From: an uncultured Syntrophobacterales bacterium
GTDB lineage: Bacteria > Desulfobacterota > Desulfobaccia > Desulfobaccales > 0-14-0-80-60-11
NCBI GenBank assembly: GCA_965602785.1
Contig: CBFDAH010000001.1
Coordinates: forward strand, 633 to 64,632
Length of the DNA: 64,000 bases
Direction of reading: 5' to 3'
Shown: positions 1-64,000 of the stretch, one piece after another
Position numbering within the stretch: the first letter of the stretch is position 1
How the letters are laid out: the number at the start of each line of letters is the position of its first letter
The notes under the pieces: generated by a model
Told to the model about the DNA's origin: nothing
Seen by the model: the letters and a program-made list of their open reading frames with translations, nothing else
Database searches by the model: none
Made by a program: the position numbers and the translations under genes

Positions 1-1
1 G

Positions 2-1429
2 GAGGAATACGGCATCAAGAAAGGTTACCTGACCTTTGCGAAACGCCTGCCTGCGGCCAGACTGGAGAAGTGGGAGAAACTGGGTCTTGCCCCGCGGGGC
101 ATCGATTGGGAAGTGACGGAGATGATGCACCGCACCCACATGGGGGTGGATAACGACTACGTCAACCTTCTCCTGCAGGCCCTGCGCTGCGCCCTGGCGG
201 ACGGCTGGGGCGGCTCCATGATTGCCACCGAGCTTTCGGACGTGCTGTTCGGGACGCCCAAACCCACGGCTTCTCAGGCGAACATCGGCGTCCTGAAGGC
301 AGACCAGGTGAATATTATCCTCCATGGCCACAGCCCCCTCGTCTCCGAGATGGCGGTGCGGGCCTCCCAGGACCCGGCCATGCAGCAGCGGGCCCAAGAG
401 CTGGGGGCCACGGGCATCAATCTGGCGGGGCTGTGCTGCACCGGCAACGAAGTGCTCATGCGCAAGGGAATCGCCATGGCGGGTAACCACCTGGTCCAGG
501 AGCTGGCCCTGGTCACCGGAGCGGTGGAGGCCATGGTGGTGGACTACCAGTGCATCCTGCCCTCCCTGGGAGACCTGGCGAGTTGTTACCACACCTTGTT
601 TTTCACCACCTCTCCCAAGGCCAAGTTTCCCAAGGCGACCCACTTGCCGTTCAGCCCGGAAAACGGAGAAGAGTTGGGGAGAGAGCTGGTATCCCGGGCG
701 GTGGAGAATTTTCCCCGGCGGAATGGGGAGCGGGTTTTTCTGCCGGACACGCCGCCGGTGGCTCAATACTCCGGCTTTTCGGTGGAAGCCATCCTGGAGG
801 CCTTAGGGGGGACGGCGGAGCCCTTGCTTGAGGCCATCAAGGCTGGGCAGATCCGGGGCGCCGCCGGGGTAGTGGGGTGCAATAACCCCAAGATCACCCA
901 GGATTATGGGCACACCACCATCACTCGGGAGCTCATTGCCCACGATATCATCGTGTTGGACACCGGGTGTACGGCGGTGGCCAACGCCAAGGCGGGCTTC
1001 AAGCAGCTGGAAGCGGCGGAGCTGGCGGGGCCGGGATTGAAGGCCGTCTGCCAGGCCCTAAAGATTCCGCCGGTCCTGCATATGGGCTCCTGCGTGGACA
1101 ACACCCGCATTATCAATCTGGCGGCGGCCTTGGCCAACGCTCTGGGGGTGGACGTGGACATGCTCCCGGTGGCCGCGGCGGCACCGGAGTGGTATTCGGA
1201 GAAGGCGGCTGCCATCGCCTGCTATGCTGTGGCCAGCGGTATCTTTACGGTGCTGGGGGTGACTCCGCCGGTGTTGGGAAGCAAAAACGTTACGGAACTC
1301 CTGCTCCAGGGGCTGACAGAGCACCTGGGGGCCTGCTTTGCGGTGCAGCCTGACCCCAAAGAAGCTGCGGCTCTGATGATCCGTCACGTGGAAGAAAAGC
1401 GGCGGCAGCTAGGGTTAGACGCCCGCTAG
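2..1429 (+). CDS. cooS: Ni,Fe carbon monoxide dehydrogenase catalytic subunit (CooS/AcsA family); 5' end lies outside the window
   Basis: The frame of ORF 113..1429 stays open back to the window edge (EEYGIKKGYLTFAKRL...). Family motifs TEMMHRTHMGVDNDY, LCCTGNE, VVGCNNPK, HMGSCVDNTR. Confidence 0.85.
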   Translation, partial: EEYGIKKGYLTFAKRLPAARLEKWEKLGLAPRGIDWEVTEMMHRTHMGVDNDYVNLLLQALRCALADGWGGSMIATELSDVLFGTPKPTASQANIGVLKADQVNIILHGHSPLVSEMAVRASQDPAMQQRAQELGATGINLAGLCCTGNEVLMRKGIAMAGNHLVQELALVTGAVEAMVVDYQCILPSLGDLASCYHTLFFTTSPKAKFPKATHLPFSPENGEELGRELVSRAVENFPRRNGERVFLPDTPPVAQYSGFSVEAILEALGGTAEPLLEAIKAGQIRGAAGVVGCNNPKITQDYGHTTITRELIAHDIIVLDTGCTAVANAKAGFKQLEAAELAGPGLKAVCQALKIPPVLHMGSCVDNTRIINLAAALANALGVDVDMLPVAAAAPEWYSEKAAAIACYAVASGIFTVLGVTPPVLGSKNVTELLLQGLTEHLGACFAVQPDPKEAAALMIRHVEEKRRQLGLDAR

Positions 1430-1455
1430 TTCCCGGCCTCAGGCCGGAAAATTCA

Positions 1456-1484
1456 TTGACAACGCTCTGAGAAATTGTATGAAT
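1456..1484 (+). promoter_or_regulatory. candidate sigma70-type promoter for trxA-trxB
   Basis: TTGACA at 1456-1461, a 16-17 nt spacer, then a TGtATGAAT-like extended -10 at 1476-1484. GGAGG RBS at 1511-1515 precedes ATG 1521. Confidence 0.3.
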
Positions 1485-1520
1485 AATAGAATTGAGATTT
1501 ATCCAGTTTAGGAGGAAAAA

Positions 1521-1850
1521 ATGTCGGGTCCTGAACCGATTGTGGTGAGTGACGCAAATTTCGAAGATGAAATCCTGAAGGCCGATGTCCCTGCTCTGGT
1601 GGACTTTTGGGCGGCCTGGTGCGGCCCTTGCCGGGCCATTGCCCCGGTGGTGGAGGAGTTGGCTCGGGATTACCAGGGTAAGGCCAAAGTGGCCAAGATG
1701 AACGTGGACGAGAACGCCAAAACCCCTGCCAAATATGGTATTCGGGCCATTCCCACCCTCATTATCTTCAAAGGCGGGGAGGTGCTGGAGCAGATAACCG
1801 GCGCCGTATCCAAGTCCATCATTGAGGGTGCCCTGAAAAAGGCCCTGTAG
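1521..1850 (+). CDS. trxA: thioredoxin
   Basis: 109 aa with the WCGPC active site and thioredoxin-fold sequence (FWAAWCGPCRAIAP...GIRAIPTLIIFKGG). Strong RBS. Confidence 0.95.
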   Translation: MSGPEPIVVSDANFEDEILKADVPALVDFWAAWCGPCRAIAPVVEELARDYQGKAKVAKMNVDENAKTPAKYGIRAIPTLIIFKGGEVLEQITGAVSKSIIEGALKKAL

Positions 1851-1860
1851 CCCCAGCCCC

Positions 1861-2802
1861 ATGACATCTTGGGATTATGATCTGATTATTATAGGGGGCG
1901 GGCCTGCGGGTCTTACCGGGGGCATTTACGCCGGCCGGGCCCGCCTCAAGTCCCTCCTGGTGGAAAAGCTCATCCATGGCGGGCAGATGATGACCACCGA
2001 CCTGGTGGAGAACTACCCCGGCTTTCCAGAGGGGATTTCCGGGCCGGAGCTGAGCGATCGCATGCGTGACCAGGCCGTGCGCTTTGGCCTGGAGATTATT
2101 AACGGCGAGGTGCAGGAGCTCATCACCGGGACCCCTGAGGACCCCATTATCACGGTGGTCCTGGAGGATCGGCGCCTCACCGCCGGGGCGATAATCATCG
2201 CCACCGGAGCCAACTACAAGCGCCTGGGGCTGCCGAGGGAGGAAGAGCTCACCGGGAAAGGGGTTAGTTTTTGCGCCACCTGCGACGGGGCATTATACCG
2301 GGATCAAGAGATCGCCATGGTGGGCGGCGGGGACACAGCCCTCACCGAAACCCTGTTCCTCACGCGTTTTGTCAAAAAAATCCACCTGATTCACCGACGA
2401 GACGCCTTGCGGGGCGCCAAGTACATGCAAGAGCAGGTCCTCAGTCATGACAAGGTCCAGGTCCACTGGAACACGGTGGTGGAGGAGTTTCAGGGAGATC
2501 CATTCTTAGATTCTCTGAAATTGAGGGATGTTAAGACCCACGAGCACCGGGAGCTCCCGGTTACCGGGTGTTTCATCGCCATTGGCATCACCCCCAACAC
2601 CCAGTGGCTGGGGAACTCACTGCCCATGGACGAGTGGGGCTTCATCTTCACCGACCAGGACATGGCCACCCAAGTTCCGGGAATCTTCGCGGCGGGGGAT
2701 GTGAGATCCAAGAAACTGTGGCAAATAGCTACCGCAGTGGGGGATGGCGCCACCGCCGCCGACTCGGTGGAACACTATTTGGACAACCTCCAGCGAGAAT
2801 AG
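1861..2802 (+). CDS. trxB: thioredoxin-disulfide reductase
   Basis: GGGPAG FAD motif, redox-active CATCDG, GGGDTA NADPH motif, C-terminal GDV..K..Q motif. Directly follows trxA. Confidence 0.95.
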   Translation: MTSWDYDLIIIGGGPAGLTGGIYAGRARLKSLLVEKLIHGGQMMTTDLVENYPGFPEGISGPELSDRMRDQAVRFGLEIINGEVQELITGTPEDPIITVVLEDRRLTAGAIIIATGANYKRLGLPREEELTGKGVSFCATCDGALYRDQEIAMVGGGDTALTETLFLTRFVKKIHLIHRRDALRGAKYMQEQVLSHDKVQVHWNTVVEEFQGDPFLDSLKLRDVKTHEHRELPVTGCFIAIGITPNTQWLGNSLPMDEWGFIFTDQDMATQVPGIFAAGDVRSKKLWQIATAVGDGATAADSVEHYLDNLQRE

Positions 2803-2806
2803 CATT

Positions 2807-3529
2807 ATGCGGCGCAACTTTTTTACCACCCTGCTCGTACTCCTGACCCTGGCGGCTCTTTTGGGGGGCTGCGGTCGCGGTCCACTTAAGAAGTGGAGGA
2901 GTAAAAGGGAGAAGGAGAGACCGCCCGACGTAATGGCCAAGAAAGGTATCGAACAGCTGAAAAAGAAAAAATACATCGACGCGGCTGATACCTTCACCAA
3001 GTTAAAAGACCGGTACCCCTACAGCGAGGAGGCCCTCCTGGCCCAGATCAAGCTGGCCGACTCCCTGTATTACGATAAAAAATACGACGAAGCCCAGCAG
3101 GCCTACAAAGAGTTCGAAAAACTCCATCCCACCAATAAAGCCGTTCCTTACGTAATCTACCAGCAGGGAATGAGCTTTTACCGGCAACGCAGCACCATCG
3201 ACCGGGACCAGACTTTCACCCGGAAAGCCGTGGCGGAATTTCGCCGTCTGCAGAAGAAGTTTCCCAAGTCGAAATATGCCATCAAGGCTAATAGATACAA
3301 AAGCAGGGCTCTCAACGATCTGGCTGAACACGAATTTCTTGTGGCCAGGTTTTATTTCAGGACCAAGCGATTCACTTCGGCTTTGGACCGCTTTCAGGCC
3401 TTATCCCAGGAATATCCCAACTTCAAGCCCGGAGAAGTTAAGCAGTTTATAGTGAAGAGTAAGAATTTCCTGGCTAATCCCAAGAAAAACCAGGGGTTTT
3501 TCGCCAGGCTATTTGACGCCCAGTGGTAA
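2807..3529 (+). CDS. bamD: outer membrane protein assembly factor BamD (YfiO-like TPR lipoprotein)
   Basis: Start moved to ATG 2807, in frame with track ORF 2744. Lipoprotein signal MRRNFFTTLLVLLTLAALLGGCG, then TPR-like helices (YDKKYDEAQQAYKEF, YPNSKY-type motifs) typical of BamD. Confidence 0.8.
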   Translation: MRRNFFTTLLVLLTLAALLGGCGRGPLKKWRSKREKERPPDVMAKKGIEQLKKKKYIDAADTFTKLKDRYPYSEEALLAQIKLADSLYYDKKYDEAQQAYKEFEKLHPTNKAVPYVIYQQGMSFYRQRSTIDRDQTFTRKAVAEFRRLQKKFPKSKYAIKANRYKSRALNDLAEHEFLVARFYFRTKRFTSALDRFQALSQEYPNFKPGEVKQFIVKSKNFLANPKKNQGFFARLFDAQW

Positions 3530-3863
3530 CAACCTCAAGAAGCTGGTAAAGGGCGACCGTTGCGGTGGCCCTGCCTTGCTTTGAGTTCAGGCTGCGACAA
3601 ACCAGGGAAACACCATGGGGCCGGCAGCCTTTTCCCGACTCTTCCCTTATCCTCACTAGCCCCCACACTTCTGCAATCCACCCAAGGCTGATGCCATAAC
3701 AGATCCGAACCCAGGATTATGTGGGCACGTAGGTCCGCCCCTACCAGAGATAGATGGCCGTTATGAGCGCACCTTGGGATAAATTCATCCCGCCAGAATT
3801 TCTGGATCCGGTTCTGCCGACAGCCCGCTACAAACTCTGGTAAACCTGGCTATAGAATGGCAG

Positions 3864-3933
3864 GTCATTCTGAGCGAAAGGAAGAATGTCGTATTTCCAA
3901 TATGTTGAGATCCTTCACTTCGTTCAGGATGAC
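3864..3933. repeat. GTCATTCTGAGCGAA ... TTCGTTCAGGATGAC palindromic element
   Basis: 15-nt terminal arms (3864-3878 / 3919-3933) are complementary except for 2 wobble-compatible positions. Inner arms AGGAAGAATGTCG / GAGATCCTTCACT extend the hairpin. It produces the spurious HSERKEE / LRSFTSFRMT peptide of ORF 3857..4063. Confidence 0.7.
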
Positions 3934-4013
3934 AGAAAAACCGGTCTTGAAATGGATTGTAGGGTTTATTGCATGGGAGACGAAGAGGCCGGGACAGTTC
4001 TCCCCGAAGGCTC

Positions 4014-4772
4014 TCAGGGCCAGGGCAGCGCGAGGAGGTCTTCCAGACTGGAGTAATGAGTAAGGTCGTGATGGATGGGGGTGACGCTGACGTAGCCGGC
4101 CTGGAGGGCGCCGAAATCCGTGTTCAGGTCGGTTTCCTGGCGCTCGTTGATTTCCGCCAGCCAGAAGTAAATGCGTTCCCGGGGGTCCACCCGGCGCTCG
4201 AAGTGTTCCACCAGGGCGCCCACATCCTGCCGGGTGAATTTTATCCCCCGAACCTGCTCCTGGGGGAGCGCCGGCAGGTTGACGTTGAGGCAGATGGCGG
4301 GGTTCCAGCCGGACCAAGTCAGGAGGCGGTCAAGGACTCCCCGGGCAAGGAGAGCGGCCCTTCGGAAGTCGGCGTTCTTATAGGTGTCCAGAGACAGGGC
4401 CATGGCCCGCACCCCCAGGATGGAAGCCTCGGTGGCAGCGGAAACCGTACCGGAATACAGGACGTTGATACCCACGTTGGCGCCGAGGTTGATGCCGGAG
4501 ACCACCAGGTCCGGGGGGGCTGGGAGAAGCTCGGCCAGGGCGATTTTAACGCAGTCGGCGGGAGTGCCGCTTACCGCCCAGCCTTGTACGCCACCGTCCA
4601 GCGCCATCTGGCGCACCCGGAGGGGGTGGCTCAGGCTGATGGCGTGGCCCACGGCACTCTGCTCGCTTTCCGGGGCCACTACCGCCACTTCCCCCAAGCC
4701 ACAAAGCTCGTGGTAGAGGGCCGTAAGACCGGGGGCGTGGATGCCGTCGTCATTGGTCACAAGGATGTTCAT
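4014..4772 (-). CDS. surE: 5'/3'-nucleotidase SurE
   Basis: N-terminus MNILVTNDDGIHAPGL and GINLGANVG / YSGTVSAA motifs of the SurE family. Confidence 0.9.
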   Translation of the reverse strand: MNILVTNDDGIHAPGLTALYHELCGLGEVAVVAPESEQSAVGHAISLSHPLRVRQMALDGGVQGWAVSGTPADCVKIALAELLPAPPDLVVSGINLGANVGINVLYSGTVSAATEASILGVRAMALSLDTYKNADFRRAALLARGVLDRLLTWSGWNPAICLNVNLPALPQEQVRGIKFTRQDVGALVEHFERRVDPRERIYFWLAEINERQETDLNTDFGALQAGYVSVTPIHHDLTHYSSLEDLLALPWP

Positions 4773-4900
4773 GGTTTTCCTTCAAAGTGAAGCGCAGAGG
4801 TGGCCAGCGTCTGCAACCGTGGCCCTCCCCCTCGCATCTTCGCAGAATTTTTTTTCCGATTATTCGCTTTGCTCCGCAAAGAGAATAATGCTTTTTCAGT

Positions 4901-5106
4901 GGGGGGAAGGCCAGGGAGCATAGGGCGGGTTTGAAACCCGCCCCTACAAGCCCCCACCGAACACCCCCCTCCCAACCCGCTTAGGGGGTGGGTTGGGGCT
5001 GGACTCTTGGGCTCCGGCCCCAACCAACATTTCCAAACCCTTAAGGGATTGGGGGTTGGGTTACAGGGGAGGGGGTAAGGGGCCACGACCCTTAGCCCCC
5101 TCCCCC
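4901..5106. repeat. composite G/C-tract inverted-repeat element (copy A)
   Basis: Left GGGGGGAAGG..CCCCCACC arm interrupted by a GGGCGGGTTTGAAACCCGCCCCTAC hairpin. Then CCCCTCCCAACCCGCTTAGGGGGTGGGTTGGGG and CCAAACCCTTAAGGGATTGGGGGTTGGG palindromes. Right hairpin GGGGAGGGGGTAAGGGGCCACGACCCTTAGCCCCCTCCCC. Confidence 0.8.
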
Positions 5107-5140
5107 GGTCAATTTGGTAGAGGTAAAAATCATAATCGGC

Positions 5141-6538
5141 TTATTTTTTGGAGCCAGGCAACGGCTTGGTGAGCCGCTCCATGTCCTGGCGCCACTGGTC
5201 AAAGGCCGCTTTTAAGACCTGGGCACCCTGGGACTGGTCAGCACCCGTGGCAAAGCGGACCGTTACCAGATCAGCGTCGGCGGTAAATTCTTCCAGGCGA
5301 AAAAGGTTTTTCCCGCCCACATCTTTGAGCTCCACCGAGTATACCGCGTGATCTTCCTGCGGTCCGGGAGTCCCCCGGCGTTTTCCCTCCAGATCCCGAA
5401 GCTTTAAAAGGGCCAACTCCACCAGGGCGGCCGGCTGGCGGACCTTTTTCTTGTTGGGGCCGGTGAGGTTGAAAAAATCCTTGTCCTTGGAGGCAGTCCA
5501 GGTTTTACCCGGGGGTCCCCAGGTAAAGACGGAGACCGCGCTCACCTCTCCGGTCCAGAGGCGACGGTCTTCCAGGTATTGGGGAAAGGTGCCCCGGAGA
5601 TTAGCCCACAAGGGATTTTTCTTTAAGGAGGCCACCGACTCCAGGGGGGAGGTGAGGAGATCCAAGATGAGGCTTTCCATGAGGACCACCGGTGCTTTGT
5701 CCCCCTTACGGGCGTAGCAGTCGTCCTTTTTCCGGGCGCCCAGGGAAAGGCGTTGCTTCCCCTTGTTCGTCACCACCGTGATCTCCACGGCTGGGGGCGC
5801 GAGGCCGAAGGTGCGGAGGTCCTGAGGGGCATCGGCCACGAATTCTTTAACCCGGGCCAGGCTGACATAGCGCAGGAGACGCTCCAGGCGGTCCGGGTAG
5901 ACGGTGAAGTTTTCCCGGCCTACCCAGCGCCAGGAGTCACCGGTTTTTTCCAGGTCCACCTGGGTGCTCCCCCGCTTGACTCGGAGAGCCTTGACCTGAT
6001 CCACGGGAAAGTCAAAGAGGGTACGGTCCCGGAGGGCGGAGAGAGGCCGGTCCAGGCTCGCCTTGGTGGCGGCGGCAATAACCAGAACCCGTGGTTCCTG
6101 ATCCCGGCGGGCATAATACCCCCGGTTCCCCGGGGTCTTCTTGCCCAGGGCCAGGGTGTGGGTTTTTTCCCCGGCGGTAAAGGTCACCACCAGGGGAGGC
6201 TGGTCCAGGCCGAAAGGGGTCAGGTCTTTTTGCGGCCCTAGATCCCGTTCCAGTTTCAAATAAGCCAGCGCGACCAGGAGGGAGTTCATGGTCAGTCGGT
6301 CGCCCCGGTCCTTCAAGGGGTGGGTCAGATGCCAGTCCTGGCCCTCCTTAGCCAGGCGAATTTCTTTGGGGCCGCGCTGCAAAGTGACCGTAGAGATGTC
6401 CGCCTCTTTGACGGCAAAGAGCTTTTTGGCTTCTTCTTTCTGGCGGGCTTTTTCCTCCCTTTTCCACTCCAGAAAGTAGAAGGAGGCGGCCAGGACCAGG
6501 AAAGCGGCCAGAAAGGGAAGCAAACGCCGGGGAGTCAT
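5141..6538 (-). CDS. DUF4340-like protein, last gene of the ABC-2/GldG cluster
   Basis: N-terminal TM segment. 4-nt overlap with the upstream GldG-like gene. This position and size are typical of DUF4340 partners. Assignment is by context, not by a motif. Confidence 0.55.
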   Translation of the reverse strand: MTPRRLLPFLAAFLVLAASFYFLEWKREEKARQKEEAKKLFAVKEADISTVTLQRGPKEIRLAKEGQDWHLTHPLKDRGDRLTMNSLLVALAYLKLERDLGPQKDLTPFGLDQPPLVVTFTAGEKTHTLALGKKTPGNRGYYARRDQEPRVLVIAAATKASLDRPLSALRDRTLFDFPVDQVKALRVKRGSTQVDLEKTGDSWRWVGRENFTVYPDRLERLLRYVSLARVKEFVADAPQDLRTFGLAPPAVEITVVTNKGKQRLSLGARKKDDCYARKGDKAPVVLMESLILDLLTSPLESVASLKKNPLWANLRGTFPQYLEDRRLWTGEVSAVSVFTWGPPGKTWTASKDKDFFNLTGPNKKKVRQPAALVELALLKLRDLEGKRRGTPGPQEDHAVYSVELKDVGGKNLFRLEEFTADADLVTVRFATGADQSQGAQVLKAAFDQWRQDMERLTKPLPGSKK

Positions 6539-7929
6539 CGCCGGCCCCTCCGGCGGAGGTAGGCGGCCACTCCGGCGCTTAACATGACCAGGGGCAGGAG
6601 GATCAGGCTGACAGTGAAAATAATCAGGGTCTGCCAGTTCGAGAGCAGGAGAGGTTCAATTTTCTTATCAGTTTTACGAATGATGATCTGCTTTTCCTCA
6701 GCCGCTAGAAAATTCACGGTATTGAGGAAGAGGTCCCCATTGCCCAGTTGATTGAAGAACTCGTTGGCCGCGAAGTCCGCGTCCCCGAAAACCGCCAGGT
6801 AGGAATGCCGGTCGGCCGGAGACTTTTCGGAGGCCGGGGGTTTTGGCTTGGATTTGGGCTCCACCAGGACGGCCAGGGTAAAGGGGCCTTTTTTGTCTTG
6901 CTTGGGGTTAAAGAGGTTTTTTTTGTCCTTCTGCCAATCCTGGCCAAACTTTTCCCAACTGGCCTTTGAGGTAGTGACCAGGGGCAGGAGAGTGACGGTC
7001 TTGAGCTCTTTGTTCAGAAACAGGGGCCGGGGTTTGGGAAAGATAGTAGTAAGATAGAAATCCCGGGTGATGCGACTGGCGCCATATTTGGTGACGATGG
7101 GGCTCAAGATGGCCCGGTCCTGGGTGAGCTGATTCAACTCGAGAATGGTGCCGTTATCCAGGTTGACCCCGTAACCGGCCAGGAAGTCCTTGAGGCCGGC
7201 GTTCTGAAAGGGTTCGAGCATGAGAAAGAGGCGCCCGCCCAGTTTTAGATAGGCTTGGAGGGCAGCCACTTCTTGGGGCAAAAGATCCTTCTTGGGGGCG
7301 GCGATGATGACCACGGCGGCGTCTGGGGGCACTTGGCCCTCGGTGAGCAGATTCAGGTCGGCCAACTCATAGCCTTCATTTTTAAGGGCCTTCCTGGCCA
7401 CCTGGAAGCCGCGCCGCTTCTTTGGCCCAGTGCGCTCACCGTGGCCGGTGAGGAAGTAGAGCTTTTTCTGCTGTTTTTGCAGGACGCGGCGCAGAGCCTC
7501 GGACACAGGCTCCTCTTCAGGCCCCTCGGCCAACTGCCGCCGGCCATCGTATTCCAGGAGAACGTTGCCGTAGCGGCGGTAGCCTGCCTGGTCAGCGCGG
7601 ACGGGGTCTTTGTCCGGGTCTAAAAAGCGGTAGCTGACATTAGGGTTCTGGCGGGTATAGAGCTCCAGGACTTCCCGGGCTTGCTGCCGCTCCATGAAAC
7701 CATCCGGATAGAAAACCGTCAAGGTTAGAGGCTGGTTGACTTCCTTCAGGAGGGAGCGGCTTACGGCCGAGAGGGAATGGCTCTTGCCCCGGGTAAGGTC
7801 CCACCTGAGGGAGTAGCGGTTTCCCAGGAGGATCAAAAAGACGAGGATGCCAGCCACGAGAAGGACGGCTACGGCGGAACTGCCGCCATAGAACAGGGTA
7901 CGGTTTTGGAATTTCTCCCTGAGGCTCAC
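6535..7929 (-). CDS. GldG-family ABC-transporter auxiliary protein
   Basis: 464 aa with N- and C-terminal TM anchors and a large extracytoplasmic domain. Sits between an ABC-2 permease and a DUF4340-like gene. Confidence 0.65.
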   Translation of the reverse strand: MSLREKFQNRTLFYGGSSAVAVLLVAGILVFLILLGNRYSLRWDLTRGKSHSLSAVSRSLLKEVNQPLTLTVFYPDGFMERQQAREVLELYTRQNPNVSYRFLDPDKDPVRADQAGYRRYGNVLLEYDGRRQLAEGPEEEPVSEALRRVLQKQQKKLYFLTGHGERTGPKKRRGFQVARKALKNEGYELADLNLLTEGQVPPDAAVVIIAAPKKDLLPQEVAALQAYLKLGGRLFLMLEPFQNAGLKDFLAGYGVNLDNGTILELNQLTQDRAILSPIVTKYGASRITRDFYLTTIFPKPRPLFLNKELKTVTLLPLVTTSKASWEKFGQDWQKDKKNLFNPKQDKKGPFTLAVLVEPKSKPKPPASEKSPADRHSYLAVFGDADFAANEFFNQLGNGDLFLNTVNFLAAEEKQIIIRKTDKKIEPLLLSNWQTLIIFTVSLILLPLVMLSAGVAAYLRRRGRR

Positions 7930-7930
7930 G

Positions 7931-8701
7931 TTAAGCTCTCCAACGACGGGATTCCAACTGTATCTTGGTGAGGAAGAGAAAAAAGAAGGTGAAACTGAGA
8001 TAGTATACCAAGTCTCGGGTGTCGATAACGCCCCGGGCCAGGTTGGGGATGTGCTCCCGCAGGGACAGGGCGGCGACGAAGCTTCCCCAGTCTGAGCCCA
8101 CCTCTTTCAGGGCGCCGATGAGCCAGAACAGCAGGAGCAGGGCAAAGGCCGAAATGGCGCCGGTGATCTGGTTTTCGGTGAGGCTGGAGGCGAACAAGCC
8201 CAGAGAGAGGCAAGCGGCGCCCAAGAAGAAGAGGCCCAGGTAACCGGCAGCAAGCTGGCCCCAGTCCATGCTGGTCAGGAAGGCTAAAATCAAAGGATAG
8301 ACGAATGTGCACAATAACAAGGTCCCATAGACCGCCAGGGCCGCCAGAAATTTCCCCAAAATCACGGCCCAATCGGCCAGAGGATACGTAAAGAGAAGCT
8401 CGGCGGTGCCGGAGCGCCTCTCCTCCGCCAACAACCGCATGGTAAGGATGGGGGTGATAAGGAGAAAGATAAAGCCCAGGTCTTCAAAAAAAGAGCGAAA
8501 AACCACCTGGAAGGGATTCAGCATGGCAGCCAGTTGGGGGTTCTGGGCCACCTGGAAGCTCGCAGTCTGAAAGTAGCTGAAGTAAACAAAAAAGAACAGG
8601 AACCCTTCCACCAACAGGAAAAAGAATCCTATGACGTAAAAAATGGGGGTGGCGAAGTAAGTGGTCAATTCTTTGCGCAGGACGGCTGAGACCCCGGACA
8701 T
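7931..8701 (-). CDS. ABC-2 type transporter permease
   Basis: 256 aa polytopic membrane protein (about 6 TM), 2 nt from the GldG-like gene and 5 nt from the ATPase gene. Confidence 0.75.
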   Translation of the reverse strand: MSGVSAVLRKELTTYFATPIFYVIGFFFLLVEGFLFFFVYFSYFQTASFQVAQNPQLAAMLNPFQVVFRSFFEDLGFIFLLITPILTMRLLAEERRSGTAELLFTYPLADWAVILGKFLAALAVYGTLLLCTFVYPLILAFLTSMDWGQLAAGYLGLFFLGAACLSLGLFASSLTENQITGAISAFALLLLFWLIGALKEVGSDWGSFVAALSLREHIPNLARGVIDTRDLVYYLSFTFFFLFLTKIQLESRRWRA

Positions 8702-8706
8702 GGCGG

Positions 8707-9642
8707 CTATGCTTCCTCCTCGGTAACCAGATTGAGAAAAACCTCCTCCAGGGTGAACTCCTGGGCTTGCAACTCGAGCAAATCCCAGCCCCGTTCCACC
8801 ACCAGGCGGGCCAGTTCAGGACGGAGGTCCAGGTCTTCTTTCGCTTCCACCAGGTAGTGCGCCTCGCCCTGGTTAACTACACCTTTAACGCCGGGATGGC
8901 CCCTTAAGGCGGCGGCGACTTCGGGAACCGGACCCTGCACTTGAAGCCTCAGGCGAGAACCCTGACTCAACTGGCGGGAGAGGGTATCGGGGGTGTCACT
9001 GGCCACGATGTGGCCCTTGTTAATGATGATAACCCGCTGACAGAGCTGGCTCACCTCCGGGAGGATGTGACTGCTCAGAACCACGGTGTGCTCCCCGGAC
9101 AAATCCTTGATGAGTTGGCGGATTTCCACAATCTGGGCGGGGTCAAGACCGATGGTGGGCTCGTCCAGGATAAGGAGGGGGGGACTGTTCAAGAGGGCCT
9201 GGGCCAGGCCCACCCGCTGGCGGAACCCTTTGGAGAGGGAAGAAATGAGGGTCTCCCGCACTTCCGGAAGGCCGCAGGCCTCGCTGATCCGGTCCACTTC
9301 CGCCCGTTGTTTTTTGGCCTCCACCCCCTTGGCCCGGGCGGTAAAGCGCAGGAACTGGGCCACGGTGAGTTCGGAGTAAAGGGGGACTGTTTCAGGGAGG
9401 TAGCCCAGGGAGCGGCGCACGGCCAAAGATTCGGTGACACAGTCGTGGCCGTTAATGCGGGCCGTCCCAGAGGTGGGGGGCATAAAACCCGCCAGGATTT
9501 TCAAAGTGGTAGTTTTGCCGGCGCCGTTAGGTCCCAGGAAGCCGACGATTTCACCTTGGGCCACCTCGAAACTCAGGCGGCTGATGGCCAGGTGAGGGCC
9601 GTAATACTTGCTCAGGTCCTGTACTGCAACCATGGTTTCCAT
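8707..9642 (-). CDS. ABC transporter ATP-binding protein
   Basis: Walker A GPNGAGKTT, signature LSKGFRQR, Walker B LLILDEPT, H-loop SSH. Confidence 0.9.
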   Translation of the reverse strand: METMVAVQDLSKYYGPHLAISRLSFEVAQGEIVGFLGPNGAGKTTTLKILAGFMPPTSGTARINGHDCVTESLAVRRSLGYLPETVPLYSELTVAQFLRFTARAKGVEAKKQRAEVDRISEACGLPEVRETLISSLSKGFRQRVGLAQALLNSPPLLILDEPTIGLDPAQIVEIRQLIKDLSGEHTVVLSSHILPEVSQLCQRVIIINKGHIVASDTPDTLSRQLSQGSRLRLQVQGPVPEVAAALRGHPGVKGVVNQGEAHYLVEAKEDLDLRPELARLVVERGWDLLELQAQEFTLEEVFLNLVTEEEA

Positions 9643-9780
9643 GTATGCCTATTCCCTATTCGGAAGACTATTAGACATCAAACTCTAAGTTTACCCTGTC
9701 TAAAAAATCAGACAAGGCTTTTTCAGTGCGGTTAGGATAGGGAAAAACCAGAGCAGCCATTTCCCTGGAGGCCGAGGGGT

Positions 9781-10377
9781 TCATTTGGGGACAGGAACTG
9801 AAAATTTCCGCATTTTTGCAGAAATTTTCAGCGAGCTCCGGATGGATTTTTGATGTTTTTTGGCCTCCTGAGACGACGGGAAGGGACCCACCCAGACTTC
9901 GTAGTATTTTCCTTTTTTGCGAATAAACCCAGGCCTATCCTGCTTTTTGATCTTTTCCAGCAACCTCTGGGCAGCGCGGTAGCGCCGGAATCTTCCTGCC
10001 AACAGGCCATATCCCTCCTTGGGCTCCTGGGTGGTGATGGCTGCCTCCTCCGGGGGGGCAATCTTTGCTGGCGGAACCTTGGCAAGAGGAGCTTGCGCGG
10101 AGGGAGCCTCCGGAGCAGGGATCGGGGTCACCTGAGGAGGAGCGGGGGGAGCCGCTGGAGGAGGTGCGGGCTCCGTGGGCGCCGCCGGCCGGGGCTCGGG
10201 AGGCGCAGGTTTTGGCGCGAATTCAGAGGCGGTGCGAGGAACGATTTCAGGTTTTGCGACTGGGCTCGGCTCCGGAGGCCGGGAATCACCTTCGTAAAAC
10301 CAGACATAGTACAGAAAAACCAACGCGAATCCGAAGCCAACCACCAGCGCCAAACTACCGAAGACTTTTTTCATCAT
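9781..10377 (-). CDS. SPOR-domain protein with Pro/Ala-rich linker
   Basis: N-terminal TM, long PAPPEP-type linker, C-terminal GYGLLAGRFRRYRAAQRLLEKI...YYEVWVGPFPSSQEAKK resembling a SPOR peptidoglycan-binding domain. Confidence 0.7.
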   Translation of the reverse strand: MMKKVFGSLALVVGFGFALVFLYYVWFYEGDSRPPEPSPVAKPEIVPRTASEFAPKPAPPEPRPAAPTEPAPPPAAPPAPPQVTPIPAPEAPSAQAPLAKVPPAKIAPPEEAAITTQEPKEGYGLLAGRFRRYRAAQRLLEKIKKQDRPGFIRKKGKYYEVWVGPFPSSQEAKKHQKSIRSSLKISAKMRKFSVPVPK

Positions 10378-10612
10378 GGGGTCCTCCTCGACACCTTGAG
10401 CATTTCAGGTCAGGTCACCTGGACCTGGAGGCGCCTTCTGCCCGTCCTGATAACTCTCACGGATGGGGGGAGCCTTATAAACCCGGATGTGGTTCCCTTG
10501 ATAAATGGTTGTGCCAGCCAGAAATTCAGAATGAATGGAGCTGATGTCAGTTTCTCACAAATAGGGGGAATCGCGTCATTTTCTTGACCTCAGTTCCTCA
10601 GGAACAATCTCC

Positions 10613-11539
10613 TCACCCCGGCTGGCGAAAAGCTTCAACGGTTTGAGCAAGCCCTTCCTCCAGGTCCATCGCGGCCTGCCAGTCCAGTGCCTCCCTGGCC
10701 AGGCGGGAGTCCAGAGCGCTGCGGCGTTGCTCCCCGGGCTTGGCGGGGCCATGCACCGGACAGAGGGGAGAATGGGCGAGTTTCTGGAGCTTGAGGTAAA
10801 TGGTGAGAATGTCGGTTTCCCGGCCGGTGCCGATGTTGAAGGTGCCGGAGCGGGGGTAAGCCAGGGCCTTAAGATTGGCCGCCACCACATCCCCCACAAA
10901 GACAAAGTCCCGGGTCTGGAGGCCGTCGCCGTTGATGATGGGCTGCTGGCCGGCCAGAAGTTTTTCAATAAAGATGGCCACCACGCCGGCTTCCCCCTGG
11001 CCGTTCTGGCGGGGACCGTAGACGTTGGCATAGCGGAGTGAGATGGTGGTGAGGCCGTACTCCGACTGATAAAACCGGAGGTAGTGCTCCACCGCCAGTT
11101 TGGCCACGCCATAGGGGCTTTCGGGCCAAGGGGGGTCGGTCTCCCGGGCCGGGATGGGGACCTCGTCACCGTAAAGGGCACCGCCGGTGGAGGCGAAAAT
11201 GATTTTTTTGACCTGGGCCTCCACCGCGGCCTGAAACAGGTTCAGGGAGCCCAGGATATTGTCCCGGGCATCAGCCACGGGGTCGGCCACGGAGATGCGG
11301 ACGCTCATTTGGGCGGCGTGATGTATTAGGGCTGCGGGGCGCCAGGAGCGGATAAGGTCCGCAGCGTCCGGGGAGGTAATGTCATAGGGGAAGAACTGGG
11401 CCTGGGAGGGGACGAACTCCCGCCGGCCGGTGCTGAGATTGTCAATTACCGCCACGTCATGACCCTCGGCCACCAGATTATCCGCCACGTGAGAACCGAT
11501 GAAGCCAGCGCCGCCGGTAACCAGGATACGAGCCATCAT
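10613..11539 (-). CDS. NAD-dependent nucleotide-sugar epimerase/dehydratase
   Basis: VTGGAGFIGSH Rossmann motif and catalytic YGVAK (YxxxK). Length and pattern of the UDP-glucose 4-epimerase family. Confidence 0.85.
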   Translation of the reverse strand: MMARILVTGGAGFIGSHVADNLVAEGHDVAVIDNLSTGRREFVPSQAQFFPYDITSPDAADLIRSWRPAALIHHAAQMSVRISVADPVADARDNILGSLNLFQAAVEAQVKKIIFASTGGALYGDEVPIPARETDPPWPESPYGVAKLAVEHYLRFYQSEYGLTTISLRYANVYGPRQNGQGEAGVVAIFIEKLLAGQQPIINGDGLQTRDFVFVGDVVAANLKALAYPRSGTFNIGTGRETDILTIYLKLQKLAHSPLCPVHGPAKPGEQRRSALDSRLAREALDWQAAMDLEEGLAQTVEAFRQPG

Positions 11540-11769
11540 ACCTCCCGAAAATGATAATCTTGTTGAAAAGAGCTAAGCTCCTAACTGGTTTTCTTTCGGA
11601 CGTTTTCATAATAACTAAAGGCTCAGCAAAGGGCAATTTTTCAGGCTTCCCCTTTTTATTTGGACTTCTCCTTCGCCTGCTTGTTAAAATGATCAGGAGT
11701 CACGTGCCGGGAGAAAGGCCTTTCTCAAGATTTTTTTCATCCACCCATGCTTATTATAAGGAGGGGGAG

Positions 11770-13188
11770 ATGTACTACTGGGGTCGTTTTGTGGGCATAT
11801 TGGCAAGTATAGTTTTTTTGAGTGCAGCTGGGGGGGCTGCGGCTCAAGAGCCGCCGGAGATGACCCTGCCGCAACTCATTTCTTTGGCCCTCAAATTCAG
11901 TCCGCAAGTAAAGACCAGCCAGAGCGATGTCACCCTGGCTGAGGCTCAGAAGGCCGAGGTCCGGGGTTACCGGTTCCCCCAATTGGACGCGGTGGCCTTG
12001 GGCGGCCTGGTACCCAAGGCTGATTTGCCGAGAATCGTCAACAACCGCATTTTTTACCCGGACCCCAAGTCCAAGATTCATGGGATGACCGTTTTTGGGC
12101 GCTTGGATTTTAGGCTGATTCAGCCTTTGTACACCTTTGGGAAGATTTCCCATCGGGAAAAGGCCGCGGCAAAAAATATCAAGGTCAAAACCGCCAAAGT
12201 TGACACCACCAGGGCGGAAGTCATCCTGCATGTGTCCAAGGCCTTCTACGGATTGGTGCTGGCCCAGCAGGGGGAAGATGCCGTAAGAGATGCTCGGGGG
12301 TATCTCAGCGACGCCAAGGAACGGATTACCCGGCTGTTGGCCGTTAAGTCTGCCAGCGTCAAGGACACTGATCCTTACCGCCTGGCAGTGTATGAGGGAG
12401 GGGTGGAGAAATTCGCCGCCGAGGCCGAAGAAGGAGCCAAGGTGGCCTACCGGGCCTTGCAGGCCCTCATCGGCTATAGTCCCAAGCAGGAGTTCCGAGT
12501 GCCCCTGGAGCTCCCGGAACCAACCCCGCCGGCTGGAAAACTGGACCATTTTGTGCTAATGGCCCTGGAACTCAGGCCCGAGTTCACCATGCTGAAAGAA
12601 GGCAAGGCGGCCCGAGAGCTCCTGGTGAAGGCGGCCAAGGCTGATTATTACCCGGACTTCTTCGCAGGGGTGATAGGTTTCCTGGCGGGGGCTCCCGGCC
12701 GCAGAACCTCTCAGGACCCCTTCCACCAGGACTATTTCAACGAGGCCGGCGCCGGGCCGGTGTTGGGCATCAAATGGCACTTCGACTTCGGCATCACCAA
12801 GGCCAAGCTGCGGCAGGCCCGGGCGGAGCTTAACAAACTACAACACCAGAAACGCACGGCCCTCATGGGCATCCCGATTCAAGTGGCGAAGGCCTATGGC
12901 AAGGTGACAGAGAACTACCGGGCCTCCAAGGGCATGTTGAAGGCTTACGTCAACGCCCGGCGCTGGATTATCACGGCCTTTAGCAACTTCGACATTGGCC
13001 TGGGAACCATGACGGACATCTTCGTGGCCTTTGAACGATACGGCATCGCCCGGGGGGACTACCTCCTGGCCCTCTTTAATTACCACCTGGCCGTGGCTGA
13101 GCTCAATAAGGCCACCGGGGCTTACCGGCGGACCTTGCCCAAAGAGGCGCCGCCCAAGGCGAAGAAACCGGGGCGTGCCGCCGGCTAA
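11770..13188 (+). CDS. TolC-family outer membrane efflux protein
   Basis: Start moved to in-frame ATG 11770, which gives a signal peptide (MYYWGRFVGILASIVFLSAAGGAAAQE). Two repeated coiled/beta halves typical of OEP/TolC proteins. Confidence 0.75.
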   Translation: MYYWGRFVGILASIVFLSAAGGAAAQEPPEMTLPQLISLALKFSPQVKTSQSDVTLAEAQKAEVRGYRFPQLDAVALGGLVPKADLPRIVNNRIFYPDPKSKIHGMTVFGRLDFRLIQPLYTFGKISHREKAAAKNIKVKTAKVDTTRAEVILHVSKAFYGLVLAQQGEDAVRDARGYLSDAKERITRLLAVKSASVKDTDPYRLAVYEGGVEKFAAEAEEGAKVAYRALQALIGYSPKQEFRVPLELPEPTPPAGKLDHFVLMALELRPEFTMLKEGKAARELLVKAAKADYYPDFFAGVIGFLAGAPGRRTSQDPFHQDYFNEAGAGPVLGIKWHFDFGITKAKLRQARAELNKLQHQKRTALMGIPIQVAKAYGKVTENYRASKGMLKAYVNARRWIITAFSNFDIGLGTMTDIFVAFERYGIARGDYLLALFNYHLAVAELNKATGAYRRTLPKEAPPKAKKPGRAAG

Positions 13189-13276
13189 GGCTAAAGCTCG
13201 CGGTTCCCTCATCGCACTTAGGTAGTTGCCTTCAAGACAATCGGTATTTCTGACACTTTTTTAGGCGGACCGTGGC

Positions 13277-14230
13277 ATGACCTGGCGGTTAGTGGTTTTT
13301 CCGTTGATTTTACCCTGGCGGCAGGAATTCTGGAGCCTGCCCCTGTATTTCCCGGAGTTGACGGCGGGGGTGTTGTGGCAGTGGCCTCCTGGGGTGCCCT
13401 ACCAGGGGAGGCCGCTTCCCCCGGCGGCGGAAGCCGGCGGCCGGGAACTCAGGCACTATGCGCCGGGGGAGCTCAAGCAATGGCAGGCCTATAAGGAATA
13501 TGCCAGCGACAAGGAGGGGTTGGAGGACATAGTGCGGGCTCTGAAGGGCGAACCGGAAGCCCCCGGAATGCCCGAGGGGCCGTGGAAGGATGAGGACGCC
13601 TTTAGCCTGGCCTGGCAACTGGAAATAATGGAGGCGGACCAGGAAGCGCACCTTTCCAGGGTGGATCTGGGGGAGGAGCGGCTGGCGGAAACCCTGACTC
13701 CGGAGACCTGGGAGGAGCGCGGCGATTTTGCCAGGGGCCTCGGGGACATGGAGATAGTGGACCCGGAGACGGCCCGGCTGCGCTATCTCTTGTGGCGGCG
13801 GGAGATGGGCGCACCCCTGGGAGCCGAAAGCCTGCCGCTGCTGTTGGGACGCACCTCCAAAGCCATTTTCGCTTCCTTGCGAAAAGAAGGTGGCGGGGGC
13901 ATGAGCACACAGGTCCGCCTTTCCCTCCCAGGCTGCCGCACGGCAGAGGAGTATCTGGCCGCCAGGGGTGGAGAAGCAGTACCGGGGTGGCTGCCGGAGT
14001 TCAAGAAGCTTCTGGGGGCCTGCCTCAGCGCGGCGGACCAGGATGCGGACCTGGAGTCACCAACTCAGGACCTGACCCGGTGGGTGACAGAGGAGCTGGC
14101 CCAGCAATGGCCGAACACCCCCGCCTGGTCCTGGGACCTGGAGATTTGGGGCAAGGCGGCGCTGGTCAAGGAAGGTGGAGAGGCGCTGCTGGCCTGGGGT
14201 GGCCGGGGTGAAGAGGTGGTGCCGGGTTAG
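13277..14230 (+). CDS. hypothetical protein; its 3' end is duplicated at 18378..18465
   Basis: 317-aa ORF with no recognisable motif. Acidic, Trp-rich. Confidence 0.5.
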   Translation: MTWRLVVFPLILPWRQEFWSLPLYFPELTAGVLWQWPPGVPYQGRPLPPAAEAGGRELRHYAPGELKQWQAYKEYASDKEGLEDIVRALKGEPEAPGMPEGPWKDEDAFSLAWQLEIMEADQEAHLSRVDLGEERLAETLTPETWEERGDFARGLGDMEIVDPETARLRYLLWRREMGAPLGAESLPLLLGRTSKAIFASLRKEGGGGMSTQVRLSLPGCRTAEEYLAARGGEAVPGWLPEFKKLLGACLSAADQDADLESPTQDLTRWVTEELAQQWPNTPAWSWDLEIWGKAALVKEGGEALLAWGGRGEEVVPG

Positions 14231-14233
14231 AGG
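14147..14233 (+). repeat. direct repeat copy 1 (3' end of gene 13277..14230 plus 3 nt)
   Basis: GCGGCGCTGGTCAAGGAAGGTGGAGAGGCGCTGCTGGCCTGGGGTGGCCGGGGTGAAGAGGTGGTGCCGGGTTAGAGG is repeated at 18385-18465 with one extra codon and 2 substitutions. Confidence 0.85.
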
Positions 14234-14340
14234 CTGATCTGGTCTAGATTTTTGTTGATAGAGTGATAACTGCTGATAACGGCAAGCTAGCTATGGCGGA
14301 TCCGAGTAGATTGCTAATTTCGACTTTATTCATTTGACCG

Positions 14341-14380
14341 GAAAACAAAATGGCGGATGATGCACCTGACCCTCCGCCAT
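14341..14380 (-). terminator. rho-independent terminator downstream of gene 14402..14803
   Basis: Minus-strand reading ATGGCGGAGGGTCAGGTGCATCATCCGCCAT followed by TTTGTTTTC. 8-bp GC-rich stem. Confidence 0.6.
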
Positions 14381-14401
14381 CTCGATTGACTCAATACGAT
14401 C

Positions 14402-14803
14402 TCAATAGCCCGAGCGGAACCAGCCCGTCTGCTTGTTCACTTGGATTTTATCCACCAGGGACCCTTCTTTCTTGGTGACAATGTCCACCTCATAGGTGCC
14501 GTCCTTTTCAGTGACCTTGCCCGCCTTCAAGTTGGGATTGCCGCTGATCTGCTGCTCCACCATGGCTTTAGCCTGGTCCGCCGTCAGGGGCTGTCCGGGT
14601 TTGGCCACCGGCGGTCCGGTCTGAGACCCCATCCAGGGGCAGTACCAGCCGCCCTTTTGTCCTTGCGGGGCAGGGCCGCCGCCCCCCATCCAGGGGCAGT
14701 ACCAGCCTCGCTGGCCGGGCCCCTGGGGCTGGGCCGAGAGGTTCCCAATCACCAGTAAGACGGACAAAAATGTCAACAATCCTGCAATAGCCAATTTTTT
14801 CAT
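14402..14803 (-). CDS. secreted protein with tandem GWYCPWMG motifs and a PepSY-like C-terminal domain
   Basis: Start moved to ATG 14803 (AAGGAG RBS at 14811-14816, signal peptide MKKLAIAGLLTFLSVLLVIGNLSA). Two copies of G(R/G)GWYCPWMG(G/S). C-terminus KVTEKDGTYEVDIVTKKEGSLVDKIQVNKQTGW is PepSY-like. Confidence 0.6.
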   Translation of the reverse strand: MKKLAIAGLLTFLSVLLVIGNLSAQPQGPGQRGWYCPWMGGGGPAPQGQKGGWYCPWMGSQTGPPVAKPGQPLTADQAKAMVEQQISGNPNLKAGKVTEKDGTYEVDIVTKKEGSLVDKIQVNKQTGWFRSGY

Positions 14804-14926
14804 TTTTTTCTCCTTTTGTCTTTTTAGTAAAAAAGTGAGTACCAGCTTAAATTCTGACCATCTAATATTATTCTCGATGGGTATCTGCAATGAAGTAGAG
14901 TCACAAGGGTTGCGAAGGTTAAATCT

Positions 14927-15562
14927 TCAACTCTTCTCACAAGGCATGCTGCAGCAAGTGCAAAGCTTCTCCTCTTTCAAAGCTTGATAGCCTTCCCGGA
15001 CCAGCACGGCCACAATAACTAGCCCGATGATGGGGTCCGCCTGCCAGATGCCATAGAAATAGTTCAGACCGAGCCCGATGAGGAGGCCCAGGGAAAGCAT
15101 GGCGCAGGCCAGGGTTTGCTTTGAGTCGGCCATGAGGCTGGCACTTCCCAAAGATTTTCCTGTTTGATACTTGAGATAAAACAGCCCCGGCATGATGATA
15201 AGGGACACCGAGGCAATGATCATACCTAAAAGGCTGGGAGAAGGGGCTTCCTGGAAAAGGAGTTTTTTCAGAGATTCATACAACACGTAGGCCGCAAGGA
15301 TGAAGAAGGTGTATCCCACCAGTCGAATAGCCTTCTTTTCCAGACGTTCCTCTTCCTGGGGGGTGAGGTTGGCATGGGGCCGGAAGCGCCAGATCATGAC
15401 GCCGCCGGAGAGGGATTCCACCACACTGTCCAGTCCAAAGCCCACCAGAGCAATGCTCCCCGCCAACCAGCCGGCCAGAATGGAGATCCCGCCTTCCAGG
15501 ATGTTATAGCCCACCGTAAAGTATGATAACCAGCGGGCCCGTTTCTGGAGATTTTCTTTCAT
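14927..15562 (-). CDS. cation diffusion facilitator (cation efflux) family membrane protein, short form
   Basis: Six predicted TM segments. TM2 region GFGLDSVVESLSGGVMIW is CDF-like. Ends in the Cys cluster CTCCSMPCEKS. Lacks the usual cytoplasmic C-terminal domain. Confidence 0.7.
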   Translation of the reverse strand: MKENLQKRARWLSYFTVGYNILEGGISILAGWLAGSIALVGFGLDSVVESLSGGVMIWRFRPHANLTPQEEERLEKKAIRLVGYTFFILAAYVLYESLKKLLFQEAPSPSLLGMIIASVSLIIMPGLFYLKYQTGKSLGSASLMADSKQTLACAMLSLGLLIGLGLNYFYGIWQADPIIGLVIVAVLVREGYQALKEEKLCTCCSMPCEKS

Positions 15563-15622
15563 TGCAAAAACCTACCTTTCAATCCTCTCACCTTGGCTTT
15601 TCCGCCAGGGATCGCCAAAGAG

Positions 15623-16168
15623 TTACTCACATTGACAACTGTCCGTATGACCAACGTTGGGCTCAACTTGCTGGTTTGCTGCTACAGCCTTGCCACGCTT
15701 GTTCATCCACCACCAGGCTCCGATGATGGTGAGGGTGGTGAGCGCCGCTACCAGAGGTTTCGCCACCGGGAGGAACCAGGCTCCGAAAAGGTTGAGATAA
15801 ACCACCAGCATGGGGGAGCCACAACAACCCGCCAAGAAACAACCAGCCAGCGCCAGGAAGGCCGAAAAGGTCACCCCGCCTGCCGCCAGGGTTTTGCCGG
15901 AGCAGAAACGCGCTTCCCAATATCGACATACCAGCACCGCAGCAAAAGCCAGGGAAAGGGCATAGGAATAGCCCAGCCAGTAGCTCTGAGTTTCGAGATA
16001 CCGTTTTAACCAGGAGGTAGAGCCAGACGCAGGGAATGAAGCCCACCTGGCCTGGGCCGGGTCGACTTCCGGGAAAAAGCCAGACCACAGGTAATGGCCC
16101 AGCAAAACGGCGCCAAAGACGCTCGCCGGCAGGATGGCTCGTTTAAGGCGGTTCAGGGTTATGGTCAT
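15623..16168 (-). CDS. membrane protein with a GCCGSP motif and a C-terminal HTDSCQCE tail
   Basis: About 4 TM segments. 4-nt overlap with the upstream gene 16165..16557. No family recognised. Confidence 0.5.
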   Translation of the reverse strand: MTITLNRLKRAILPASVFGAVLLGHYLWSGFFPEVDPAQARWASFPASGSTSWLKRYLETQSYWLGYSYALSLAFAAVLVCRYWEARFCSGKTLAAGGVTFSAFLALAGCFLAGCCGSPMLVVYLNLFGAWFLPVAKPLVAALTTLTIIGAWWWMNKRGKAVAANQQVEPNVGHTDSCQCE

Positions 16169-16557
16169 TTGGAGCCCTTTTTCTGCAATCGCGACGCCTC
16201 GAAGAAAAGTTTCCCGCCGGATTTCCGCACTTCACCCTCTAATTGGACTACATCCCGGACCGCAGGCAAGGGACCCTTCCATTTTACCGGCAGAGTAAGG
16301 GGCGCACAGGTGGTGACGCCACAATCCTTTAACTCCTGAATGTCGATCAAGGACAAAGCCTGGTCTGACGGGGAGACGGCGCTCACCACCCCTTCCAGGC
16401 GAACCTTGCCCCGATAACGGTCAACGTTTTTCATAAATTCCTGCACACCGAGAACCGGAGACTCCGTCTGGCTGCCAGCAGCAGGAATTTTAACCAAAAT
16501 CAGGGGTATGATCATGACTAGGGCTGCGGCATAAAGCAAGGTTAGATGACGCTTCAT
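16165..16557 (-). CDS. exported hypothetical protein (CGVTTC motif)
   Basis: N-terminal signal/anchor MKRHLTLLYAAALVMIIPLILV. Translationally coupled to the downstream membrane protein. Confidence 0.45.
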   Translation of the reverse strand: MKRHLTLLYAAALVMIIPLILVKIPAAGSQTESPVLGVQEFMKNVDRYRGKVRLEGVVSAVSPSDQALSLIDIQELKDCGVTTCAPLTLPVKWKGPLPAVRDVVQLEGEVRKSGGKLFFEASRLQKKGSK

Positions 16558-16634
16558 GGCAAATATTCCTCATTGAGGCCCGGAGAACCGATTTTTTCCT
16601 GTGGCCCAGCCGACCGGCTGGAAGTGGTAGTACC

Positions 16635-17813
16635 TCAGGTGCCGGTGTCCCGGCAGGATGGTCCGCAGTCACTTGGGGCCAGACTTAGGAGCCGAGGTTC
16701 CTCGGGGGCCGCATCCTGTATATACCTCTCCCCTGTCTTGAGGGACTCCTCCGCCCGGGAAAGTTCCTGCCCCAGGTAAGCGGCGTGGTCCAATCTGGAA
16801 AGAAGCCCCCTGTCGATGGCAGGAGTGTAAAGTTCAGCCGCGGTCCTCCCCTCGATGATGGCGTCCAGCACCCCGTCATTGCGGTAGTGTTCCAGGGAAA
16901 GAAGGCCCCTTGAGCGGTCGGCATAGACCACGAAATAACCGGCCGGATCGGACACCATGCGACTGGGGAGATAGCCCGGGACGGGCTCCAGCAGCGGCGT
17001 GGAGTGGAAAGGGATGGCCGGACCGGAGTTTTGGGTGGCGCAGGCTTCTACCATGGCGATGATTTTCGCCATATCAGACTGTCCCATGAGATCAACCACT
17101 GCTACCGTCTGACGGAAGTGCTCCACCGCCTCCAGGCTGATATTTTTCAAAACGGGTCGCCGCCCTCGGGCTCCCAGGATGCGGCCGCGCTGATCTACCC
17201 CATTTTGGGCCAGAGCCACCAAAGACTGTCCCGGAAAGTGTCCCACCTCCTGCTGGGAATCGGGGCCGCAGAGAATCAGGTGGCGGATATGAGGGTTGGC
17301 CAGGACATTGTGGATCACTCGCTCGATTCCCAAATTTTCCGTGCACAGCGTCCCGACAATGGAGAGGTCCGGCCCTGTCTCCCGAGCTATAGCCTGGGCC
17401 AGGGTTTCATCCATCAGGGAGCACACTGCCACCGGGGCACAGAAACGGCGGATGATATATGACCCAGGAAGGGGGGGCCAGCCCGGACGTGCTTCAACTT
17501 TTTCACCAGGGCACAGGTCCAGTTCCACGAGATCCTTACCGATTGCCTGGGAAAGGGCCGTCACAATGAGAGGAGGAAAACAGACCTCGCATCCGAAGCA
17601 ATCGTATTGCACCTCGGTTAGGCATTCTTGTGCCCTGGTCACAGCTTCGGTCAATTCCCTAGATAGACCGTCAACGCCAGAGTCCTTGGCCAAGGCCCCG
17701 AGCAAGGCATGGAAACAGCCGCACGCCCTGCATTTCTTGGCGGCGCTGGCTTCGGAGAACAAAGAGAGGGCTTTTTCCAAGGCTTCTGATGAACCTAGAT
17801 GAGCTTCGGTCAT
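16635..17813 (-). CDS. cysteine-rich protein with an MtrA-like (tetrahydromethanopterin S-methyltransferase subunit A fold) core and a DUF4346-like C-terminal region
   Basis: Start moved to ATG 17813, which overlaps the arsR stop as ATGA. N-terminal CRACGCFH...CFGCEVCFP. Central IHNVLANPHIRHLILCGPDSQ resembles soluble MtrA homologues. Assignment is from memory of the family pattern only. Confidence 0.5.
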   Translation of the reverse strand: MTEAHLGSSEALEKALSLFSEASAAKKCRACGCFHALLGALAKDSGVDGLSRELTEAVTRAQECLTEVQYDCFGCEVCFPPLIVTALSQAIGKDLVELDLCPGEKVEARPGWPPLPGSYIIRRFCAPVAVCSLMDETLAQAIARETGPDLSIVGTLCTENLGIERVIHNVLANPHIRHLILCGPDSQQEVGHFPGQSLVALAQNGVDQRGRILGARGRRPVLKNISLEAVEHFRQTVAVVDLMGQSDMAKIIAMVEACATQNSGPAIPFHSTPLLEPVPGYLPSRMVSDPAGYFVVYADRSRGLLSLEHYRNDGVLDAIIEGRTAAELYTPAIDRGLLSRLDHAAYLGQELSRAEESLKTGERYIQDAAPEEPRLLSLAPSDCGPSCRDTGT

Positions 17814-18193
17814 TCGGCTCTCTCCTCGGCCTCTTCGCTCAGGCACAGCCCGTAATTCAAGAGGGCAATGACGCAGGGGTCAGAAATCCGATAATGCGAA
17901 TTGGGGCCCTCACGCCTGCCCCCGAGGATGCCTCGCAGTACCAACAATTGAAGCTGGTTGGAAACTGCTTGAGGGCTCATGCCTACCACATCGGCCAATT
18001 CGGACACTCGCAGCTCCTTAGCTCTAACCAACGCATGGAGAATTCTGAGGCGATTTTCGTTGGCCAGGACCTTAAAAATGCCAGTTAAGTCGGCGGCCTG
18101 CTCTAAAGTCAGCAGGGGCCGCTCCCCCAGCGCCGGTTTGGTCCGGCAGGAAGGCTGCTCCATGATTAGGGTTGTGATATCCATATCAACCAT
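17810..18193 (-). CDS. ArsR/SmtB-family metalloregulator
   Basis: LANENRLRILHALVRAKELRVSELADVVGMSPQAVSNQLQLLVLRGIL is a typical ArsR winged-HTH. First gene of the island operon. Confidence 0.85.
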   Translation of the reverse strand: MVDMDITTLIMEQPSCRTKPALGERPLLTLEQAADLTGIFKVLANENRLRILHALVRAKELRVSELADVVGMSPQAVSNQLQLLVLRGILGGRREGPNSHYRISDPCVIALLNYGLCLSEEAEERAE

Positions 18194-18211
18194 TACATTA
18201 ACTCATGTAAT
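18192..18211. promoter_or_regulatory. candidate ArsR operator (7-6-7 inverted repeat) overlapping the arsR start codon
   Basis: ATTACAT-TAACTC-ATGTAAT at 18192-18211. A TATAAT-like box lies on the minus strand immediately upstream (18211-18216). Confidence 0.35.
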
Positions 18212-18377
18212 TATATATGTCAAGGTGCAGGTGATAGGTATTTGAGATGAGGATGAGCAGAAGTGAGAGATAGACCTATGGCCTAACTAAAAGCAGGAAA
18301 GTGCGCGTAACTGCTATGTATCGACGCTTTGGAGGGATCGGTAACTTTACCGATATGATTTTCATAGTGCAGGCGCC

Positions 18378-18465
18378 GCGGGGAGCGGCGACGCTGGTCA
18401 AGGAAGGGGGAGAGGCGCTGCTGGCCTGGGGTGACCGGGGTGAAGAGGTGGTGCCGGGTTAGAGG
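18378..18465 (+). repeat. direct repeat copy 2 (orphan 3' gene fragment: AATLVKEGGEALLAWGDRGEEVVPG*)
   Basis: Aligns with 14147-14233. It keeps the reading frame and the TAG stop (18460-18462) but has no upstream ORF. Confidence 0.85.
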
Positions 18466-18567
18466 GAGCTGGCCAACGGTTACGGGAATGGGAGTTGGGT
18501 CAGTCTCCCCCAGCTCCGGCTCTAACCCTTGCTGAAAAAACTGCTGGTTAAAAATGCCCGGGAGGAA

Positions 18568-18876
18568 TTACCTTTCCCATCCAGGCGGCGGAACGGCCAG
18601 GCGAACAAAATTGCCATCCCTGTCCGTGAGGAGGAATTTTTTCCCTGAAGGCAAGCGGAATGCTCTCAGAGTGATGGGCGGGCCTTCATCATAAATGGCC
18701 GGCATCTCGGTTTCCAGCAGTTCTGCCTTCACTTCGGTGACCTCACCTATTTCTTTCCCTTCCACTACCAGAGAGTACGTTTTTTCGGTAACTGTAAAAG
18801 TCACCCCTTCTCCGGCCAGCACTTCTGAAACTTCCTTGAGTTGATCAGTAGGCACATAAAGTTCCATAGTCTTCAC
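18568..18876 (-). CDS. hypothetical protein
   Basis: 102-aa ORF with plausible composition and no motif. Followed by a 340-bp AT-rich ORF-free stretch. Confidence 0.4.
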   Translation of the reverse strand: MKTMELYVPTDQLKEVSEVLAGEGVTFTVTEKTYSLVVEGKEIGEVTEVKAELLETEMPAIYDEGPPITLRAFRLPSGKKFLLTDRDGNFVRLAVPPPGWER

Positions 18877-19213
18877 CTCTGGGTTAGGTCCACCCTGTTA
18901 TCTTTCTTACGATTTCCACCTCTCGATGACTCGATTAGGTGTTTTTTAGATAAGTATCTCGGGACGATATGTCAATGAGGCGAATTTTCCAATTAAGGAT
19001 TATTAGCCCCTACTCTATAGTCTCGTTTTGGAATTTTTAAAAAATTTCTTCCCTTCTAGTTTATTCCCCCCTCTCATTGATAGGTAGGGCTGGGTGGCAG
19101 ATACATTTCGAGATGATGAGGGGAAATTATTCCCCCAACCTTCATCTCCTCCCACCAGGGTAGGGCAAACTATCCTTCTCGAACATTTTCTAAATTATCT
19201 CTGCAATACAACG

Positions 19214-20197
19214 CTATGAATGAATTTCAACAATGTCCCCCTCCTGGAGGAGGTATTCCCGCTGCACCCTTTGGCCCTCGAAGGTCTCCTTGCCCCAGAC
19301 CCGGGCGAACTTGAATTTTTTCCCTAAATCATGATGAATACGGTCGGCCAGCTCCGTGATGGTGGTGCGCACCGGCACCACGAAGGGGGACTTGAAGTTG
19401 GCGGCCTTGCCGGGAACGCGGGTATAAACCCGGATTAGGTCCAGAAATAAAAAGAGGGCGGCCCGGAGTTCGGGGAGGCCCTGGCCGGTTATGGTGGAGA
19501 CGGTCCAGACGGGAAAGCGCTCGCCGAGGACCTCAAGATACAGCTCCAGTTCCTCGGGGTCGGGGATGAGGTCGGTCATATTGAGGACGACGAGGGCCCG
19601 TCGGGGGGTGAGGTTGGGGGGTGGAGAGCCGCCGTCTTGGCCCTGAAGGGCCAGGTGGAAGCCGGCCAGAGTGGCTTCCAGGGCGGCCAGCCGGGCGTCA
19701 GGGTCTTGAGGGGGGGCCAGGATGATGGCGAAGGCATCGGCCCGGCGCAGGAGATCCGGGTACCAGGGCTCCAGATACTCGTCACCCAGGGGGGGGCAGT
19801 CCACCAGCTGCACCTGGACGTTTTCGAAGCGCATCATGCCGGCCAGAGGGATGCGGGTGGTGTAGGGGTAGTCGGCGATAAGGGGCTGGGCCTTGGTCAG
19901 GGCCGCCACGAGGGAGGACTTGCCGGTATTGGGGGGGCCGATGAGGGCCACCTGACCCACCCCTTCACGTTCCACCAGGTACACGGGAGCCCGGCGTCCG
20001 GGGCCCTTACGGGAGGACCCCATATCCTTGAGCTGGGCGATGCGCCGGCGGAGGTCGGCCTTGAGTTTGTCGGTGCCCTTGTGTTTGGGCATGATGGCCA
20101 ACATCTCTTCCAGATACTTGAGCTTTTCACTCACAGACCTGGCCCCCCGGTAGCGCTTCTCCACTTCGAAGTACTGGGGGGGGAGGTTGGCCGGCAT
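19214..20197 (-). CDS. DRG/Obg-like GTP-binding protein with C-terminal TGS domain
   Basis: G1 GPPNTGKSS, then the Mg/G2 region YPYTT. C-terminal TGS-like VWGKETFEGQRVQREYLLQEGDIVEI. Confidence 0.75.
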   Translation of the reverse strand: MPANLPPQYFEVEKRYRGARSVSEKLKYLEEMLAIMPKHKGTDKLKADLRRRIAQLKDMGSSRKGPGRRAPVYLVEREGVGQVALIGPPNTGKSSLVAALTKAQPLIADYPYTTRIPLAGMMRFENVQVQLVDCPPLGDEYLEPWYPDLLRRADAFAIILAPPQDPDARLAALEATLAGFHLALQGQDGGSPPPNLTPRRALVVLNMTDLIPDPEELELYLEVLGERFPVWTVSTITGQGLPELRAALFLFLDLIRVYTRVPGKAANFKSPFVVPVRTTITELADRIHHDLGKKFKFARVWGKETFEGQRVQREYLLQEGDIVEIHS

Positions 20198-20209
20198 AGG
20201 CCCTCCTGA

Positions 20210-20422
20210 TTAAGTTTTTTCGGGAAGAGCGGGCAAGGGCACAGTGGGCACAATCTTAGCGGCGGCGATTTCCCGCAAGGCTACGACGATTTCCTTGTTA
20301 TCCGATTTCACCAGGGCAGGCGCGCCCTTATGGAATTGGCGGACGCGCTTGGCGGCCAGGTGTATCAGGGCAAAGCGGTTGGGGACCTGTCGCAGACAGT
20401 CTTCAATGGTGACACGGGCCAT
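20210..20422 (-). CDS. rpoZ: DNA-directed RNA polymerase subunit omega
   Basis: [30 protein letters not shown] matches the RpoZ N-terminal signature. 70 aa. Confidence 0.85.
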
Positions 20423-20515
20423 GTACTAGTCCTCTTTTATTATCAGGATCAGACGCCGCCGGGATTGGCGGCGAGCTGTTTTCACATACCAGCCTGAAAG
20501 CTAGCGTTACAGATA

Positions 20516-20743
20516 TTATCGGTTGAATTGTGATGGAATGCAAACGGGTTGGTCTTGTTTGGCAGCTCGTTTGCCCTTTTTGGTTTTCCCTTTATTCCTG
20601 GCAAGCCTGTCTCGCTTCTGCTGAAGCAGCTTTTTACACTCCTGAGGTTCCAGAATGCGGCCGCAACCCGGGCAGCAGGCTTCGATAGCCTTTCAATGGG
20701 TCCGCAGGACAATTTTAGCGCTCTGGCAATATGGACACAACAT
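20516..20743 (-). pseudogene. small zinc-ribbon ORF interrupted by an in-frame TGA (nonsense pseudogene, or a recoded/selenocysteine candidate)
   Basis: Hand translation: MLCPYCQSAKIVLRTH-TGA-KAIEACCPGCGRILEPQECKKLLQQKRDRLARNKGKTKKGKRAAKQDQPVCIPSQFNR-TAA. The CxxC...CxxC pair straddles the TGA at 20693-20695. Not in the ORF track. Confidence 0.35.
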
Positions 20744-20828
20744 AGATTTAATGCGCCGGGCATTAGCCGCTGACCACCTAAGCACTGTGTTGGACTATGG
20801 TTGTGTCGGGATCGGCTGGATACCCTTG

Positions 20829-21500
20829 TTAAGCTATGACCTTCTCCAATAAACCGAACATCTCAGTCGGAGATGAGGTTATCGCTGTTGCCCCAAGGCT
20901 TATGGCTGTGTCCCCATATTCTTTTGAGGATCGAAAGGTAGTAAATATGATGAATGGTATTGTCTTATTATGTTCTCTGATTCGTTGTAATAATTCTAAT
21001 CCAGCAGTTTCTTTGTATGCCCCATCTTCAGTACGTCCCATATCGGAAATAATAACACCATAATTAGTCTTGTCAAATAGCCGTAGGCCTTTAGATGTCG
21101 ACACTGCTGTATCAACTTTAATGCCTTTATCTGAGAGCTGTTGGAATAAATAGCTATTATTCTTGGGCTGGTCGTCAACCCATAGAATAGACCTAGCGAC
21201 AGGAGGCGCTGTCACCAGGACTCTCTCGAGTCTTTCGGCTGGTACCGGCTGCACAACCCCTTCGATCCTCTTCTGGATATCGATCACCTGGGCCTGAAGA
21301 TCAGCGATGAGAGTGCGCTGCTGTTCGCTGGCTTCCTCCATCGTCAGTTCCTGGCCGCCGATCTTCAAGGTGAACTTCCGTGATTTGGCAGATTCGATGA
21401 GCGCCGCAACGGCAGGCCGAAACAGAACAATTAATAGGATAATGATGGCAGGCCATGCTAGTGTTGCAAGTCCCTCAAGTAATTTAGAAACGTCTGTCAT
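20829..21500 (-). CDS. membrane-anchored coiled-coil protein with a C-terminal receiver (REC)-like domain
   Basis: N-terminal TM (LATLAWPAIIILLIVLF). C-terminus ILWVDDQPKNN...YGVIISDMGR...IPFIIFTT has the REC acidic pocket and phospho-acceptor pattern. The 3' half is markedly AT-rich. Confidence 0.55.
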   Translation of the reverse strand: MTDVSKLLEGLATLAWPAIIILLIVLFRPAVAALIESAKSRKFTLKIGGQELTMEEASEQQRTLIADLQAQVIDIQKRIEGVVQPVPAERLERVLVTAPPVARSILWVDDQPKNNSYLFQQLSDKGIKVDTAVSTSKGLRLFDKTNYGVIISDMGRTEDGAYKETAGLELLQRIREHNKTIPFIIFTTFRSSKEYGDTAISLGATAITSSPTEMFGLLEKVIA

Positions 21501-21529
21501 TGCTGTCTCTCCTTTGGCCTACCATCCCA

Positions 21530-22276
21530 TTACAAATATCGGGAGAGGCGGGGGAGGGACGGATCCACCTGGCGGCACTCCCGCAATAGAGCGTTAACAT
21601 AAAGCCAGACAAAGCTCATGAGGAATTCCGGACCGTATTTTTTGGCGCCGTGGCTGTCAAAGGCCACTTCACTGCCGGTGTCGTTGCGGCGCAGGCGAAA
21701 GGCCAGATCCCCCAGGATGGGCCAAATTGCCTGCCAGCCGCCGGGAACTGCCTGGCACGTTCCAACGTCCAGGCGAGCCATGGCCACCTTCACCAGATCC
21801 AGGGTGAGGAGCTCGAGAAGCTCCTCCCGGGGCCCCAGGGCCGTCTCCTTGATGGGGGAGGCGGCGGTGGGGGCGAACTCCGAGAAGGGGAGCCACTCGG
21901 GGCCCGGGGCGGCCTCGATCAGTGGAAAGGAGCCCCGACCGTAGCGGGCCAATACGGCCAGGAAGTCCCAGGCGAAGACATAAGCGTCTTCGGTGGGGAC
22001 TACCAGGCTCTTCCTGGCGAACAGCACCCGGAGGTCAGCGCCATGCTCGGGGTCGTGGTCGAAAAGCCAATAGAGCTCCAGGGGCCGGAAAGGACGCTGG
22101 CGCATGACCCACTTGATGCTGGGGTAGGGCCGCCCTTCCAGCAGCTCGCCCCGCATCAGTTGGGCCAGGAGTCCGGGGTCGAGGGACAGCAAACCTTCCA
22201 GGTCCTGGCGGTATTTCTTGCGGACGTACTGCCGCACCTGGGCGTCCCAACCCCAGCCTGCTTCGAAATGCTGCAA
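21530..22276 (-). CDS. hypothetical protein
   Basis: 248-aa ORF, 29 nt from both neighbours on the same strand. No motif recognised. Confidence 0.45.
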   Translation of the reverse strand: MQHFEAGWGWDAQVRQYVRKKYRQDLEGLLSLDPGLLAQLMRGELLEGRPYPSIKWVMRQRPFRPLELYWLFDHDPEHGADLRVLFARKSLVVPTEDAYVFAWDFLAVLARYGRGSFPLIEAAPGPEWLPFSEFAPTAASPIKETALGPREELLELLTLDLVKVAMARLDVGTCQAVPGGWQAIWPILGDLAFRLRRNDTGSEVAFDSHGAKKYGPEFLMSFVWLYVNALLRECRQVDPSLPRLSRYL

Positions 22277-22305
22277 GGGTACTAAATTGTTGAAGAGAGC
22301 CTGGC

Positions 22306-22701
22306 TCAGCCCTTTTTTTCCTCCACTTTCTTAATAAACTTCTCTGCATTAATTATAAATCGTTCGAGGACAGCCTCGCCAATCTTTTCTTTTTCATCAA
22401 AGGCCTCCGCCTGGAAGGTGAGCTTGCGGCCATCCACCGCGGTGACCTGAGTTTTGGCTCGGACCTCCATGCCCAACGGCGTGGGAGCCATGTGCTTCAG
22501 GTTCATGCTGATGCCCACCGATTGCTCCCCGGGGCCCAGATGAGGGGCCATGAGTTCGGCGCTAACCCCTTCGAACAAACCCACCAGAAAGGGGGTGCCG
22601 AAGACGTCAGGCAGATGGGTGAAAAAATGGCGAGCGGAATGCTCCGGGCCGGTCTTCAGGACCTTTTCATGGGTCATGCCAACCGAAAAAGGAGAGCTCA
22701 T
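22306..22701 (-). CDS. hotdog-fold thioesterase
   Basis: 131 aa. The pattern FGTPFLVGLFE...VGISMNLKHMAPTPLGMEV...GRKLTFQAEAFDEKEKIGEA resembles the fluoroacetyl-CoA thioesterase-like hotdog family. Confidence 0.65.
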   Translation of the reverse strand: MSSPFSVGMTHEKVLKTGPEHSARHFFTHLPDVFGTPFLVGLFEGVSAELMAPHLGPGEQSVGISMNLKHMAPTPLGMEVRAKTQVTAVDGRKLTFQAEAFDEKEKIGEAVLERFIINAEKFIKKVEEKKG

Positions 22702-22726
22702 GTGACCTCCTGGTTATGGGATATGT

Positions 22727-22908
22727 GGGGGAGGGGGCTAAGGAGCGCAGCCCCTTACCCCCTCCCCCACACCCCCTCCCCCAATCCCTTATGGGGAATT
22801 ATCCCGGGAAAGTGAAGGCCAAAGGCCTCGCCTTTTCCTGGCCTAGATGCGGGTTGGGAGGGGGGTGGGGGGGGAGGGCAGGGACCACTGGTCCCTGGCC
22901 CTCCCCCC
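22727..22908. repeat. composite G/C-tract inverted-repeat element (copy B)
   Basis: GGGGGAGGGGGCTAAGGAGCGCAGCCCCTTACCCCCTCCCCC ... CCCCCAATCCCTTATGGGG ... GCGGGTTGGGAGGGG ... GGGGGGAGGGCAGGGACCACTGGTCCCTGGCCCTCCCCCC. Fills the whole gap between two convergently oriented... same-strand genes 22306..22701 and 22925..23530. Confidence 0.85.
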
Positions 22909-22924
22909 ACAAAAACTATAACTA

Positions 22925-23530
22925 TTACACCGCCAGGGGGGTGAGTTTGATGGGGCCGAAATTTTCCCCTTGGGCCAGGCGGCGGCCCAGGTCCGTGGCG
23001 GCGGTAAGCATTTCCGGTTGTTGCAGGATCTCGTCCTTGTCGTCCACGCCTCGGACGAGGATCTCGGCAGCGTAGGAGACGTTGATGGCATCAAAGAAAT
23101 ACTTGGCCACCAGTCGGGCACCCACGAACAGGAGTTTGCCGTGAGTGGCGCCGGTGCACAGCAGCACCCCCTGGCGCTCCGGGCCGGGGAAGTCTTGCTT
23201 GACCACGTAGCGGCGAGCCCAGAGAGCCTGGGTGCGGTCTATAAAAGCCTTGGCCTGAGCCGAAACACTATAGAAAAAGATAGGGGAGGCCAGGACCACC
23301 ACGTCGGCCTCCAGGAGCTTGTCATACAAGGGGCGCATATCGTCCTTGATGGGGCAGGTGCCATCTTTGAAGCAGTGGTAGATTTCCTGGCAAGGTGAGA
23401 TCTTGACCTCGCGCAGGGCAATCCTTTCCACTTCCGCTCCTCCCTGGAGGGCCCCGTCGATGAAGGCGTTCAAGAGGGTCTCGGAGTTGCCGCCCCGGCG
23501 GGGGCTTCCCCAGATGGCCAGGAATTTCAT
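22925..23530 (-). CDS. NADPH-dependent FMN reductase / iron-sulfur flavoprotein family protein
   Basis: Start moved to ATG 23530 (AAGGAG RBS 6 nt upstream). MKFLAIWGSPRRGGNSETLL is a flavodoxin-like P-loop. VVLASPIFFYSVSAQAK. Confidence 0.7.
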   Translation of the reverse strand: MKFLAIWGSPRRGGNSETLLNAFIDGALQGGAEVERIALREVKISPCQEIYHCFKDGTCPIKDDMRPLYDKLLEADVVVLASPIFFYSVSAQAKAFIDRTQALWARRYVVKQDFPGPERQGVLLCTGATHGKLLFVGARLVAKYFFDAINVSYAAEILVRGVDDKDEILQQPEMLTAATDLGRRLAQGENFGPIKLTPLAV

Positions 23531-23739
23531 GCCGGTCTCCTTGTGCACCCGAATTGTGAAGGTCTAGGGTACGTTAGGTCAGGGGTTGCTATTTTATAGA
23601 GAATGCATATATCAGAATAATAAAGGATAGAGAAAGAGGTGGCTCTTTGTCAAGTCCGCTCTGGGGACCTCAGGATACCGGGGCACTCGCCTGAAACAAG
23701 CGCTGGCCGTTAACTTATGTCGCCAAGAGCATATCCAAA

Positions 23740-23768
23740 TTGCACAGGGAAAGACATTTTGATATAAA
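23740..23768 (+). promoter_or_regulatory. candidate sigma70-type promoter for the redoxin gene
   Basis: TTGCAC (23740-23745), 17-nt spacer, TATAAA (23763-23768). About 45 nt upstream of ATG 23812, which has an AGGAG RBS. Confidence 0.35.
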
Positions 23769-23811
23769 CCCGTAAACAAGATGGTACCAAACTTTTCAGA
23801 AGGAGAACTGC

Positions 23812-24315
23812 ATGGCACGAAAAAGCACCAACGGTCTCGGCGCAGTCCTCCGGGGCCTGATGGCGGTGATGGTGGTCATGGTCCTGGCGACGTCGGGCTG
23901 GGCCGGTGGCCAAGCCCCAGATTTTAAACTGCCGGACGTCCTTAACGGCAAGGAGTACAGCCTCAGCCAGTTCAAGGGCAAAGTGGTGATGATCAACTTT
24001 TTCACCTTCTTTTGCGGTCCGTGCCGGGAGGAGATGCCGGAGCTGAACCAAATTTATCACGAATTAAAGGGTCAGGGCTATGTCACTCTGGGGATCGGGC
24101 TGTCATCCGATCCTACCCAACTCAGGTTTCTGGTCAAACAGTTGGGTCTGAACTATCCCGTTCTGGTAGGAACCGACAAGGTGAGCCAGGACTACGGCAA
24201 TGTGCAGGTCGTGCCCACCACCTTCATCATCGATAAGCAGGGGAAAATCGTGCACAAGGTTCTGGGAGCAAGACAGAAGGAAGTTTTTGTGAAGATGATC
24301 AAGCCGCTGCTTTAG
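23812..24315 (+). CDS. TlpA/ResA-like thiol:disulfide oxidoreductase (redoxin)
   Basis: Signal/anchor sequence, then APDFKLPD...KVVMINFFTFFCGPCREEMPEL with a CxxC active site. Confidence 0.8.
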   Translation: MARKSTNGLGAVLRGLMAVMVVMVLATSGWAGGQAPDFKLPDVLNGKEYSLSQFKGKVVMINFFTFFCGPCREEMPELNQIYHELKGQGYVTLGIGLSSDPTQLRFLVKQLGLNYPVLVGTDKVSQDYGNVQVVPTTFIIDKQGKIVHKVLGARQKEVFVKMIKPLL

Positions 24316-24340
24316 AAGTATCTCCAAGCATGGCAACGAC

Positions 24341-24370
24341 AAAGGGCAGGCCTCCTACGGCCTGCCCTTT
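24341..24370. terminator. bidirectional hairpin between convergent genes
   Basis: AAAGGGCAGGCC-TCCTAC-GGCCTGCCCTTT: perfect 12-bp stem flanked by A/T residues, between the convergent 3' ends at 24315 and 24467. Confidence 0.5.
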
Positions 24371-24466
24371 GTCATTAAATGGAGCCTGTCACGAAATTTT
24401 TTTACGGGGCGAACCCGGGGACCAAAGGCTCTCCTCTTCCACAAGACTAGGTGCAGCATTCTCACG

Positions 24467-25312
24467 TTACCCACCGGCTTCCCGGTCCAGGCAGGTTTTT
24501 ATAAACCGGGTTGCCTCCGGCGCCAGGGGCAAGGGTTTTTTGGCCAGCGACGACACGGGCATGAGCCCCATGAGGGAATTGGCCAGCCAGAGGCCGTCGG
24601 CCTCCTTGAGGTCTGAGAGGTGAAGGGGTACTCGTTCCAGCTTTTTCCCGTGGCGTTGCAGGGCGCGGGTCAGGACCGCCATCGTCACCCCCGGCAGGGC
24701 GCTGGCCGCCGCGGGGGTAACGTACCGGCTATCCCGGAAAACCACCAGACTGGTGGCGGCGCCCTCGGAGACCAGGCCGTCCGCTTCGAGGACCAGGGCC
24801 TCCCGGGCTCCCTTATCCAGAGCGTACTGCCGGGCCGCCAGGTAAAAGAGATAATTCAGGCTCTTGTGGCCCCCTATAAAAATGGTGCGTCTCTCTGGAA
24901 AGACTTCCACCGGCCAGCCCGCGGTGTATTCTTCGGGGCCGGGCGGGGTATATCTTCGGGCCCACACGACCAGGGTGGGAGAGGAAGCCGCCGGCAGACC
25001 CAAACCGTCCGCCTGCCCCCGGGTGAGAAGAATTTTTACGGCGGCTAAACCTTGCTGCAGGCCGTTTGCCTCAAGAAGTTGAGAGAGGCACGCCTCCCAG
25101 GTCGTTTCTTTGGGAAAAGAAATGTTGAAGGCTCGGGCCGAGGCGCGCAGGCGCTCTATATGCTCTTCTAGAAAGAGGGGACGACCATCCTCTACTCTCA
25201 AAGTTTCGAAAAACCCGTCCCCATAGAGGAATCCCCGATCCTCCACGGACACCCGGGCCCGAGACAGGGGCACCAACCCTTCATTCAGCCAGACAAAAGT
25301 CTGCTCTTGCAT
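24467..25312 (-). CDS. pabC: aminodeoxychorismate lyase / class IV aminotransferase-fold protein
   Basis: Start moved to ATG 25312. RGFLYGDGFFETLRV and the later class-IV fold pattern. Follows pabB on the same strand. Confidence 0.7.
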   Translation of the reverse strand: MQEQTFVWLNEGLVPLSRARVSVEDRGFLYGDGFFETLRVEDGRPLFLEEHIERLRASARAFNISFPKETTWEACLSQLLEANGLQQGLAAVKILLTRGQADGLGLPAASSPTLVVWARRYTPPGPEEYTAGWPVEVFPERRTIFIGGHKSLNYLFYLAARQYALDKGAREALVLEADGLVSEGAATSLVVFRDSRYVTPAAASALPGVTMAVLTRALQRHGKKLERVPLHLSDLKEADGLWLANSLMGLMPVSSLAKKPLPLAPEATRFIKTCLDREAGG

Positions 25313-25327
25313 AGGTTTTGGTTTCTT

Positions 25328-25370
25328 GGGGGAGGGGGCGAAGGGTCGCAGACCCTTCCCCCCTCCCCCC
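25328..25370. repeat. single G/C-tract hairpin unit between pabB and pabC
   Basis: GGGGGAGGGGGCGAAGGGTCGCAGACCCTTCCCCCCTCCCCCC occupies most of the 66-nt pabB-pabC gap. Confidence 0.85.
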
Positions 25371-25378
25371 ACAAAATG

Positions 25379-26773
25379 TCATTCCCCTTCTATCAGCCGG
25401 AACAAGGTGCGGCCCTTGTGCAGGGTTTCCTCGTATTCTTCCGCCTCATCCGAGTCATAGACCACGCCGCCGCCCACAGAGAAGTGCCCCCAGCCGTTTG
25501 CCACAATGGCGGTGCGGATGGCCACATTCAGGTCCATATTGCGGTGCAGGCCCAGGTAGCCCAGGGCTCCGGTGTAGACGTGGCGCACCGTGGGCTCCAG
25601 TTCGTCGATGATTTCCATGGACCGGATCTTGGGGCACCCCGTGATGGAGCCTCCTGGGAAGGTGGCCCGCAGAATATCCACATGGCTGGTCCCCTCCGTA
25701 AGTTCTCCGGTGACGATGGACACCAGATGATAAACATTCTGGTAGGCCTCCAGGCGCTTGTGCTCTTTCACCTTGACGCTGCGGGCCCGGCAGACCTTGC
25801 CCAGGTCGTTCCGCAACAGGTCCACGATCATGGAGAGTTCAGCGTCGTCCTTGAGACTGTCTGCCAGTTCCCGCCGGTAGGTCTCGTCCTCCTCGGGGGT
25901 GCGGCCCCGGGGACGGGTGCCTTTGATGGGCCGGGTTTCTAAATAATCTCCCTGCCGGAGAAGGAAGCGCTCCATGGAAGTGGACATGATGACGAAGTCC
26001 CGACAGTTGAGATACGCATAAAACGGCGCCGGGTTGAGGGCGAAGAGCCGGCGAAAAAGGATATAGGGGTCGCCCGTCAAGGGGAAGGAGAAGCGCTGAG
26101 AAAGGTTGACCTGGTAAACGTCACCACTTTTTATGTACTCCCGGATGCAACTCACCGCCTCAAGATAACCATACCGGCTGAAGTTGCTCCTCAGGCTGCC
26201 GACCTGGAATTCCCCGGCATCCTGATCCTCCAGGGGAACTGACTCGTTCCGGCTCCTGAGCAGGCGGCCTTGGGGGTCCTCCCAGAGCACCTCCACCTCC
26301 CAAAACTTTCCGGCGTGGCGATCATGAACCACCACCCGTCGGGGAAAAGCGAAAACCATTTCAGGGAGATGGAGGTCATCCTTGGCCGTGACGGGAAGGC
26401 GCTCCAGGTGGTTTTTCAGATCATAGGCCAGAAAACCCAGTCCCCCGGCAGCGAAGGGCGCGAGGGGCAGGGAGCCGGGCAGCTCCAGGGCAGCCAGGAG
26501 ATCATCCAGGACCTGAAAGGGATTACCGGTCAATTCGATGGATACCGTATCCCCGGTAATTGTCACCCGGTCTCCCTTCGACCTGATGACCAGAAAGGGG
26601 TCCCAGCCCATGAGAGAATGAGAGGCGCAATCCAGATCGCCGCCGCTCAAAAGAAGCATGGCATAAGGCCGCCGCCGGTAAGGCGCGAACAATTCAGCTA
26701 AATCCGCGCCTTCTCTGGAAGGCTGAAAAGGCCGCACCACAATATCTACAATCCGTCCAAACATGTTTTTCAT
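25379..26773 (-). CDS. pabB: aminodeoxychorismate synthase component I (chorismate-binding enzyme)
   Basis: Chorismate-binding motifs FPGGSITGCPKIRSMEIIDELE and RHVYTGALGYL. Flanked by pabA- and pabC-like genes. Start taken at MKNMFGR (26773); upstream codons run into a repeat. Confidence 0.75.
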   Translation of the reverse strand: MKNMFGRIVDIVVRPFQPSREGADLAELFAPYRRRPYAMLLLSGGDLDCASHSLMGWDPFLVIRSKGDRVTITGDTVSIELTGNPFQVLDDLLAALELPGSLPLAPFAAGGLGFLAYDLKNHLERLPVTAKDDLHLPEMVFAFPRRVVVHDRHAGKFWEVEVLWEDPQGRLLRSRNESVPLEDQDAGEFQVGSLRSNFSRYGYLEAVSCIREYIKSGDVYQVNLSQRFSFPLTGDPYILFRRLFALNPAPFYAYLNCRDFVIMSTSMERFLLRQGDYLETRPIKGTRPRGRTPEEDETYRRELADSLKDDAELSMIVDLLRNDLGKVCRARSVKVKEHKRLEAYQNVYHLVSIVTGELTEGTSHVDILRATFPGGSITGCPKIRSMEIIDELEPTVRHVYTGALGYLGLHRNMDLNVAIRTAIVANGWGHFSVGGGVVYDSDEAEEYEETLHKGRTLFRLIEGE

Positions 26774-26783
26774 GATGATGTTT

Positions 26784-26970
26784 GGGGGGAGGGCCAGGAA
26801 CCTGAGGTCCCTACCCTCCCCCCAAGCCCCCCTCCCAACCCGCATAGGGGGCTGGAGAAGGGGGGGCCTTGCAGCCCCGCCTTCTCCAGCTTCTTATTAC
26901 CCCCCTATGGGATTGGGGGTGGGGGTTTGGGGGAGGGGGCAGGGGTCTAAGACCCCTGGCCCCCTCCCTC
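26784..26970. repeat. composite G/C-tract inverted-repeat element (copy C) between pabA and pabB
   Basis: GGGGGGAGGGCCAGGAACCTGAGGTCCCTACCCTCCCCCC ... CCCCTCCCAACCCGCATAGGGGG ... CTGGAGAAGGGGGGGCCTTGCAGCCCCGCCTTCTCCAG ... GGGATTGGGGGTGGGGG ... GGGGGAGGGGGCAGGGGTCTAAGACCCCTGGCCCCCTCCC. Confidence 0.85.
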
Positions 26971-26977
26971 AACCAAC

Positions 26978-27544
26978 TCACCTCCCCAACTTCAAGAAAT
27001 TCGCCGTCAGTTCGTAGCCGTAGCTGGTTAGAAAAGATTCCGGGTGAAACTGCACCCCATGGAGGGGGTAGTGCTGGTGGCTCAGGCCCATGACCACCCC
27101 GTCTGTGGTCCAGGCAGTGATCTCCAGCTCCGGGGAGTTAGGCACGGCAATGAGGGAGTGGTAGCGGGCCCCCCAGAAGGGAGACGGGAGGCCGGCAAAG
27201 ATGGCTCGCCCTTTGTGGTAGACCGGGTAGCGCTTGCCGTGCACCGGCAGGGGTGCTCTTTCCGTCACGCCGCCGAAGACCTCATTTAAGGCCTGCTGTC
27301 CCAGGCACACCCCCAGGATGGGGATGTCCCGGTGGAAGCGGGCGATCACCTCTTTGCTGATGCCGGCCTGGGCCGGGGCCTTGGGCCCCGGAGAGATGCA
27401 GAGCCAGCGGGGCTTCAAGGCTTCAATCTCGGAGAGGCTCACGGCGTCGTGGCGATAGACCTGGACCTCCAGGTCGAACTCATAGAAAAGTTGAGCCAGA
27501 TTATAAGTGAAGGAATCGTAATTGTCGATCATCACCAGGCGCAT
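26978..27544 (-). CDS. pabA: glutamine amidotransferase component II of aminodeoxychorismate/anthranilate synthase
   Basis: MRLVMIDNYDSFTYNL, nucleophile motif ILGVCLGQQAL, C-terminal HGVQFHPES. Confidence 0.85.
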   Translation of the reverse strand: MRLVMIDNYDSFTYNLAQLFYEFDLEVQVYRHDAVSLSEIEALKPRWLCISPGPKAPAQAGISKEVIARFHRDIPILGVCLGQQALNEVFGGVTERAPLPVHGKRYPVYHKGRAIFAGLPSPFWGARYHSLIAVPNSPELEITAWTTDGVVMGLSHQHYPLHGVQFHPESFLTSYGYELTANFLKLGR

Positions 27545-27673
27545 ACCTACTCCCAAAGAAAAAGACCACCCAGGGAGCCTGGGTGGCCTCGCGGGCCTGA
27601 CATAACTCCATATTCATTACTAAATCACTGGCCGGCAGAATGTCAAGCATTTTCCGGCCGGGGTTACTGCCTC

Positions 27674-28081
27674 TCAGTGGGTGTTGGAGGTCTCGGGCTG
27701 GTCTGCTGGGGGCCTGAGGCGCACGAAGTAGATGGTGCCGAAGGCCCGGCCTCCAATCCGGTGTGTCAAAGTGTTGTAAAGGCCCAAAAAAGCATCGTCG
27801 TAGTCCACTCCGGGGCTTAACGTCAGGGCCTGGTCCCAGTCTCCGCCGCTGGCCTGCACCAGGGTCTGGAGGAGGACGGCGCCACCGTTCCTGGCGGTGG
27901 GGTCCACCGCAAAGTGGGCGCCGCAGGTGCAGACGCCGCCGTCGAACTCAAACCACATTCCGTCCAGCTCCTCCGGCCGCTCAATACGCTGGCGGCAGAA
28001 GGGGCAAACCGGCGGCACGGCGCGGTCTCGGTGAGACATATTCAGCAAAGGACTGTCTCCTTTTCTTAAGGAAAGAGGCAT
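27674..28081 (-). CDS. hypothetical zinc-ribbon protein
   Basis: CPFC...CTC(G)AH cysteine/histidine pattern near the N-terminus. Start uncertain (TTG 28090, ATG 28081 or ATG 28039). Divergent from the small-ORF pair. Confidence 0.4.
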   Translation of the reverse strand: MPLSLRKGDSPLLNMSHRDRAVPPVCPFCRQRIERPEELDGMWFEFDGGVCTCGAHFAVDPTARNGGAVLLQTLVQASGGDWDQALTLSPGVDYDDAFLGLYNTLTHRIGGRAFGTIYFVRLRPPADQPETSNTH

Positions 28082-28257
28082 GGGCCGCAAGTCACAGTGG
28101 GGAGTCTTCCCGGCTTCCCCCCGCTGGTTGGCCCCAAGGGTAGCGTTAAAGATATTATCGCGGTTTTTTTCCAGGGAGGCAATCTCCCCCTTTCTATTGA
28201 CACCCCACCGTGCGGTAGTTAAATTTGAATTAGTTTCGCCCGATAGGAGGTTTACTC

Positions 28258-28416
28258 ATGGCTAAAGTGACCGTTACCTTCAGCGATGCCGATCAGCAGA
28301 AGATCGAGGGGATTGTGATTGACAAGGACGAGGATGAAGCCCTGAAATACGTGGCGGATATCTTGGACAAGATCAAGGAGCACCCCGGCCACGCCTGCGG
28401 CCCGAAGGTAGTGTAA
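28258..28416 (+). CDS. small protein (52 aa) ending in ...KEHPGHACGPKVV; paralog 1
   Basis: Not in the ORF track (<60 aa). AGGAGG RBS 6-7 nt upstream of ATG 28258. MAKVTVTFSDADQQKIEGIVIDKDEDEALKYVADILDKIKEHPGHACGPKVV. Confidence 0.6.
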   Translation: MAKVTVTFSDADQQKIEGIVIDKDEDEALKYVADILDKIKEHPGHACGPKVV

Positions 28417-28502
28417 CCAGAGTTTTTACGGTTCCTTCAGACCCGACCAGATCATAATACATACTCAACTCCTCTCAGGAAACAGGTCATAGGAGAGTAA
28501 CC

Positions 28503-28664
28503 ATGGCGGATAAACAGATTATCTTCGAGGATCAGGACCAGCAGTACATTGAGGGCATCGCCCTCGACCGGGACAAGGAAGAGGCTCTGAAATTCCTCAA
28601 AGAACTGGTGGAGCGTTTCAAGGGGCACCCCGGCCACGCCTGTGGCTTCAGGTCTTTTAAATAA
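28503..28664 (+). CDS. small protein (53 aa) ending in ...KGHPGHACGFRSFK; paralog 2
   Basis: Not in the ORF track. GGAGAG RBS. MADKQIIFEDQDQQYIEGIALDRDKEEALKFLKELVERFKGHPGHACGFRSFK aligns along its whole length with paralog 1. Confidence 0.6.
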   Translation: MADKQIIFEDQDQQYIEGIALDRDKEEALKFLKELVERFKGHPGHACGFRSFK

Positions 28665-28701
28665 TCAACCCCCTAACGCTTACCGTCAGTTGGGAGAAGG
28701 C

Positions 28702-29334
28702 ATGGGAAGGCTGGCCCTGGTCGCGGATACACACACATACCAGGCCGGACTTCCTGTGCTTTTGTCGTTTTTTATGCGCCACGGGCTGACCCGTCTGGCC
28801 TGCCTGGGGGACTGCGACCCGGAACCCTTTCGTCCCTGGCTGGCAAACAATCCTCAGCACCAACTCCACTGGGTCTATGATTTTTACGGTCCGGAGATGC
28901 CGGAGGCCACCGGCTCGGCCATGGCTCTGGAACTCCCCGGCAATGTCTTCATCGCCCACACCCGAGCTCTGTTGTGGACCCATTTCAAAGGCAGGATCGG
29001 CGCCTACCTGGAGGAACGGCCCTCGGGCCGACCGCCTATGCTTCTCTGCCACGGTCACACCCACGTGCCCAGCCTGACCCACTTTCGCCCCCCGGTTTAC
29101 CGCCTCCTGTACATCAACGACGCGGTCAGGCCCCAGGAGTTTCGCCCCCGCCAGGCCTGCATTGAGCTCGAAGCTGACACGGCCTACCTTATCGTCCCCG
29201 GGGCCTTTACCATGGAAGAGAGGCGCTATCCCACCTTCAGCTTTGCGGTCCTGGACCTGGATACGGCGCGGGTGGCCATGGTGTCCCTCCGTGATCTTGC
29301 GCCTCTGGAGTCTCTGGAACTTTTTCCGTCCTGA
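28702..29334 (+). CDS. metallophosphoesterase (calcineurin-like)
   Basis: Start moved to ATG 28702 (GGGAGAAGG RBS). Motifs LVADTH, CLGDC, LLCHGHTH. Confidence 0.7.
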   Translation: MGRLALVADTHTYQAGLPVLLSFFMRHGLTRLACLGDCDPEPFRPWLANNPQHQLHWVYDFYGPEMPEATGSAMALELPGNVFIAHTRALLWTHFKGRIGAYLEERPSGRPPMLLCHGHTHVPSLTHFRPPVYRLLYINDAVRPQEFRPRQACIELEADTAYLIVPGAFTMEERRYPTFSFAVLDLDTARVAMVSLRDLAPLESLELFPS

Positions 29335-29454
29335 AGGCCTGACCGTTAACGCCTGCCAACCACTGCGCCGGGAAAAACCTTAAATGGGGTCGGGGGGGAT
29401 TGTGCCTGTGGGGAGCAGCAAAGGAGTGGATTTTTAAAGAATTAGGTTCCTTGA

Positions 29455-30009
29455 TTAGAGAAGCTCACACAAAATAGCTGGTGATTCCGGAATCAGTCTG
29501 ATGGCGCCGTCCCTGAGGGCCGCCAGCACCAGTTCGTCCGTGGGGAAAGCCAGAGGCCCAGGGGACTCGAACAACTGGAAAAAGCCCACCTTATCCAGGT
29601 CATCGGCGGGCTTGAGAATCCCGCTTATCACCTGCCCGGCGAACCATATCCCCACGGTAAGGCGCTCTGTATCGTGGAAATTGGAGTGCACGGCCAGAAC
29701 CGGGCCGAGGTCCACGATGAGGCCGGTTTCCTCCTGAAACTCCCGTATGGCGGCGGCGCGCACCTCCTCCCCCCATTCCACGTAGCCGCAGGGAATGCAC
29801 CAGTGCCCGGCATAGCGCCCGGATTTTCGCCGGCCCCAGAGAATTTCCTGTCCCCGGCGCACCACCACAGCCACCCCTACGGCGGGGTTCACATAGAAAG
29901 TTTCACGGCACTCCCGGCAAACAAGACGCGGCTGGCCGTCTCTGACCTCAAAGGCCAACGAACCGCCGCAGCAGGGACAGAAGCGATAGCGGGACAGCGT
30001 ACAGGACAT
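29455..30009 (-). CDS. NUDIX hydrolase with N-terminal zinc ribbon
   Basis: CPCCG...CRECRE zinc ribbon. Nudix box GYVEWGEEVRAAAIREFQEETGL. Confidence 0.85.
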   Translation of the reverse strand: MSCTLSRYRFCPCCGGSLAFEVRDGQPRLVCRECRETFYVNPAVGVAVVVRRGQEILWGRRKSGRYAGHWCIPCGYVEWGEEVRAAAIREFQEETGLIVDLGPVLAVHSNFHDTERLTVGIWFAGQVISGILKPADDLDKVGFFQLFESPGPLAFPTDELVLAALRDGAIRLIPESPAILCELL

Positions 30010-30033
30010 GGCGAGGGTTACTCTCCTAAAGGT

Positions 30034-30354
30034 TCAGGTGAGGTGCAGAAAGACGCTTTCCAGATGATATTCGCACATCAGGAGCAGTTCTTTCCGGCTT
30101 TCGGTGGCAAAAGTTTTCAAGGGGAACTCTTCGCCGGGGAACCAATCTATGGAAAAGGAGAGGCCGTCCGTGGTTTGGGTAATGGTGAGATGACTTTCCT
30201 CGGCGTCTATCAGAGGAAAGAGGAGGTAAATGGTAAAGGATACTGAGCCGGCGGTGGGTTGCTGCCGGTCTTTTTTGCCTTTCCAGATTTCGAATTTTTC
30301 TTGAACGAATCCGGACAGCCAGTAAACCGTAATGAATTCCCAGTTGTCAAGCAC
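30034..30354 (-). CDS. hypothetical protein
   Basis: 106-aa ORF on the same strand as its neighbours. No motif. Confidence 0.35.
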   Translation of the reverse strand: MLDNWEFITVYWLSGFVQEKFEIWKGKKDRQQPTAGSVSFTIYLLFPLIDAEESHLTITQTTDGLSFSIDWFPGEEFPLKTFATESRKELLLMCEYHLESVFLHLT

Positions 30355-30394
30355 AGCCGGCCCCGCTCCCGTGGCAGTGCGCTAGTTTCCGGAA

Positions 30395-31126
30395 TTACTT
30401 GCCCCTAAGGGCCGCCTGGGCCATCTTGCGGCGGACAAAGGCCAACTGGCCCTGAAGAGGAATCTCCATGGGACAAAGGTCGTCGCAAGCCATGAGGCCG
30501 ATGCAGCCGAAGACGCCCTCGTCGGTGCCCACCACGTCGAAAACCTGAAAGGGGGAACGCTCGTCCCGGGGGTCTATGAGGAAGCGGGCCACCCGGTTTA
30601 ATCCGGCCGCGCCCAGGAAGTCTTCCCGAATGTTGGCGGTGGCGCAAGCGGCGATGCAGCAGCCGCACTCGATACAGCGTTCGGCCTCGTAAATCTCGAG
30701 GGCCGTGGGGTTTTCCATGCGCTTTTCGAGGCTCTTGGGGTCGAAAACCTTGTCGGTGTGGATCCAGGCCCCGATGTTGACGTTGAGGTAGCGGAACCAG
30801 ACGCCGGTATCCACGGAGAGGTCACCAACCAGCCTGAAGACGGGCAACGGCATGAGGGTGATCATGTCGGGGAGGTCCTGGGTCAGGGTCTTGCAAGCCA
30901 GTCCGGGGCGGCCGTTAATGAGCATGGCGCAGGAACCGCACACCGCGGCGCGGCAGACAAAGTCGAACATGAGGGAGGGGTCCTGCTCTTCCCGGATGCG
31001 GTTCAGGACAATGAAGAGACTCATGTTGGGAGTTTCGTCGATCTGGAACTCCTGCATACTGGGCGGAATTTCCGGGGTAGCCGGGTTGTAGCGAAAAACT
31101 TCCACGGTGAGAATGCGGTCAGGCAT
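30395..31126 (-). CDS. sdhB: succinate dehydrogenase / fumarate reductase iron-sulfur subunit
   Basis: Cluster ligands CRAAVCGSCAMLINGRPGLAC, CIECGCCIAAC, CIGLMACDDLCP. Confidence 0.9.
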   Translation of the reverse strand: MPDRILTVEVFRYNPATPEIPPSMQEFQIDETPNMSLFIVLNRIREEQDPSLMFDFVCRAAVCGSCAMLINGRPGLACKTLTQDLPDMITLMPLPVFRLVGDLSVDTGVWFRYLNVNIGAWIHTDKVFDPKSLEKRMENPTALEIYEAERCIECGCCIAACATANIREDFLGAAGLNRVARFLIDPRDERSPFQVFDVVGTDEGVFGCIGLMACDDLCPMEIPLQGQLAFVRRKMAQAALRGK

Positions 31127-31157
31127 TTGTCCGTCCTCAGGTATTGTGCTGGAGATT

Positions 31158-31316
31158 GGGGGAGGGGGGTTCCCCCACGGGCTGGAAGCCCGTGCTACCG
31201 GGGCCGTGGGCCCTTACCCCCTCCCTCAAACTCCCTCTCCCAACCCCTTACCTTAATGGGGGTTGGGAGGGGGTTTGGGGGAGGGCGGGGGAACCGTGTT
31301 CACCCGGCCCTCCCCC
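31158..31316. repeat. composite G/C-tract inverted-repeat element (copy D) between sdhA and sdhB
   Basis: GGGGGAGGGGGG..[GGGCTGGAAGCCCGTGCTACC]..CCCTTACCCCCTCCC, CTCCCAACCCCTTACCTTAATGGGGGTTGGGAG, GGGGGAGGGCGGGGGAACCGTGTTCACCCGGCCCTCCCCC. Ends 4 nt from the sdhA stop. Confidence 0.85.
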
Positions 31317-31319
31317 AAG

Positions 31320-33143
31320 CTATCTCAACGAATCCCCCTGAATGGGCATGCTGCCGTAGCCGCGGTCACCCGGGGGCAGGTCAGTGATATTCACGTTTTC
31401 GTATTCCAGCCGGGGGAGGTCAGCCCCTTCGGGCCAATAGGCCAGGGTACGGTTGAGCCAGTTCTCATCGTCCCGACGGGGAAAGTCCTCCCGGTAGTGG
31501 CTGCCCCGACTCTCGGTGCGCTGCAGGGCCCCGTAGGAGATGCACAGGGCCAGGCGCATCATGCCGGGGAGGCGCAGGGCGGCGAACAACTCGGGGTTGG
31601 ACCCCAGGCCACTGCTGCGCAGTTTAATCTCAGAAGAGCGCCGGTAAAGGTCCTGGAGTGTGGCCACGGCCTCCTCAAGGTCCTCGCCGGTGCGAAAGAT
31701 GCCCACCTTATTGAGGAGGGTGTTTTCCATGGCTTTCCTGAGCTGGAAGACATCTTCACTGCCGGAGACGCGGCTGCGCAGGTTTTCAATTCTCTGTTCC
31801 TGAGCTTTGACCGCGTCAACCACCAGGGAAAAGGGAAACCTCAAGGACTGTTCCTGGGTGAAGGCCGCCACTTTTTCCCCCACTATCATGCCGGCCACGA
31901 TAGTCTCCGCCAGGGAGTTCCCGCCCAGGCGGTTGAAGCCGTGCATGTCCCAGCAGGCGGACTCTCCGGCGGCGAAGAGGCTCTTGAGCCCGCGAACGGC
32001 ACCATCTATGTTAGTACGCACGCCCCCCATGGAGTAATGCTGGGTGGGCCGCACGGGTATCAGCTCAGTGATGCAGTCGATGCCCAGGAAGTTTTCACAG
32101 ATGCTGTGCACTTCCCGGAGGTTGGTGCAGATATGAGCCTCACCGAGATGGCGAATGTCGAGCCAGAGGTGGGCGCCGTAGGGGCTGTCCACCCCGAAGC
32201 CCTGGCGCATGTGGTGTATCATCCAGCGGCTCACCACGTCCCGGCTGGCCACCTCTTTCTTGACGGGCTCGTAATCGGGCATAAAACGGTGGAGGTTCTT
32301 GTCCAGGAGATAGCCGCCGTCACCCCGGCAGCCCTCGGTGACCAGGATGTCACCCGGGACAATGCCGGTAGGGTGGAACTGCACGGCCTCCATGTTGCCC
32401 AGGGGGACGACCCCGGTGTCCAGGGCGATGGCCATGCCAGTCCCTTCGTTAATAACTGCGTTGGTGGAGGCGCCGTACATGCGGCCGTAGCCGCCGGTAG
32501 AAATGACCGTGGCCTTGGCTAAATAGGGACGGACCTGGCCGGTGCGGAGGCACATGGCCACCGCGCCATAGCAATTCTCACCGTCGTGGATGAGGCTGAT
32601 GGCCTCAGTGCGGTCGTGCACCGTGACCCCGAGCTTGACCACCACGGAGTCCATGGCGTACTGGAGGACGTGACCGGTACCGTCCGCCGCGAAGCAGGTG
32701 CGCCACTTGGCGGTACCGCCGAACTGACGCTGGGCGATGAGGCCGTCTTTTTCCTGGAGTTCCTCCACTTCCACACCATCGGGGAGGGTTCTCTTGCCGG
32801 GTACGACCCGAGACCAGGGCACACCCCAGGCGGCCATTTGACGCACGGCCACGGGGGCCATCTCCACGAAGAGACGGGCCACGTCCTGGTCGCAACCCCA
32901 GTCGGAGCCCTTCACCGTGTCTTCGAAGTGAATGTCAGAGTTGTCGCCATAGCCCATGGCCACGTTGCCGAGGGAAGCCTGCATGCCGCCCTGGGCGGCG
33001 GTGCTGTGGGAGCGGCGGGGCGGCACCAGGCTCAGGATGGTGACCTGGTGGCCGCTCATGGCGGCTTCGACGGCCACCCGTTCGCCGGCCAGACCGGCGC
33101 CGATGACCAGCACATCACAGATATGGGCGTCTGTCCACCTCAT
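31320..33143 (-). CDS. sdhA: succinate dehydrogenase / fumarate reductase flavoprotein subunit
   Basis: DVLVIGAGLAGERVA FAD motif, RSHSTAAQGG (covalent-FAD histidine region), RGSHYREDFP active-site region. Confidence 0.9.
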   Translation of the reverse strand: MRWTDAHICDVLVIGAGLAGERVAVEAAMSGHQVTILSLVPPRRSHSTAAQGGMQASLGNVAMGYGDNSDIHFEDTVKGSDWGCDQDVARLFVEMAPVAVRQMAAWGVPWSRVVPGKRTLPDGVEVEELQEKDGLIAQRQFGGTAKWRTCFAADGTGHVLQYAMDSVVVKLGVTVHDRTEAISLIHDGENCYGAVAMCLRTGQVRPYLAKATVISTGGYGRMYGASTNAVINEGTGMAIALDTGVVPLGNMEAVQFHPTGIVPGDILVTEGCRGDGGYLLDKNLHRFMPDYEPVKKEVASRDVVSRWMIHHMRQGFGVDSPYGAHLWLDIRHLGEAHICTNLREVHSICENFLGIDCITELIPVRPTQHYSMGGVRTNIDGAVRGLKSLFAAGESACWDMHGFNRLGGNSLAETIVAGMIVGEKVAAFTQEQSLRFPFSLVVDAVKAQEQRIENLRSRVSGSEDVFQLRKAMENTLLNKVGIFRTGEDLEEAVATLQDLYRRSSEIKLRSSGLGSNPELFAALRLPGMMRLALCISYGALQRTESRGSHYREDFPRRDDENWLNRTLAYWPEGADLPRLEYENVNITDLPPGDRGYGSMPIQGDSLR

Positions 33144-33784
33144 GAGAGACCTTTGAGTTTCAGGAAATAAAAAAATAAGAGGGCAATTAAGCCCAGGACG
33201 ACGAAAAACGCCGTGATATAGACCAAGTAGTTAGTGAAACGGGAGCGGTGCCACCAGCCCCATTTCACCAAAATGCGGTAGAGGCCCGCCATGGCGTGGA
33301 CCTCGGCCACCGCCAGGAGCAGGAGATAGAAGGAGAAGTAACCTCCCTGGACCCGAAGGGCGCTGGTTTTGGCCTCGATGGGCCAGGTGATTAGGGTGCT
33401 CCAGACGTGGATAGAAGCCAGAACGAGGACGGCGCCACCGGTGACAATCTGGACCACCCAGAGCCAGGTGTCCAGATGAGCCAGGCGCTTGGAGTGTTGA
33501 TAGACCACGTGGGCTTCCTGGAACTTCCAGGGGGCTTTGCGCATGGCCGCCAGTCCATGAACCAGGATGGCCAGGATGATCAGGGGAATGCCGATGTAAG
33601 ATAAATAGTACTCGTCAAGGACATGAGCATCCCGGTTAAAGGCGGTGGGCCCCAGGATGATGGAGGAGACCGCCAGGAGGTGAAACTGGAGGAAAACCAG
33701 GAGTAAAAGGCCCGTTCCCAGCTGCACCAGTTCCATGAGGGCTTCCCAGCGGGGGCTCTTGGCCATGGTTTTTTGGAGATACAC
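33140..33784 (-). CDS. sdhC: succinate dehydrogenase / fumarate reductase membrane anchor (single cytochrome b subunit, 5 TM)
   Basis: Polytopic protein with conserved His residues. 4-nt overlap with sdhA. The start could instead be the in-frame Met at 33766. Confidence 0.6.
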   Translation of the reverse strand: MYLQKTMAKSPRWEALMELVQLGTGLLLLVFLQFHLLAVSSIILGPTAFNRDAHVLDEYYLSYIGIPLIILAILVHGLAAMRKAPWKFQEAHVVYQHSKRLAHLDTWLWVVQIVTGGAVLVLASIHVWSTLITWPIEAKTSALRVQGGYFSFYLLLLAVAEVHAMAGLYRILVKWGWWHRSRFTNYLVYITAFFVVLGLIALLFFYFLKLKGLS

Positions 33785-34092
33785 AGGAACACCTTGCTTG
33801 TGAGGATTTAGTGAATTTTTCTACAAATAATAAACATACGCCGGGGGAGGGTTTTCGTCAAGAGGTTTGAGGGGAAATTTGTGGAGGCGGAAGGTAGGCC
33901 GAGGCGCCGAGGCAAAGAGCCCAGGGGAGACGCCTGTGCCACCAACTTCGTATTAGAGGAAAAAGCACCCGGTATCTTCTGAATGCAACTGTTTGAGGGC
34001 AACTTGGTGGGAGAGATTTTTGGGAGTATCTCAATACCATGGAAGCCATGAGAAAAAAAGGTGTTTGGATCAATACCCACGGGGACGACGGA

Positions 34093-34902
34093 TCAGGGGG
34101 ATGGCCCGAGGAAGTACAAAACCAGGATTACTGCGGCCAAGAGGAGGCGATAGGCGGCGAAGGGGTAAAAAGTGTGGCGCCGCAGGAAGCGGAGGAGGAA
34201 GCCGATGGCCAGGTAGCTGGATACCAGGGCGGCCAGGAAGCCCAGGAAGGCAGAGAGGAATGAGAGGTTTTCAGGGGGTTGTTTGAACCACTTGGAAAGG
34301 TCATAGAAGCCGGCTCCGGCGATGATGGGGGTGGCCAGGAGAAAAGAGAAGCGGGCGGCGGTTTCCCGGGTGAAGCCGAGGAACAGGCCGGTGGTCATGG
34401 TGATGCCGCTCCGGGACACGCCGGGCATGATGGCCAGGGCCTGAGACAGGCCGATGAGTATGGCGTCCCCCAGGTTCAGGTTGGTAAGGGGGCGGGTGTG
34501 GCGGGCCAGGCGCTCCGCCAGGATGAGGAGCAGACCCACGCCCCCGAGGAGGAGGGCGATGCGCCAGGGCTGCCGAAAGACGGTTTCGGCCTGGTGCTTC
34601 AAAAGGACCCCGGCTAGGGCGCCGGGGATGGAGGCAATGGCCAGGCAGATGAAGAGGCGGCGCTCCAGGCGGGTATAGGGGGAGGGTTTAAAGACGGCCC
34701 GGGCCATGCCCAGCCAGTCGGCCCGGAAATACACCAGGAGGGCAACCAGGCTGCCCACGTGCAAGAGAATGTCAAAGCTCAAGCCGCCGCCTTCCACCTG
34801 GAGGTAGTACTCCATGAGGGCCAGATGGCCGGAAGAGGAGATGGGGAAGAACTCGGTGAGGCCCTGGATAATTCCGAGGAGTATGGCAGTCAGGGGATGC
34901 AT
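34093..34902 (-). CDS. uppP: undecaprenyl-diphosphate phosphatase
   Basis: GLTEFFPISSSGHL and SRSGITMTTGL motifs of UppP/BacA. Confidence 0.9.
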   Translation of the reverse strand: MHPLTAILLGIIQGLTEFFPISSSGHLALMEYYLQVEGGGLSFDILLHVGSLVALLVYFRADWLGMARAVFKPSPYTRLERRLFICLAIASIPGALAGVLLKHQAETVFRQPWRIALLLGGVGLLLILAERLARHTRPLTNLNLGDAILIGLSQALAIMPGVSRSGITMTTGLFLGFTRETAARFSFLLATPIIAGAGFYDLSKWFKQPPENLSFLSAFLGFLAALVSSYLAIGFLLRFLRRHTFYPFAAYRLLLAAVILVLYFLGPSP

Positions 34903-35122
34903 CGAAGGGGAACTATATCACGAGAAGGCATGACAGGCAACGCGCCGGGGGAGATTCTTACCGGGGTCCGGGATGACAAGGCCCCCTGACAAGTTTTCTC
35001 CCCGCACCCAGCCCGGCGGGGGAAGAGGGGATGAGAGCCAGAGAACGTTTCATAGTAATAAAAGATTACCATCGTTGTCCAAGATGACGGGATAACGGTT
35101 TTCCAGTTCTCCTGCAGGAAGC

Positions 35123-36037
35123 TTACTTCTTTAAGCGGGCCGTGAGGGTGGAGGGGGAGACTTTCTCCAGGGTGAGGCCGGGGGGGACCTGAACCTGGAC
35201 TTTGAGGCGATGGCGCCCCGGGGAGAGGCCTTCGGTGTCCACGAACGCCTTCAGATTCTCCTTAGGTTTCAGGGCCTTGAACTTTGGCCAGGGCCCCAGG
35301 AGAGTGAGGGTGACCTTGGCAGGAGACAGCTGGGCCGGCAGGGGTTGGGATATTACCGGGATACTGAAAAAGGAGCGTCTGATGGTCTTGGGGCTGATGT
35401 CTACGTCGGCCAAAAGAGTGACCGGCCCGGTAAGCCTGATGGGGAGGTTTTTAAAGTCCAGGTCGGTGGCCAGGGTAATGGGACTAGTAAGGTTGGTAAC
35501 GTCCAACGGCACGGTGGTAAGGAACTTCAGGTTCTTAAGTTTTGAGACCGGACCCTTGACGGTGACCTTGCTGGGGCGGGTTTTGACGCTCTTCACTTCA
35601 TAGCCCTCGGGAGGACGCCCCAAAAACACGGGCTGCACGGGCAAGGTTCTGGTGAGCGTAGGAGTGAAGACGAGGATCAGGGGATTGGGCTGAACCCGGG
35701 TGACCTGGATGCCCCGGGGAAAGGAAAAACTCCCCACGCCCAGGGGAAAAGTGCGGCGGCCGGCCTTGACACCGGCGAGGTCCAGGGTGTGGGTGAGACG
35801 GCCCTGGGACAGGGAGCGGATAAGGCCTCTAGGACCCACTACCCGGACCTGGATGCTCGAGGGAACCTCGCTGGTGACCATGAGCTCGGGAGCCAGATTT
35901 GCCAGTTCCAGGGAGAGGTTCAGGTTGGTTTCGGTGCGCTCCTCTCCTCCCACGGCCAACCACAAGGCCACGGCAAGGAAAAGGGACAGGAGCTTTAAGG
36001 CCTTATGGCGTCCCAAAGAAGCGAGCCAAGCGTGCAA
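35123..36037 (-). CDS. YbbR-domain protein (CdaR-like regulator of diadenylate cyclase)
   Basis: N-terminal anchor plus repeated beta-rich YbbR-like modules. Overlaps the 3' end of cdaA. Confidence 0.65.
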   Translation of the reverse strand: MHAWLASLGRHKALKLLSLFLAVALWLAVGGEERTETNLNLSLELANLAPELMVTSEVPSSIQVRVVGPRGLIRSLSQGRLTHTLDLAGVKAGRRTFPLGVGSFSFPRGIQVTRVQPNPLILVFTPTLTRTLPVQPVFLGRPPEGYEVKSVKTRPSKVTVKGPVSKLKNLKFLTTVPLDVTNLTSPITLATDLDFKNLPIRLTGPVTLLADVDISPKTIRRSFFSIPVISQPLPAQLSPAKVTLTLLGPWPKFKALKPKENLKAFVDTEGLSPGRHRLKVQVQVPPGLTLEKVSPSTLTARLKK

Positions 36038-36803
36038 ACCAAGATCCTTTCCGTACCGAAGTCTCCATAAGACCCCGCAACTCTTGGCGGAGCTGGAGAC
36101 GAGTTAAATTCTGTTTCAGCTTTCCCCCCTGGGCCAGGGAAATCTGGCCGTTAGTTTCACTCACCACCAACGCCAGGGCGTCGGTTTGTTCGGTGAGACC
36201 CACGGCAGCCCGGTGGCGGGTGCCCAGGGTGGGGTCGAGAGCAGTGGATCTGGAGAGGGGCAGGAGGCAACCGGCGGCGATAACCCGGTCTCCATGAACA
36301 ATGGCGGCCCCGTCGTGGGTGGGATTGTGAGGCCAGAAGATGCTTACCAAGAGTTCCCAGGTGACCATGGCGTCCAGGCGGATGGAGCCCTCCAGGTAAT
36401 CGGAGAGGCCTACCTGGCGCTCGAAGACGATGAGGCCACCGATGCGGTGGTTGGCCAGGGTTTCGGCTGCTTCGCAGATTTCCTCTGTGGTCAGGGGCTC
36501 AGAGTTGCCGGGAGGGGCCAGGGCTCGTCGGCCGATGCGGCTTAAAACCCGGCGGATGTCGGCCTGGAAAAGAATGATAATAATAAGAAAGAAGCTTTTC
36601 ATGACGCTATCCAGGAGCCATTCCAGGGTGAGAAGCTCCAGGTAGCGGGCTCCCAGATAGGACAGAAAGATGACAAAAAGACCGGCCAGGACCCAGATGG
36701 CCTGGGTGCCCCGGAGGATGAGGAATATCTGGTAGATGATGATGGCCACCAGGACAATGTCCAGGCCATCCTGCCATCTGAGGTTCATGAAGAAATCGGT
36801 CAT
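36003..36803 (-). CDS. cdaA: diadenylate cyclase
   Basis: Three N-terminal TM segments. DAC domain motifs HDGAAIVHGDRVIAAGCLLPLS and LGTRHRAAVGLTEQTDALALVVSETNGQISLA. Confidence 0.85.
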   Translation of the reverse strand: MTDFFMNLRWQDGLDIVLVAIIIYQIFLILRGTQAIWVLAGLFVIFLSYLGARYLELLTLEWLLDSVMKSFFLIIIILFQADIRRVLSRIGRRALAPPGNSEPLTTEEICEAAETLANHRIGGLIVFERQVGLSDYLEGSIRLDAMVTWELLVSIFWPHNPTHDGAAIVHGDRVIAAGCLLPLSRSTALDPTLGTRHRAAVGLTEQTDALALVVSETNGQISLAQGGKLKQNLTRLQLRQELRGLMETSVRKGSWFARLARFFGTP

Positions 36804-36807
36804 CAGC

Positions 36808-37698
36808 TCAAGAGATGGGGTTGCGTCCGGCTTGGCCGATGGCGCTCAGCACGGTAAAAAACTGGCGGGCGAAATCAGCGTTGTGCACCCGCAGGATGTG
36901 AGCGCCCCGTTGGACGGCTACGGCCAGGGCAGCCAAGGTCCCCACATCCCGTTCAGCCGGGGGCAGGCCCCCCAAGACATGACCCAGAAAGGCCTTGCGG
37001 GAGGGGCCGATGAGTAGGGGGCAGCCCAGATCCAAGAAGGCGTCCAGGTTGTTCAAGATTGCCAGGTTGTGCTGAAAGGTCTTGCCAAAGCCGATACCCG
37101 GGTCTAAGACCAAAAGTTCCTGGGGAAGGCCATGGTTAAAGGCAAAGTCCAGGCGCTCCTGAAAGAAGGCGCGAATTTCCCCGAGAAGGTCGTCGTACTG
37201 AGGATTGCTCTGCATATCCCTGGGGGTGCCCAGCATGTGCATCAGGATGACGGGCACATGGGCCTCCCGGGCCAGATGGACCACGTCGGGGTCGAAGCGC
37301 AGGGCGCTGATGTCGTTGATGATATTGGCGCCTGCGGCCAGGGCGGCCCGGGCCACCTGGGACTTATAAGTATCAATGGAGATGGGAAGGGAGGTTTCCC
37401 CCCGGACCCGCTCAATAACGGGGAGGACCCGGCGGAGTTCCTCCTCAAGGGTGACCGGCTCGGCAAAGGGACGGGTAGACTCGCCGCCGATGTCCAGAAT
37501 GTCGGCGCCGGCGGCGGCCAGGGCCAGAGCCTGGCTTACTGCGGCGTCGTGGTCAAAAAAAAGGCCACCGTCGGCGAAGGAATCCGGGGTGACGTTGACC
37601 ACCCCCATGATGAGGGGGCGGGGTCGCGCAAGTAATGCTTGCCAGAAATCGCCTTCCTGCGAGCCCGGGGCAGATACGAGCCTTAGCCCTCCCGTCAT
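36808..37698 (-). CDS. folP: dihydropteroate synthase
   Basis: IMGVVNVTPDSFADGG and DIGGESTRP motifs. Confidence 0.9.
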   Translation of the reverse strand: MTGGLRLVSAPGSQEGDFWQALLARPRPLIMGVVNVTPDSFADGGLFFDHDAAVSQALALAAAGADILDIGGESTRPFAEPVTLEEELRRVLPVIERVRGETSLPISIDTYKSQVARAALAAGANIINDISALRFDPDVVHLAREAHVPVILMHMLGTPRDMQSNPQYDDLLGEIRAFFQERLDFAFNHGLPQELLVLDPGIGFGKTFQHNLAILNNLDAFLDLGCPLLIGPSRKAFLGHVLGGLPPAERDVGTLAALAVAVQRGAHILRVHNADFARQFFTVLSAIGQAGRNPIS

Positions 37699-37700
37699 AA

Positions 37701-39575
37701 TCAGGCCTGCTGAAATTCCAGTGGCAGGGGGGCCGCCTCCTCCTGAGTCTCCGGCTCTTCGGGCTGCTGTTTGAAGGAGTTGATGATCCGGTCGATTTCC
37801 TGGCTGTCGAGGGTTTCCTGGTCCAGGAGGGACTGGGCCAGGGCCTGCAGCTCGGCCCGGTGAGCGGCAAGAAGCTCTCTGGCCCGCTGGTAGGCGCCGT
37901 CCACCAGATTTTTCATGGCATAGTCGATGAGGCGGGCCGTCTCTTCGCTGAAGTCCTTAGACTGGGCAATTTCTCGTCCCAGGAAGACATGCTCTTCCTT
38001 GCGTCCGAAGGTAATGGGGCCCAGCTCCTCACTCATGCCCCAATTGCACACCATCTTGCGGGCGAGTTCAGTAGCCCGCTCCAGGTCATTGCCGGCCCCG
38101 GTGGTGAACTGGTTGAAGACCAAATCCTCGGCGGCCCGCCCTCCCTGGAGGACGGCGAGGGTGGCCATGAGGTAGTCCTTGGGATAGGTGTGGCGCTCAT
38201 CCAGAGGAAGCTGCTGAGTGACCCCCAAAGCCCGGCCTCGGGGGATAATGGTGACTTTGTGAATGGGGTCGGTGCCGGGGATGAGCCTGGCCACCAGGGT
38301 GTGCCCAGCCTCGTGGTACGCGGTACTGGTGCGTTCCCGATCGCTCAGAATCAGGCTTTTCCGCTCAGTCCCCATGAGAACTTTGTCCTTGGCCTGCTCG
38401 AAGTCTTCCACGGTGACGTTCTCCCGGTTGACCCGGGCCGCCAGGAGAGCGGCTTCGTTCACTAAATTTTCCAAATCAGCGCCGGAAAAGCCCGGAGTGC
38501 TGCGGGCCAGCACCGCCAGGTCGACTGCGGCGCCCAGGGGGGTGCGACGCGTGTGAACCACTAAAATGGCCTCCCGACCCTTGAGATCGGGAATGGGCAC
38601 CACCACCTGGCGGTCAAAACGGCCGGGACGGAGGAGGGCCGGATCCAGGACGTCGGGACGGTTGGTGGCGGCGATGAGAATGACCCCCTCGTTGGCCTCG
38701 AAGCCGTCCATTTCCACCAAAAGCTGGTTCAAGGTCTGCTCGCGCTCGTCGTGACCGCCTCCCAGACCAGCGCCCCGGTGGCGTCCCACGGCATCGATTT
38801 CGTCGATGAAAATGATGCAGGGGGCGTTTTTCTTGGCCTGGGTGAAGAGGTCCCGAACCCTGGCGGCGCCTACGCCCACGAACATCTCCACGAAGTCGGA
38901 GCCGCTGATACTAAAGAAGGGAACCCCCGCCTCCCCGGCGATGGCCCGGGCCAGGAGGGTCTTGCCGCTCCCGGGCGCGCCCACCAGGAGGATGCCTTTG
39001 GGGATGCGGCCCCCCAGACGGGTGAACTTTTTGGGGTCTTTCAGGAACTCGATGATTTCAGCGACTTCTTCCTTGGATTCCTCGATGCCGGCCACGTCCT
39101 TGAAGGTGACTTTGACAGAGTTTTCGGTCATCAGGCGGGCCCGACTTTTTCCAAAGGTCATGGCTTTGCCTCCGCCGGATTGCATCTGTCGCATGAAAAA
39201 GATCCAGATGCCCACCAGGAGGAGCATGGGAAGCCAGGAGATCAGCAAGGTCGTGTACCAGGGGCTGTCTTCCTTGGGTTTGGCGGTGATTTCCACCCCT
39301 TTTTCCTGGAGAAGCTTGATGAGGTTGGGGTCGGTGGGAGCGTAGCTCTTGAAAGCCTTCCCGTCCTTTTGTTCCCCAACGATTTCTTCCCCCTGAAGAA
39401 CGACAGACTTAACTTTATCACCTTTGACCAGTTCCACGAACTGGCTGTAACTCAGGCTGGCCTTGCTCTTGGTGTGCTCCGTGGTGTTGAAGTAGTTAAA
39501 GAGAAAAATCATCACCAGGCTGATGAGCAGCCAGAGAGCGATATTTTTGTAAAAAGGACTTAAACGGTTATTCAT
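37701..39575 (-). CDS. ftsH: ATP-dependent zinc metalloprotease FtsH
   Basis: Start moved to ATG 39575 ([11 protein letters not shown]...). Walker [12 protein letters not shown], Walker [13 protein letters not shown] region, HEAGH zinc site. Confidence 0.95.
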
Positions 39576-39976
39576 TGGCCTTCTGGTGTTTGTCGGTTTT
39601 TTACTCCTGCGGATGTATCTCCCTATATATTGTAGGATGGTTTGGGGAAAATGCAAGGTGAATCTATCGGTTGGACCAAACCAGGTCTCCGGCTGAAGAA
39701 CGGGAGAAGTGATAATGGGGGCGGAGAATCCTGGAGGGGTGCGGTTCCAAGAGTTAATTCGGGCCAGAACGGCAGGGACCAGCGCCGGGGAAGGCGGTTT
39801 AGACCGGCAGCAACGGCCAAAAGAAAAACCTCTTTTCTACAATTAGGAGGCATGTCCAAACTCTGTTAGGCGGTCTTTTCCCATCCTGACTTTTAAGTCA
39901 GCCTATCTGCTTCACCCCGGGCGCCAAGGAGGTGGGGTTGAGTCGGTTTTGCAATACTCAAAAGAGTTGTCGCGGT

Positions 39977-41206
39977 TCAGGCCCCGGAAGCGGGGACATT
40001 CTGAGCCGGAAAGTGGCGTTCCAAGAAGGTGCGGGCCTCGGCGAAATCGGGACACAGGCGCAGGGCGTCCCGAAAAGCCTTCAAGGCCCTGTCTTTTTCC
40101 CCCAGATCAAAATACAGGACGCCCAAGTTGAAGTGAACCTTGGCGTTTTTGGGGTCTAGCTCAAGGGCTTTCTGGTAACACTCCAGGGCCTGGCGGTACT
40201 TTTGTTGACGGCGCAAAGCCACCCCCAAGCGGTTATAGAGGCCGGTGTCCTTGGGGGTGTCGTCAATGGCCTTAAGGAAGAGTTCCTCCGCCACCTGGTC
40301 CAAACCGGCAGCCAGGAAGGTTTCCGCCACTTCGGACCGTTGGCCGGGAGGGACGGTATGGCCTTGGCGCCAGAACTCCTTCAGATAGTGTCTAGCCCGC
40401 CCTAGATCGCCATCCTTCAAACAAAGCTGGCCCAGTTGGAAGAGACGGTCAGTATTCAAGGGGCTCAGATGCTGCGCCTCCTCCAGGTATCGGCGAGCCG
40501 CCGCCACGTCGCCCTGGTCCTCCAGCACCACCGCCAAGTTCTGATAGGCTTTGAGATATTTGGGATTGATTTCCAAAGCCTTGACAAAACAGGCGGCGGC
40601 CTCGTCGGAGGATCCCAGGCCCTGGTGGCATTTCCCCATAAGGTTAAAGACCTTGGCCTGTTTTCGAAAAGGAGGGAGAGTGAGCTTTTCCAGAACCGGG
40701 AGGGCCTGGAAGGGCCGGCCCCCCGTCAGACACTTTCTGGCTTGCAGGAAAAGATATTCCCCCCGGCTCGGCTGGTGCCGATGCATGATGATGGTCCGCA
40801 GGCGTTTCTCCAGGGACTCGACTCTAAAGGGTTTGAGGAGATAGCCGTCCACTTCGCTCTCAGCAGAAGCGGCGACAATGTCCTCGGAGACTTCCCCGGT
40901 TATCATAAGAACGGGGGTGGTCTCGTATTGGGGGGTGGCTCGCAGGCGCCGCAGGAGGTCGAGGCCATTCATGCCGGGCATGTTGATGTCGCAGACCACG
41001 AGGTCATAGGACTGCTCCTGGAGGGCCTCCCAGGCTTTTTGGCCGTCCGCGGCTTCCTGGATGGTCCCCTGTACTCCCAGATGTATGAGCATTTGGCGGA
41101 GCATGCGGCGGATGGCGGGCATATCGTCCACTACCAGGACATTTAAAGGGCCAAAGAGACTATTATAGGTGTGCCTTGCCGCCACGGTATCGACTAGGCT
41201 GGACAT
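39977..41206 (-). CDS. response regulator receiver domain fused to TPR repeats
   Basis: VLVVDDMPAIRRML...DLVVCDINMPGMNG...PVLMITG REC domain, followed by multiple TPR-like repeats (YQKALELDPKNAKVHFNLGVLY). Confidence 0.8.
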   Translation of the reverse strand: MSSLVDTVAARHTYNSLFGPLNVLVVDDMPAIRRMLRQMLIHLGVQGTIQEAADGQKAWEALQEQSYDLVVCDINMPGMNGLDLLRRLRATPQYETTPVLMITGEVSEDIVAASAESEVDGYLLKPFRVESLEKRLRTIIMHRHQPSRGEYLFLQARKCLTGGRPFQALPVLEKLTLPPFRKQAKVFNLMGKCHQGLGSSDEAAACFVKALEINPKYLKAYQNLAVVLEDQGDVAAARRYLEEAQHLSPLNTDRLFQLGQLCLKDGDLGRARHYLKEFWRQGHTVPPGQRSEVAETFLAAGLDQVAEELFLKAIDDTPKDTGLYNRLGVALRRQQKYRQALECYQKALELDPKNAKVHFNLGVLYFDLGEKDRALKAFRDALRLCPDFAEARTFLERHFPAQNVPASGA

Positions 41207-41351
41207 AAGACAGCCTGAATCCTCAGAGTTTTTCTGAGATTCTTATCGGCAGGGCACGGGGGGATATTTAGGAATTTCCAGGAAGTAAGAGAACTTTTTG
41301 CTGACAGGGGAGGGTCCACAAGCACGGCCATAGGATCCTCCCCTTGGTTTT

Positions 41352-41600
41352 TCAGGCCATGCTGCTCAGGAGACCGAGAGCGGTTGGGGGGCATTCCCGG
41401 GTGGTCCGCCGAAAGCTTTCCTGGGGCGGCGGCAAAAGCACCACCAAGGTCTCCCGGGAGATGCGCCAGGGTCCGGCCCCAAGGCGCACGGCCGGGAGGC
41501 GGCCGTCTCGGATCATGCGATAAATGGTACGCCGGGAGAGGCACAGGATCTGAGCCACTTCATCCGGCCGGAACATCTTTTTTTTCTTAATCATTTCCAT
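41352..41600 (-). CDS. excisionase-family (MerR-like) helix-turn-helix DNA-binding protein
   Basis: Start at ATG 41600 (GGAGG RBS 5 nt upstream). FRPDEVAQILCLSRRTIYRMIRDGRLPAVRLG..WRI matches the excisionase-type HTH pattern. Confidence 0.7.
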   Translation of the reverse strand: MEMIKKKKMFRPDEVAQILCLSRRTIYRMIRDGRLPAVRLGAGPWRISRETLVVLLPPPQESFRRTTRECPPTALGLLSSMA

Positions 41601-42063
41601 AAATACCTCCATCCTTGCTGTTGGCTGATTTTCCCTACTCCGAGGGCCTTGGGACACCTGGTATGCAAGTCACGGGCCTAATATAACTATCTGATATTTC
41701 ATATAAAAAAATTTGCCACCCCGCTTGTTCCCGCAATTGTAGGGGAATTGCCGGACTTTGCCCCTAGAGGCAGAGATCAACTCTAGGGGCAAACCGGGGA
41801 GGGAGGCATCCGAGGCGGGGGGGAGGGGAACGACCCGGTGCGGCCCGGTGCCCCCCTTTTCGGGCGGCAGGGTACGCCCACAGGCTGACACGGAGCCTCA
41901 TCACTTTGAAATACTTATATATTAGCTTCTTCCATAACCCCGTCGACAGAATCCCAGCCTCTGAGGTTGGCACGTGCCGGTGAGGGGGCAGAAAAAGTTG
42001 GTTCGGTGACAACCTGGCACATTTGTTCCGGGGGTTGCCGCGGTTTTTGAAAGAGAGGGTGGC

Positions 42064-42270
42064 ATGCAAGAGGAGATTGGACATATGGAACAAGAGAGGT
42101 TGTTGAGGCCCAGTGAGGTAGCCGGGCGCCTGGGAATCTCCCGCTCTTCGGTATACCGCTGGTTTTGGGAAGGAAAGCTCCGGGGAGTGAAACTGGTCGG
42201 GGGACCGGTAAGGATCTTCGAGAGCGCCGTGTTTGATCAGATGATGGATATGGACTGCCTGGCCTCCTGA
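42064..42270 (+). CDS. excisionase-family helix-turn-helix DNA-binding protein
   Basis: LLRPSEVAGRLGISRSSVYRWFWEGKLRGVKLVGGPVRI is the same HTH type as 41352..41600. Divergently oriented from it. Confidence 0.7.
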   Translation: MQEEIGHMEQERLLRPSEVAGRLGISRSSVYRWFWEGKLRGVKLVGGPVRIFESAVFDQMMDMDCLAS

Positions 42271-42335
42271 GGCTTGGACCTGCTGACCGGTAGCAAAAAA
42301 GAAGACCGGGGGTTTCTCCAGACCACGAGCCCACT

Positions 42336-42815
42336 ATGACGCGGCGATACAAAACCGGACGCAGAAAGTTGGATTTCTACTTCGAGGAAGTGCAGTCCGT
42401 GTATCTGGCCGGTAAGAGCCTGGAGGAAATCCAGGAGTTGTTTCCGGTTACCCTCCCGACTCTGAAGCGCTGGCACAAGGAAGGCCGTTGGGAAGAGAAG
42501 AAACGTCAGGCCCTGGTGTCGCCCCGCTGGCTGGGGGAGGCCCTCCGGGGGGTGCTCCGGGAAAAGACCGGAAAAATCCTCGCCACAGGGGATATGAAGC
42601 CTCAGGAATTAGATGAGATCACCAAGATTGTTACCTTGATCGACCGCCTAGGGAACGGCAGTTGGAACATCAGAGCTGCGGCCCTGGAGGTCATGGACCG
42701 ATTCAGCGAGTTCATCCGGGGTTCGGTGAAGGAACCGGAAGATATCAAACGATTTTCCCTCTGGATGCATGAGTTTTTCCGCATCCTGGAGGAGGACGAC
42801 GAAGCCAAAGGGTAA
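42336..42815 (+). CDS. putative terminase small subunit (Mu gp27 / DUF1804-like HTH protein)
   Basis: Position immediately upstream of the large terminase. N-terminal HTH-like LAGKSLEEIQELFPVTLPTLKRWHKEGRWEEKK. Confidence 0.5.
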   Translation: MTRRYKTGRRKLDFYFEEVQSVYLAGKSLEEIQELFPVTLPTLKRWHKEGRWEEKKRQALVSPRWLGEALRGVLREKTGKILATGDMKPQELDEITKIVTLIDRLGNGSWNIRAAALEVMDRFSEFIRGSVKEPEDIKRFSLWMHEFFRILEEDDEAKG

Positions 42816-42827
42816 AGGAGCCGGGAG

Positions 42828-44354
42828 ATGAATCTCAACAAAAAGCTCAGCAAAACCGTCTTTCGGCAGAGGGCAGACCGGATCCTCATGCGGCTCTCCA
42901 TGGACGTCATGCCCTTCTGGGATGACACCCCGGAGAAGCGGGAGCGACGCCTGAAGCGGGCCGAAGCCGACCCTCTGTTTTTCTGCCGGACATATCTACC
43001 CCATTACTTCTCCCAGTCGCCGGCGCCCTTTCATTATGAATTGGTGCGGTTCATGGAGGACCGAGGAGAAGTGGTGACCCCGACGGCGGTGGCGGCTCCC
43101 CGGGAGTTTGCCAAGAGCACGGTATGCTCCTTCGGTTATGTCCTGCATCAGATCTGCTTCGGTAAACGGCATTTCATCATCATCGGCAGCGACACCGAGG
43201 ACCTGGCCAGCGACCTCACCGGTTACCTCTATCTAGAACTCCTTTATAACGAGAGGCTCCACCAGGATTTCGGGGAGTTGGTGAAGTCCAATAAGGCAGT
43301 GAATGACTTTATAACCGCCAACAACGTCCGGCTAAAGGCAAGGGGCCGGGGTCAGCGCCTCAGAGGCCTAAAGCACCGGCAGTGGCGCCCGGACCTGGTC
43401 ATCCTGGACGACCTGGAAAACGACGTCAACGTGCGCAACCCGGACTTGGTAGAGCAGATTTTGGACTGGGTGCAGTCGGCGGTTTATCCGGCCCTGGAGG
43501 CCACCGGCACCCTCATGGTCATCGGTACCATTTTGCGGCAGCGGAGCGCCCTGCATCTCATGCTAACGAGTCCCGAGGAGCCTTACTGCAACTTTCGGCG
43601 GCGCATTTATCGGGCCTTGCTAGAGGACGGCAGCTCCCTGTGGGAGGCGCGGCATCCAACCGACCGGCTCAGTATGCAAAGGCAGCTCATGGGGACAGTG
43701 GCCTTCAACCGGGAAAAGATGAACGAGCCCATGCCGGTGAGCGGCATGTTCCAGGAGAACTGGGTTCATTACTACCACCCGGACATCTTGAAAGACCGGA
43801 ATTTGCTGGTAGTGGGTTTCTTCGACCCGTCCCTGGAGGCCGGTAGCAGCGCCGACTATAAAGCGGTGGTGACCGTGGGTTTCTCCCGGGAGGAGATGGT
43901 CTTCTATGTGCTGGACGCCTTTATTAAGAAGACTACCCTGGAGCAAACTCTCAGGGCGGTATTCAACCGGCACCGGGAAAACGCTTTCCACCTTCTGGGG
44001 GTGGAGGACAACCTCTTTCAGCGGCTGTTGCTCAAAGAATTCGATCAGGTGGGGCGAGAGCTAGGGGTTTTTTTGCCGGTGAAGGGGGTAACCAACCGGG
44101 TGGCCAAGGAGACCCGGGTGGCCATTCTCTCCCCCTTAATGGAGCGAGGCAAAATCCGCTTTATCCGGGGGCACTCGGACCAGGAGAAGCTCATCGAGCA
44201 GATGCTGTATTTTCCCTCCCGCACCCTGCATGACGACGGGCCGGACGCCCTGGCGGGGGCGGTGCAGTTGGCCCACCAGATGTCGCCAGGGGAGACGGCG
44301 AATTACGAGCCGGTGACGAAACGGGCCTTTGGAGGAGGCCGGGGGGCGTATTGA
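42828..44354 (+). CDS. phage terminase large subunit
   Basis: 508 aa. ATPase motifs AAPREFAKST (Walker A-like) and DLVILDDLEND (Walker B). C-terminal nuclease-like region with DDGPDAL. Confidence 0.8.
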   Translation: MNLNKKLSKTVFRQRADRILMRLSMDVMPFWDDTPEKRERRLKRAEADPLFFCRTYLPHYFSQSPAPFHYELVRFMEDRGEVVTPTAVAAPREFAKSTVCSFGYVLHQICFGKRHFIIIGSDTEDLASDLTGYLYLELLYNERLHQDFGELVKSNKAVNDFITANNVRLKARGRGQRLRGLKHRQWRPDLVILDDLENDVNVRNPDLVEQILDWVQSAVYPALEATGTLMVIGTILRQRSALHLMLTSPEEPYCNFRRRIYRALLEDGSSLWEARHPTDRLSMQRQLMGTVAFNREKMNEPMPVSGMFQENWVHYYHPDILKDRNLLVVGFFDPSLEAGSSADYKAVVTVGFSREEMVFYVLDAFIKKTTLEQTLRAVFNRHRENAFHLLGVEDNLFQRLLLKEFDQVGRELGVFLPVKGVTNRVAKETRVAILSPLMERGKIRFIRGHSDQEKLIEQMLYFPSRTLHDDGPDALAGAVQLAHQMSPGETANYEPVTKRAFGGGRGAY

Positions 44355-44564
44355 AGAAGGTGGGAGGGACCTTGGGAAGGCGTGGCGCCTGAGCCCCTGG
44401 CCCACCCATAACTCATGAAAATTTTTTACAAATATTCTGGAGTGGCGGAACAAACTTCCAACTTTGAACCCTGAACCTTGAACGTAACAAGACTAAGCAA
44501 TCTTGGTCATCAGGCCAAACCAGCCAAATCGGTTTCACCAGCCCGTTGTACCAGAGAGGACGGC

Positions 44565-45823
44565 ATGGGTTTAAAAGATTACTTCGGCAGATGGTTCAAG
44601 TCACAACCGAAGCCCGACACCAGGGAACTGGCAGCCGTGAGCATTCATGACCGATGGAGCGCCTATCCCAGCGTTGGGCTGACCCCTAGGGGCCTGGCCA
44701 GCATTTTCCAGGAGGCGGACCTGGGTGCAGTGCGCCGCCAGATGGAACTTTTTGAGGAGATGGAGGAGAAGGACGCGCATCTGGCGGCCATCCTGCAGAC
44801 CCGCAAGCTGGCGGTCTTAAGTCTGGATTACGAGGTGCTGCCCTACGCCAAAACACCGGAGGACGAGCACATCGCCGAGACGATGGGGGAGATGGTCTGG
44901 GGGATTCCCAACCTGGAGACCGCTTTCCTTGATTTGCTGGATGCCATCGGCAAGGGCTTCGCCCTGGCGGAGATCATCTGGGGAGTAGAACAAGGCCAGG
45001 CTCGGGTGGTGGAACTCAATTGGGTGCCTCAGAAGAAAGTGACCTTTGTGGAGGACCTGGCGCCCCGCCTGATGACGGCGGACGGTCCCTGGCAGGGGGG
45101 GTGGAACTGCCCCCCTGGAAGGTCATCTACCACCGCTACAGGGCGCGGAGCGGGCATGACACCCGGGCGGGAGTCCTTCGAGTGGCGGGCTACATGTATC
45201 TGCTCAAGAATTACGCCCTGAAGGATTGGGCTGCGTTCAACGAGATCTTCGGGATGCCGCTGCGCTTAGGTAAGTACGACCCGGCCTCCACTCCGGCGGA
45301 CCGTGAGGCCCTGATCCAGGCTATCCGCAACCTGGGGTCGGACGCGGCGGGAATCATCAGTAAGAACACGGAGATTGAGTTTGTGGAGACCGCCAACCGG
45401 ATCTCGGGAAGCAACAACCCTTACCAGGTGCTGGCGGACTTTTGCAACCGGGAGATGTCCAAGGCCATTTTGGGACAGACCCTGACCACGGACACCTCCG
45501 GAGGAACGGGAACCTTTGCCGCCGCCAGGGTGCACGCTCAGGTGCGGCGGGATCTGGTGGAAGCGGACGCCCAGGCCCTGGGGCACACCTTGCGGGAGCA
45601 GTTGCTACGGCCGCTGGTGGGCTTCAACTTCGGCTGGGACAAGCCGGTGCCCTGGTTTCGCTTCCGGTACGAGGAAGAAGAGGACCTCAAGACCCTGTCG
45701 GAGGTTTACCGGAACCTGGCACACATGGGGTTACCCATGAGTATGGAACACGTGGCGGAGCGCTTCGGCATCCCTCTGGCCCAAAAGGGCCAGGAGACCT
45801 TAGGGCGGCGCGACGGAAGCTGA
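44565..45823 (+). pseudogene. Mu gp29-type portal protein (DUF935), split by a frameshift at a G7 run
   Basis: The N-terminal half is in the frame of ORF 44478..45221 (start ATG 44565). The C-terminal half is in the frame of ORF 45020..45823 (YALKDWAAFNEIFGMPLRLGKYD..., NPYQVLADFCNREMSKAILGQTLTT). The sense switches at GGGGGGG 45095-45101. Confidence 0.8.
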
Positions 45824-45876
45824 ATAAGCTTCCCATTCCAACCATCGGAGGCGAAAAAACTGGAAGGACGAGGAAG

Positions 45877-46902
45877 ATGACAATGAACAAGGAAATACGG
45901 CTGACGTTGGAGATGGCGGAGTTGCCAAAATGGCTGAGGCTCCTGCCCCTGGGACAAGTGGAGCTGGTGGATGGCCGGCCGCATTTCGACGTGGACCCCG
46001 AATCCCTGGCGGAAATGGTGAAAGCCTTTGCGGCCCGGGGCACGGACCTGGTCATCGATTATGAGCATCAGTCTTTAAAAGGGGTTCAGGCGCCGGCGGC
46101 GGGTTGGATCAAAGACCTGGAAACCCGGGAAGACGGGCTCTGGGCCCTGGTGGAATGGACGGACCAGGCCCAGGAGTATCTGAGCCGTCGGGAGTACCGC
46201 TACTTCTCACCGGTGCTGCGGCTCGACCCGGCCACCCGGCGACCCCAGGAGCTCATGAACATGGCTTTGACTAATGTACCGGCCATTCGGGGGATCGACC
46301 CTCTGGTGGCCAAGTGGGGCGGGGAGGCCCAGGAGCCCCACAACCTCTCAGATGCTCCAGGTTTGGAGGCATGCAAGGAGCGGGATGGGTTGATGACTGA
46401 CCTGAAAATCACGTTGGGGCTACCCCCCGAAGCCGGGGAAAGCGCTCTATGGCAAGAGGCGGCGGAAATCTTCCGGGATCTGGCCCAGCACCTGGGCCTG
46501 CCGGAGGAGGCCACAGCCTCCCAGCTCAAGGGGAGTCTCCTGGCTCTCAAGGACGGGAGTGACCAGGTCATGGCCTTGCAAGAGGAGCTCACGGCCCTGA
46601 AGGACCGGCTGGCCGAAGAAACCGCCATGCGGACGGTGGAGGAGGCCATGCTGGCCGGAAAGGTCAGCCCGGCCCAGAAAAGTTGGGCTTTGACCTATTG
46701 CCGCCAGGACCCGGAGAGCTTCAAGACTTACGTGGAGAAGTCTCCCAAAATCGTGCCCCTAGGCGAACGGCTGAACTTGGGAGAAGAAGGTAACCGGGAA
46801 GATCGGGGACTGACCCCGGAGGAACTGGCCCTGTGCCGGTCCATGAATCTAACCCCGGAAGCGTATTTTCAAGCCAAGGCCAAGATGGCCCAGGCCAAGT
46901 AA
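45877..46902 (+). CDS. Mu I-type prohead protease with C-terminal scaffold region
   Basis: Start moved to ATG 45877. WLRLLPLGQVELVDGRPHFDVD...DLVIDYEHQSL matches the Mu-like prophage I protein. Coiled-coil C-terminal half. Confidence 0.8.
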   Translation: MTMNKEIRLTLEMAELPKWLRLLPLGQVELVDGRPHFDVDPESLAEMVKAFAARGTDLVIDYEHQSLKGVQAPAAGWIKDLETREDGLWALVEWTDQAQEYLSRREYRYFSPVLRLDPATRRPQELMNMALTNVPAIRGIDPLVAKWGGEAQEPHNLSDAPGLEACKERDGLMTDLKITLGLPPEAGESALWQEAAEIFRDLAQHLGLPEEATASQLKGSLLALKDGSDQVMALQEELTALKDRLAEETAMRTVEEAMLAGKVSPAQKSWALTYCRQDPESFKTYVEKSPKIVPLGERLNLGEEGNREDRGLTPEELALCRSMNLTPEAYFQAKAKMAQAK

Positions 46903-46917
46903 CGGAGGTGAGACGAA

Positions 46918-47325
46918 ATGGCAGCTTTAACCAAGGATAGGGCCACGCCATACCGGGACGGCATCGAAATCGAGTTTCCAGTGGCAGCCAACAGCAAGAT
47001 TTACTCCGGCAGCCTGGTGTGCGCCAACACCAGCGGGTACGCGGTGCCAGCGGAGGACACCGCAGGTTTTGCCTTCCTGGGCGTAGCCCTGGAGCAGGTG
47101 GACAACACGGGGGGCGCCGACGGAGTCAAGAAGGTACGCCTCAGACGGACCGGGGTGTTCGAGTTCGACGCCGCCAGCATCACCCAGGACATGGTGGGGA
47201 GCGACATGTTTGCCGTGGACGACCACACCATGGATGACACAATCGGCACCACCAACACCATACGCGTGGGAGTGCTGGTGAAGTACGTGGCCGATACCAA
47301 AGGCTGGATCGATATCAGCAGATAA
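46918..47325 (+). CDS. putative head decoration/cement protein (DUF2190-like)
   Basis: 135 aa between the protease and the major capsid gene. Beta-rich with the GFAFLGVALEQVDNTGG pattern. Assignment is mainly positional. Confidence 0.4.
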   Translation: MAALTKDRATPYRDGIEIEFPVAANSKIYSGSLVCANTSGYAVPAEDTAGFAFLGVALEQVDNTGGADGVKKVRLRRTGVFEFDAASITQDMVGSDMFAVDDHTMDDTIGTTNTIRVGVLVKYVADTKGWIDISR

Positions 47326-47342
47326 CCAGGGAGGTATGAACA

Positions 47343-48239
47343 ATGATCATTAACGCAGACGCCTTGGCCAGAGTCTACACGGCTTTCAGTGCGGTGTTCA
47401 ATAACGCTTTTCAGAGCACCGAGACCTGGTACGAACAGATCGCCATGACGGTGCCGGCCAAGACTCGCATCATGGATTACAAGTTTCTGCTGGACTTCCC
47501 CACGGTGCGGGAATGGATCGGGGACCGGCAAATAAGCTCGCTGGAGCCCAAGGCCTACCAGGTGGAGACCAAGGATTGGGAAGCCACCATTGAAATCGAG
47601 CGCAACGACGTGGAAGACGAGCAGTTGGGGCTATACAACCCCATCATTGCGGCCATGGCCGAGGAAGCCAAACGACACCCGGAAAAGCTCATTGCCAATC
47701 TCATGAAAAACGGTGCCACTTCTTTGTGTTACGACGGGCAACCCTTCTTCAGTGCGGACCACCAGGTGGGGAGCGGGACGGCGTCCAACTTTGATTTCAG
47801 CGACAGCGAAGGCTGGTTCCTCATGGACCAATCCCGGGCCATCAAGCCCTTCCTCTTTCAGATACGCCGGGGAGTGCAACTGGTGCGCATGGACCGGCCG
47901 GACGACGAACACGTCTTTCTGCACAAGAAGTTCCGCTACGGGGTGGACTACCGGGGCGCCGCGGCCTACGGCCTGTGGCAGTTAGCCTTTTGCTCTAAAC
48001 AGGAATTGAATGCCACTAACTATGCCTCGGCCCGGGCGGCCATGATGTCCCAAACCAACGCCGAAGGCATGCCTCTAGGCATCAAGCCCAACCTGCTGGT
48101 GGTGCCGCCGGCCCTGGAGTCCAAGGCCCGGGAAATCCTGCACGCCCAGTTCATTATCGGCTCAGACTCGGTGGGCGGTTCCAAGTCCAACATCTGGCAG
48201 GGCTCGTCGGAGCTCCTGGTAATGCCAGAGCTGGTCTAA
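47343..48239 (+). CDS. major capsid protein, Mu gpT-like
   Basis: 298 aa. FLLDFPTVREWIGDRQISSLEPKAYQVETKDWEATIEIERNDVEDEQLGLYNP matches the gpT family pattern. Confidence 0.8.
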   Translation: MIINADALARVYTAFSAVFNNAFQSTETWYEQIAMTVPAKTRIMDYKFLLDFPTVREWIGDRQISSLEPKAYQVETKDWEATIEIERNDVEDEQLGLYNPIIAAMAEEAKRHPEKLIANLMKNGATSLCYDGQPFFSADHQVGSGTASNFDFSDSEGWFLMDQSRAIKPFLFQIRRGVQLVRMDRPDDEHVFLHKKFRYGVDYRGAAAYGLWQLAFCSKQELNATNYASARAAMMSQTNAEGMPLGIKPNLLVVPPALESKAREILHAQFIIGSDSVGGSKSNIWQGSSELLVMPELV

Positions 48240-48296
48240 ACCTGAATATGATGAGGGGCGGTCACCAGAGCGCCCCTTACTGCACAAGGAGTTGTC

Positions 48297-48638
48297 ATGA
48301 GCTGGTTCGGCGGAATTGTCATCCAAACCGAAAACAGCGTCCCAGGGAACTTTGAGGAGCTCCAGGTGAACGACAGTTCCTCCTGGTTCCAACGGGGCAA
48401 AATCAAACCCACGAGCGGCCCATATGCCGGCTTGTCGGCCCAGGCAGGATTGATTTCCCTGGAAGGTGGGGACATTCGCTTTCGCCTGGACGGTCTGAGT
48501 CCACCCACAAGCACCAGCGGACATTATATGAGCAGTGGCGATACTTTCCTTCTCATCGGCACCCAGGCTTTATTGCAGTTTCGGGCCATCCGGGTGGGAG
48601 TGGAGAACGGCATTTTAACCGCGACTTACTTCTTTTAG
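48297..48638 (+). CDS. phage hypothetical protein
   Basis: 113-aa ORF in the operon orientation. No motif. Confidence 0.45.
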   Translation: MSWFGGIVIQTENSVPGNFEELQVNDSSSWFQRGKIKPTSGPYAGLSAQAGLISLEGGDIRFRLDGLSPPTSTSGHYMSSGDTFLLIGTQALLQFRAIRVGVENGILTATYFF

Positions 48639-48667
48639 AGAAGCCTAGCAGAACAGGGAGGCAAGCG

Positions 48668-48835
48668 ATGTTCACGGGCAAGAAGACCTACATTATGGCA
48701 GCCATTATGGGCCTGGGGGCCTTCGCCCGGGCTATGGGGTGGCTGCAGCAAGACCAGTTCGAACTTCTCATGGGGCTGGCCGGCTCGCTGGGCCTGGCGG
48801 CGCTCCGGTCCGGGGTCTCCAAGACCACCGAATGA
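48668..48835 (+). CDS. small membrane protein (55 aa, holin-like)
   Basis: Not in the ORF track. GGGAGG RBS 7 nt upstream. MFTGKKTYIMAAIMGLGAFARAMGWLQQDQFELLMGLAGSLGLAALRSGVSKTTE has two hydrophobic segments. Its stop lies 1 nt before the next ATG. Confidence 0.5.
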   Translation: MFTGKKTYIMAAIMGLGAFARAMGWLQQDQFELLMGLAGSLGLAALRSGVSKTTE

Positions 48836-48836
48836 C

Positions 48837-49100
48837 ATGAACTACGGCGACCTGGCAGAGCACGTGGGGGTGGTGGTGGCCCTCCTGGGCATCTTCGCAG
48901 GCCTGAGCGGGATGCTGTTCTGGCGGATGCTGGTGCGCATGGAAAAAAAGCTGGACCAGCTCCACGACGCCACCCAACGCTGTCGCTCCAGCCTGGGCGA
49001 ACGGTTCTTAGGGCGGGAGGAGTTCCGCAAGGAAAAGGACGATATCTGGGAGGCCGTCAATGCCCACTCTCATAGCACCGAGGGGCGGGTGGTGCGGTAA
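48837..49100 (+). CDS. single-pass membrane coiled-coil protein (paralog of 61106..61366)
   Basis: N-terminal TM, then RMEKKLDQLHDATQRC...WEAVNAHSHSTEGRVVR. Aligns with 61106..61366 (RMEGKMDTLRQNC...WEALHHHEHDFQGRVRR). Confidence 0.55.
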   Translation: MNYGDLAEHVGVVVALLGIFAGLSGMLFWRMLVRMEKKLDQLHDATQRCRSSLGERFLGREEFRKEKDDIWEAVNAHSHSTEGRVVR

Positions 49101-49133
49101 CCCTCTTGAAGAAAAACACGTAGGAGAAAGACC

Positions 49134-49601
49134 ATGAAGAAGCTGGTTATTGCTCTCATGCTCATTAGCCTGGTGGGTTGCGCTGGTATGCTAACCAAGC
49201 CGCCGGTGGGATGCGAAGAAGCTTTCGTGTGGAAAAGTGGCTTCATGCCCGAGGGACGGGAGTTGTTGGAACTGGGGTTTGCCTCCCTGATCACTGCGGA
49301 GCCCAAATTAAAGCCCCACGTGAAGACCGGGGCACTGAAAGCCTGGCGTTTGGTACATGACGGGACCCTCGGGGGCGCGGTGACGGAATTGTTGGGTTTG
49401 GTCGAGAAGAATCCTCAATATACCCCCCTGGCCCTCTTTGCGCTCCAGCGCCTGGACATGGATCGGAGCCTGAACACGTGCGACCAGGAGGTGCTCTTGT
49501 CCATGTTCCGTAACATCGCCATCTATGCCGGAGCCACGGAGCAGGACTTCACCGCCAGCTTGGCGAGCCTGGTCAGCCCTCCGGCGGTAAAGGACAAATA
49601 G
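49134..49601 (+). CDS. phage lipoprotein
   Basis: Lipobox MKKLVIALMLISLVGCAG. Confidence 0.6.
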   Translation: MKKLVIALMLISLVGCAGMLTKPPVGCEEAFVWKSGFMPEGRELLELGFASLITAEPKLKPHVKTGALKAWRLVHDGTLGGAVTELLGLVEKNPQYTPLALFALQRLDMDRSLNTCDQEVLLSMFRNIAIYAGATEQDFTASLASLVSPPAVKDK

Positions 49602-49602
49602 C

Positions 49603-50025
49603 ATGGCTTACTGTACGGAAAACGATCTCATCACGATGATTTCCCAGGAAGAGCTGGCCGCCCTCACGGCGGAATCCGGGGAGTCACCCGACAGTCTGGT
49701 GGTGGCAGAGGCCATTACCCAGGCCGACGCCGAAATCGACGCCTATCTGGGGACACGTTATACGCTGCCCCTGGCGCCGGTGCCGTCCCAGGTAAAGGGA
49801 CTGTCGGTGGACATGGCCATCTACCACCTCTACTCCCGGCGCAGCGTGGCGCCGTCAGTCAGGCGGCAGAGGTATGAGGCGGCGGTGAGCTTCCTCAAAC
49901 AGGTGGCGGCAGGCCACGTCGTGTTGGAAGGGGCCAGCGGCCTTCTCCCGGAAAGCGAGCGGGTGGAGAGCGAGTTTACCGGCCCCGCCCGGGTTTTTTC
50001 CCGCAACACCCTGGGGGAATGGTAG
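49603..50025 (+). CDS. head-tail connector protein, Mu gp36-like (DUF1320)
   Basis: MAYCTENDLITMISQEELAALT...ADAEIDAYLGTRYTLPL matches the DUF1320 pattern. Confidence 0.7.
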   Translation: MAYCTENDLITMISQEELAALTAESGESPDSLVVAEAITQADAEIDAYLGTRYTLPLAPVPSQVKGLSVDMAIYHLYSRRSVAPSVRRQRYEAAVSFLKQVAAGHVVLEGASGLLPESERVESEFTGPARVFSRNTLGEW

Positions 50026-50031
50026 GAAGCT

Positions 50032-50472
50032 ATGAGCAGCCTTTCCTGGATCACGGTGGAAGACGCGGTGGTGGCCGCCCTGGAGAGCCAACTGAGACCG
50101 GCGGTCAAGACCGTCATGAGCTACCAGGGGAACTGGAGGACTGATCTCAGACAGGAGACCTGGCGGCTACCAGCGGCGCTGGTAATGCTGCGGCGCAGCC
50201 GGTCGGACCAGGTGGGGCTGTCTTCGTATGATCTCACCCTGGACTTCGAGGTGTTGGTGGTGGTGCGGCAATTGCGGGGCGAGGCGGCAGGCCGGCGAGA
50301 AACGGGAGGGGCTTACGACCTCCTGGCAGGGGTGCGGGAAGCCCTGTGGCATCAGGACCTAGGGCTGGAGGTGACACCCCTGGCCCTGGTCCGGGAAGAG
50401 CCGCTCCTGAACGACGGGGAATTCACGGTGTATGCCGCCCACTACCGCACAGCCCTGGTCCAGGACCGGTAA
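50032..50472 (+). CDS. Mu gp37-like virion protein (DUF1834)
   Basis: Position after the DUF1320 gene. LPAALVMLRRS...FEVLVVVRQLRGEAAGRRETGGAYDLLAGVREAL pattern. Confidence 0.6.
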   Translation: MSSLSWITVEDAVVAALESQLRPAVKTVMSYQGNWRTDLRQETWRLPAALVMLRRSRSDQVGLSSYDLTLDFEVLVVVRQLRGEAAGRRETGGAYDLLAGVREALWHQDLGLEVTPLALVREEPLLNDGEFTVYAAHYRTALVQDR

Positions 50473-50508
50473 GGTCGGGGTCGCGGCGGGTCTAGAGGAG
50501 ATACAAGG

Positions 50509-51801
50509 ATGACCAGGTCCATACGTAACTTTTTAGCCACCCACAATCTGCTGGCCGTCTCGGCGAGTTACCAGGAGACTGCCATCAACCAGGAGCAAGC
50601 CCTGGATACCACCTTCCTGGCGGACCTGAATACGGTCCTCAATTACCGGGCCCTCAAGTCCGCCAATCGGGAAGAGATTACCGGGAAGGAAGAGGCGGAC
50701 CGGCTTTACGACCTGGGAGGCACGGTGGCAGGTTCCCTGGCCTTCTCCCGGGGGCAGCCGCAGCATTTCGCCTTTCTGCTGGCCTATGCCCTGGGGGAGG
50801 TGAACACCTCGACGGCGGGAGCCAGCGGCTATCGCCACGTGATCAAGCCCCGGGCCGGGGAGGTGGACCAGGGCCGCTCCAACCCTTCCTTCACCGCGGC
50901 CATGCGCTTCGGGCGGCAGGTGATGAAGCGGCGCTTTGCCTCCTGTTTCCTGGACCAGGTGCGGGTGGACTTCGCCAAGGACGGCTGGGCCAAAATCACC
51001 GGGGTGGTGAAAGGGACGGGCAAGGTGACGGACAACACCCAGGTGGAAGAGGTCACCGCTCCCTACAACGCCGGGAGTCTTACCCTGGCGGTGATCGGGG
51101 TGGAAGGGGGGAGTGCCGCGGAGCGCCTGGCCAACGTGCAGGCGGTCAAGGTGCTGAACCCCGCCACCCAGGCCTGGGATGAGGCGCCGTACTCCGCGGT
51201 GTCCGGGGACACCCCGGCGGTGCTCACCATCACCCCTCCCGGGGGGAGCGGGGAGAACACCACCTACCGGGTGTACTACCTGCCCCAGGAAAACGGTTGG
51301 ATGGCTTTCCCGGACCGGGTGGAGGAGCCGCCCTTGAAGGTAAGCCAGCTTATCGTGAACCTGGGAGGACGCTGGAACGGCAGCAGCTTCACCGGGGGCC
51401 ATACTTTGGCGGCGGAGCTCAGGCGCCTCACCTGGAACTTTCACAACCACCTGACGCCGGAGCGTACACCCGGCGGGGGGAATTACGCCAACCGGGCCTT
51501 CCGCACCGGCCGGGAGCAAAAACTCAAGTTTGACCGGGACTTCCGGGACTTTCTCATGGCCCAGAGCCTCAAGGACACCGACTACTTCGGCATTTACCTG
51601 AAGGCCATGGGGCCGGAGTTCGAAACAGGGGTGTCCTACCAGGCGGAACTCATTTTCCCCCGGGTGGCGGTGTCGGCCGCGCCGGTGCGGGTGGCCCAGC
51701 GGCGGCTGGCCGAGGAGCTGGAGTTTGCGGTGTTGGAGGATGACACCTACGGCTCGGTCATCGCCATGGTGCAGAACCAGGTGAGCGGCTACGCCGCTTA
51801 G
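50509..51801 (+). CDS. putative major tail (tube) protein with inserted domain
   Basis: 430 aa. Placed between the head-tail joining genes and the chaperone-like/tape-measure genes. GAGGAG RBS. Identity is positional only. Confidence 0.4.
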   Translation: MTRSIRNFLATHNLLAVSASYQETAINQEQALDTTFLADLNTVLNYRALKSANREEITGKEEADRLYDLGGTVAGSLAFSRGQPQHFAFLLAYALGEVNTSTAGASGYRHVIKPRAGEVDQGRSNPSFTAAMRFGRQVMKRRFASCFLDQVRVDFAKDGWAKITGVVKGTGKVTDNTQVEEVTAPYNAGSLTLAVIGVEGGSAAERLANVQAVKVLNPATQAWDEAPYSAVSGDTPAVLTITPPGGSGENTTYRVYYLPQENGWMAFPDRVEEPPLKVSQLIVNLGGRWNGSSFTGGHTLAAELRRLTWNFHNHLTPERTPGGGNYANRAFRTGREQKLKFDRDFRDFLMAQSLKDTDYFGIYLKAMGPEFETGVSYQAELIFPRVAVSAAPVRVAQRRLAEELEFAVLEDDTYGSVIAMVQNQVSGYAA

Positions 51802-51802
51802 G

Positions 51803-52195
51803 GTGAGGCAAATGTCGAGGATACTGGGAGAGGAACGCCACCGGTTGGCCATCCAGGACCCGATGAGCGGGTCGGTGATCACCCTGTACTTCAGGCGGCC
51901 CACCTCAGAGGAGCGGGTGGCCTATCAACTCTCCGTGTTTCACCTGGACGGAGGTGAGCGGCGCCTGCGCCTCAGCGAGACCCGGCTCAGGTTTGGCTTG
52001 GAAATCCTAACGGGTTTCGAGAGCGGAAATTTTCTTATCCAGGAAAACGGCCAGACCATGAACCTGGACCCTGACCAGCACCCGGACTGGAAAGAGCGCT
52101 TGGGGGAGCACGCCTCGGACCTGGTGTCCTATCTCGGCCAACAAGTGTTTGAGGGCCTGCGGGTCTTAGGACGGGGAGGGCCCGAATGGGGCTGA
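51803..52195 (+). CDS. putative tail assembly chaperone
   Basis: 130 aa, immediately upstream of the tape-measure region. Positional assignment. Confidence 0.4.
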   Translation: MRQMSRILGEERHRLAIQDPMSGSVITLYFRRPTSEERVAYQLSVFHLDGGERRLRLSETRLRFGLEILTGFESGNFLIQENGQTMNLDPDQHPDWKERLGEHASDLVSYLGQQVFEGLRVLGRGGPEWG

Positions 52196-52542
52196 CCGGG
52201 GCTGTTGCAGGAAGTAAAGGGGCTGAGGCCGAGACGTGGGATCTGCTCAAGGAGCTCAGAGCGTTGGCCACAGGTCGCCTCTGCCGAGATGAGCAGCGGC
52301 GCACCTGCCGGGCGGAACACGGCCCCTTTGCCGACTGGGCCTGTGGGACGTGCGCCGAGTATCTCAGACCCGAGGCCATCTCGCCCTGGACCTGGCACCT
52401 CATTTTTTTGCACAGATTGAAAAAAGCCGGGTATCCCTTCCAGGCTAACGATCTGAGCCTGGAAACCTGGCTGCTTTTAGGGCTGGTGGAAGAAGCCCTG
52501 GCCAAACCCAAAGGAGGACCCGGTGCCCAGAGACAATTTTAA
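52186..52542 (+). CDS. phage hypothetical protein (Cys-containing)
   Basis: 118 aa. Own GGAGG RBS 6 nt before ATG 52186. Overlaps both neighbours. C..C...CGTC pattern. Confidence 0.4.
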   Translation: MGLTGAVAGSKGAEAETWDLLKELRALATGRLCRDEQRRTCRAEHGPFADWACGTCAEYLRPEAISPWTWHLIFLHRLKKAGYPFQANDLSLETWLLLGLVEEALAKPKGGPGAQRQF

Positions 52543-53284
52543 AGGTAGGGGACGCGACCAGGAGCTGGCGGAGTATCGCGCCCTTCAGCAGGAAATGACG
52601 GCCATCGGCCATGAGCAGGGTCAGACGAGGCTGGCCGCCTGGAACCGGGAGGTGGAGGACATGACCGCCGCCTGGGAAGGGTTCCAGCAGGACTGGCAAG
52701 GAACCCTGCAGCAGATGGCAGGGGCGGCGCTGGCCAAATTTGACGAGATCAGCGCCCGGGGGGAGGCTTCCGGGAACCATCTGGCCCAGAGCTGGCGCCA
52801 GTGCCTGGCCGAAATCACCGGTGAGGTGGACGCCTGGGGGGAGCAGGTGATGCAGACCCTGGACAAGGTGGGCTCGGGCTTCCAGTTCGGCCTGGGGGGC
52901 GGCGGCACAGGCCAGGACTGGCTTTCCTGGCTGGGTCTGGGCTTTGACTTTGGAGGCATCTTCCATGAAGGGGGCATCGTGGAGGCCCACCGGGGGCTGG
53001 CGGTGGCCCCGGAGGCCCTCCTGGGCGACGAACGTCTGGTCAAGGTTCAAACCGGGGAAGGCATTCTTCCCCGGGAGGCCATGGTGCGCCTGGGAGAAGA
53101 CAAGTTTGAGGCCCTGCGTAGCGGAAACCTCCAGATGAACCAGGGCCCCGCCGGGCCCCGCTATGACATCACCATCCAGGTGCAGAGCCTGGACGCGGCC
53201 AGTGCGGCTGGAATGGACTGGGAGCGAGTGGTGCAGCGCCATCTTTTGCCCGCTTTGGAGCGGGAGCTCGGCCAGCGCTGGTAA
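52523..53284 (+). CDS. putative short tape measure protein
   Basis: GTG start with an AAGGAGG RBS. Helical N-terminus, Gly-rich hydrophobic core GSGFQFGLGGGGTGQDWLSWLGLGFDFGGIFHEGGIV, and a GE.ILP motif as seen in tape measure C-termini. Confidence 0.45.
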   Translation: MPRDNFKGRGRDQELAEYRALQQEMTAIGHEQGQTRLAAWNREVEDMTAAWEGFQQDWQGTLQQMAGAALAKFDEISARGEASGNHLAQSWRQCLAEITGEVDAWGEQVMQTLDKVGSGFQFGLGGGGTGQDWLSWLGLGFDFGGIFHEGGIVEAHRGLAVAPEALLGDERLVKVQTGEGILPREAMVRLGEDKFEALRSGNLQMNQGPAGPRYDITIQVQSLDAASAAGMDWERVVQRHLLPALERELGQRW

Positions 53285-53293
53285 GGAGGGGAC

Positions 53294-53659
53294 ATGGCCA
53301 ACGCCAAGCTGGAATGGACCCCGCAGGGGGAGAGCCGCCAGAATTATACCCTGCCGGTGAATTTTACCTGGGATTACCAGGAGTTGGGCACTGACGACAG
53401 CGACCGGGAGCGGGCCCTGGATGGGACTTTGCGGAGCTACAACCGGGGTCTCAAGGCCCGGTGGGTGCTGCGCTTTCAATATATCGGGGCGGCCCAGAAG
53501 GAGCAGTTGGCGGCGCTCAAGCAGGCCCAGGTGGAAATCGACTTTTTCCGGGAGGCCGGAGGCGGCAAGACTTTCACGGGAATCTGGACCAACGACCTGG
53601 ACTTCCGGGAGGTGGCGCCGGGCCTGTGGTCCGGCAGCCTGGTACTGGACGAGGTGTGA
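53294..53659 (+). CDS. phage tail-associated hypothetical protein
   Basis: 121-aa ORF directly after the tape-measure candidate. Confidence 0.4.
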   Translation: MANAKLEWTPQGESRQNYTLPVNFTWDYQELGTDDSDRERALDGTLRSYNRGLKARWVLRFQYIGAAQKEQLAALKQAQVEIDFFREAGGGKTFTGIWTNDLDFREVAPGLWSGSLVLDEV

Positions 53660-53682
53660 CAAGGTGTTGAAGAGGGTTTTTC

Positions 53683-53738
53683 GGGGAAGGGGGCCAGAGG
53701 CCACAGACCCCTGCCCCCTCCCCCCTCTCCCAACCCCA
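53683..53738. repeat. single G/C-tract hairpin unit inside the phage cluster
   Basis: GGGGAAGGGGGCCAGAGGCCACAGACCCCTGCCCCCTCCCCCC followed by TCTCCCAACCCC. Confidence 0.8.
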
Positions 53739-53859
53739 TACTTGATATTTGGCTTCGCCAATGGCCAGCAAACCACAGAACTCAAAAAAAAACGGCCTTG
53801 GGGATTACACTCTTTCAACAGCCTGGAAGCCTAAGGACAGCCAAGCGTAAAGGAACAAC

Positions 53860-55542
53860 ATGAGACCGGCGGGCGGGGAATTTATCCAGGAAGAGGCGCT
53901 GCTTAGGGGGGCGCGGCCCCGAGTCAAAGCGGTGCTCTTCCCCTTTGACCTGGACTATGGGTTGGGACCGGAGTCCGGGACCTTTGACTACACAGGCTAC
54001 GGGGGGGAACCGGGCCGCGTGGAGATGCAGGAGGGCTATTATACCTCCGGGTCCTGGACTTCCCCGGTAATGCAAACCTTCTCCCTCTGCCTGGACACCG
54101 TTATACCTTCCTGGGAGGATCTGGCCGGCTATCTCGAAGCCCAGGTGTATCTCAGGGGCGCCGCGGCGGCGGACCTGGTGGGGGAAGCGGCCTACACGCA
54201 GTTATCCCCGGGAAAAGAATTTCCCCTCTTTCCTTATTTTCAGGTACGGGTGGAATTCCACAGCACCTGCCGCAGTTGGACCGTGGACACACCGGAGGAG
54301 GCCGACGCCTTCACCGCCTTCGCGGTGGACTGGCCGGGAGAGGCAGGGTACGACAGCTTCACCGGGGACGGCATGTTTCCTGCTTATATCAGCGGGCTCC
54401 GCTGCGAAGGCCGCCTGACCATTCCAGAAAGTGAAATCCTGGACCCAGGAGAGGTGCGGGTGGAACTGGCCCGGGACTTCGAGGGCCTAAGGAGCGGCAG
54501 CCATATCCTCCGGGTGGACAACCGGGCGGCCCAGTGGGTGCCGGGAGGGGAAGATTTTTACTTCCTGGGGCTCCCCTGGGAGGAGAAGCGTCTGGCGCTG
54601 TACCACGGTTTCGAACTCCCCAACGGGCAGGTGGAATGGCTCCCTCTCTACCAGGGAGTCCTCTCCTTAGTAGGAGGCATGGCGGACGGCTGGCAGGAAC
54701 GCCATCGGGGAGAGGTTGAGACCCTGGACTGGATAACCCACCGCCTGAATCAGCGCCTGGGCGCCCCCACCCCAACCGGGGAACGCCAGCCCTTTATCCG
54801 GGGCTTCTACCGGGCCTCGGGAGAGCTGCTGGAGGTCATCCCGGCGGAGGTGACCCAGGCGGTGAAGACTGGGAGCGGCAGCGCCGTTCTGAAGGTCCTG
54901 GGGACCTATCGCGGCCAGGTGGACACTGACTTTGTGCTCGAAGCGGAGACCACCGGGGAAGTGGGGACGGCCACCTTCCGCTGGTCCACCAACGGGGGGC
55001 AAAGCTGGCAGAAAATAGGCCTTACCACCGCGGGGGCCGAGGACCCGGTGGAGCTCATGGAAGGCCTGGCGGTGTACTTTGAATCAGGGATCGGCACGGA
55101 TCTAGTGACCGGAGATCGCTTCACCTTCACGGCCCAGGCAGCAGTGTACCGCTATCGAGTGTATGGCGGGCCTTTTCAGGCCATTACCGCCATTTACCTG
55201 AACGGCGAGGAGACCTGGGAGGGCGTGGCAACGGACCCGGAGACCGGGGAGATCCTGGTCACCGGGGCGAGCGCCCAGGTGAGGGCCCGGGTGGTGAAGG
55301 ACGCCACCACCCACCCGGTGGACATCATGCGCGACCTTCTCACCGAGGTGGGTCTCGGCGAGGCCGTTCACTGGGATTCCTTTGATCTGGCTAAAAGCCT
55401 CACCCCGGAGTATGCCGTGGGGGTCTGCTTCGAGAATGTACCGGCCAACCAGGCCCTCCGGGAGATCCTGCGGCGCACCCTGTACGACCTGTGGGTGGAC
55501 TTCGGGGAAATCAAGATTAGGGCCTATCTGGGTGATGAATAA
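53860..55542 (+). CDS. phage tail protein (560 aa) carrying the shared 'FRWS' module
   Basis: Large beta-rich ORF in the tail region. Residues encoded by 54889-55137 are paralogous to 56525-56770 of the next large gene. Confidence 0.55.
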   Translation: MRPAGGEFIQEEALLRGARPRVKAVLFPFDLDYGLGPESGTFDYTGYGGEPGRVEMQEGYYTSGSWTSPVMQTFSLCLDTVIPSWEDLAGYLEAQVYLRGAAAADLVGEAAYTQLSPGKEFPLFPYFQVRVEFHSTCRSWTVDTPEEADAFTAFAVDWPGEAGYDSFTGDGMFPAYISGLRCEGRLTIPESEILDPGEVRVELARDFEGLRSGSHILRVDNRAAQWVPGGEDFYFLGLPWEEKRLALYHGFELPNGQVEWLPLYQGVLSLVGGMADGWQERHRGEVETLDWITHRLNQRLGAPTPTGERQPFIRGFYRASGELLEVIPAEVTQAVKTGSGSAVLKVLGTYRGQVDTDFVLEAETTGEVGTATFRWSTNGGQSWQKIGLTTAGAEDPVELMEGLAVYFESGIGTDLVTGDRFTFTAQAAVYRYRVYGGPFQAITAIYLNGEETWEGVATDPETGEILVTGASAQVRARVVKDATTHPVDIMRDLLTEVGLGEAVHWDSFDLAKSLTPEYAVGVCFENVPANQALREILRRTLYDLWVDFGEIKIRAYLGDE

Positions 55543-55559
55543 AATCCGGAAAAGGTTTT

Positions 55560-55602
55560 GAGGGGAGGGCCGGGGGAGCGCGGTTCCCTCGGCCCCCTCC
55601 TC
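55560..55602. repeat. single G/C-tract hairpin unit inside the phage cluster
   Basis: GAGGGGAGGGCCGGGGGAGCGCGGTTCCCTCGGCCCCCTCCTC. Confidence 0.75.
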
Positions 55603-55624
55603 AGAAAAAAGGGAGTGAGACGGC

Positions 55625-55888
55625 ATGTCACGCATTCAATGGGCCCGGGCGTCCCAGTTTAACTGGGTCTTCGACAACCTGGGGGGTACCCCCCTCATGG
55701 CGGCGGTGGCCGGGAAGGCCGCAGGGGCCACGGCCCTGGTGCAGCCGGACGGCACGCTGCGCCTGGAGAGCCCTAATCCGGGAGGGGGCCGGGTGGCCTT
55801 CCTCCGGGGGGTCTGGCGCCAGGAGACGAGCTTTGCCTGGGACGGCTTTTGGGCCGACCCTGTGGACGGGGACCTGACCGATTACTAA
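55625..55888 (+). CDS. 87-aa ORF; probably the detached N-terminus of the giant tail fibre gene (same frame, separated by one TAA)
   Basis: Same reading frame as 55964..59752. Only the TAA at 55886-55888 intervenes, and the 75 nt after it are stop-free. Confidence 0.5.
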   Translation: MSRIQWARASQFNWVFDNLGGTPLMAAVAGKAAGATALVQPDGTLRLESPNPGGGRVAFLRGVWRQETSFAWDGFWADPVDGDLTDY

Positions 55889-55963
55889 CTGGGGGGCTCC
55901 TTCAGCCACCAGGGGGAAGCCACCATTCTCACCCTGGGCACACCCCTGGCCGCGGGGACGCCG

Positions 55964-58900
55964 GTGCAGCTTTTCTATCTGTATGCCACCGGCGATACTG
56001 CCGCCAAATACGACCCTCTCAATAACTATCCCTGTATCCGCCAGGCCTATCGCGGGCGGGAAGACTACACCTACGACTTTGCGGTGGACCGGATGCTGGA
56101 CCTCATGGTCTACCTGCACCTGGCCGGCAGGGAGCGGGGGGAGGACTTCAGCCCCGCCTGCCAGTTCCTCTGGGAGGCGGTGGCAACCCGGGAAGCAAGC
56201 CATACCTCTCCCCTGGTGTACGACACCTTCGAACGGCAACTCTGGGAGCGGGGGGCCTATCTCCTCTACCGGGCCGATACCCGGGAGGGCGATTGCTTCC
56301 AGGCTTTTACCACCGAGTTGGCCCAGGGTGAGCCGGGGCGGGTCCTCCACGTGCGGGCGGACCTCCCGGCTCAAACGGACGGCGCCTGGTGGGGCTATGG
56401 CTTGAACTGGGCGCTCACCGAAGGCCCTTTTGCCGCCATTGACCGGGTGAGCCTGAAACTCCAGGGCAAGGGGTTGAGCCGGCGGCTCCACAATCTCACG
56501 AAATACGGCAGCGGCAGCGCCACTCTGATCTCTGCCGGGGACTATGCCCACCAGGAGCGCAGGTATTATGTGGTGGAGATGGAGACCGGTGGTGAGGTGG
56601 GGGAGGCCACCTTCCGCTGGTCCAAAGACGGCGGGGAGACCTGGGAGGCAACCGGGGTAATCACCGGGGACCGGGAGCACCCGGTGGACCTCTATGGAGA
56701 TGTGTCGGTTTACTGGGAAGGGGGGAGCGGGGCCGACTTTGCCATTGGGGATTACTGGACGTTCTGGGGCGGAGAGCCCGAGGAACACCCCCGCCGGCTG
56801 CTGGTCGTGCTGAACGATTCGATTCCCGGGGACCCGGACCCCGGCAGCTCGGACCACACCTTTGTCCACGCCATTCCGGACCGTTTTCCCGAACTCACCC
56901 CCTTCGAAATCCCCTTCAGCCAGTTCTGGCGACGGGACAACCTCATCGACGACGGGGACCGGTTGCGGGCCACCTGGGGCGCCTGGTACGCCGCCAGCCA
57001 GCAGGGAGAAAATTCCATTTTTATCAGCGACCGGGAGGAGACCGAGGTCATCTCCGGGGACACCTTTTACACCCTGCGCCAGGTGACCTGGGACCTGACG
57101 CCCTATGTGACGACCTTCGGCGCCTGGGTGGGTATCGACACCAACCGGTGCAATTCCTCCGGCCGCACTGACCTGAATTTCCTCATCAAACCGGTGGTCT
57201 CCGGGGCCAGCACCCTGACCCTGAGGGTCAAGGTGAAGGACGCCCAGGGATGTTATTTCTACCAGGACCAGGAAGTCACGGTAAACGCCTGGCAGCGGCT
57301 GACGGTGAACCTGGGGGAGATGCAACTGGAATCGGGTTCCACCCCCTTAACCCACCCCCTCCAGATAGTGGACATTGGCATCCCCGCATCTCCCCCCACC
57401 AACGGCACCTTTTATCTCACCGACCTCAAATTTGACCAGCACCAGACCTTCGCGGGGGCGGAGCGTCTTCGGCTTCTGGAGTTCAAGCTGGAGCAGCAAG
57501 GCATCCCGGACCACGAATGGTGGCTGGACGACGTGGGATTGAATCTGGAGGCGGAAGACCCCTATCCCCTGGTGCCCCGGCTGGCCATTTCTCTCGGACC
57601 CTACGGCCAGAACCCCTGGCGGGGGCCCACCATGGTGCACTACGCGCAGCCCCTGGCCCCTTACCTGATGGGGGCCCTGAACCTGAGCCAGACTTACGTG
57701 AGCCTGCACCGGGACGCCCAGGAAGAATTTCACCGGCGCTACGGGGGAGTGAAGGGGCCCATCCTGCCGGTGCACACCCGGAACGATCTGGAAAATATCG
57801 CGCTCTGCGGCGAGGAGAATTTCGGTACATTCTGCTGGTGGCCGCAGTACCGGGATTACGGCAAGCTGGTGGGCGCCTGGCCCTTCAACGACTCCCCCAC
57901 GGACGCCAGCGGCAAGGGTAACGACGCCTCCTGGGTGGGCACCCCCACGTACACCGCGGGGCTGTCCCAGCCGGGTAATACCTGCGCTGATTGTTCCGGC
58001 ACGCGCCACCTCACCGTGCCCGACGATGACACCCTGGACCTTATAGGCGACTTCACCTTCGAGGCCCTGGTGTATCCCACCAGCGACGGCGCCGGGGGCG
58101 GCATCCTGCACAAGGGGGCCACGGGCGCCTGGGGCGCATACGGCCTGGGGAGGACCGACGACAATAAATTTTCCCTCATCCTGAACGGCTCTGTCATTCT
58201 GACTTCCCCCAGCGCCTACCTCAAGGACAGCTGGTATCACGTGGCGGCCACGCGCCTCGGGAGCGACGTCAAACTTTTCGTCAACGGCTCCGAGGTGGCC
58301 AGTGTTACCTATGGCGACGCCCTTGGAGCAAACAACGACCAGCTCTATTTGGGTCTATGGTTCAGTTCCTCTTACCTGTTTCCGGGCTACCTTGATTTTG
58401 TCCGCATCTACGCCCGGGGCATGGAGGCGGACGAGGTCGCCGGCAGATGGCAAATTGCCCAGGGGACCAAAAACGGCAGCGCCTATCCGGAGGCGGGCCA
58501 TGGCCTGGGGCAATACTGGGCCTTTATGCGCCTGTCCCAATACTATTTCCTCAGCAACGACCCTGGGGCCCAGGAAATCCTGGAAAACTGGCTGGCCTGG
58601 CTGGATACCTGCGGGGCGCCGGAGGGGAATGGCTGGAAAGTTCCCCTCGGTTTTTCGGAATACGGCTTCACCTATGGCTCCTATGACCCGGGAGCTGCCG
58701 CCTCCCTGGCCCTGGGCTGTTTGTATACCTATCTCAGAGGCGGGCAGCCCGCCGCGGCCACCTGGGCCCGGCGCTTGTTAGACGACTTGCGGCTCAACCG
58801 CCAGTGCCAGGAGTATGGCGGGGGCTACAAAAGCGATTACCATTACGCCTGGCTCAACGCCCTGGTGATGCAGGCCTTCGGGATGGCGGCGCATGGCCTC

Positions 58901-59752
58901 ACCGGCCAGGCCCACCCCTTTCCCAGCCTGCCCGAGGACACCGCCCATTTCAACGCCCTGCTGGACTGGCTCTTCCAGCATGCCGGGGACGGAAAACCCA
59001 ATCTCCTCAATGCCGACCTCATTCCCTTCACCTATCTCGAGGCCGAGGACGTCTGGGACTATGCGCCTCACTATGTCTTCATGAGCCAGATGGGGTCTCT
59101 GGAGGGCTTGGTCCTCATGGTGGGCGCGGCCCTGGCCCATGGCAAGGGTACGGGTGACTGGACCTGGTTCGAGCGCCTCTGGCGCTTCGTGCTCCAGGAC
59201 AATCTGGTGTCCCTGGACGCCTCCCGCATCCGGAGCCTCAGCGCGGCCTATCATCTGGCGGGGGTGAAAAACCTGGTGCGAGTGTATTGGGCCGACTATG
59301 ACCAGGATAACTCAAGATACCTGGAAGCCCGGAACGACGGGGCGGTGACCGCCTGGGGGGAGGCGGCGGTGGACGTGGACCTGCGCTATAACGGGCCGGT
59401 GGTTCTGGAGAACCCGGCAGTGGCTCAGCTTCTGGCCGAGCGCCTGTTGAAGCGCCTCTCCTCCCCCTGGGAGGTGGTACGGCTCGACACCTGGCTCGAG
59501 GGGGCGCGCCTGGAGATCGGCGACACCCTGGCGGTGACCTCCCCCTTCCACGGGTTCACCAAGGAAGAATTTACACTTTTCGGCAAGACCCTGGACCTGA
59601 AACGGCAGCGGGTCACCCTGAATCTGGCCCGGCCCTTCGGTCTCACCTGGGCCTGGGCAGTGGACGCCCCGGGCAGCGACTATGACGCCTACGCCATTGA
59701 CCAGGCCAGCAAACTGGACGCCAACTGGAGTTATCGCGCCTACGCCGGTTAA
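55964..59752 (+). CDS. giant tail fibre / host-specificity protein with a LamG (concanavalin-like lectin) domain
   Basis: 1262 aa. The LamG-like region WPFNDSPTDASGKGNDASW...DFTFEALVYP...WYHVAATRLGSDVKLFVNGSEV...LYLG...GYLDFVRIY is followed by a helical repeat region. Confidence 0.7.
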   Translation: MQLFYLYATGDTAAKYDPLNNYPCIRQAYRGREDYTYDFAVDRMLDLMVYLHLAGRERGEDFSPACQFLWEAVATREASHTSPLVYDTFERQLWERGAYLLYRADTREGDCFQAFTTELAQGEPGRVLHVRADLPAQTDGAWWGYGLNWALTEGPFAAIDRVSLKLQGKGLSRRLHNLTKYGSGSATLISAGDYAHQERRYYVVEMETGGEVGEATFRWSKDGGETWEATGVITGDREHPVDLYGDVSVYWEGGSGADFAIGDYWTFWGGEPEEHPRRLLVVLNDSIPGDPDPGSSDHTFVHAIPDRFPELTPFEIPFSQFWRRDNLIDDGDRLRATWGAWYAASQQGENSIFISDREETEVISGDTFYTLRQVTWDLTPYVTTFGAWVGIDTNRCNSSGRTDLNFLIKPVVSGASTLTLRVKVKDAQGCYFYQDQEVTVNAWQRLTVNLGEMQLESGSTPLTHPLQIVDIGIPASPPTNGTFYLTDLKFDQHQTFAGAERLRLLEFKLEQQGIPDHEWWLDDVGLNLEAEDPYPLVPRLAISLGPYGQNPWRGPTMVHYAQPLAPYLMGALNLSQTYVSLHRDAQEEFHRRYGGVKGPILPVHTRNDLENIALCGEENFGTFCWWPQYRDYGKLVGAWPFNDSPTDASGKGNDASWVGTPTYTAGLSQPGNTCADCSGTRHLTVPDDDTLDLIGDFTFEALVYPTSDGAGGGILHKGATGAWGAYGLGRTDDNKFSLILNGSVILTSPSAYLKDSWYHVAATRLGSDVKLFVNGSEVASVTYGDALGANNDQLYLGLWFSSSYLFPGYLDFVRIYARGMEADEVAGRWQIAQGTKNGSAYPEAGHGLGQYWAFMRLSQYYFLSNDPGAQEILENWLAWLDTCGAPEGNGWKVPLGFSEYGFTYGSYDPGAAASLALGCLYTYLRGGQPAAATWARRLLDDLRLNRQCQEYGGGYKSDYHYAWLNALVMQAFGMAAHGLTGQAHPFPSLPEDTAHFNALLDWLFQHAGDGKPNLLNADLIPFTYLEAEDVWDYAPHYVFMSQMGSLEGLVLMVGAALAHGKGTGDWTWFERLWRFVLQDNLVSLDASRIRSLSAAYHLAGVKNLVRVYWADYDQDNSRYLEARNDGAVTAWGEAAVDVDLRYNGPVVLENPAVAQLLAERLLKRLSSPWEVVRLDTWLEGARLEIGDTLAVTSPFHGFTKEEFTLFGKTLDLKRQRVTLNLARPFGLTWAWAVDAPGSDYDAYAIDQASKLDANWSYRAYAG

Positions 59753-59888
59753 GGATGGCAAGGGCGGAGCCGTTATAAGGGCGGGTTTAACACCCGCTCT
59801 TTAAAAAACCATGGGTCAGAGGTCTCTTGGGACCAGGCCCATACAGTGACATTTTGTCAAAGAGATTTTCGAAAAGCGAGGTGGCGCC

Positions 59889-60857
59889 ATGTCTTTAATT
59901 CACCTGCCCCAGGCCAAGTGGGCCAGCGGCACCGGCCGCCAGGTCATCCTGAAGGGCGACTTCGACAAAATCGAGCAGGCGGTGGTGGAAACCTTCGAGC
60001 TGGCCCAGGGCCCCTCCCTGGAATACGTGAGTGCTTCCCAGGTCCAGGTCAACGCCACGGTGGACTGCAAGGCCCGGGTGATGCTCACGGGGTTACCCTC
60101 GCCCCTGCACCGGGGGGTTTTTGTGGACGGAGGCCTGTCCGACGGACGCTACCGGGAGAACGCCACTCCCGCCACTCTGGATGTGGCCAGTCCCGGCAGC
60201 CTCTGGGGCACGGAGAAGGCCAGCCAGTGGTATGCCGTCTATGCGGTGGCGGGCGCCGGGGACACCACCTTCAGCCTGAAAGGCATGCCGGTGATGCGGG
60301 TGTCCTCTCAGGCTACTCAGGTTATCACCCTCAGGAACAACCCCGACACCCTGGACATCGGCTACGGTTTCACCACCAACGAACTGGTGGACGGCAAAGT
60401 CCTGGTCCTTACCGGGGCCTCCCGGGGGCTCATGCGGGCCATTACCGCCAACAACAGCGATAACGCCACCGGGGGCACCATCACCTATGGGGGGAGCGCC
60501 CTCACCCTGGCCCAGGGAGACTGGTTGGTGGGGCTTCCCAAAACGAACTTCGGTTATTTGGGCATGATCCTGAATGACGCCAGCAGCGATCTGGCGCCGT
60601 TTTTCCAGGAGGGGAACGCTTACCGTTACCACACGCACCGGGACCTGGCCCAGGGGGCCATCAACGGCTTTACTGCCTATGACCTGGCCCTGACCGCGCC
60701 CCCCATGGCCCGGCGCCTCATGGGGTATGCCGCGGCCACGGACGGCTATGACCTCAAGCTGGCCGTCTCCTACGACGGCAGCAATGCGGCCTTGATTATC
60801 CATGCCCCCCCCCCCGGATATTGCCCTCCATGGGGTCAGGGGGGCCGTGCCCTTTGA
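59889..60857 (+). CDS. phage tail/fibre-associated protein; the reading frame probably continues to 60945 across a C11 run
   Basis: 322-aa ORF whose last 17 codons follow CCCCCCCCCCC (60805-60815). The +1 frame after the run encodes DIALHGVRGAVPFDCLAPSHQSLYLDNNNTANQVVRITGWEE-stop (60943-60945). Confidence 0.55.
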   Translation: MSLIHLPQAKWASGTGRQVILKGDFDKIEQAVVETFELAQGPSLEYVSASQVQVNATVDCKARVMLTGLPSPLHRGVFVDGGLSDGRYRENATPATLDVASPGSLWGTEKASQWYAVYAVAGAGDTTFSLKGMPVMRVSSQATQVITLRNNPDTLDIGYGFTTNELVDGKVLVLTGASRGLMRAITANNSDNATGGTITYGGSALTLAQGDWLVGLPKTNFGYLGMILNDASSDLAPFFQEGNAYRYHTHRDLAQGAINGFTAYDLALTAPPMARRLMGYAAATDGYDLKLAVSYDGSNAALIIHAPPPGYCPPWGQGGRAL

Positions 60858-60965
60858 TTGCCTGGCGCCGTCCCACCAAAGCCTTTACCTGGACAACAAC
60901 AACACCGCCAACCAGGTGGTGCGGATCACCGGCTGGGAGGAGTAGAAGGATAGGTTGGCACTGTT

Positions 60966-61009
60966 GGGGGGATGGGTCCAGGGACCACGAGCCCCTGCCC
61001 CTTTCCCCA
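60966..61009. repeat. degenerate G/C-tract hairpin unit
   Basis: GGGGGGATGGGTCCAGGGACCACGAGCCCCTGCCCCTTTCCCC. Confidence 0.65.
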
Positions 61010-61105
61010 CATACAATTCCCCCAACGTTGGCTGGAGGCATCCAACCGGGAGCTGGAGCGCAGTTTTCATCTCATCATCACAAACAACTAAAACGGATTG
61101 CAGCC

Positions 61106-61366
61106 ATGACTATATCACTCTTTCCCGCCGCCCTGATTCTCGTCTTCCTGGTGGGCCTCGTCGCCGGGGTTTACGGCGTGATGTTGTGGGGCAAGCTCTC
61201 CCGCATGGAAGGCAAGATGGACACCCTGAGGCAGAACTGCGATCAGCACCAGGAGGACAGCAACACTCGCTTTCTGCCCCGGCTGGAGCACGAAGTGGAG
61301 CACCAGGGTTTGTGGGAGGCTTTGCACCACCATGAACACGATTTTCAGGGTCGGGTGAGGCGGTAG
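61106..61366 (+). CDS. single-pass membrane coiled-coil protein (paralog of 48837..49100)
   Basis: In-frame ATG 61106 inside track ORF 60821..61366. MTISLFPAALILVFLVGLVAGVYGVMLWGKLSRMEGKMDTLRQNC...WEALHHHEHDFQGRVRR. Confidence 0.55.
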   Translation: MTISLFPAALILVFLVGLVAGVYGVMLWGKLSRMEGKMDTLRQNCDQHQEDSNTRFLPRLEHEVEHQGLWEALHHHEHDFQGRVRR

Positions 61367-61386
61367 AAATTAGCTGAACAGTCCTT

Positions 61387-61428
61387 GGGGAATGGGGTGA
61401 GGGCTCCAAGGCCCCTTGCCCCTCTCCC
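61387..61428. repeat. degenerate G/C-tract hairpin unit
   Basis: GGGGAATGGGGTGAGGGCTCCAAGGCCCCTTGCCCCTCTCCC. Confidence 0.65.
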
Positions 61429-61454
61429 GACCCCCGCTCAGGGAGGTAAGACAG

Positions 61455-61631
61455 ATGTACCGGTGTCCTTTTTGTGCTTCGATTATTACCCTGCTCAACA
61501 GGTTCGAGTTTGCCTGTCCGGTGTACCGGCAGCTCGTGGGAGTAATGGCGGACGGCCCCTTGCCCCGGCTGGTCCGGGCGGCGCCTGATTCCCGCCGAGC
61601 CTGGGCCACACAGTATCTCAAGGCCAACTAA
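61455..61631 (+). CDS. small hypothetical protein (58 aa, CPFC...C motif)
   Basis: In-frame ATG 61455 with a GGAGG RBS 8 nt upstream. Last ORF of the plus-strand block. Confidence 0.35.
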   Translation: MYRCPFCASIITLLNRFEFACPVYRQLVGVMADGPLPRLVRAAPDSRRAWATQYLKAN

Positions 61632-61632
61632 A

Positions 61633-61702
61633 GAAAAGCCAGTCCGCAGGGGGGCTGCGGTCCCGGGCCTGTATCACCGGGCTGGCTTTCTTCCTTTGTT
61701 CC
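61633..61702 (+). terminator. terminator-like compound hairpin at the end of the phage block
   Basis: AAAGCCAGTCC (61635-61645) pairs with GGGCTGGCTTT (61679-61689) around an inner GCAGGGGGGCTGC hairpin. Followed by the U-rich CTTCCTTTGTT. Confidence 0.4.
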
Positions 61703-61762
61703 CTTCCCTCCCTGACGGTTAAGGTCAATCTCTCTCCCCGGGGCTCAGGACGCAGCTCTTCC

Positions 61763-61900
61763 TAAGTACTTCGTTGCGAAAATCAGCGTAGGTAATTGCG
61801 AGCCTCCTTGAAGATCCGGAACGCATAAAGTCTCCCTTTAAAAAAGGGGGGAATAAAAACCGCTTTCAAAAAATCCGCTAACTTTCGCAATTAAGTACTA
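61763..61900. repeat. ~138 bp element bounded by 25-26 nt imperfect inverted repeats
   Basis: TAAGTACTTCGTTGCGAAAATCAGCG (61763-61788) against the reverse complement of CGCTAACTTTCGCAATTAAGTACTA (61876-61900): about 20 of 25 positions match. Confidence 0.6.
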
Positions 61901-61983
61901 GCCTCTCGCTCACGAGCCAGGAAATCTCAGACGGTCCCATCCCACCTTTCCCCTTAAATTGAGACTGTTGTGAAAGTATCTTG

Positions 61984-62127
61984 AGGGGCGGGCCGGGGGA
62001 CCACTGGCCCCCCGCCCTTGGGCACGGCAAGCCGTGCCCCTGCGACTCCCCTCCCAACCCCCTTTAGGCTTTGGGAAAATCGAGGCCCAAGGTCTCGCTT
62101 TTTTGAAAATATGTAAGGGGTTGGGAG
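61984..62127. repeat. composite G/C-tract element (copy E, right hairpin missing)
   Basis: GAGGGGCGGGCCGGGGGACCACTGGCCCCCCGCCC, GGGCACGGCAAGCCGTGCCCCTGC, CTCCCAACCCCCTTTAGG ... TAAGGGGTTGGGAG. Confidence 0.75.
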
Positions 62128-62218
62128 AAAGGCGGTTGAGAAAAACAGGGCTACGGGGGGCGCATATCTAGGTGCTTCCTCCCACAGGTCAAGGCTCCCA
62201 AAATCCAGAGATTCGTGC

Positions 62219-62248
62219 TTGACTTGCTTGCCTTCTATTTTGTATTAT
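62219..62248 (+). promoter_or_regulatory. candidate sigma70-type promoter for the HdrA-like gene
   Basis: TTGACT (62219-62224), 18-nt spacer ending in TG, then TATTAT (62243-62248), i.e. an extended -10. About 75 nt upstream of ATG 62324. Confidence 0.45.
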
Positions 62249-62323
62249 GACTAGTGGGTTATTTCACAATACCTGAACATCAGACGTTATAGAAACCTAA
62301 AAACCATAAAGGGAAGGAAATAT

Positions 62324-64000
62324 ATGGCACCACAGGCCCCTCAAAAACCGGTAGGAAAAGTGATGGTCGTGGGCGCCGGCATCGCCGGGGTGCAGGCGGC
62401 CCTGGACCTGGCCAACGCCGGTTTCTACGTCCACCTGGTGGAAAAAAAGTCGGCCATCGGGGGCGTCATGGCCCAGTTGGACAAGACCTTTCCCACCAAC
62501 GATTGTTCCATGTGCATCATCTCTCCCAAGCTGGTGGAATGCGGCCGCCACCTGAACATCGAGATTTCCACCTTAAGTGAGGTGGCCGCCATCCAAGGCG
62601 AGCCCGGGAACTTCACCGTGACCCTGGAGCAGGAGCCCCGCTACATCGACCCGGCCAAGTGCACCGGCTGCGGGGCCTGCGTTGACGTTTGCCCGGTGGG
62701 GGTGCCCGACGAATTCAACCTGAGGTTAAATGAAGGCAAGGCCATTTACCGCTTGTATCCCCAGGCCATCCCCTCCACCTTCGCCATCAAGAAGTTTGAC
62801 CGGGCCCCGTGCACCCGGGCCTGTCCGGCCAACCTGAGCGCCCAAGGCTACGTGCAGCTCATCAAGGCGGAAAAATTCACCGAATCTTTGGCCCTCATCA
62901 TGGAGCGGCTGCCCCTGCCCGGCACCATCGGCCGCATCTGCCCCCACCCCTGCGAGACTGACTGCCGCCGCCAGGAAATGGACGAGCCCATTGCCATTTG
63001 CTCCCTGAAGCGTTTTGTGGCGGACCAGGTGGATTGGGACGCTATCCCCGTCCCCGAGGTGGAGCCGCGGGAGGAGTCGGTGGCCATCGTGGGCTCCGGC
63101 CCCGGGGGTCTTGCCTGCGCTTACCATCTGGCCATGATGGGCTTCAAGCCGGTGATTTTTGAAGCCGCGCCCGAGCCCGGCGGCTGGCTGCGTTACGGCA
63201 TCCCCGAGTACCGCCTGCCCCGGCAGGTCGTTGATCAGGAAATCAATTACCTGAAAAAGCTGGGGGTGGATATTCGCTGCAGCACGCCCATCGGCGAAGG
63301 CCGCACGGTGAATGACCTCCTCACCCGGGACGGCTTCCGCGCGGTGTACCTGGGCGTGGGCTGCTCGGACTCCCTTAAGATCCCGGTTACCGGCTCCGAC
63401 GCCGACGGCGTCCTCTGGGGCGTAGATTACCTCAGGGACTCCTCCGCCGGGGAAAAGTTCAACTTTTCCGGCAAGAAGGTTCTCGTCGTGGGCGGCGGCA
63501 ACGTGGCCATGGACGTGGCCCGCACCGCCAAGCGTCAGAAGCCCGCAGAGGTTAGCATCATCTGTCTGGAATCCCGGGAGGAGATGCCCGCCAACACCTG
63601 GGAAGTGGAAGAGGCGGAGCACGAAGGCATTCCCATCGCCCATCGTCTGGGCGTCAAGCAGGTCCTCACCAAGGGCGGCAAGGTCACTGGGTTGGAGCTC
63701 AAGGCGGTGGAGCGGGTCTTCGACGAGGAAGGCCGTTTCGCCCCCACCTACTTCGAGGATCAGCTCAGCACCCAGGATTGCGACGTGGTCATCCTGGCCA
63801 TCGGCCAGAAGGCCAACCTCTCCTTTCTCACCGACGCGGATGGCGTGGAGCTTACCCCCCGGGGCCTCATCAAGGCGGACCCGGACACCTGCGCCACCAG
63901 CCGGGAGGGCGTGTTTGCCGGCGGCGACGTGGTGAGCGGTCCCTGGATCGCCATCGCCGCGGTGGCCGACGGCCGGGAGGCGGCTGTCTCCATTGACCGC
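62324..64000 (+). CDS. HdrA-like FAD/FeS oxidoreductase fused to a GltD-like (glutamate synthase small subunit-type) NAD(P)H module; 3' end outside the window
   Basis: Absent from the ORF track because it has no stop before the window end. Hand translation is stop-free from ATG 62324 (GGGAAGGA RBS). VMVVGAGIAGVQAALDLANAG, KTFPTNDCSMCIISPKL (HdrA hallmark), CTGCGACVDVCP, ICPHPCETDCRR and VAIVGSGPGGLACA (GltD-like). Confidence 0.8.
   Translation, partial: MAPQAPQKPVGKVMVVGAGIAGVQAALDLANAGFYVHLVEKKSAIGGVMAQLDKTFPTNDCSMCIISPKLVECGRHLNIEISTLSEVAAIQGEPGNFTVTLEQEPRYIDPAKCTGCGACVDVCPVGVPDEFNLRLNEGKAIYRLYPQAIPSTFAIKKFDRAPCTRACPANLSAQGYVQLIKAEKFTESLALIMERLPLPGTIGRICPHPCETDCRRQEMDEPIAICSLKRFVADQVDWDAIPVPEVEPREESVAIVGSGPGGLACAYHLAMMGFKPVIFEAAPEPGGWLRYGIPEYRLPRQVVDQEINYLKKLGVDIRCSTPIGEGRTVNDLLTRDGFRAVYLGVGCSDSLKIPVTGSDADGVLWGVDYLRDSSAGEKFNFSGKKVLVVGGGNVAMDVARTAKRQKPAEVSIICLESREEMPANTWEVEEAEHEGIPIAHRLGVKQVLTKGGKVTGLELKAVERVFDEEGRFAPTYFEDQLSTQDCDVVILAIGQKANLSFLTDADGVELTPRGLIKADPDTCATSREGVFAGGDVVSGPWIAIAAVADGREAAVSIDR

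Follow-up and report, generated by a model that had tools for sequence, protein, structure and literature searches.

A putative metal-responsive operon between copies of a duplicated gene end, without a recombinase of its own, in an uncultured Desulfobaccales lineage

Genomic islands inserted by tyrosine recombinases are found at the 3′ ends of tRNA, tmRNA and protein genes, as in the case of SGI1 in trmE and ICESt3 in fda, and the att repeats in protein-gene targets measure 15–60 bp, shorter than the 79-nt repeat described here. CIMEs by definition keep attL and attR and lose the genes for integration and transfer (PMC6323972). Integration via a short shared segment with no site-specific recombinase has been observed in E. 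coli conjugation, where it left flanking duplications of 109–950 bp, and the joints formed by homology-facilitated illegitimate recombination (HFIR) contain microhomologies of 3–10 bp (PMC3240628). Furthermore, half of the studied hotspots were without evidence of mobile elements, 27% were without integrases or transposases, and the core genes flanking hotspots exhibited raised recombination (PMC5635113).

The locus described here lies in a window of 64 kb (the whole stretch of 64,000 nucleotides analysed) from an uncultured Syntrophobacterales bacterium, and consists of an island of about 4.15 kb between two copies of the 3′ end of a conserved gene. The insertion scar is real but fairly ordinary, and is without its own recombinase; the island is read as a one-off insertion of a horizontally acquired, self-contained operon that is not self-mobile.

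The duplicated gene end and the island between its copies

The sequence-only reading had proposed a duplicated gene end of about 85 bp, and a direct repeat of 79–86 nt was indeed recovered by two methods. The repeat search paired 14148–14233 with 18380–18465 (86 nt, 93% identity, 4232 nt from start to start), and BLAST aligned 14155–14233 with 18387–18465 (79 nt, 96.2% identity or 76/79, no indel, E-value of about 5e-31), the similarity being weaker from 14148/18380 up to the 79-nt part. Outside a REP-like family, this is the sole long direct repeat detected in the window by the repeat search. The mismatches at 14159 (G/A), 14176 (T/G) and 14202 (G/A) are all located in the left 48 nt, leaving perfect blocks of 16, 25 and 31 nt as read from the alignment, with the last 31 nt identical. 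The left edge of the similarity is fuzzy (14148–14159) and the right edge is sharp, lying 3 nt past the stop codon within an inverted repeat. At the far left, 14148–14158 and 18380–18390 share GGGG...GGCG (8/11), which is compatible with chance in G+C-rich DNA.

The AGG seen after both copies is part of the 79-nt repeat, and the second copy is an in-frame orphan fragment as originally described. The extra codon once ascribed to this fragment was not confirmed: the DNA alignment is ungapped across 79–86 nt, and the difference between 'AAL' and 'ATL' is a substitution (GCG to ACG). A second coding change in the orphan copy turns Gly into Asp at a glycine that is nearly invariant in the family alignment. 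It is very unlikely that the duplication is an assembly artefact, because the junctions are spanned in independent assemblies (both junctions by L126, the left one by L001, L008 and L127, and the right one by L057); the contig ends of these five assemblies are not at the repeats.

The target gene product has no Pfam or NCBIfam match and 298 homologues, mostly of 315–320 aa, some of which are named Desulfobaccales or Desulfobacca. Behind the occupied gene, a hairpin spans the junction: the repeat supplies its 5′ arm and the opening bases of the island supply its 3′ arm. This hairpin resembles an intrinsic terminator that would serve the target gene. On the opposite side, a native inverted repeat starts within the final codons of the orphan copy, and its 5′ arm contains the right edge of the duplication. 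The empty site (L002) has this inverted repeat too; its folds in the window and in L002 (z of about −1.2 to −1.4) are not statistically exceptional. All features are listed in Table 1.

Table 1. Coordinates of the island, its flanking repeats and the neighbouring genes in the window
Feature	Position	Strand	Remarks
Target gene, 317-aa conserved hypothetical protein	13277..14230	+	ORF; found across Desulfobaccales; intact when occupied
Left repeat copy	14155..14233	+	Last 25 codons, stop and AGG of target gene
Junction hairpin GCCGGGTTAG/CTGATCTGGT then CTAGATTTTT	14221..14253	+	Terminator-like match in scan; fold
Left island end, non-coding	14234..14401	.	Sequence read directly; about 14234–14340 without assigned function
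ATGGCGGA-(15 nt)-TCCGCCAT then TTTTGTTTTCC	about 14343–14381	-	Hairpin and T-run
133-aa secreted protein, last operon gene	14402..14803	-	Signal peptide; GWYCPWMG motif twice
Short CDF (cation diffusion facilitator), 211 aa	14927..15562	-	Membrane domain only; PF01545, E=1e-19
181-aa membrane protein	15623..16168	-	Accompanies MtrA-like gene in many loci
130-aa protein with N-terminal hydrophobic segment	16165..16557	-	Conserved operon partner
MtrA-like (corrinoid-binding family) and DUF4346 pterin-binding-domain protein, 392 aa	16635..17813	-	Cys-rich N-terminus
ArsR/SmtB-family metalloregulator, first operon gene	17810..18193	-	NF033788, E=6e-22; HTH_5, HTH_20
Putative operon promoter/operator (TTGACA ... 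ATTACATGAGTTAATGTAAT palindrome)	18194..18317	-	Alignment with other loci; BLAST end points
Right island end, about 70 nt, only in this lineage	18318..18386	.	Hairpin 18337–18354; no recognisable site
Right repeat copy	18387..18465	+	Orphan in-frame 3′ fragment of target gene; three substitutions
Long imperfect inverted repeat (GGGTTAGAGGGAGCTGG ... CCAGCTCCGGCTCTAACCC)	18457..18528	+	Repeat search; folds
102-aa protein, no assigned function	18568..18876	-	Native right flank; in L002 empty site, 85% aa identity
DRG/Obg-like GTPase with TGS domain	19214..20197	-	Pfam; synteny

The 4153 nt between the repeats appear to form one complete transcription unit, from promoter/operator to terminator, with about 100 and 70 nt of extra DNA at the two ends (about 170 nt). 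The six minus-strand genes headed by arsR were corroborated by ORF calling and Pfam/NCBIfam scans, which returned family matches for three of them (ArsR, MtrA/DUF4346 and CDF) and none for the other three, among them the gene for the 133-aa secreted protein. The AT-rich ORF-free ends are likewise real, the right one presumably representing the promoter with its palindromic operator and the left one a minus-strand terminator. The hairpin and T-run in the left end are likely to be the terminator of the cargo operon; a simple terminator scan missed it, its loop being longer than 8 nt. The palindrome in the arsR promoter, ATTACAT-N6-ATGTAAT, is conserved in five other loci, and the combination of regulator, CDF and palindromic operator identifies the cargo as a predicted ArsR/SmtB-regulated metal(loid) response operon. 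The match of the CDF protein to TIGR01297 covers positions 9–193 of 285. The MtrA-like/DUF4346 protein matched PF04208 (E=2e-36), PF14251 (E=6e-22) and, at 430 bits and thus under the 568-bit cut-off, NF002128; the predicted start of its gene is the ATG at 17813 and not the GTG at 17846, because its homologues have 392 aa. The 133-aa gene call is also present in L001, L126 and L127, and a homologous 3′ part occurs at the end of L123. This ArsR-controlled MtrA/DUF4346 operon (>2000 homologues) may outweigh the scar in biological interest, and no paper mentioning DUF4346 was found in the literature searched.

Empty and occupied sites among relatives

The empty site that had been predicted exists in the L002/L003 lineage, which is about 80% identical to the window; there the gene, with a single 75–79 nt segment, is followed by the equivalent of window position 18466 onward. 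The occupied form is found in five independent assemblies of the same species (99.3–99.9%), and no relative has the same arrangement with diverged repeats. Among 61 representatives of Desulfobaccales species, neither the island nor a duplication of the gene end was found in any. Nor did any of them have an insert with an integrase at the end of this gene (0/61), a weak test as the site is only about 80% conserved.

The gene order of target gene, DRG GTPase, p248, p131 and p207 recurs without the island across the 61 representatives, and synteny indicates that, across Desulfobaccales, the target gene keeps the DRG GTPase gene as its convergent neighbour. The gap between these two genes ranges among relatives from about 6 nt to 3.7 kb, with the genes nearly abutting in many. 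The cargo in this spacer varies from lineage to lineage and includes a GDSL lipase (weak Pfam match) and what we take, from the translations, to be a citrate-synthase-like protein and secreted repeat proteins; in one lineage in which the DRG gene is not the immediate neighbour, a translated ORF, presumably transposase-like and of the IS1595 type, lies further out. Flanking repeats are absent around all of these. From these arrangements, the spacer downstream of the target gene is read as a variable hotspot.

Differences between strains of the species cluster in the target gene, in the island and in the right flank (e.g. 20 within 14960–15032), and over the 8.4 kb upstream the strains differ by only 0.02%. 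Such clumping is the pattern of apparent recombination imports at the locus, and could partly reflect consensus chimeras of co-assembled strains. The duplicated piece is of same-species origin or arose in place, because the copies are 96% identical and the nearest other lineage only about 80%.

At least five further contexts harbour the same operon (the P0123 contig, L006, L007, L123 and L125), none of which contains the 79-nt repeat. Similarity in the operator ends at about 18315–18317 for L123 and L007, and at about 18302 and 18272 for L125 and L006, so that the resemblance of the operon relatives to the window stops about 70 nt or more short of the repeat. It follows that the repeat does not belong to the cargo as one of its own ends.

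Recombinases and routes of insertion

The initial observation that no integrase, transposase or excisionase lies in or near the island was upheld by ORF family scans. No tyrosine, serine or DDE integrase is encoded by the six island genes, no integrase or transposase was detected among the ORFs scanned in the window, and no integrase, excisionase or pseudogene remnant was found in the island. The Mu-like region at 42–61 kb contains structural genes only, and the remaining window genes are read, from synteny, as housekeeping genes. A transposon or insertion sequence was rejected, as there is no transposase, the repeat search detected no terminal inverted repeats at 14234/18386, and the duplication is 79 nt instead of 2–15 bp. 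The 79-nt core was not found in IMG/VR, the phage set contained no relative of the island, and the only match to the island in the plasmid set was a segment of about 160 nt with about 70% identity over the CDF gene. Thus, no cognate integrase or element for the repeats was found in relatives, IMG/VR, the phage and plasmid sets or the scanned window ORFs.

Host recombination, by HFIR or by a single crossover at short homology, is favoured, with a probability that falls slightly short of an even chance. The operon would have entered the variable spacer between the convergent core genes for the 317-aa protein and the DRG GTPase, on incoming DNA from a sister strain that carried the 3′ end of the same gene with the operon downstream. 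On the left side, host recombination would have proceeded via the homologous gene end, and the other end would have been joined about 79 nt upstream of the recipient stop codon; because of that upstream joining, the last 79 nt of the recipient would have been kept on the far side and not replaced. The far joint may have been illegitimate, at a short G-rich microhomology as in HFIR, or may have resulted from a single crossover of a circularised fragment. As would be expected from insertion through short homology, direct copies of a segment homologous to the chromosome lie on either side of the insert; the donor, the type of crossover and the absence of any integrase action are what we infer. 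The explanation is weakened by its need for a donor with the operon already just downstream of the same gene, and no donor having that arrangement without the orphan copy was found, the close strains all being occupied and the relatives searched including no sister lineage at 90–98% identity. Moreover, a 79-nt segment whose longest perfect block is 31 nt offers little length for RecA-type exchange and such events are rare, the intact gene, duplicated 3′ end and junction terminator are also expected from an evolved integrative element, and the orphan-copy substitutions are as compatible with a copy brought by an element as with later decay.

The sequence-only reading had taken the repeats for the attL/attR footprint of site-specific integration. 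The insertion, the empty site and the absence of a recombinase were borne out, but the identity of the repeats as att sites is unsupported, and a duplication by other means is no less likely than a stranded or trans-mobilised element. That an integrase acted in trans, or that the island is what remains of a CIME-like element, is a doubtful possibility, though one with a real claim. A tyrosine integrase, whose gene might lie elsewhere in the genome or on a helper element or might since have been lost from the island, would have recombined an attP bearing a replacement 3′ gene end with the chromosomal gene end. The footprint is of the classical kind, with a duplicated 3′ end, an intact ORF and a hairpin and T-run completed from the first bases of the island; the empty site is present, the identity ends just behind the stop codon inside an inverted repeat, and the confinement of the mismatches to the left 48 nt would fit a fixed crossover near the stop and a diverged element arm. 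Loss of integration and transfer genes is inherent in the definition of CIMEs, and neither kind was found among the island genes scanned. Against this, the island is one operon plus about 170 nt, without integrase, excisionase or remnant, and the window, with its Mu-like region included, yielded no integrase; none of the 61 related species has an element or duplication at the gene end, and the nearest operon relatives have neither the repeat nor its adjoining 70 nt or so. The database searches returned only the CDF match, the AT-rich ends are apparently promoter and terminator and not recognisable att arms, and arm-type motifs shared by the two ends were not significant, the one shared 8-mer, TAACTGCT, being about as expected by chance.

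A duplicative insertion in one step and in place is improbable. Repair at the inverted repeat, after a break or the stalling of a fork there, would have captured foreign DNA, with staggered ends or template switching copying the last ~79 nt to both sides, much like an unusually long target-site duplication that needs neither a homologous donor nor a recombinase. The sharpness of the right edge and its position in the 5′ arm of that inverted repeat, the near identity of the copies, the sufficiency of a single event and the recurrent rearrangement of the spacer in relatives all agree with it. To our knowledge, however, no known bacterial mechanism makes duplications nearly as long as a stagger of 79 nt would; the left edge of similarity is fuzzy, and the hairpin and T-run at the junction would have to be a coincidence.

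There is a very slim chance that the operon with its 170 nt or so is a minimal recombinase-free cassette whose mobility depends on a host or trans-acting recombinase, so far unrecognised, directed at the structured 3′ end of a conserved gene; insertion would regenerate the gene end and terminator, and the cassette would, if real, represent in Desulfobaccales a novel class of very small integrative elements. That there was no insertion at all, the island and repeats being ancestral and lost in relatives, or else an assembly artefact, is already largely refuted and hardly credible: recombination between the 79-nt repeats would yield exactly the L002/L003 site, which might then be secondary, but 61 representatives across the order are without the island and have target and DRG genes nearly abutting in many cases, the island has a lower GC3 (0.60–0.69) than the flanking core genes (0.73–0.83), and the junctions are reproduced in independent assemblies.

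Comparison with known systems

The occupied and empty sites document the entry of a presumed metal-responsive operon into an uncultivated Desulfobaccales lineage. A duplicated gene end does not by itself prove that an integrase acted, as the same scar may arise from host recombination in a hotspot otherwise free of mobility genes, and in practice such repeats should not simply be annotated as att sites.

The island resembles those of tyrosine recombinases in that the 3′ end of a gene is duplicated, like attL and attR, and the gene end is restored by element DNA; those islands, however, encode an integrase next to one att site and this one encodes none. It shares with CIMEs and other integrase-less remnants the small size, the direct repeats of a 3′ end, the lack of integration and transfer genes and the intact target (PMC6323972), and differs from them in that no cognate ICE, IME or integrase is known or was found for the site, nothing remains besides the operon, and the site is unused in 61 related species. 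Discovery of an integrase that acts in trans would make the island a rare case of a very small CIME-like element from outside Firmicutes.

The products of HFIR or single crossover are similar in having foreign DNA beside a homologous anchor, direct duplication around the insert and a requirement for host functions only (PMC3240628). In contrast to them, the 79 nt here are shorter than the duplications observed and the donor is hypothetical; furthermore, HFIR as usually described leads to deletion and not to duplication. The hotspots free of mobile elements described by Oliveira et al. (2017) correspond to this locus in the fixed spacer between core genes, the lineage-specific cargo, the lack of an integrase or transposase here, and the raised strain polymorphism in the flanking core gene (PMC5635113). 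The hotspot model, with double homologous recombination in the flanks, predicts no duplication, whereas the island has a 79-nt orphan copy, which probably marks an imprecise variant of that double-recombination process.

Occupied and empty sites

The segment 14234–18386 is a real structure, an insertion, bracketed by a direct repeat of the 3′ end of the flanking gene. A repeat search of the window returned 14148–14233 and 18380–18465 as a single 86-nt direct repeat (93% identity, spacing 4232), and BLAST aligned 14155–14233 with 18387–18465 over 79 nt at 96.2% identity (E about 5e-31). The left copy comprises the end of the 317-aa ORF 13277..14230, here called the target gene, together with its stop codon and AGG, and the right copy is an orphan. 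A gene-end repeat around the island, as described in the sequence-only reading, is present by direct inspection of the sequence, by repeat search and by BLAST. The copies align without gaps, with mismatches at 14159, 14176 and 14202, so the extra codon which that reading had placed in the orphan fragment is instead a substitution (GCG to ACG). The final 31 nt of both copies are identical, the perfect block being CCGGGGTGAAGAGGTGGTGCCGGGTTAGAGG, and alignment with homologues places an Asp in the orphan copy where the family has a nearly invariant Gly.

The occupied structure was recovered from five other assemblies at 99.3–99.9% identity. Metagenomes with this species are JGI 3300028837, 3300008517 and the Ga0114922 sample, and ENA ERZ25073473. 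Both junctions are covered by the same-species contig L126, the left one also by L001, L008 and L127 and the right one by L057, and the contig ends of these assemblies lie away from the repeats. The predicted empty site was found in the nearest other lineage (contigs L002 and L003, ~80% nucleotide identity): positions 143–3869 of L002 align to window 10504–14234 and positions 3795–5461 to window 18392–20051, and the 75-nt segment common to both alignments is present there as a single copy. The target gene encodes a conserved hypothetical protein of Desulfobaccales, and the order target gene, DRG GTPase gene (convergent), p248, p131 and p207 recurs across 61 species representatives, in several of which the target and DRG genes are ~6 nt apart. 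None of the 61 carries the island, and none has the gene end duplicated within 10 kb; from this absence and the conserved gene order it follows that the island is derived. Both states of the site, occupied and empty, are cleanly documented.

The island and its cargo operon

ORF and family scans bore out the earlier description of the 4153 nt between the repeats as six minus-strand genes headed by arsR. The 133-aa secreted protein has no match in the family scans; its motif GWYCPWMG(G/S) is duplicated, the copies lying 19 residues apart, and may be a metal-binding site. The MtrA/DUF4346 protein has a Cys-rich N-terminus (KKCRACGC...QYDCFGCEVC).

Features of the window: island genes, REP-like repeat sites and patches of dense strain differences
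Feature	Position	Strand
ArsR/SmtB regulator	17810..18193	-
392-aa MtrA-like + DUF4346 (pterin-binding domain) protein	16635..17813	-
130-aa protein	island operon	-
181-aa membrane protein	island operon	-
211-aa CDF transporter, membrane domain only	island operon	-
133-aa secreted protein, two GWYCPWMG motifs	14402-14803	-
REP-like repeat site	5038-5107	
REP-like repeat site	22719-22909	
REP-like repeat site	25320-25370	
REP-like repeat site	26783-26992	
REP-like repeat site	31200-31315	
REP-like repeat site	53656-53741	
REP-like repeat site	55562-55600	
REP-like repeat site	61379-61429	
Dense difference patch	13482-13757	
Dense difference patch	14057-14123	
Dense difference patch	14258-14816	
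Dense difference patch	14960-15032	
Dense difference patch	17898-18290	
Dense difference patch	18987-19138	

The AT-rich stretches that had been pointed out at both island ends are real and are explained on the right by the operon promoter with a palindromic operator, kept alongside the operon in four other loci, and on the left by a minus-strand hairpin and T-run directly after the last gene. The island thus amounts to a single complete transcription unit, with ~100 nt extra at its left end and ~70 nt at its right. GC3 of the island genes is 0.60–0.69, compared with 0.73–0.83 in neighbouring core genes. Pairing between the final bases of the target gene and the opening bases of the island, with a T-run behind, gives the target gene a terminator-like end at the left junction.

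Homologues of the MtrA/DUF4346 protein number more than 2000, and the module of ArsR, MtrA/DUF4346 protein, p130 and mem181 recurs in ~30 loci, the number whose neighbourhoods were retrieved, with the CDF gene added in the closest ones. The module, at 14402–18317 in the window and among loci L006–L061 and L123–L125, comes with or without the short CDF, and its operator palindrome is conserved. A search of one literature library found no mention of DUF4346, and the module is widespread and apparently unstudied. The domain logic of the operon suggests methyl transfer from a pterin via a corrinoid, controlled by a metal sensor, and this uncharacterised cargo deserves separate attention.

In its closest copies elsewhere the operon adjoins NfeD/Band_7 genes (P0123 contig) or an SSF transporter gene (L125), lies between gidB, a K+ channel gene and a methyltransferase/SulP pair (L006) or between a DJ-1 gene and a DUF2207 gene (L007), or has an extra 2 kb within it (L123). 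Flanking direct repeats were found at none of the three copies tested (L006, L007 and L009). Similarity to the window stops at ~18315 in L123 and L007, at ~18302 in L125 and at ~18272 in L006, in all four 70 nt or more short of the repeat, and no trace of the gene fragment was seen in L123 in the 440 nt beyond the end of similarity; the repeat is therefore no constant end of the cargo. Just upstream of its operon copy, L006 carries two arrays of the 11-nt motif TTTCCCGCTGA (7901–7951 and 9439–9490), bracketing a 1.4-kb segment with the K+ channel gene that may be another small insertion.

A variable spacer and strain differences

The spacer between the target and DRG genes is a hotspot whose content varies with lineage. 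In relatives it holds nothing, a 102-aa gene only (L002), a GDSL lipase gene by a weak Pfam match (L005) or, from translations read by eye, genes for citrate-synthase-like (L062), GNAT-like (L065) or secreted repeat proteins (L094). Lineages without an adjacent DRG gene have other genes in the gap to p248, among them an IS1595-type transposase candidate recognised from its translation (L101). No flanking repeats surround the gap inserts examined in other lineages. Half of the hotspots studied previously were without mobile-element evidence and 27% were without integrases or transposases, and the core genes flanking hotspots showed raised recombination (PMC5635113). A second insertion of this neighbourhood, small and lineage-specific, lies between rpoZ/DRG and p248, an interval of only ~0.5 kb in related species: at 20829–21500 the window encodes a 223-aa protein (low GC3, 0.45) that combines a transmembrane segment with a receiver domain.

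Differences between same-species assemblies concentrate in the target gene, the island and the right flank, where they form patches with up to 20 differences in 73 nt; the 8.4 kb upstream differ by 0.02%. The patches are either recombination imports, some from diverged operon copies, or consensus chimeras of co-assembled strains. Contig L126, otherwise 99.6–100% identical to the window, is missing a 628-nt stretch (4189–4816), most of a presumed surE gene that aligns to the SurE annotated in L005; the gap reflects a deletion in that strain or a difference of assembly. In L004, which carries a 77%-amino-acid relative of the target gene, positions 4120–4148 share a 24-nt stretch (20/24 matches) with the left end of the island (window 14261–14288), equally far from the stop codon in both; the downstream DNA is otherwise different, and the contig ends 397 nt after the gene. 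Joining L004 to L123, the operon copy from the same sample, was rejected, no overlap existing between them.

Origin of the duplication

Pfam and NCBIfam scans gave no recombinase family match for any of the six island genes, and Pfam scans of the ORFs judged non-housekeeping gave no integrase or transposase elsewhere in the window, the remaining ORFs having been read as housekeeping from synteny with annotated loci and related gene lists. The claim that no recombinase lies between or beside the repeats accordingly stands for the island genes and the other ORFs scanned. A tRNA or tmRNA target was rejected, the window being without any such gene, as was a transposon (no transposase, no terminal inverted repeats, a duplication of 79 nt). 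Phage or plasmid origin was likewise discarded: the island has no relative in the phage set, and its sole match in the plasmid set covers ~160 nt of the CDF gene at ~70%. A search of IMG/VR with the 25-nt core gave no exact hit. Each end of the island has one copy of the 8-mer TAACTGCT close by, both in the same orientation and the only two in the window; one shared 8-mer between segments of ~170–200 nt is close to chance expectation, so it was rejected as an arm-type site and given no weight. The native gene-end hairpin was rejected as a structured recombination site, its fold being no better than shuffled (z about -1.2 to -1.4). REP-like palindromic repeats, G/C-rich and intergenic (motif GGGGGAGGGGGC...GCCCCCTCCCCC), form a family with eight or more sites in the window, none of them at the island borders; they were therefore rejected as the cause of the duplication.

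The only phage-related DNA in the window is a Mu-like structural module at 42.3–61 kb (from 42336), with genes for Portal_Mu, Mu-like protease I, major head subunit gpT, Gp36 and a 1262-aa tail-fibre-like protein, and no visible transposase or early region. The Portal_Mu match is confined to a 247-aa ORF (44478..45221) overlapped by another at 45020..45823, which suggests a frameshift. The module is possibly a defective prophage, possibly a GTA-like remnant.

The footprint requires either incoming DNA with a near-identical last ~79 nt or copying during repair. The tentatively preferred reading, put at somewhat less than an even chance, is that host recombination made the duplication. The left crossover would lie within the target gene, and the other end would join ~79 nt before the stop codon, through illegitimate recombination at G-rich microhomology (GGGG...GGCG) or through a single crossover of a circularised fragment. 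Host-recombination events leave just such a duplication in experiments (PMC3240628). Host recombination is preferred because the hotspot inserts examined in other lineages, their ORFs read by eye, are without flanking repeats, because the repeat is unlinked to the cargo elsewhere, because the island is the operon alone and because the repeat copies are as similar as same-species DNA. Against it, a donor with the operon already beside the gene is needed and was unseen, and the 79-nt segment is short for an exchange of this type. A possible but doubtful source is a trans-acting integrase or a decayed element resembling a CIME (PMC6323972), with which the intact target gene, the junction terminator and the perfect 31-nt block by the stop codon all agree. 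One-step duplicative repair at the gene-end inverted repeat appears improbable, and an ancestral island or an artefact takes up the slight remaining likelihood.

With respect to known kinds, the island behaves like a Campbell-type insertion; it is missing the integrase in cis that helps to define an integrative element, no cognate integrase of the kind expected for a CIME was found, and it is not a transposon. It is best filed as an imprecisely joined hotspot insertion or else as an integrase-less island remnant, both of which are known kinds, and a specialist is unlikely to be surprised by the insertion.

Follow-up and report, generated by a model that had tools for sequence, protein, structure and literature searches.

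The intergenic DNA of an uncultured Syntrophobacterales bacterium holds a family of GC-rich hairpin repeats, in which nested palindromes of about 45 bp stand alone or are built into longer, polar elements. The family is new, and it belongs to a well-known kind of bacterial intergenic repeat; a link to REP-associated tyrosine transposases (RAYTs) is not supported. The repeats are probably best understood as lineage-specific, non-coding nested palindromes of the REP/BIME kind, with an "untagged" stem-loop, found in Desulfobaccales-type Thermodesulfobacteriota. It is marked by an unusually regular, polar composite of three hairpins and, possibly, by a rule of orientation relative to genes.

Repeat units in the window

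The window, meaning the whole stretch of 64,000 nucleotides that was analyzed, is richer in the family's motifs than dinucleotide-preserving shuffles of it. The motif GGGGGAGGGG occurs 10 times, compared to 2.55 ± 1.43 in shuffles (0 of 100 reach 10), and CTCCCAACCCC, allowing one mismatch, occurs 12 times, compared to 4.99 ± 1.93 (no shuffle gets to 12). An HMM built from ten units of the window found those ten source units (E 4e-10 to 2e-5) and nothing else when the window was searched with it. Four more units were added by reading and folding: two that are degenerate (61384-61431 and 61981-62020) and two that are each split by a GTAG-type hairpin (4898-4960 and 31155-31228). The same hairpins rank among the longest matches of an inverted-repeat finder in the window.

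The total is 14 units at 10 intergenic loci, the number that a sequence-only reading of this DNA had given. Units are present on reading where it had placed them, the enrichment it had supposed is borne out within the window by both motif counts, and all ten loci do lie strictly between called genes, judging from codon-usage gene calls and from gene calls on public contigs. One copy did not hold up: the possible degenerate unit at 41832-41873 is G-rich and, by reading and by HMM, is not a member of the family. The loci are as follows.

E1: 4898 to 5110, minus strand (canonical orientation); composite lying between surE and DUF4340/ABC-auxiliary genes, with its type I hairpin at 5063-5109. A GTAG-type REP-like hairpin at 4923-4947 (minus strand) interrupts its type II hairpin (4898-4960)
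E2: 22718 to 22917, plus strand (canonical orientation); long composite that aligns over its full length to loci L114, L007, L036, L045, L024, and L006
E3: 25322 to 25376, plus strand; single unit between pabB-like (chorismate-binding) and pabC-like (aminotransferase IV) genes
E4: 26777 to 26976, minus strand (canonical orientation); long composite that separates a pabA-like (GATase) gene from a pabB-like one; its terminal hairpins are of type II (26781-26826) and type IV (26926-26971)
E5: 31151 to 31322, plus strand; short-form composite between frdA/sdhA-like and frdB/sdhB-like genes. Type I hairpin at 31155-31228 with a nested GTAG REP-like hairpin at 31176-31198 (minus strand); symmetric boxes CTCCCAACCCC and GGGGTTGGGAG; type III hairpin at 31275-31318
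E6: 53676 to 53738, plus strand; half element within a phage structural gene module, made of a unit and the partial C-rich box CTCTCCCAACCCC
E7: 55553 to 55607, plus strand; single type III-like unit inside the phage module
E8: 60961 to 61013, plus strand; degenerate unit
E9: 61384 to 61440, plus strand; degenerate unit followed by the box-like CCTCTCCCGACCCCCGCTCAGGG, sub-threshold in the HMM search and recognized by reading and folding only
E10: 61981 to 62135, minus strand; partial composite with a degenerate hairpin at 61981-62020 and no second terminal hairpin. GCAG-tagged REP-like hairpin at 62020-62043 (minus strand), then box CTCCCCTCCCAACCCCC; central hairpin at 62081-62097, then CTTTTTTG, with a terminator-like score; further box GGGGTTGGGAG

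Anatomy of the unit

Each unit is a two-tier hairpin in which outer arms G5AG5/C5TC5 surround an inner stem of 8 bp, with a single C left unpaired. It reads (T)TG GGGGGAGGGGG C, the inner stem, a loop of 3-4 nt, the returning inner stem, and CCCCCTCCCCC CA(A). Since the single C is unpaired on the 5' side of the inner stem, the palindrome is polar. Four discrete types recur across 53 units taken from the window and 12 other genomes.

Type I: arm G5AG5; inner stem TAAGGGCC/GGCCCTTA
Type II: arm G6AG3; inner stem-loop CAGGGACC-TGA-GGTCCCTG
Type III: arm GAGGGGAGGG; inner stem-loop CCGGGGGAAC-GCG-GTTCCCCCG
Type IV: arm G5AG5; inner stem CAGGGGTC/GACCCCTG

In the alignment of the 53 units, standard pairs fill 93.2% of cells. 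The figure is 79.8% with shuffled partners and at most 67% once the 3' partner is displaced by one column or more. Double-sided changes are seen in 15 of the 21 pairs, a count of sequences rather than of events that largely mirrors the few types. Even the single A in the run of Gs shifts jointly with its T from unit to unit. The copies align as a family with strong compensatory covariation, both here and in the alignment of eight composites described below. The flanks of the units read TTG/TGT ... CAA/ACA, and neither a GTAG nor a CGTC tag is present in the 53 sequences. The GTTGGGG/CCCCAAC ends of some units prompted a comparison with integron attC sites, which was rejected by reading because many units end in TGT/ACA, their neighbors are housekeeping operons, and an integrase is absent.

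Single units have predicted folding energies of -24 to -44 kcal/mol, and the two that are interrupted by GTAG hairpins reach -49 kcal/mol. When the 14 units were folded on both strands, the mRNA strand had no consistent advantage, and G-U pairs are rare in the 53-unit alignment. On these folding predictions, a palindrome kept at the level of DNA would fit better than an RNA selected on one strand, and selection on the transcribed strand was rejected on the same two grounds.

Architecture of the composites

The long composites, of about 190-200 bp, are polar. They begin with a type I or type IV hairpin, followed by a C-rich box, a variable central hairpin, a G-rich box, and a type II hairpin. 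E2 can serve as the example, lying between the start of a thioesterase gene (ribosome-binding site and start at 22701) and the stop of an FMN-reductase gene at 22925.

22724 to 22771, plus strand: terminal hairpin of type I, TGT GGGGGAGGGGG C TAAGGAGC GCA GCCCCTTA CCCCCTCCCCC ACA
22772 to 22796, plus strand: L-box, CCCCCTCCCCCAATCCC then TTATGGGG, in alignment columns that are nearly invariant
22803 to 22841, plus strand: variable central hairpin, its structure kept among copies by compensatory changes
22849 to 22865, plus strand: R-box GCGGGTTGGGAGGGGGG, which pairs with the L-box
22866 to 22911, minus strand: terminal hairpin of type II, GGGGGGAGGG C CAGGGACC .. GGTCCCTG CCCTCCCCCC on that strand

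An alignment of eight long composites, of which two are from the window and six from three other genomes (the loci named above for E2), has 221 columns with a mean column identity of 72%. The order of type I/IV hairpin, L-box, R-box, and type II hairpin is the same in seven of them, from four genomes; the eighth, L006, is without the second terminal hairpin. The L-box CCCCCNCCCCCAATCCC differs from the reverse complement of the R-box GCGGGTTGGGAGGGGGG, and this, along with the differing types of the terminal hairpins, is what gives the composite its polarity. The elements had been described as inverted repeats from end to end, and the terminal hairpins are indeed inverted; the simple symmetry does not stand, since the hairpin types and the boxes differ.

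The central hairpin varies in sequence (23-63% identity) and keeps its pairing through compensatory changes. An RNAalifold consensus of the composites has three consecutive hairpins, with the boxes paired around the center and 17 covarying pairs. Folded as DNA, the composite at 22718-22917 has a predicted energy of -70.4 kcal/mol (z = -7.8). The spacing from L-box to R-box is 73-95 bp in all of the long composites and 21 and 35 bp in two short forms. The short form, with symmetric boxes and no center, is the one present in E5, and a similar form is seen in L064. Single units and half elements occur as often as composites do.

Some composites also carry a second kind of hairpin, a reverse complement of GTAG or GCAG plus a GC stem-loop, which makes it REP-like in the classical sense. 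The earlier claim of such sub-hairpins in two copies was right about their presence and short in its count, as there are three (4923-4947, 31176-31198, and 62020-62043). These are the only GTAG/GCAG REP-like hairpins in the intergenic DNA of the window, and all are nested in composites.

Position relative to genes

The units begin 2-35 nt after the upstream stop codon, and E2 ends about 10 nt before the Shine-Dalgarno sequence of the next gene and 22 nt before its start codon. Several lie within operons. For example, E4 and E3 separate the GATase, chorismate-binding, and class IV aminotransferase genes of a pabA-pabB-pabC-like operon, and E5 lies between the flavoprotein and Fe-S subunit genes of a fumarate reductase/succinate dehydrogenase. 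A terminator scan listed no unit, and no T-tract follows any unit; the pattern of an intrinsic terminator was matched only by the central hairpin of E10. From their sites inside operons and the missing T-tracts, the elements would appear to be co-transcribed with the flanking genes and not to act as strong terminators.

Among units that adjoin a single stop codon, 31 have the hairpin nearer to that codon and the C-rich box farther away, and 7 have the opposite order; restricted to isolated units, the counts are 20 and 5 (binomial p = 0.004). These counts rest on crude gene calls and on a small, partly non-independent sample. An orientation bias relative to the upstream gene is thus suggestive only. 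In other genomes, four of six long composites lie stop-to-stop between convergent genes. Among the relatives, 4 of 49 units overlap the 3' end of an open reading frame (ORF). In L064, the GATase gene reads on through the element at which its homologue in the window stops.

Distribution across genomes

Near-identical contigs are found in an NCBI metagenome-assembled genome (MAG), GCA_964538925.1, and in several JGI, ENA, and Logan assemblies. Beyond these, the genes of the window are about 70-76% identical to those of Desulfobaccales and "Deltaproteobacteria" MAGs. A scan of a genome collection with the pattern GGGGGAGGGGN{16,26}CCCCTCCCCC matched at least 118 stretches. Among the matches listed, family members were identified by HMM in at least 12 other species-representative genomes, from Desulfobaccales and allied Thermodesulfobacteriota, where the units and composites occupy non-orthologous sites. 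The remaining matches are other things that share the searched core only, so that their likeness is partly by construction. Among the matches listed, these are nested hairpins from Alphaproteobacteria and Chloroflexus, along with hairpins of terminator-like form from Desulfovibrio and Clostridia.

A phage origin was rejected, as the 97 viral contigs that match the strict hairpin pattern hold no family members and bear a different conserved hairpin. No Rfam family matches at its gathering threshold in the window or in 18 related loci; the best scores are 32-34 bits, compared to thresholds of 79-99. These sub-threshold matches are to generic GC hairpins and, weakly, to the three-hairpin BjrC80, so a known RNA family was rejected as well. 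No description of the repeats was found in the literature searched by motif and by lineage. The earlier reading, which could not assign the family to a described repeat class, is upheld.

Turnover and age of the copies

Near-identical strains differ in the presence of an element at two of the five composite loci. At E1, contigs L002 and L003 (99.7-100% identical to the window) are without the 266 bp at 4832-5097 and have CCCTCCCCC once at the junction, and the element is kept in L001 and L004. Of the missing DNA, 69 bp are unique, AT-rich sequence that was found nowhere else in the loci examined. For this reason, a deletion between direct CCCTCCCCC copies of the C-rich arm is the more economical explanation, and a clean insertion was rejected since the extra DNA carries the same 69 bp. 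At the E5 site, L132 and L134 (94.5-98.6% identical to the window) have one degenerate type III hairpin in place of the composite, and CCCTCCCCCAA-like arms again flank the indel. The repeats of 9-11 bp at both indels are the elements' own C-rich arms, and both events, bounded as they are by direct repeats of the arm, may be deletions only. No clean insertion was seen at the compared loci, and further comparisons with public contigs picked by encoded gene revealed no polymorphism.

More distant relatives differ further. In L064, the E4 spacer is occupied by a shorter composite that differs from the window's, the E3 spacer has no element, and a composite stands at the site of an ordinary hairpin of the window (24335-24376). 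The E2 spacer of L110 holds unrelated repeats. Contigs from several independent assemblies end inside E2, E4, and E5, which fits a multi-copy palindrome; poor sequencing of GC hairpins could contribute.

Copies are 57-69% identical within one genome and 51-72% identical between genomes. Because those within a genome are no more alike than those between genomes, the copies seem to be old ones that have been maintained, not the outcome of a recent burst. With copies only 51-72% identical, recent transposition is unsupported.

The question of a mobilizing enzyme

A search for a RAYT had been suggested, and one is indeed encoded beside the window. The gene codes for a Y1 transposase of 168 aa and was located on a contig identical to the window, 567-1073 bp to the left of the window's first position; the protein scores 87.3 bits against NCBIfam REP_Tyr_transpos (cut-off 80) and matches PF01797. 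It is flanked by REPs of the form GTAG-GGCGGGCG-TCCT-CGCCCGCC and by a REPIN, not by G5AG5 units. A tblastn search with this protein located no RAYT near units in the window or the family loci, and the 80 metagenome loci that encode its relatives (333 kb, the same organism included) contain zero units. The neighboring RAYT was accordingly rejected as the cognate enzyme, and no other mobilizing enzyme was found in the window, its flank, or the family loci.

REPs carry at one end of their palindrome a conserved tetranucleotide, GTAG or CGTC (PMC3733652, PMC3479197). The present units resemble them in being short, GC-rich, imperfect palindromes that are multi-copy and extragenic, and in forming inverted doublets that fold into a long hairpin. 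They have no GTAG or CGTC tag at the palindrome end, and no RAYT gene flanked by the same repeats was found beside the window, in the family loci, or in the 80 loci of relatives. Of the earlier "MITE/BIME-like" label, the BIME-like architecture holds and membership in the RAYT/REP system is not borne out.

Weighing the explanations

One rival reading is that the units are true members of a RAYT/REP system, REPs or REPINs mobilized by a RAYT. A RAYT gene does lie some 0.6-1.1 kb from the window in the same genome, the composites are inverted doublets of GC-rich palindromes as REPINs are, and the only three GTAG/GCAG hairpins of intergenic window DNA sit within composites. Set against this are the different REPs around that gene, the untagged units, the lack of any RAYT adjoining them by tblastn, and the 80 unit-free loci of its relatives, which together make the reading unlikely. 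Another kind of mobility, that of MITEs, in which the units would be deletion derivatives of a DDE-type insertion sequence (IS) mobilized in trans via terminal inverted repeats, is suggested by the size (150-205 bp), the mutually inverted terminal hairpins with TG..CA-like ends (TGTGGGGG...CCCCCACA), and the non-coding copies at many intergenic sites. However, no direct repeat that could be a target-site duplication flanks any of the six composites examined, and neither an IS with the same terminal repeats nor a longer, autonomous version was seen in the window and the family loci, the larger box spacings examined spanning ordinary genes between separate elements. MITE signatures were rejected for the DNA examined on these two points, and MITEs are a very unlikely explanation. 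Copies are also only 51-72% identical with no genome-specific bursts, and composites do not outnumber single units and half elements, which are equally common. Conversely, the units could be non-mobile gene-end hairpins that evolved in place and are alike by convergence or shared constraint. Their position directly after stop codons, the orientation preference, the age and divergence of copies whose structure is kept by compensation, and the convergent genes around four of the six long composites elsewhere would all be expected. Yet loops, boxes, and hairpin types are common to non-orthologous copies in genomes whose genes are only about 70-76% identical, orthologous spacers hold different members or none, and units have made their way into ORF 3' ends and into a phage module. 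They also have no T-tract, and several lie inside operons of co-expressed subunits, so evolution in place is improbable.

Two further readings concern what the sequences do, rather than how they spread. The G-rich arms had been proposed to form G-quadruplexes (G4), and the motifs are certainly concentrated: 11 of the 20 canonical G4 motifs of the window fall in the 1.2 kb of elements (1.9% of the window), and each composite has one per strand, formed from a box and an outer arm. But every G-rich arm has a matched C-rich partner, the complementarity is conserved (93% of cells paired, with the single A moving along with its T), and the predicted hairpins, at -24 to -49 kcal/mol per unit, should out-compete a G4. 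Hairpins or cruciforms are better supported for that reason, and action through G4 (and i-motif) structures in their place is highly improbable. Finally, the three-hairpin consensus with covariation and the weak likeness to BjrC80 (32 bits, compared to a gathering score of 80) could mean that each composite encodes a structured small RNA or acts as a cis-regulatory RNA. That there is so little chance of this follows from the lack of any Rfam family at gathering score in the window and 18 related loci, the occurrence of composites in both orientations relative to flanking genes, promoter and terminator scans with no promoter-like site inside any element, the near absence of G-U pairs, and folding without strand preference; it is improbable in the extreme.

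Comparison with known repeats

Under the definitions of REPs and BIMEs (PMC2817692), the family is like those of E. coli and other enterobacteria, being numerous, short, GC-rich, imperfect palindromes that are extragenic, near gene 3' ends, and inside operons. BIMEs, too, combine two hairpin types in alternating orientation with conserved linker motifs, an analogy of architecture only. Unlike BIMEs, the family has no sequence similarity to them, no GTAG tag, and no cognate RAYT; its units are longer, in two tiers with G5AG5 arms, and a third, variable hairpin is enclosed at the center by complementary boxes. Enterobacterial BIMEs are also characterized by a REP (PU) consensus and by the binding of IHF, gyrase, and Pol I; judging from reading, the sequences of the present family are presumably unrelated to the E. 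coli REP consensus. REPINs with their RAYTs, known from Pseudomonas fluorescens and others, are similar in their inverted doublet of palindromes forming a long hairpin, in singlets that are remnants, and in copies that are old, persistent, and diverged (PMC3116915, PMC3337134). The halves of a REPIN, however, are the same REP, whereas the terminal hairpins here differ in type, and other REPs surround the RAYT gene of this genome, with no RAYT linked to the family.

A precedent for the missing enzyme is found in CGTC-tagged REPs, abundant palindromic intergenic repeats for which a dedicated transposase was not found (Di Nocera et al. 2013, PMC3733652). The authors add that further families without terminal tags "likely occur"; the main text does not mention "Desulfo," "Syntroph," or "Deltaproteobacteria." The present family differs in having neither a CGTC nor a GTAG tag and in its own consensus, types, and composite form. 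Modular repeats of other bacteria can also be compared. Correia elements of Neisseria have TA duplications and IHF sites, and the pneumococcal BOX is made of boxA, boxB, and boxC modules. Like them, the family is modular, with complementary end modules around a variable middle, a length of 100-200 bp, presumed co-transcription, and strong predicted secondary structure; none of their features or sequences are present in it, and no target-site duplication was found.

The family matters in several ways. It is a well-structured, abundant REP-like family from an uncultivated anaerobic lineage with no RAYT link, and it touches the problem raised for CGTC-tagged and untagged repeats, that is, what spreads and maintains them. 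Several independent metagenome assemblies of this population break inside the elements, making the family one practical reason for fragmented MAGs of Desulfobaccales type. Awareness of the family also helps annotation, as it prevents the calling of spurious Pro/Gly-rich ORFs and of false extensions at the C-terminus. Its discrete covarying types, polar composite, and orientation bias are handles for 3'-end mapping and protein pull-downs.

Possible role at gene ends

The family presumably spreads and turns over at the level of DNA. A trans-acting factor probably recognizes the conserved G5AG5/C5TC5 arms, and recombination or slippage between the repeated C-rich arms may remove or reshuffle copies. 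In E. coli, REPs and BIMEs protect the 3' ends of mRNA and are linked to Rho-dependent attenuation. By analogy, very stable RNA hairpins at 3' and intercistronic sites would stop 3'-5' exonucleases and create differences in stability, or attenuation, from one cistron to the next. Given the presumed co-transcription and the absence of a U-tract, the most likely effect on the host would be of this type, with stable 3' or intercistronic hairpins stabilizing the upstream message and attenuating read-through. The order of stop codon, hairpin, and C-rich tract is compatible with Rho-assisted attenuation. The even folding of both strands and the scarcity of G-U pairs weigh against such a transcript-level role.

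A bolder and rather doubtful proposal is that the family is a lineage-wide gene-end "punctuation" module, not a passive selfish repeat, whose arms are recognized by a dedicated protein. The module would consist of a stable hairpin and C-rich tract placed directly after stop codons in the preferred orientation. The putative arm-binding protein could be a non-RAYT mobilizing enzyme or a DNA/RNA-binding factor, and such a factor could be used for 3'-end formation that is independent of a U-tract or for Rho-assisted attenuation. Composites would then be the bidirectional form, as the four of six that lie between convergent genes in other genomes suggest. Were this proposal true, the G5AG4 nested hairpins in Alphaproteobacteria and Chloroflexus would hint at a wider, unrecognized class.

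REPs, the RAYT gene and G-rich composites

A gene for a REP-associated tyrosine transposase (RAYT) lies to the left of the window, on the near-identical public contig L001. It is flanked by classical REPs of the form GTAG-GGCGGGCG-TCCT-CGCCCGCC, and a REPIN is found at its 3' side. The annotated start of the gene is probably a read-through of the 5' REP; translation more likely begins at the ATG that opens MTKPPEEG.

L001:16400-17020, RAYT gene; corresponds to 567-1073 bp to the left of window position 1; NCBIfam REP_Tyr_transpos, 87.3 bits
Window 4923-4947, - strand, GTAG/GCAG-tagged REP-like hairpin
Window 31176-31198, - strand, GTAG/GCAG-tagged REP-like hairpin
Window 62020-62043, - strand, GTAG/GCAG-tagged REP-like hairpin

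These three are the only tagged REP-like hairpins in the intergenic DNA of the window, and every one is enclosed by a G-rich composite of the nested-hairpin family. The nesting takes place in the loop, between the outer and inner stems, or between hairpin and box. Because the only intergenic examples are nested there, the composites would appear to be preferred landing sites for REPs.

The phage structural module

Family units are also present within a phage structural module, which was found in every strain contig examined. These units (E6-E9) show greater degeneration than their chromosomal counterparts.

About 42300-61400, + strand, phage structural module
42828-44354, + strand, large terminase
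45877-46902, + strand, head maturation protease
47343-48239, + strand, major head protein
50032-50472, + strand, Mu Gp37-like protein
55964-59752, + strand, Laminin_G_3 protein, 1262 aa

Variation between strains and species

Two pieces of the window are missing from the metagenome contig Ga0309839_1004358 (L001/L123), which elsewhere matches it at 99.5-100% identity: 628 bp comprising most of surE (window 4189-4816), and a 124-bp stretch within the MMR_HSR1/TGS GTPase gene (19514-19637). These gaps are either true population deletions or assembly artefacts. In L127:1-470 (ENA ERZ27251168 k141_4199077), the type I hairpin (window 22727-22768) of the long composite E2 is solitary and adjoins another, divergently oriented gene not present in the window. 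The junction reflects either a chimeric assembly or a rearrangement whose breakpoint is the hairpin.

The spacer that holds E2 draws different repeats in different species. Its ortholog, L110:1703-2233, is occupied by runs of GTGAGCA / CTCAGTC, which are heptamer-like tandem repeats unrelated to the family, together with a short hairpin of CCCTCCCCCCTCAAGGGGGAGGGG. Two convergent genes in the window are separated by an ordinary hairpin of 18 bp (AACGACAAAGGGCAGGCC/GGCCTGCCCTTTGTCATT; 24335-24376), and a family composite takes its place in the orthologous spacer of another species (L064).

A family B DNA polymerase-like ORF (L055:1911-3284, ...NISPETVNCACC) ends abruptly at a type I unit, followed by the tail CCCCATA(A/G)GCGCTAACTTA. 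The same tail follows units in L094:1515-1540 and L112:6321-6345; it may be a further variant of the box, or it may mark where a larger element ends.

Similar hairpins in other lineages and viruses

Alphaproteobacteria (L010, L018, L022, L042, L103, L108 and others) and Chloroflexus/Chloroflexota (L017, L029, L073) have nested G5AG4 hairpin repeats of their own, for example GGGAGGGGGTTG-GGGGGAGGGG...CCCCTCCCCC-CAACCCCCTCCC-GCAA-GGGGAGGGGG and CCCTCCCC-TCAA-GGGGGAGGGG...CCCCCTCCCCC-TTGA-GGGGAGGGG. Neither the family HMM, built from ten window units, nor Rfam matched these repeats, and their resemblance to the window family could reflect either descent or convergence. A distinct conserved hairpin, GGGGGAGGGG(T/A)nCCTTGGCGGGCC..CCCCTCCCCC, is found in dozens of ~50-kb viral genomes (IMG/VR contigs L225-L321, many about 50 kb).

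Follow-up and report, generated by a model that had tools for sequence, protein, structure and literature searches.

Gene transfer agents (GTAs) of the RcGTA type (Rhodobacter capsulatus, Caulobacter; Rhodogtaviriformidae) are structural-only clusters of 15-20 kb, organised as a single operon from the terminase to a host-recognition protein, which are inherited vertically at a conserved site across the host clade under purifying selection. Their tape measure and tail are short, and their central tail protein is of a gpJ/g15-like type. PBSX of Bacillus subtilis is likewise a phage-derived particle locus that stays at a fixed chromosomal position, does not propagate and is conserved in its host group; it retains a repressor and genes for lysis, its tail is contractile, it packages 13-kb host DNA and it is a known killing particle. 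Mu-like transposable siphophages, such as those of the Pseudomonas DMS3/D3112 group, insert at random sites, and the Mu terminase packages from an integrated copy without excision. In lateral transduction, non-excising prophages of Staphylococcus aureus, which are complete and mobile, package in situ the chromosomal DNA beside the integrated element by a pac-initiated headful mechanism. The only GTA reported from the phylum of the locus described here is Dd1 of Desulfovibrio desulfuricans (PMC11409702, PMC9953437), which belongs to a different class and is known from particles and marker transfer. A literature search found no paper linking GTAs with the Desulfobaccales.

The locus lies in a 64,000-nucleotide stretch of a Desulfobaccales contig (hereafter, the window), whose ORFs were searched against Pfam and PHROGs. 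The annotation bore out the original prediction of a structural-only Mu-like particle block at 41.35-61.63 kb. Two divergent HTH_17 genes, recognised beforehand as small excisionase-type genes at the left edge, are followed by a single plus-strand operon (~20 kb) encoding, in this order, a putative DNA-binding small terminase (TerS), the large terminase (TerL), the Mu-type portal, a protease/scaffold of Mu I type, the decoration protein, the gpT-type capsid, the joining proteins gp36 and gp37, a tail tube of T5/P74-26 type, two putative chaperones, a candidate tape measure of 253 aa and the distal tail proteins (Table 1). The block gave zero Pfam or PHROG matches to transposases, integrases, repressors, replication proteins or lysozymes and contains no sheath gene, and tblastn with DMS3 c, ner, A, B, GemA, Mor, endolysin, Rz and F found nothing in the window, where no peptidoglycan hydrolase was detected either; the predicted lack of mobility, lysogeny and lysozyme genes was thereby confirmed. 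No tRNA is present in the whole 64 kb, and the only flanking direct repeats belong to REP-like families; as had been stated, no att repeats flank the block. The flanks were also as described, with REC-TPR, FtsH and FolP genes on the left and an HdrA-like ORF from 62324 on the right, whose homologues in L077 and L221 have Pyr_redox_2/Fer4 domains and adjoin FlpD. G-rich hairpin repeats, previously counted in four gaps, occupy five or more of the intergenic gaps within the block, and repeats of the same type occur at six host sites.

Table 1. Features of the particle locus (positions in the window).
Feature	Position	Strand	Basis or remark
HTHa, small HTH_17/AlpA-type DNA-binding protein	41352..41597	-	Pfam HTH_17 E 9e-13; divergent from operon
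Paired CCCTAG(A/G)G palindromes, divergent control region	41757..41797	.	Conserved in HTHa-HTHb intergenic alignment, 11 genomes
GTGACAA-N10-TTGT(C) palindrome	42006..42029	.	Another conserved block of that alignment, ~35 nt upstream of HTHb
HTHb, small HTH_17 protein, first plus-strand operon gene	42064..42270	+	Pfam HTH_17 E 1e-10
Small-terminase candidate, 159 aa, Mu gp27 position	42336..42815	+	phrog_4151 'DNA binding protein' E 8e-11
Large terminase, TerL	42828..44354	+	phrog_38 E 5e-92
Mu-type portal, in two frames	44565..45823	+	Portal_Mu on both halves
Mu I-type protease/scaffold	45853..46902	+	Pfam Mu-like_Pro E 4e-78
Head decoration/structural protein	46918..47325	+	phrog_1731 E 1e-36
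Major capsid protein, Mu gpT type	47343..48239	+	Pfam Mu-like_gpT E 5e-105
Variable head-neck region: u113, 55-aa TM, 87-aa TM/coiled-coil (tm87a), 155-aa lipoprotein	48297..49601	+
Head-tail joining proteins, Mu gp36 and gp37 types	49603..50472	+	Phage_Mu_Gp36 E 9e-35, Phage_Mu_Gp37 E 4e-19
Tail tube, 430 aa, duplicated-domain T5 pb6/P74-26 type	50509..51801	+	AF2 model pLDDT 67.7
Two overlapping small ORFs, tail-chaperone position	51803..52542	+	Lie between tube and tape measure genes
Short tape measure candidate, 253 aa	52523..53284	+	By position
Distal tail proteins, 121 aa and 560 aa, no family	53294..55542	+	Conserved; dN/dS 0.05-0.20
Central tail/host-recognition protein, 1375 aa in relatives	55625..59752	+	Laminin_G_3 E 2e-23; weak Phage-tail_3
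Tail/fibre protein, 351 aa, frameshifted	59889..60945	+	Alignment with L077, L079 homologues
tm87b, tm87a paralogue, 1 TM, coiled coil, C-terminal HEH..GRVxR	61106..61366	+	Right-end conservation
Small Cys-rich ORF, the last to be conserved before host DNA	61416..61631	+	~60% identical ORFs in the same place, L078 and L221

The family matches indicate that the head is of Mu type, not HK97 type. The analogy with RcGTA drawn in the original prediction held for architecture and evolutionary mode, including the short tape measure and a central tail protein with a weak gpJ/g15-like match (Phage-tail_3), but not for homology, since portal, capsid and protease belong to the Portal_Mu, gpT and Mu I types and the host to a different phylum. 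The tube also differs from that of RcGTA: the best PDB matches of its model were the P74-26 tube 8ed0 (E 2e-6) and the T5/DT57C tubes, and its homologues carry PF18906. With such a tube and no sheath gene, the tail is predicted to be non-contractile, unlike that of PBSX, to which the locus is unrelated in sequence. The small terminase had been called gp27-like, a label that found no Pfam or NCBIfam match. Its candidate instead matches a family of DNA-binding proteins, has an N-terminus that looks HTH-like by eye, and seems to retain DNA binding; in known GTAs, by contrast, the small terminase reportedly has no DNA-binding domain (PMC11841831). It is 61-83% identical over most of the clade and 36-53% in divergent ftsH-adjacent loci.

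TerL, portal, protease/scaffold, decoration protein, gpT and gp36 have homologues in Mu-like transposable siphophages (TerL is 31% identical to the DMS3/D3112 type), and the best 120 database homologues of TerL are all 67-86% identical. The IMG/VR phages L187 (UViG 3300018080_000334), L205 and L206 share in addition the 430-aa tube and the chaperones, at 31-60% identity; homologues of the two chaperone-position ORFs, 36-49% identical, occupy the equivalent place in phage contigs L205-L211. L187, L205 and L206, as true phage relatives, keep MuA (Mu-transpos_C, DDE_2), MuB, GemA and MuF, whereas the locus is devoid of repressor, ner, transposase A, MuB, GemA, Mor, MuF and endolysin. The genomes of the phage relatives measure 33-40 kb, roughly double the length of the locus, and Phage-tail_3 plus Rcc01698_C occur in their central tail protein. 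Their tape measure has 814-817 aa (TMP_3 E 1.5e-23) versus about 250 aa in the locus, where homologues span 248-258 aa in most loci with gene calls and 179 aa in the nanopore MAG locus L079. The 121- and 560-aa distal tail proteins had no Pfam, PHROG, NCBIfam or PDB sequence match, and a faint Phage_cement_2 match was seen in homologues of the decoration protein. For the protease/scaffold gene, the gene caller in L214 put the equivalent start at window position 45883.

The block recurs in 52 species-level Desulfobaccales genomes (GTDB species representatives; nearly all MAGs, the figure being a count of carriers and not a share of the order) and in metagenome contigs. It adjoins ftsH-folP-cdaA-ybbR, with ftsH at most 3 kb from the left end in 34 of the 38 informative loci and another left neighbour in the other four; the right flank is HdrA-like/FlpD/pyrG in the window's subclade and CvpA/MazG in another. 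An ftsH-anchored search recovered the block in 3/3 informative close contigs and in none of about 70 outgroup contigs. Block and host CdaA+FolP+FtsH diverged together (Mantel r 0.926, 0/2000 permutations), their NJ trees sharing 18 of 24 splits (0.25 expected). In each genome pair the dS of element genes equals that of host neighbours, and element GC3 follows host GC3 across 0.44-0.85 (r 0.87). Pairwise dN/dS was about 0.05-0.3 for all element genes (TerS candidate, 0.07-0.19; gpT, 0.07-0.17; HTHb, which is conserved, 0.05-0.31; HTHa, which is kept in all related loci, 0.10-0.17 in most pairs and 0.50 for the window versus L004), and core genes were intact in at least 90% of 54 loci. None of 69 representatives of all extra element ORFs belonged to a transposase, integrase, replication or repressor family; neither adjacent MuA/MuB genes, nor patchy presence with varied pseudogenes, nor a transposase or integrase domain concealed in a hypothetical ORF came to light. 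The synteny and dN/dS comparison proposed as a check for domestication thus returned a conserved ftsH site and purifying selection and, of the two origins originally left open, a prophage without its early region or a host-kept particle locus, favoured the latter at clade level.

The block has no genes to copy or move itself, occupies an ftsH site older than species divergence and has been kept intact by selection, which makes it a strong candidate for a new GTA of independent evolutionary origin. We consider it probable that it is a vertically inherited domesticated particle locus working in a GTA-like manner. It is an ancient immobile derivative of a Mu-like transposable siphophage, in which MuF, MuB, transposase A and the early region were lost and the tape measure shrank to about one third, and it became fixed beside ftsH in a Desulfobaccales ancestor; purifying selection has since retained all of the genes for head, packaging and tail. 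Its ancestry, fixed site, co-divergence, selection and want of mobility genes are findings, while particle production, the DNA packaged, its transfer and the regulation are inferred. Under this model the operon would be switched on in part of the population by the two HTH_17 proteins, perhaps together with the REC-TPR regulator next to it; the paired CCCTAG(A/G)G palindromes are a candidate operator or pac-type site, and the GTGACAA-N10-TTGT(C) palindrome, perfect (GACAA-N10-TTGTC) in L001 and L010, is a candidate operator at the operon promoter. The Mu-type terminase would then fill heads with chromosomal DNA in situ, possibly in the manner of lateral transduction, and short-tailed, DNA-filled particles would deliver it to related cells via LamG-bearing tail proteins. 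Counting against a GTA are the three broken genes of the window's copy, the DNA-binding match and HTH-like N-terminus of the TerS candidate, the apparently complete, Mu-sized head set, the lack of a peptidoglycan hydrolase in the window, the four loci with another left neighbour and the predominance of MAGs among carriers.

The main alternative, which we regard as possible though rather unlikely, is a self-transducing stationary element that persists partly for its own benefit and not that of the host. A pac-directed terminase would start at a fixed site in the locus and fill Mu-sized heads with the locus and adjacent host DNA, as happens in lateral transduction, and homologous recombination in the flanks would replace the locus in related cells. 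The DNA-binding family match of the TerS candidate, the conserved left-end motifs and the ability of Mu to package from integrated copies agree with it. The phage relatives' genomes are about twice as long as the locus. The head gene set, with scaffold/protease and decoration protein, is apparently complete and Mu-sized, so particles might hold the whole 20-kb locus, unlike those of classical GTAs. This model, too, predicts a fixed site and co-divergence with the flanks, and none of the present evidence separates it from the GTA model; deep co-phylogeny with equal dS means that any such transfer has not crossed species. The locus differs from the S. aureus prophages of lateral transduction in having no means to excise or replicate.

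Less probable still is a domesticated particle used for something other than transfer, be it PBSX-like killing, protection from related phages as a decoy or defence, or the release of DNA for biofilms. Purifying selection tells that the genes are in use without specifying the use, and the receptor-binding-type proteins (LamG, Ig-like, beta-helix/S74) vary among elements, as in bacteriocin-like particles. However, searches of the elements outside PADLOC turned up no toxin or defence family, and constraint on terminase, portal and capsid equals that on the tail, so that DNA packaging itself is under selection.

The original prediction leaned towards decay because of three ORF lesions, which were located at 45095-45101, 55886-55888 and 60805-60815. 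The portal carries a +2 frameshift, G7 replacing the G5 of every in-frame relative; G7 also occurs in the independent contig L215, whereas L214, L218 and L219 have G5 and an intact 418-aa portal, the frameshift thus being polymorphic among sister strains 99-99.9% identical. An in-frame TAA, shared with the independent Illumina contig L080, replaces a conserved Tyr and splits the central tail protein, whose homologues (1375-1411 aa) are uninterrupted. In the 351-aa protein gene, C11 stands for C10; removal of one C restores a protein that aligns end to end with the L077 and L079 homologues (63.5%), and L080 stops at 60797, short of this run. These are real or probable, recent strain-level lesions, very recent given the intact portals of sister strains 99.1-99.9% identical, and the window's copy is probably non-functional now. 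Two of them recur in independent assemblies, and mobility and lysogeny genes are absent. The lean towards decay was borne out for this strain alone; for the clade, an ordinary defective Mu-like prophage decaying after deletion of its early region is very improbable and was rejected, given the shared site in dozens of species, host co-divergence, equal dS, low dN/dS and intact genes. An active temperate phage integrating site-specifically beside ftsH by host recombinases and spreading horizontally, for which the fixed site and the excisionase-type HTH_17 genes might speak, is scarcely credible and already contradicted by the absence of att repeats, tRNA and replication, repressor and lysis enzyme genes, by a tree and dS matching those of the host, and by the mere three fragments of the element in IMG/VR.

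Outside the core, the head-neck region gave no strong Pfam or PHROGs match and is swapped for LamG/Ig-like ORFs in other lineages; with its visible lipobox and TM proteins, it could be a holin/spanin-like set acting in lysis. The small Cys-rich ORF had no Pfam or PHROG family match. Its neighbour tm87b, holin-like in its sequence features, is kept at the right end of L077-L079 and L220-L222, and in another subclade is followed by PG_binding_1 or CHAP-like genes.

Profile searches and the ORF listing bore out the gene content originally read from the block at window 41352-61631. The genes downstream of the HTH_17 pair form one plus-strand array, and the Mu-type head module (portal, I protease/scaffold, gpT, gp36 and gp37) was recovered in full with Pfam models. 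The exception was the label 'gp27-like' given to the small terminase, for which no Pfam or NCBIfam model matched. Beyond its PHROGs match, the protein in that position (the TerS candidate) has an N-terminus that looks HTH-like by eye only, and no structure or Pfam family was found for it. No family in Pfam, PHROGs or NCBIfam could be assigned to the TerS candidate, the tape-measure candidate or the 121-aa, 560-aa and 351-aa proteins, and PDB sequence searches with the tube, the 560-aa protein, the TerS candidate and the 1375-aa protein returned nothing. The tube was modelled by AlphaFold2 on 38 homologues (pLDDT 67.7). The top solved matches of this model were the P74-26 tail tube (8ed0, E 2e-6) and the T5/DT57C pb6 tubes, and no sheath appeared among its best solved-structure matches, so that the tail is predicted to be non-contractile, with a tube of the duplicated-domain type. 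The identity of the tube comes from this fold search, the hhalign score against the Phage_tube_2 proteins of a second group of loci being weak (E 4e-4).

Features of the window, with position, strand and supporting match
Feature	Position	Strand	Match or remark
REC-TPR response regulator	39977-41206	-	
Two small HTH_17/AlpA genes, divergent	left end of 41352-61631		profile searches
159-aa TerS candidate, small-terminase position		+	phrog_4151 'DNA binding protein'
Large terminase (TerL)		+	phrog_38, E 5e-92
Portal		+	Portal_Mu; gene lies in two frames
Protease/scaffold		+	Mu-like_Pro
Head protein		+	phrog_1731
Capsid		+	Mu-like_gpT, E 5e-105
Four small ORFs after gpT, including two membrane proteins and one lipoprotein		+	
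Phage_Mu_Gp36, then Phage_Mu_Gp37		+	profile searches
430-aa protein (tube), then two small overlapping ORFs		+	
253-aa protein		+	tape-measure position
121-aa, 560-aa, 87+1262-aa and 322(+)-aa proteins, 86-aa membrane protein, 71-aa ORF (3' part of block)		+	
Paralogous 86-87 aa proteins	48837-49100, 61106-61366		
G7 run in portal	45095-45101		
TAA in large tail protein	55886-55888		
C11 run in tail/fibre gene	60805-60815		
REP-like hairpins, host sites	5066-5106, 22727-22768, 22856-22908, 25328-25370, 26784-26823, 31277-31316		

The reported absence of mobility, replication, repressor and lysozyme genes also held: no transposase, integrase, repressor, replication or lysozyme family was found in the window with Pfam or PHROGs, nor was a transposase or integrase hidden in the ORFs called hypothetical. 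DDE transposase A and a MuB-type ATPase gave no Pfam or tblastn match in the window or in 80 related loci, none of which combined the block with adjacent MuA/MuB genes. In the same loci and the window, tblastn with the repressor, ner, A, B, GemA, Mor, endolysin, Rz and F of DMS3, a Pseudomonas Mu-like siphophage, was empty, and the MuF (gp30) minor head protein had no match in the window or related loci. Replication, integration and lysogeny modules were missing from the window and from about 50 related elements. The additional ORFs (140 aa or longer) of these relatives fell into 69 clusters, and searches with representatives of all of them revealed no mobility, replication or repressor family, the only known domains being of peptidoglycan hydrolase and tailspike type. 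There was no tRNA in the 64 kb, and the direct repeats flanking the block belonged only to REP-like families, in agreement with the lack of att-type repeats. Host-type, G-rich hairpins, first noticed in four intergenic gaps of the block, occupy at least five, and the same type is found at six host sites. Their form is GGGGGAGGGGG, about 20 nt, and CCCCCTCCCCC, and they are intergenic in host and element DNA alike.

The distribution of the block was then examined. In the database, 857 sequences were related to TerL at E<=1e-20; identity was 67-86% throughout the top 120, which stem from Desulfobaccales-type MAGs and in some cases lie on contigs of 0.3-2.5 Mb. When one genome of each GTDB species was scanned, a single TerL query retrieved nothing and a TerL alignment retrieved 73 loci. 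Desulfobacca acetoxidans DSM 11109 did not appear among the hits. By tblastn with all window proteins, the gene order of the window was kept in 52 of these 73, giving 53 related loci with L001, a homologous locus. The flanking host genes were as originally described. On the left lie REC-TPR, FtsH, FolP and then CdaA and YbbR (the last two named from Pfam matches on homologues in L001 and in the NCBI MAG contig L214), and on the right an HdrA-like ORF; the remaining window genes are of ordinary metabolism. Among the 38 loci with enough flank, ftsH lay no more than 3 kb from the left end in 34, and the varied insertion sites typical of Mu-like phages were not seen. On the right, the flank consists of the large HdrA-like protein, FlpD and CTP synthase in the window's subclade and of CvpA-MazG in another. 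A metagenome scan anchored on ftsH, and hence unbiased by phage genes, was dominated by distant FtsH genes; the block was present in all three informative close contigs and absent from about 70 contigs of other lineages that have the same ftsH-folP operon.

Several local variations were observed around this site. The left neighbour differs in four loci (L011, L043, L046 and L075), with an inverted HdrA-like gene on the left of L075, which suggests local rearrangements around the element. In one genome only, an IS630-type transposase (DDE_3) unrelated to the element lies between folP and ftsH (L001:3975-5021). The REC-TPR gene separates ftsH from the element only in one coherent subclade. Its dN/dS of 0.10-0.17 indicates purifying selection, and it could either regulate the locus or be an insertion unrelated to it.

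The comparison of synteny and dN/dS across relatives came out on the side of domestication, with the same site and purifying selection. Distances for the element (TerL, portal, gpT and decoration protein) and for the host (CdaA, FolP and FtsH) were closely correlated over 27 genomes (Mantel r 0.926, 0 of 2000 permutations), and the two neighbour-joining trees had 18 of 24 splits in common, against 0.25 expected. Over eleven genome pairs (Nei-Gojobori), dN/dS was 0.05-0.3 in every element gene, the same range as in the host neighbours, and within each pair the dS of element genes equalled that of those neighbours (0.04-0.19 versus 0.13-0.16 for L023-L026; 0.4-1.2 versus 0.7-0.8 for the window and L004). 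Element GC3 tracked flank GC3 over the range 0.44 to 0.85 (r 0.87). Core genes were intact in at least 90% of 54 loci, and most gene breaks occurred in long-read MAGs whose host genes were fragmented too. The structural cluster is vertically inherited at a conserved site across the host clade under purifying selection; the genes under selection make up the whole of head, packaging and tail but provide no way of replicating, excising or transposing.

The three lesions of the window copy had been taken to favour decay unless they were sequencing errors. In the portal, the window has G7 where all in-frame relatives have G5, and nanopore error was suspected because the breaks in other loci cluster in long-read MAGs. 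Nine further contigs carry the window's exact TerL, and six of them were read. G7 recurred in an independent JGI contig (L215, 99.90% identical), whereas G5 was present in L214 (99.88% over 21.5 kb; portal of 418 aa) and in two Logan contigs (L218 and L219, 99.1%). Nanopore error was consequently rejected, and the portal frameshift is real, recent and polymorphic. In the large tail protein, which measures 1375-1411 aa in relatives, a TAA stop replaces a conserved Tyr, and the same stop is present in an independent Illumina contig (99.92% identical). The third lesion is a C11 run, which no other homopolymer of the 64 kb matches in length; with C10 instead, a 351-aa protein aligning end to end with its homologues would be restored. 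The Illumina contig stops just before the run, and this site could be a slippage-prone switch or an error-prone site. Judged by these changes, this strain's copy is very likely inactive. Decay therefore stands at the strain level, where two lesions recur in independent assemblies, but not at the level of the clade, where the element is largely intact, selected and at the same site. Among the copies checked, decay lesions were confined to this strain, and neither patchy presence, varied pseudogenes nor relaxed selection was seen in the clade. The damage is much younger than the element, which is not a decaying prophage at clade level; the window captures a long-kept element during its loss in one strain.

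Phage relatives pointed to its origin. A 38-kb IMG/VR contig (L187) encodes a Mu transposase (Mu-transpos_C, DDE_2), a MuB-like ATPase, GemA, MuF and MuG, together with homologues of TerS, TerL, portal, protease, decoration protein, gpT, gp36 and tube at 32-52% identity. In two contigs of 33-40 kb (L205 and L206), the genes of MuF, tube and both chaperones precede those of a tape measure of 814-817 aa, which matches TMP_3 (E 1.5e-23), and of a protein with both Phage-tail_3 and Rcc01698_C; MuF is also present in a further contig, L210. It follows that a Mu-like transposable siphophage gave rise to the Desulfobaccales element, by loss of A, B, the early genes and MuF and by shortening of the tape measure to about 250 aa. 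Comparison with the phage relatives thus makes the intermediate steps visible: A/B, the early genes and MuF disappeared, and the tape measure shrank to a third of its length.

As a caudovirus-derived structural and packaging cluster devoid of replication, integration and lysogeny modules, the locus, known here from its genes, resembles gene transfer agents (GTAs), whose particles carry essentially random host DNA, too little for the whole cluster, and deliver it to recipient cells. It is alike in architecture and evolutionary mode to the Rhodobacter capsulatus agent RcGTA (Rhodogtaviriformidae). However, g3-g5 of RcGTA encode an HK97-type portal, protease and capsid, whereas the locus has Portal_Mu, Mu-like_Pro and Mu-like_gpT, and this Mu-type head places it outside that family. 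With Mu-like transposable phages it shares the head module, yet it is not one of them because it has no A/B or MuF and occupies a fixed site. R- or F-type tailocins consist of tail genes only, unlike the locus, which keeps a full, constrained head and packaging module. The genomic comparison makes it a well-supported GTA candidate of different phage ancestry and from a different phylum.

We propose that part of the population expresses the operon under the control of the two HTH_17 proteins, whose shared control region contains conserved palindromes. A sigma-54 reading of a conserved TGGCAC near HTHb was dropped, as the -12 element is kept only in the closest relatives and the palindrome more widely. 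The Mu-type terminase would load chromosomal DNA into heads in situ, and the resulting short-tailed particles, with a tail predicted to measure about 38 nm (253 aa at 0.15 nm per residue), would bring this DNA to related cells. Mu packages from integrated copies, and the TerS candidate seems to retain DNA binding; for these reasons packaging may start at the locus and proceed into neighbouring host DNA, in which case transfer would be regional rather than random. The head gene set looks Mu-sized, which may count against particles too small for the whole cluster. The small terminases of known GTAs are stated to be devoid of a specific DNA-binding domain (PMC11841831).

Five genetically distinct GTA types were counted in 2024 (PMC11409702), and the ICTV viriform paper regards GTAs as under-sampled and the number of independent domestications as an open question (PMC9953437). 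Our full-text literature searches found no paper linking gene transfer agents with Desulfobacca, Desulfobaccales or Desulfobacterota. We consider it possible, at slightly less than even odds, that the locus represents a sixth, independently domesticated GTA family; no earlier one would have a Mu-like transposable phage as its ancestor or have been defined by genes in Thermodesulfobacteriota, with Mu packaging from an integrated copy as pre-adaptation and transfer perhaps biased to the chromosome beside the locus. Such a system would bear on gene flow among acetate-oxidising and syntrophic sulfate reducers of sediments and soils, and it offers a concrete test case of whether a dead prophage can become an exporter of host DNA when its Mu-type terminase packages in situ.

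Two paralogous 86-87 aa proteins of the block, each with one TM helix and a coiled coil, share a conserved C-terminal LWEAL..HEH...GRVxR motif and matched no known family; the right-end copy is kept in all six right-side loci examined. No peptidoglycan hydrolase gene was found in the window; in another subclade, PG_binding_1 or CHAP-like genes come after the right-end 87-aa gene. A candidate lysis set may consist of the lipoprotein and the membrane proteins of 55 and 87 aa.

Related loci differ in some of their modules. Between capsid and gp36 lies a variable region with LamG, Ig-like and CarboxypepD_reg proteins, and in one subclade a 265-aa papain-family gene (Peptidase_C1) is inserted between portal and protease/scaffold (L019:13281-14078; same position in L026, L032, L034, L038, L052 and L072). 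In a divergent subclade (L045, L046 and L047) the head genes are kept and other genes, such as that of an 832-aa protein in L045, take the place of tube and tape measure, which suggests that the tail module was replaced at the fixed site; L045 and L047 adjoin ftsH, no ftsH being found left of L046. The TerL relatives at 53-58% identity were rejected as Mu-like prophages, being a different element with an HK97-type head. They belong to a compact cluster of about 7.5 kb (L063:10001-17540, also L058, L066 and L055) composed of TerL, an HK97-type portal, an HK97 capsid, three small genes and a Phage_tube_2 tube, with no tape measure or baseplate after the tube in L063, L066 and L058 and with host genes upstream of TerL in L063 and L055. 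Its hosts are Desulfarculales, including the cultured Desulfocarbo indianensis SCBM, in which it is possibly a second structural-only phage-derived locus.
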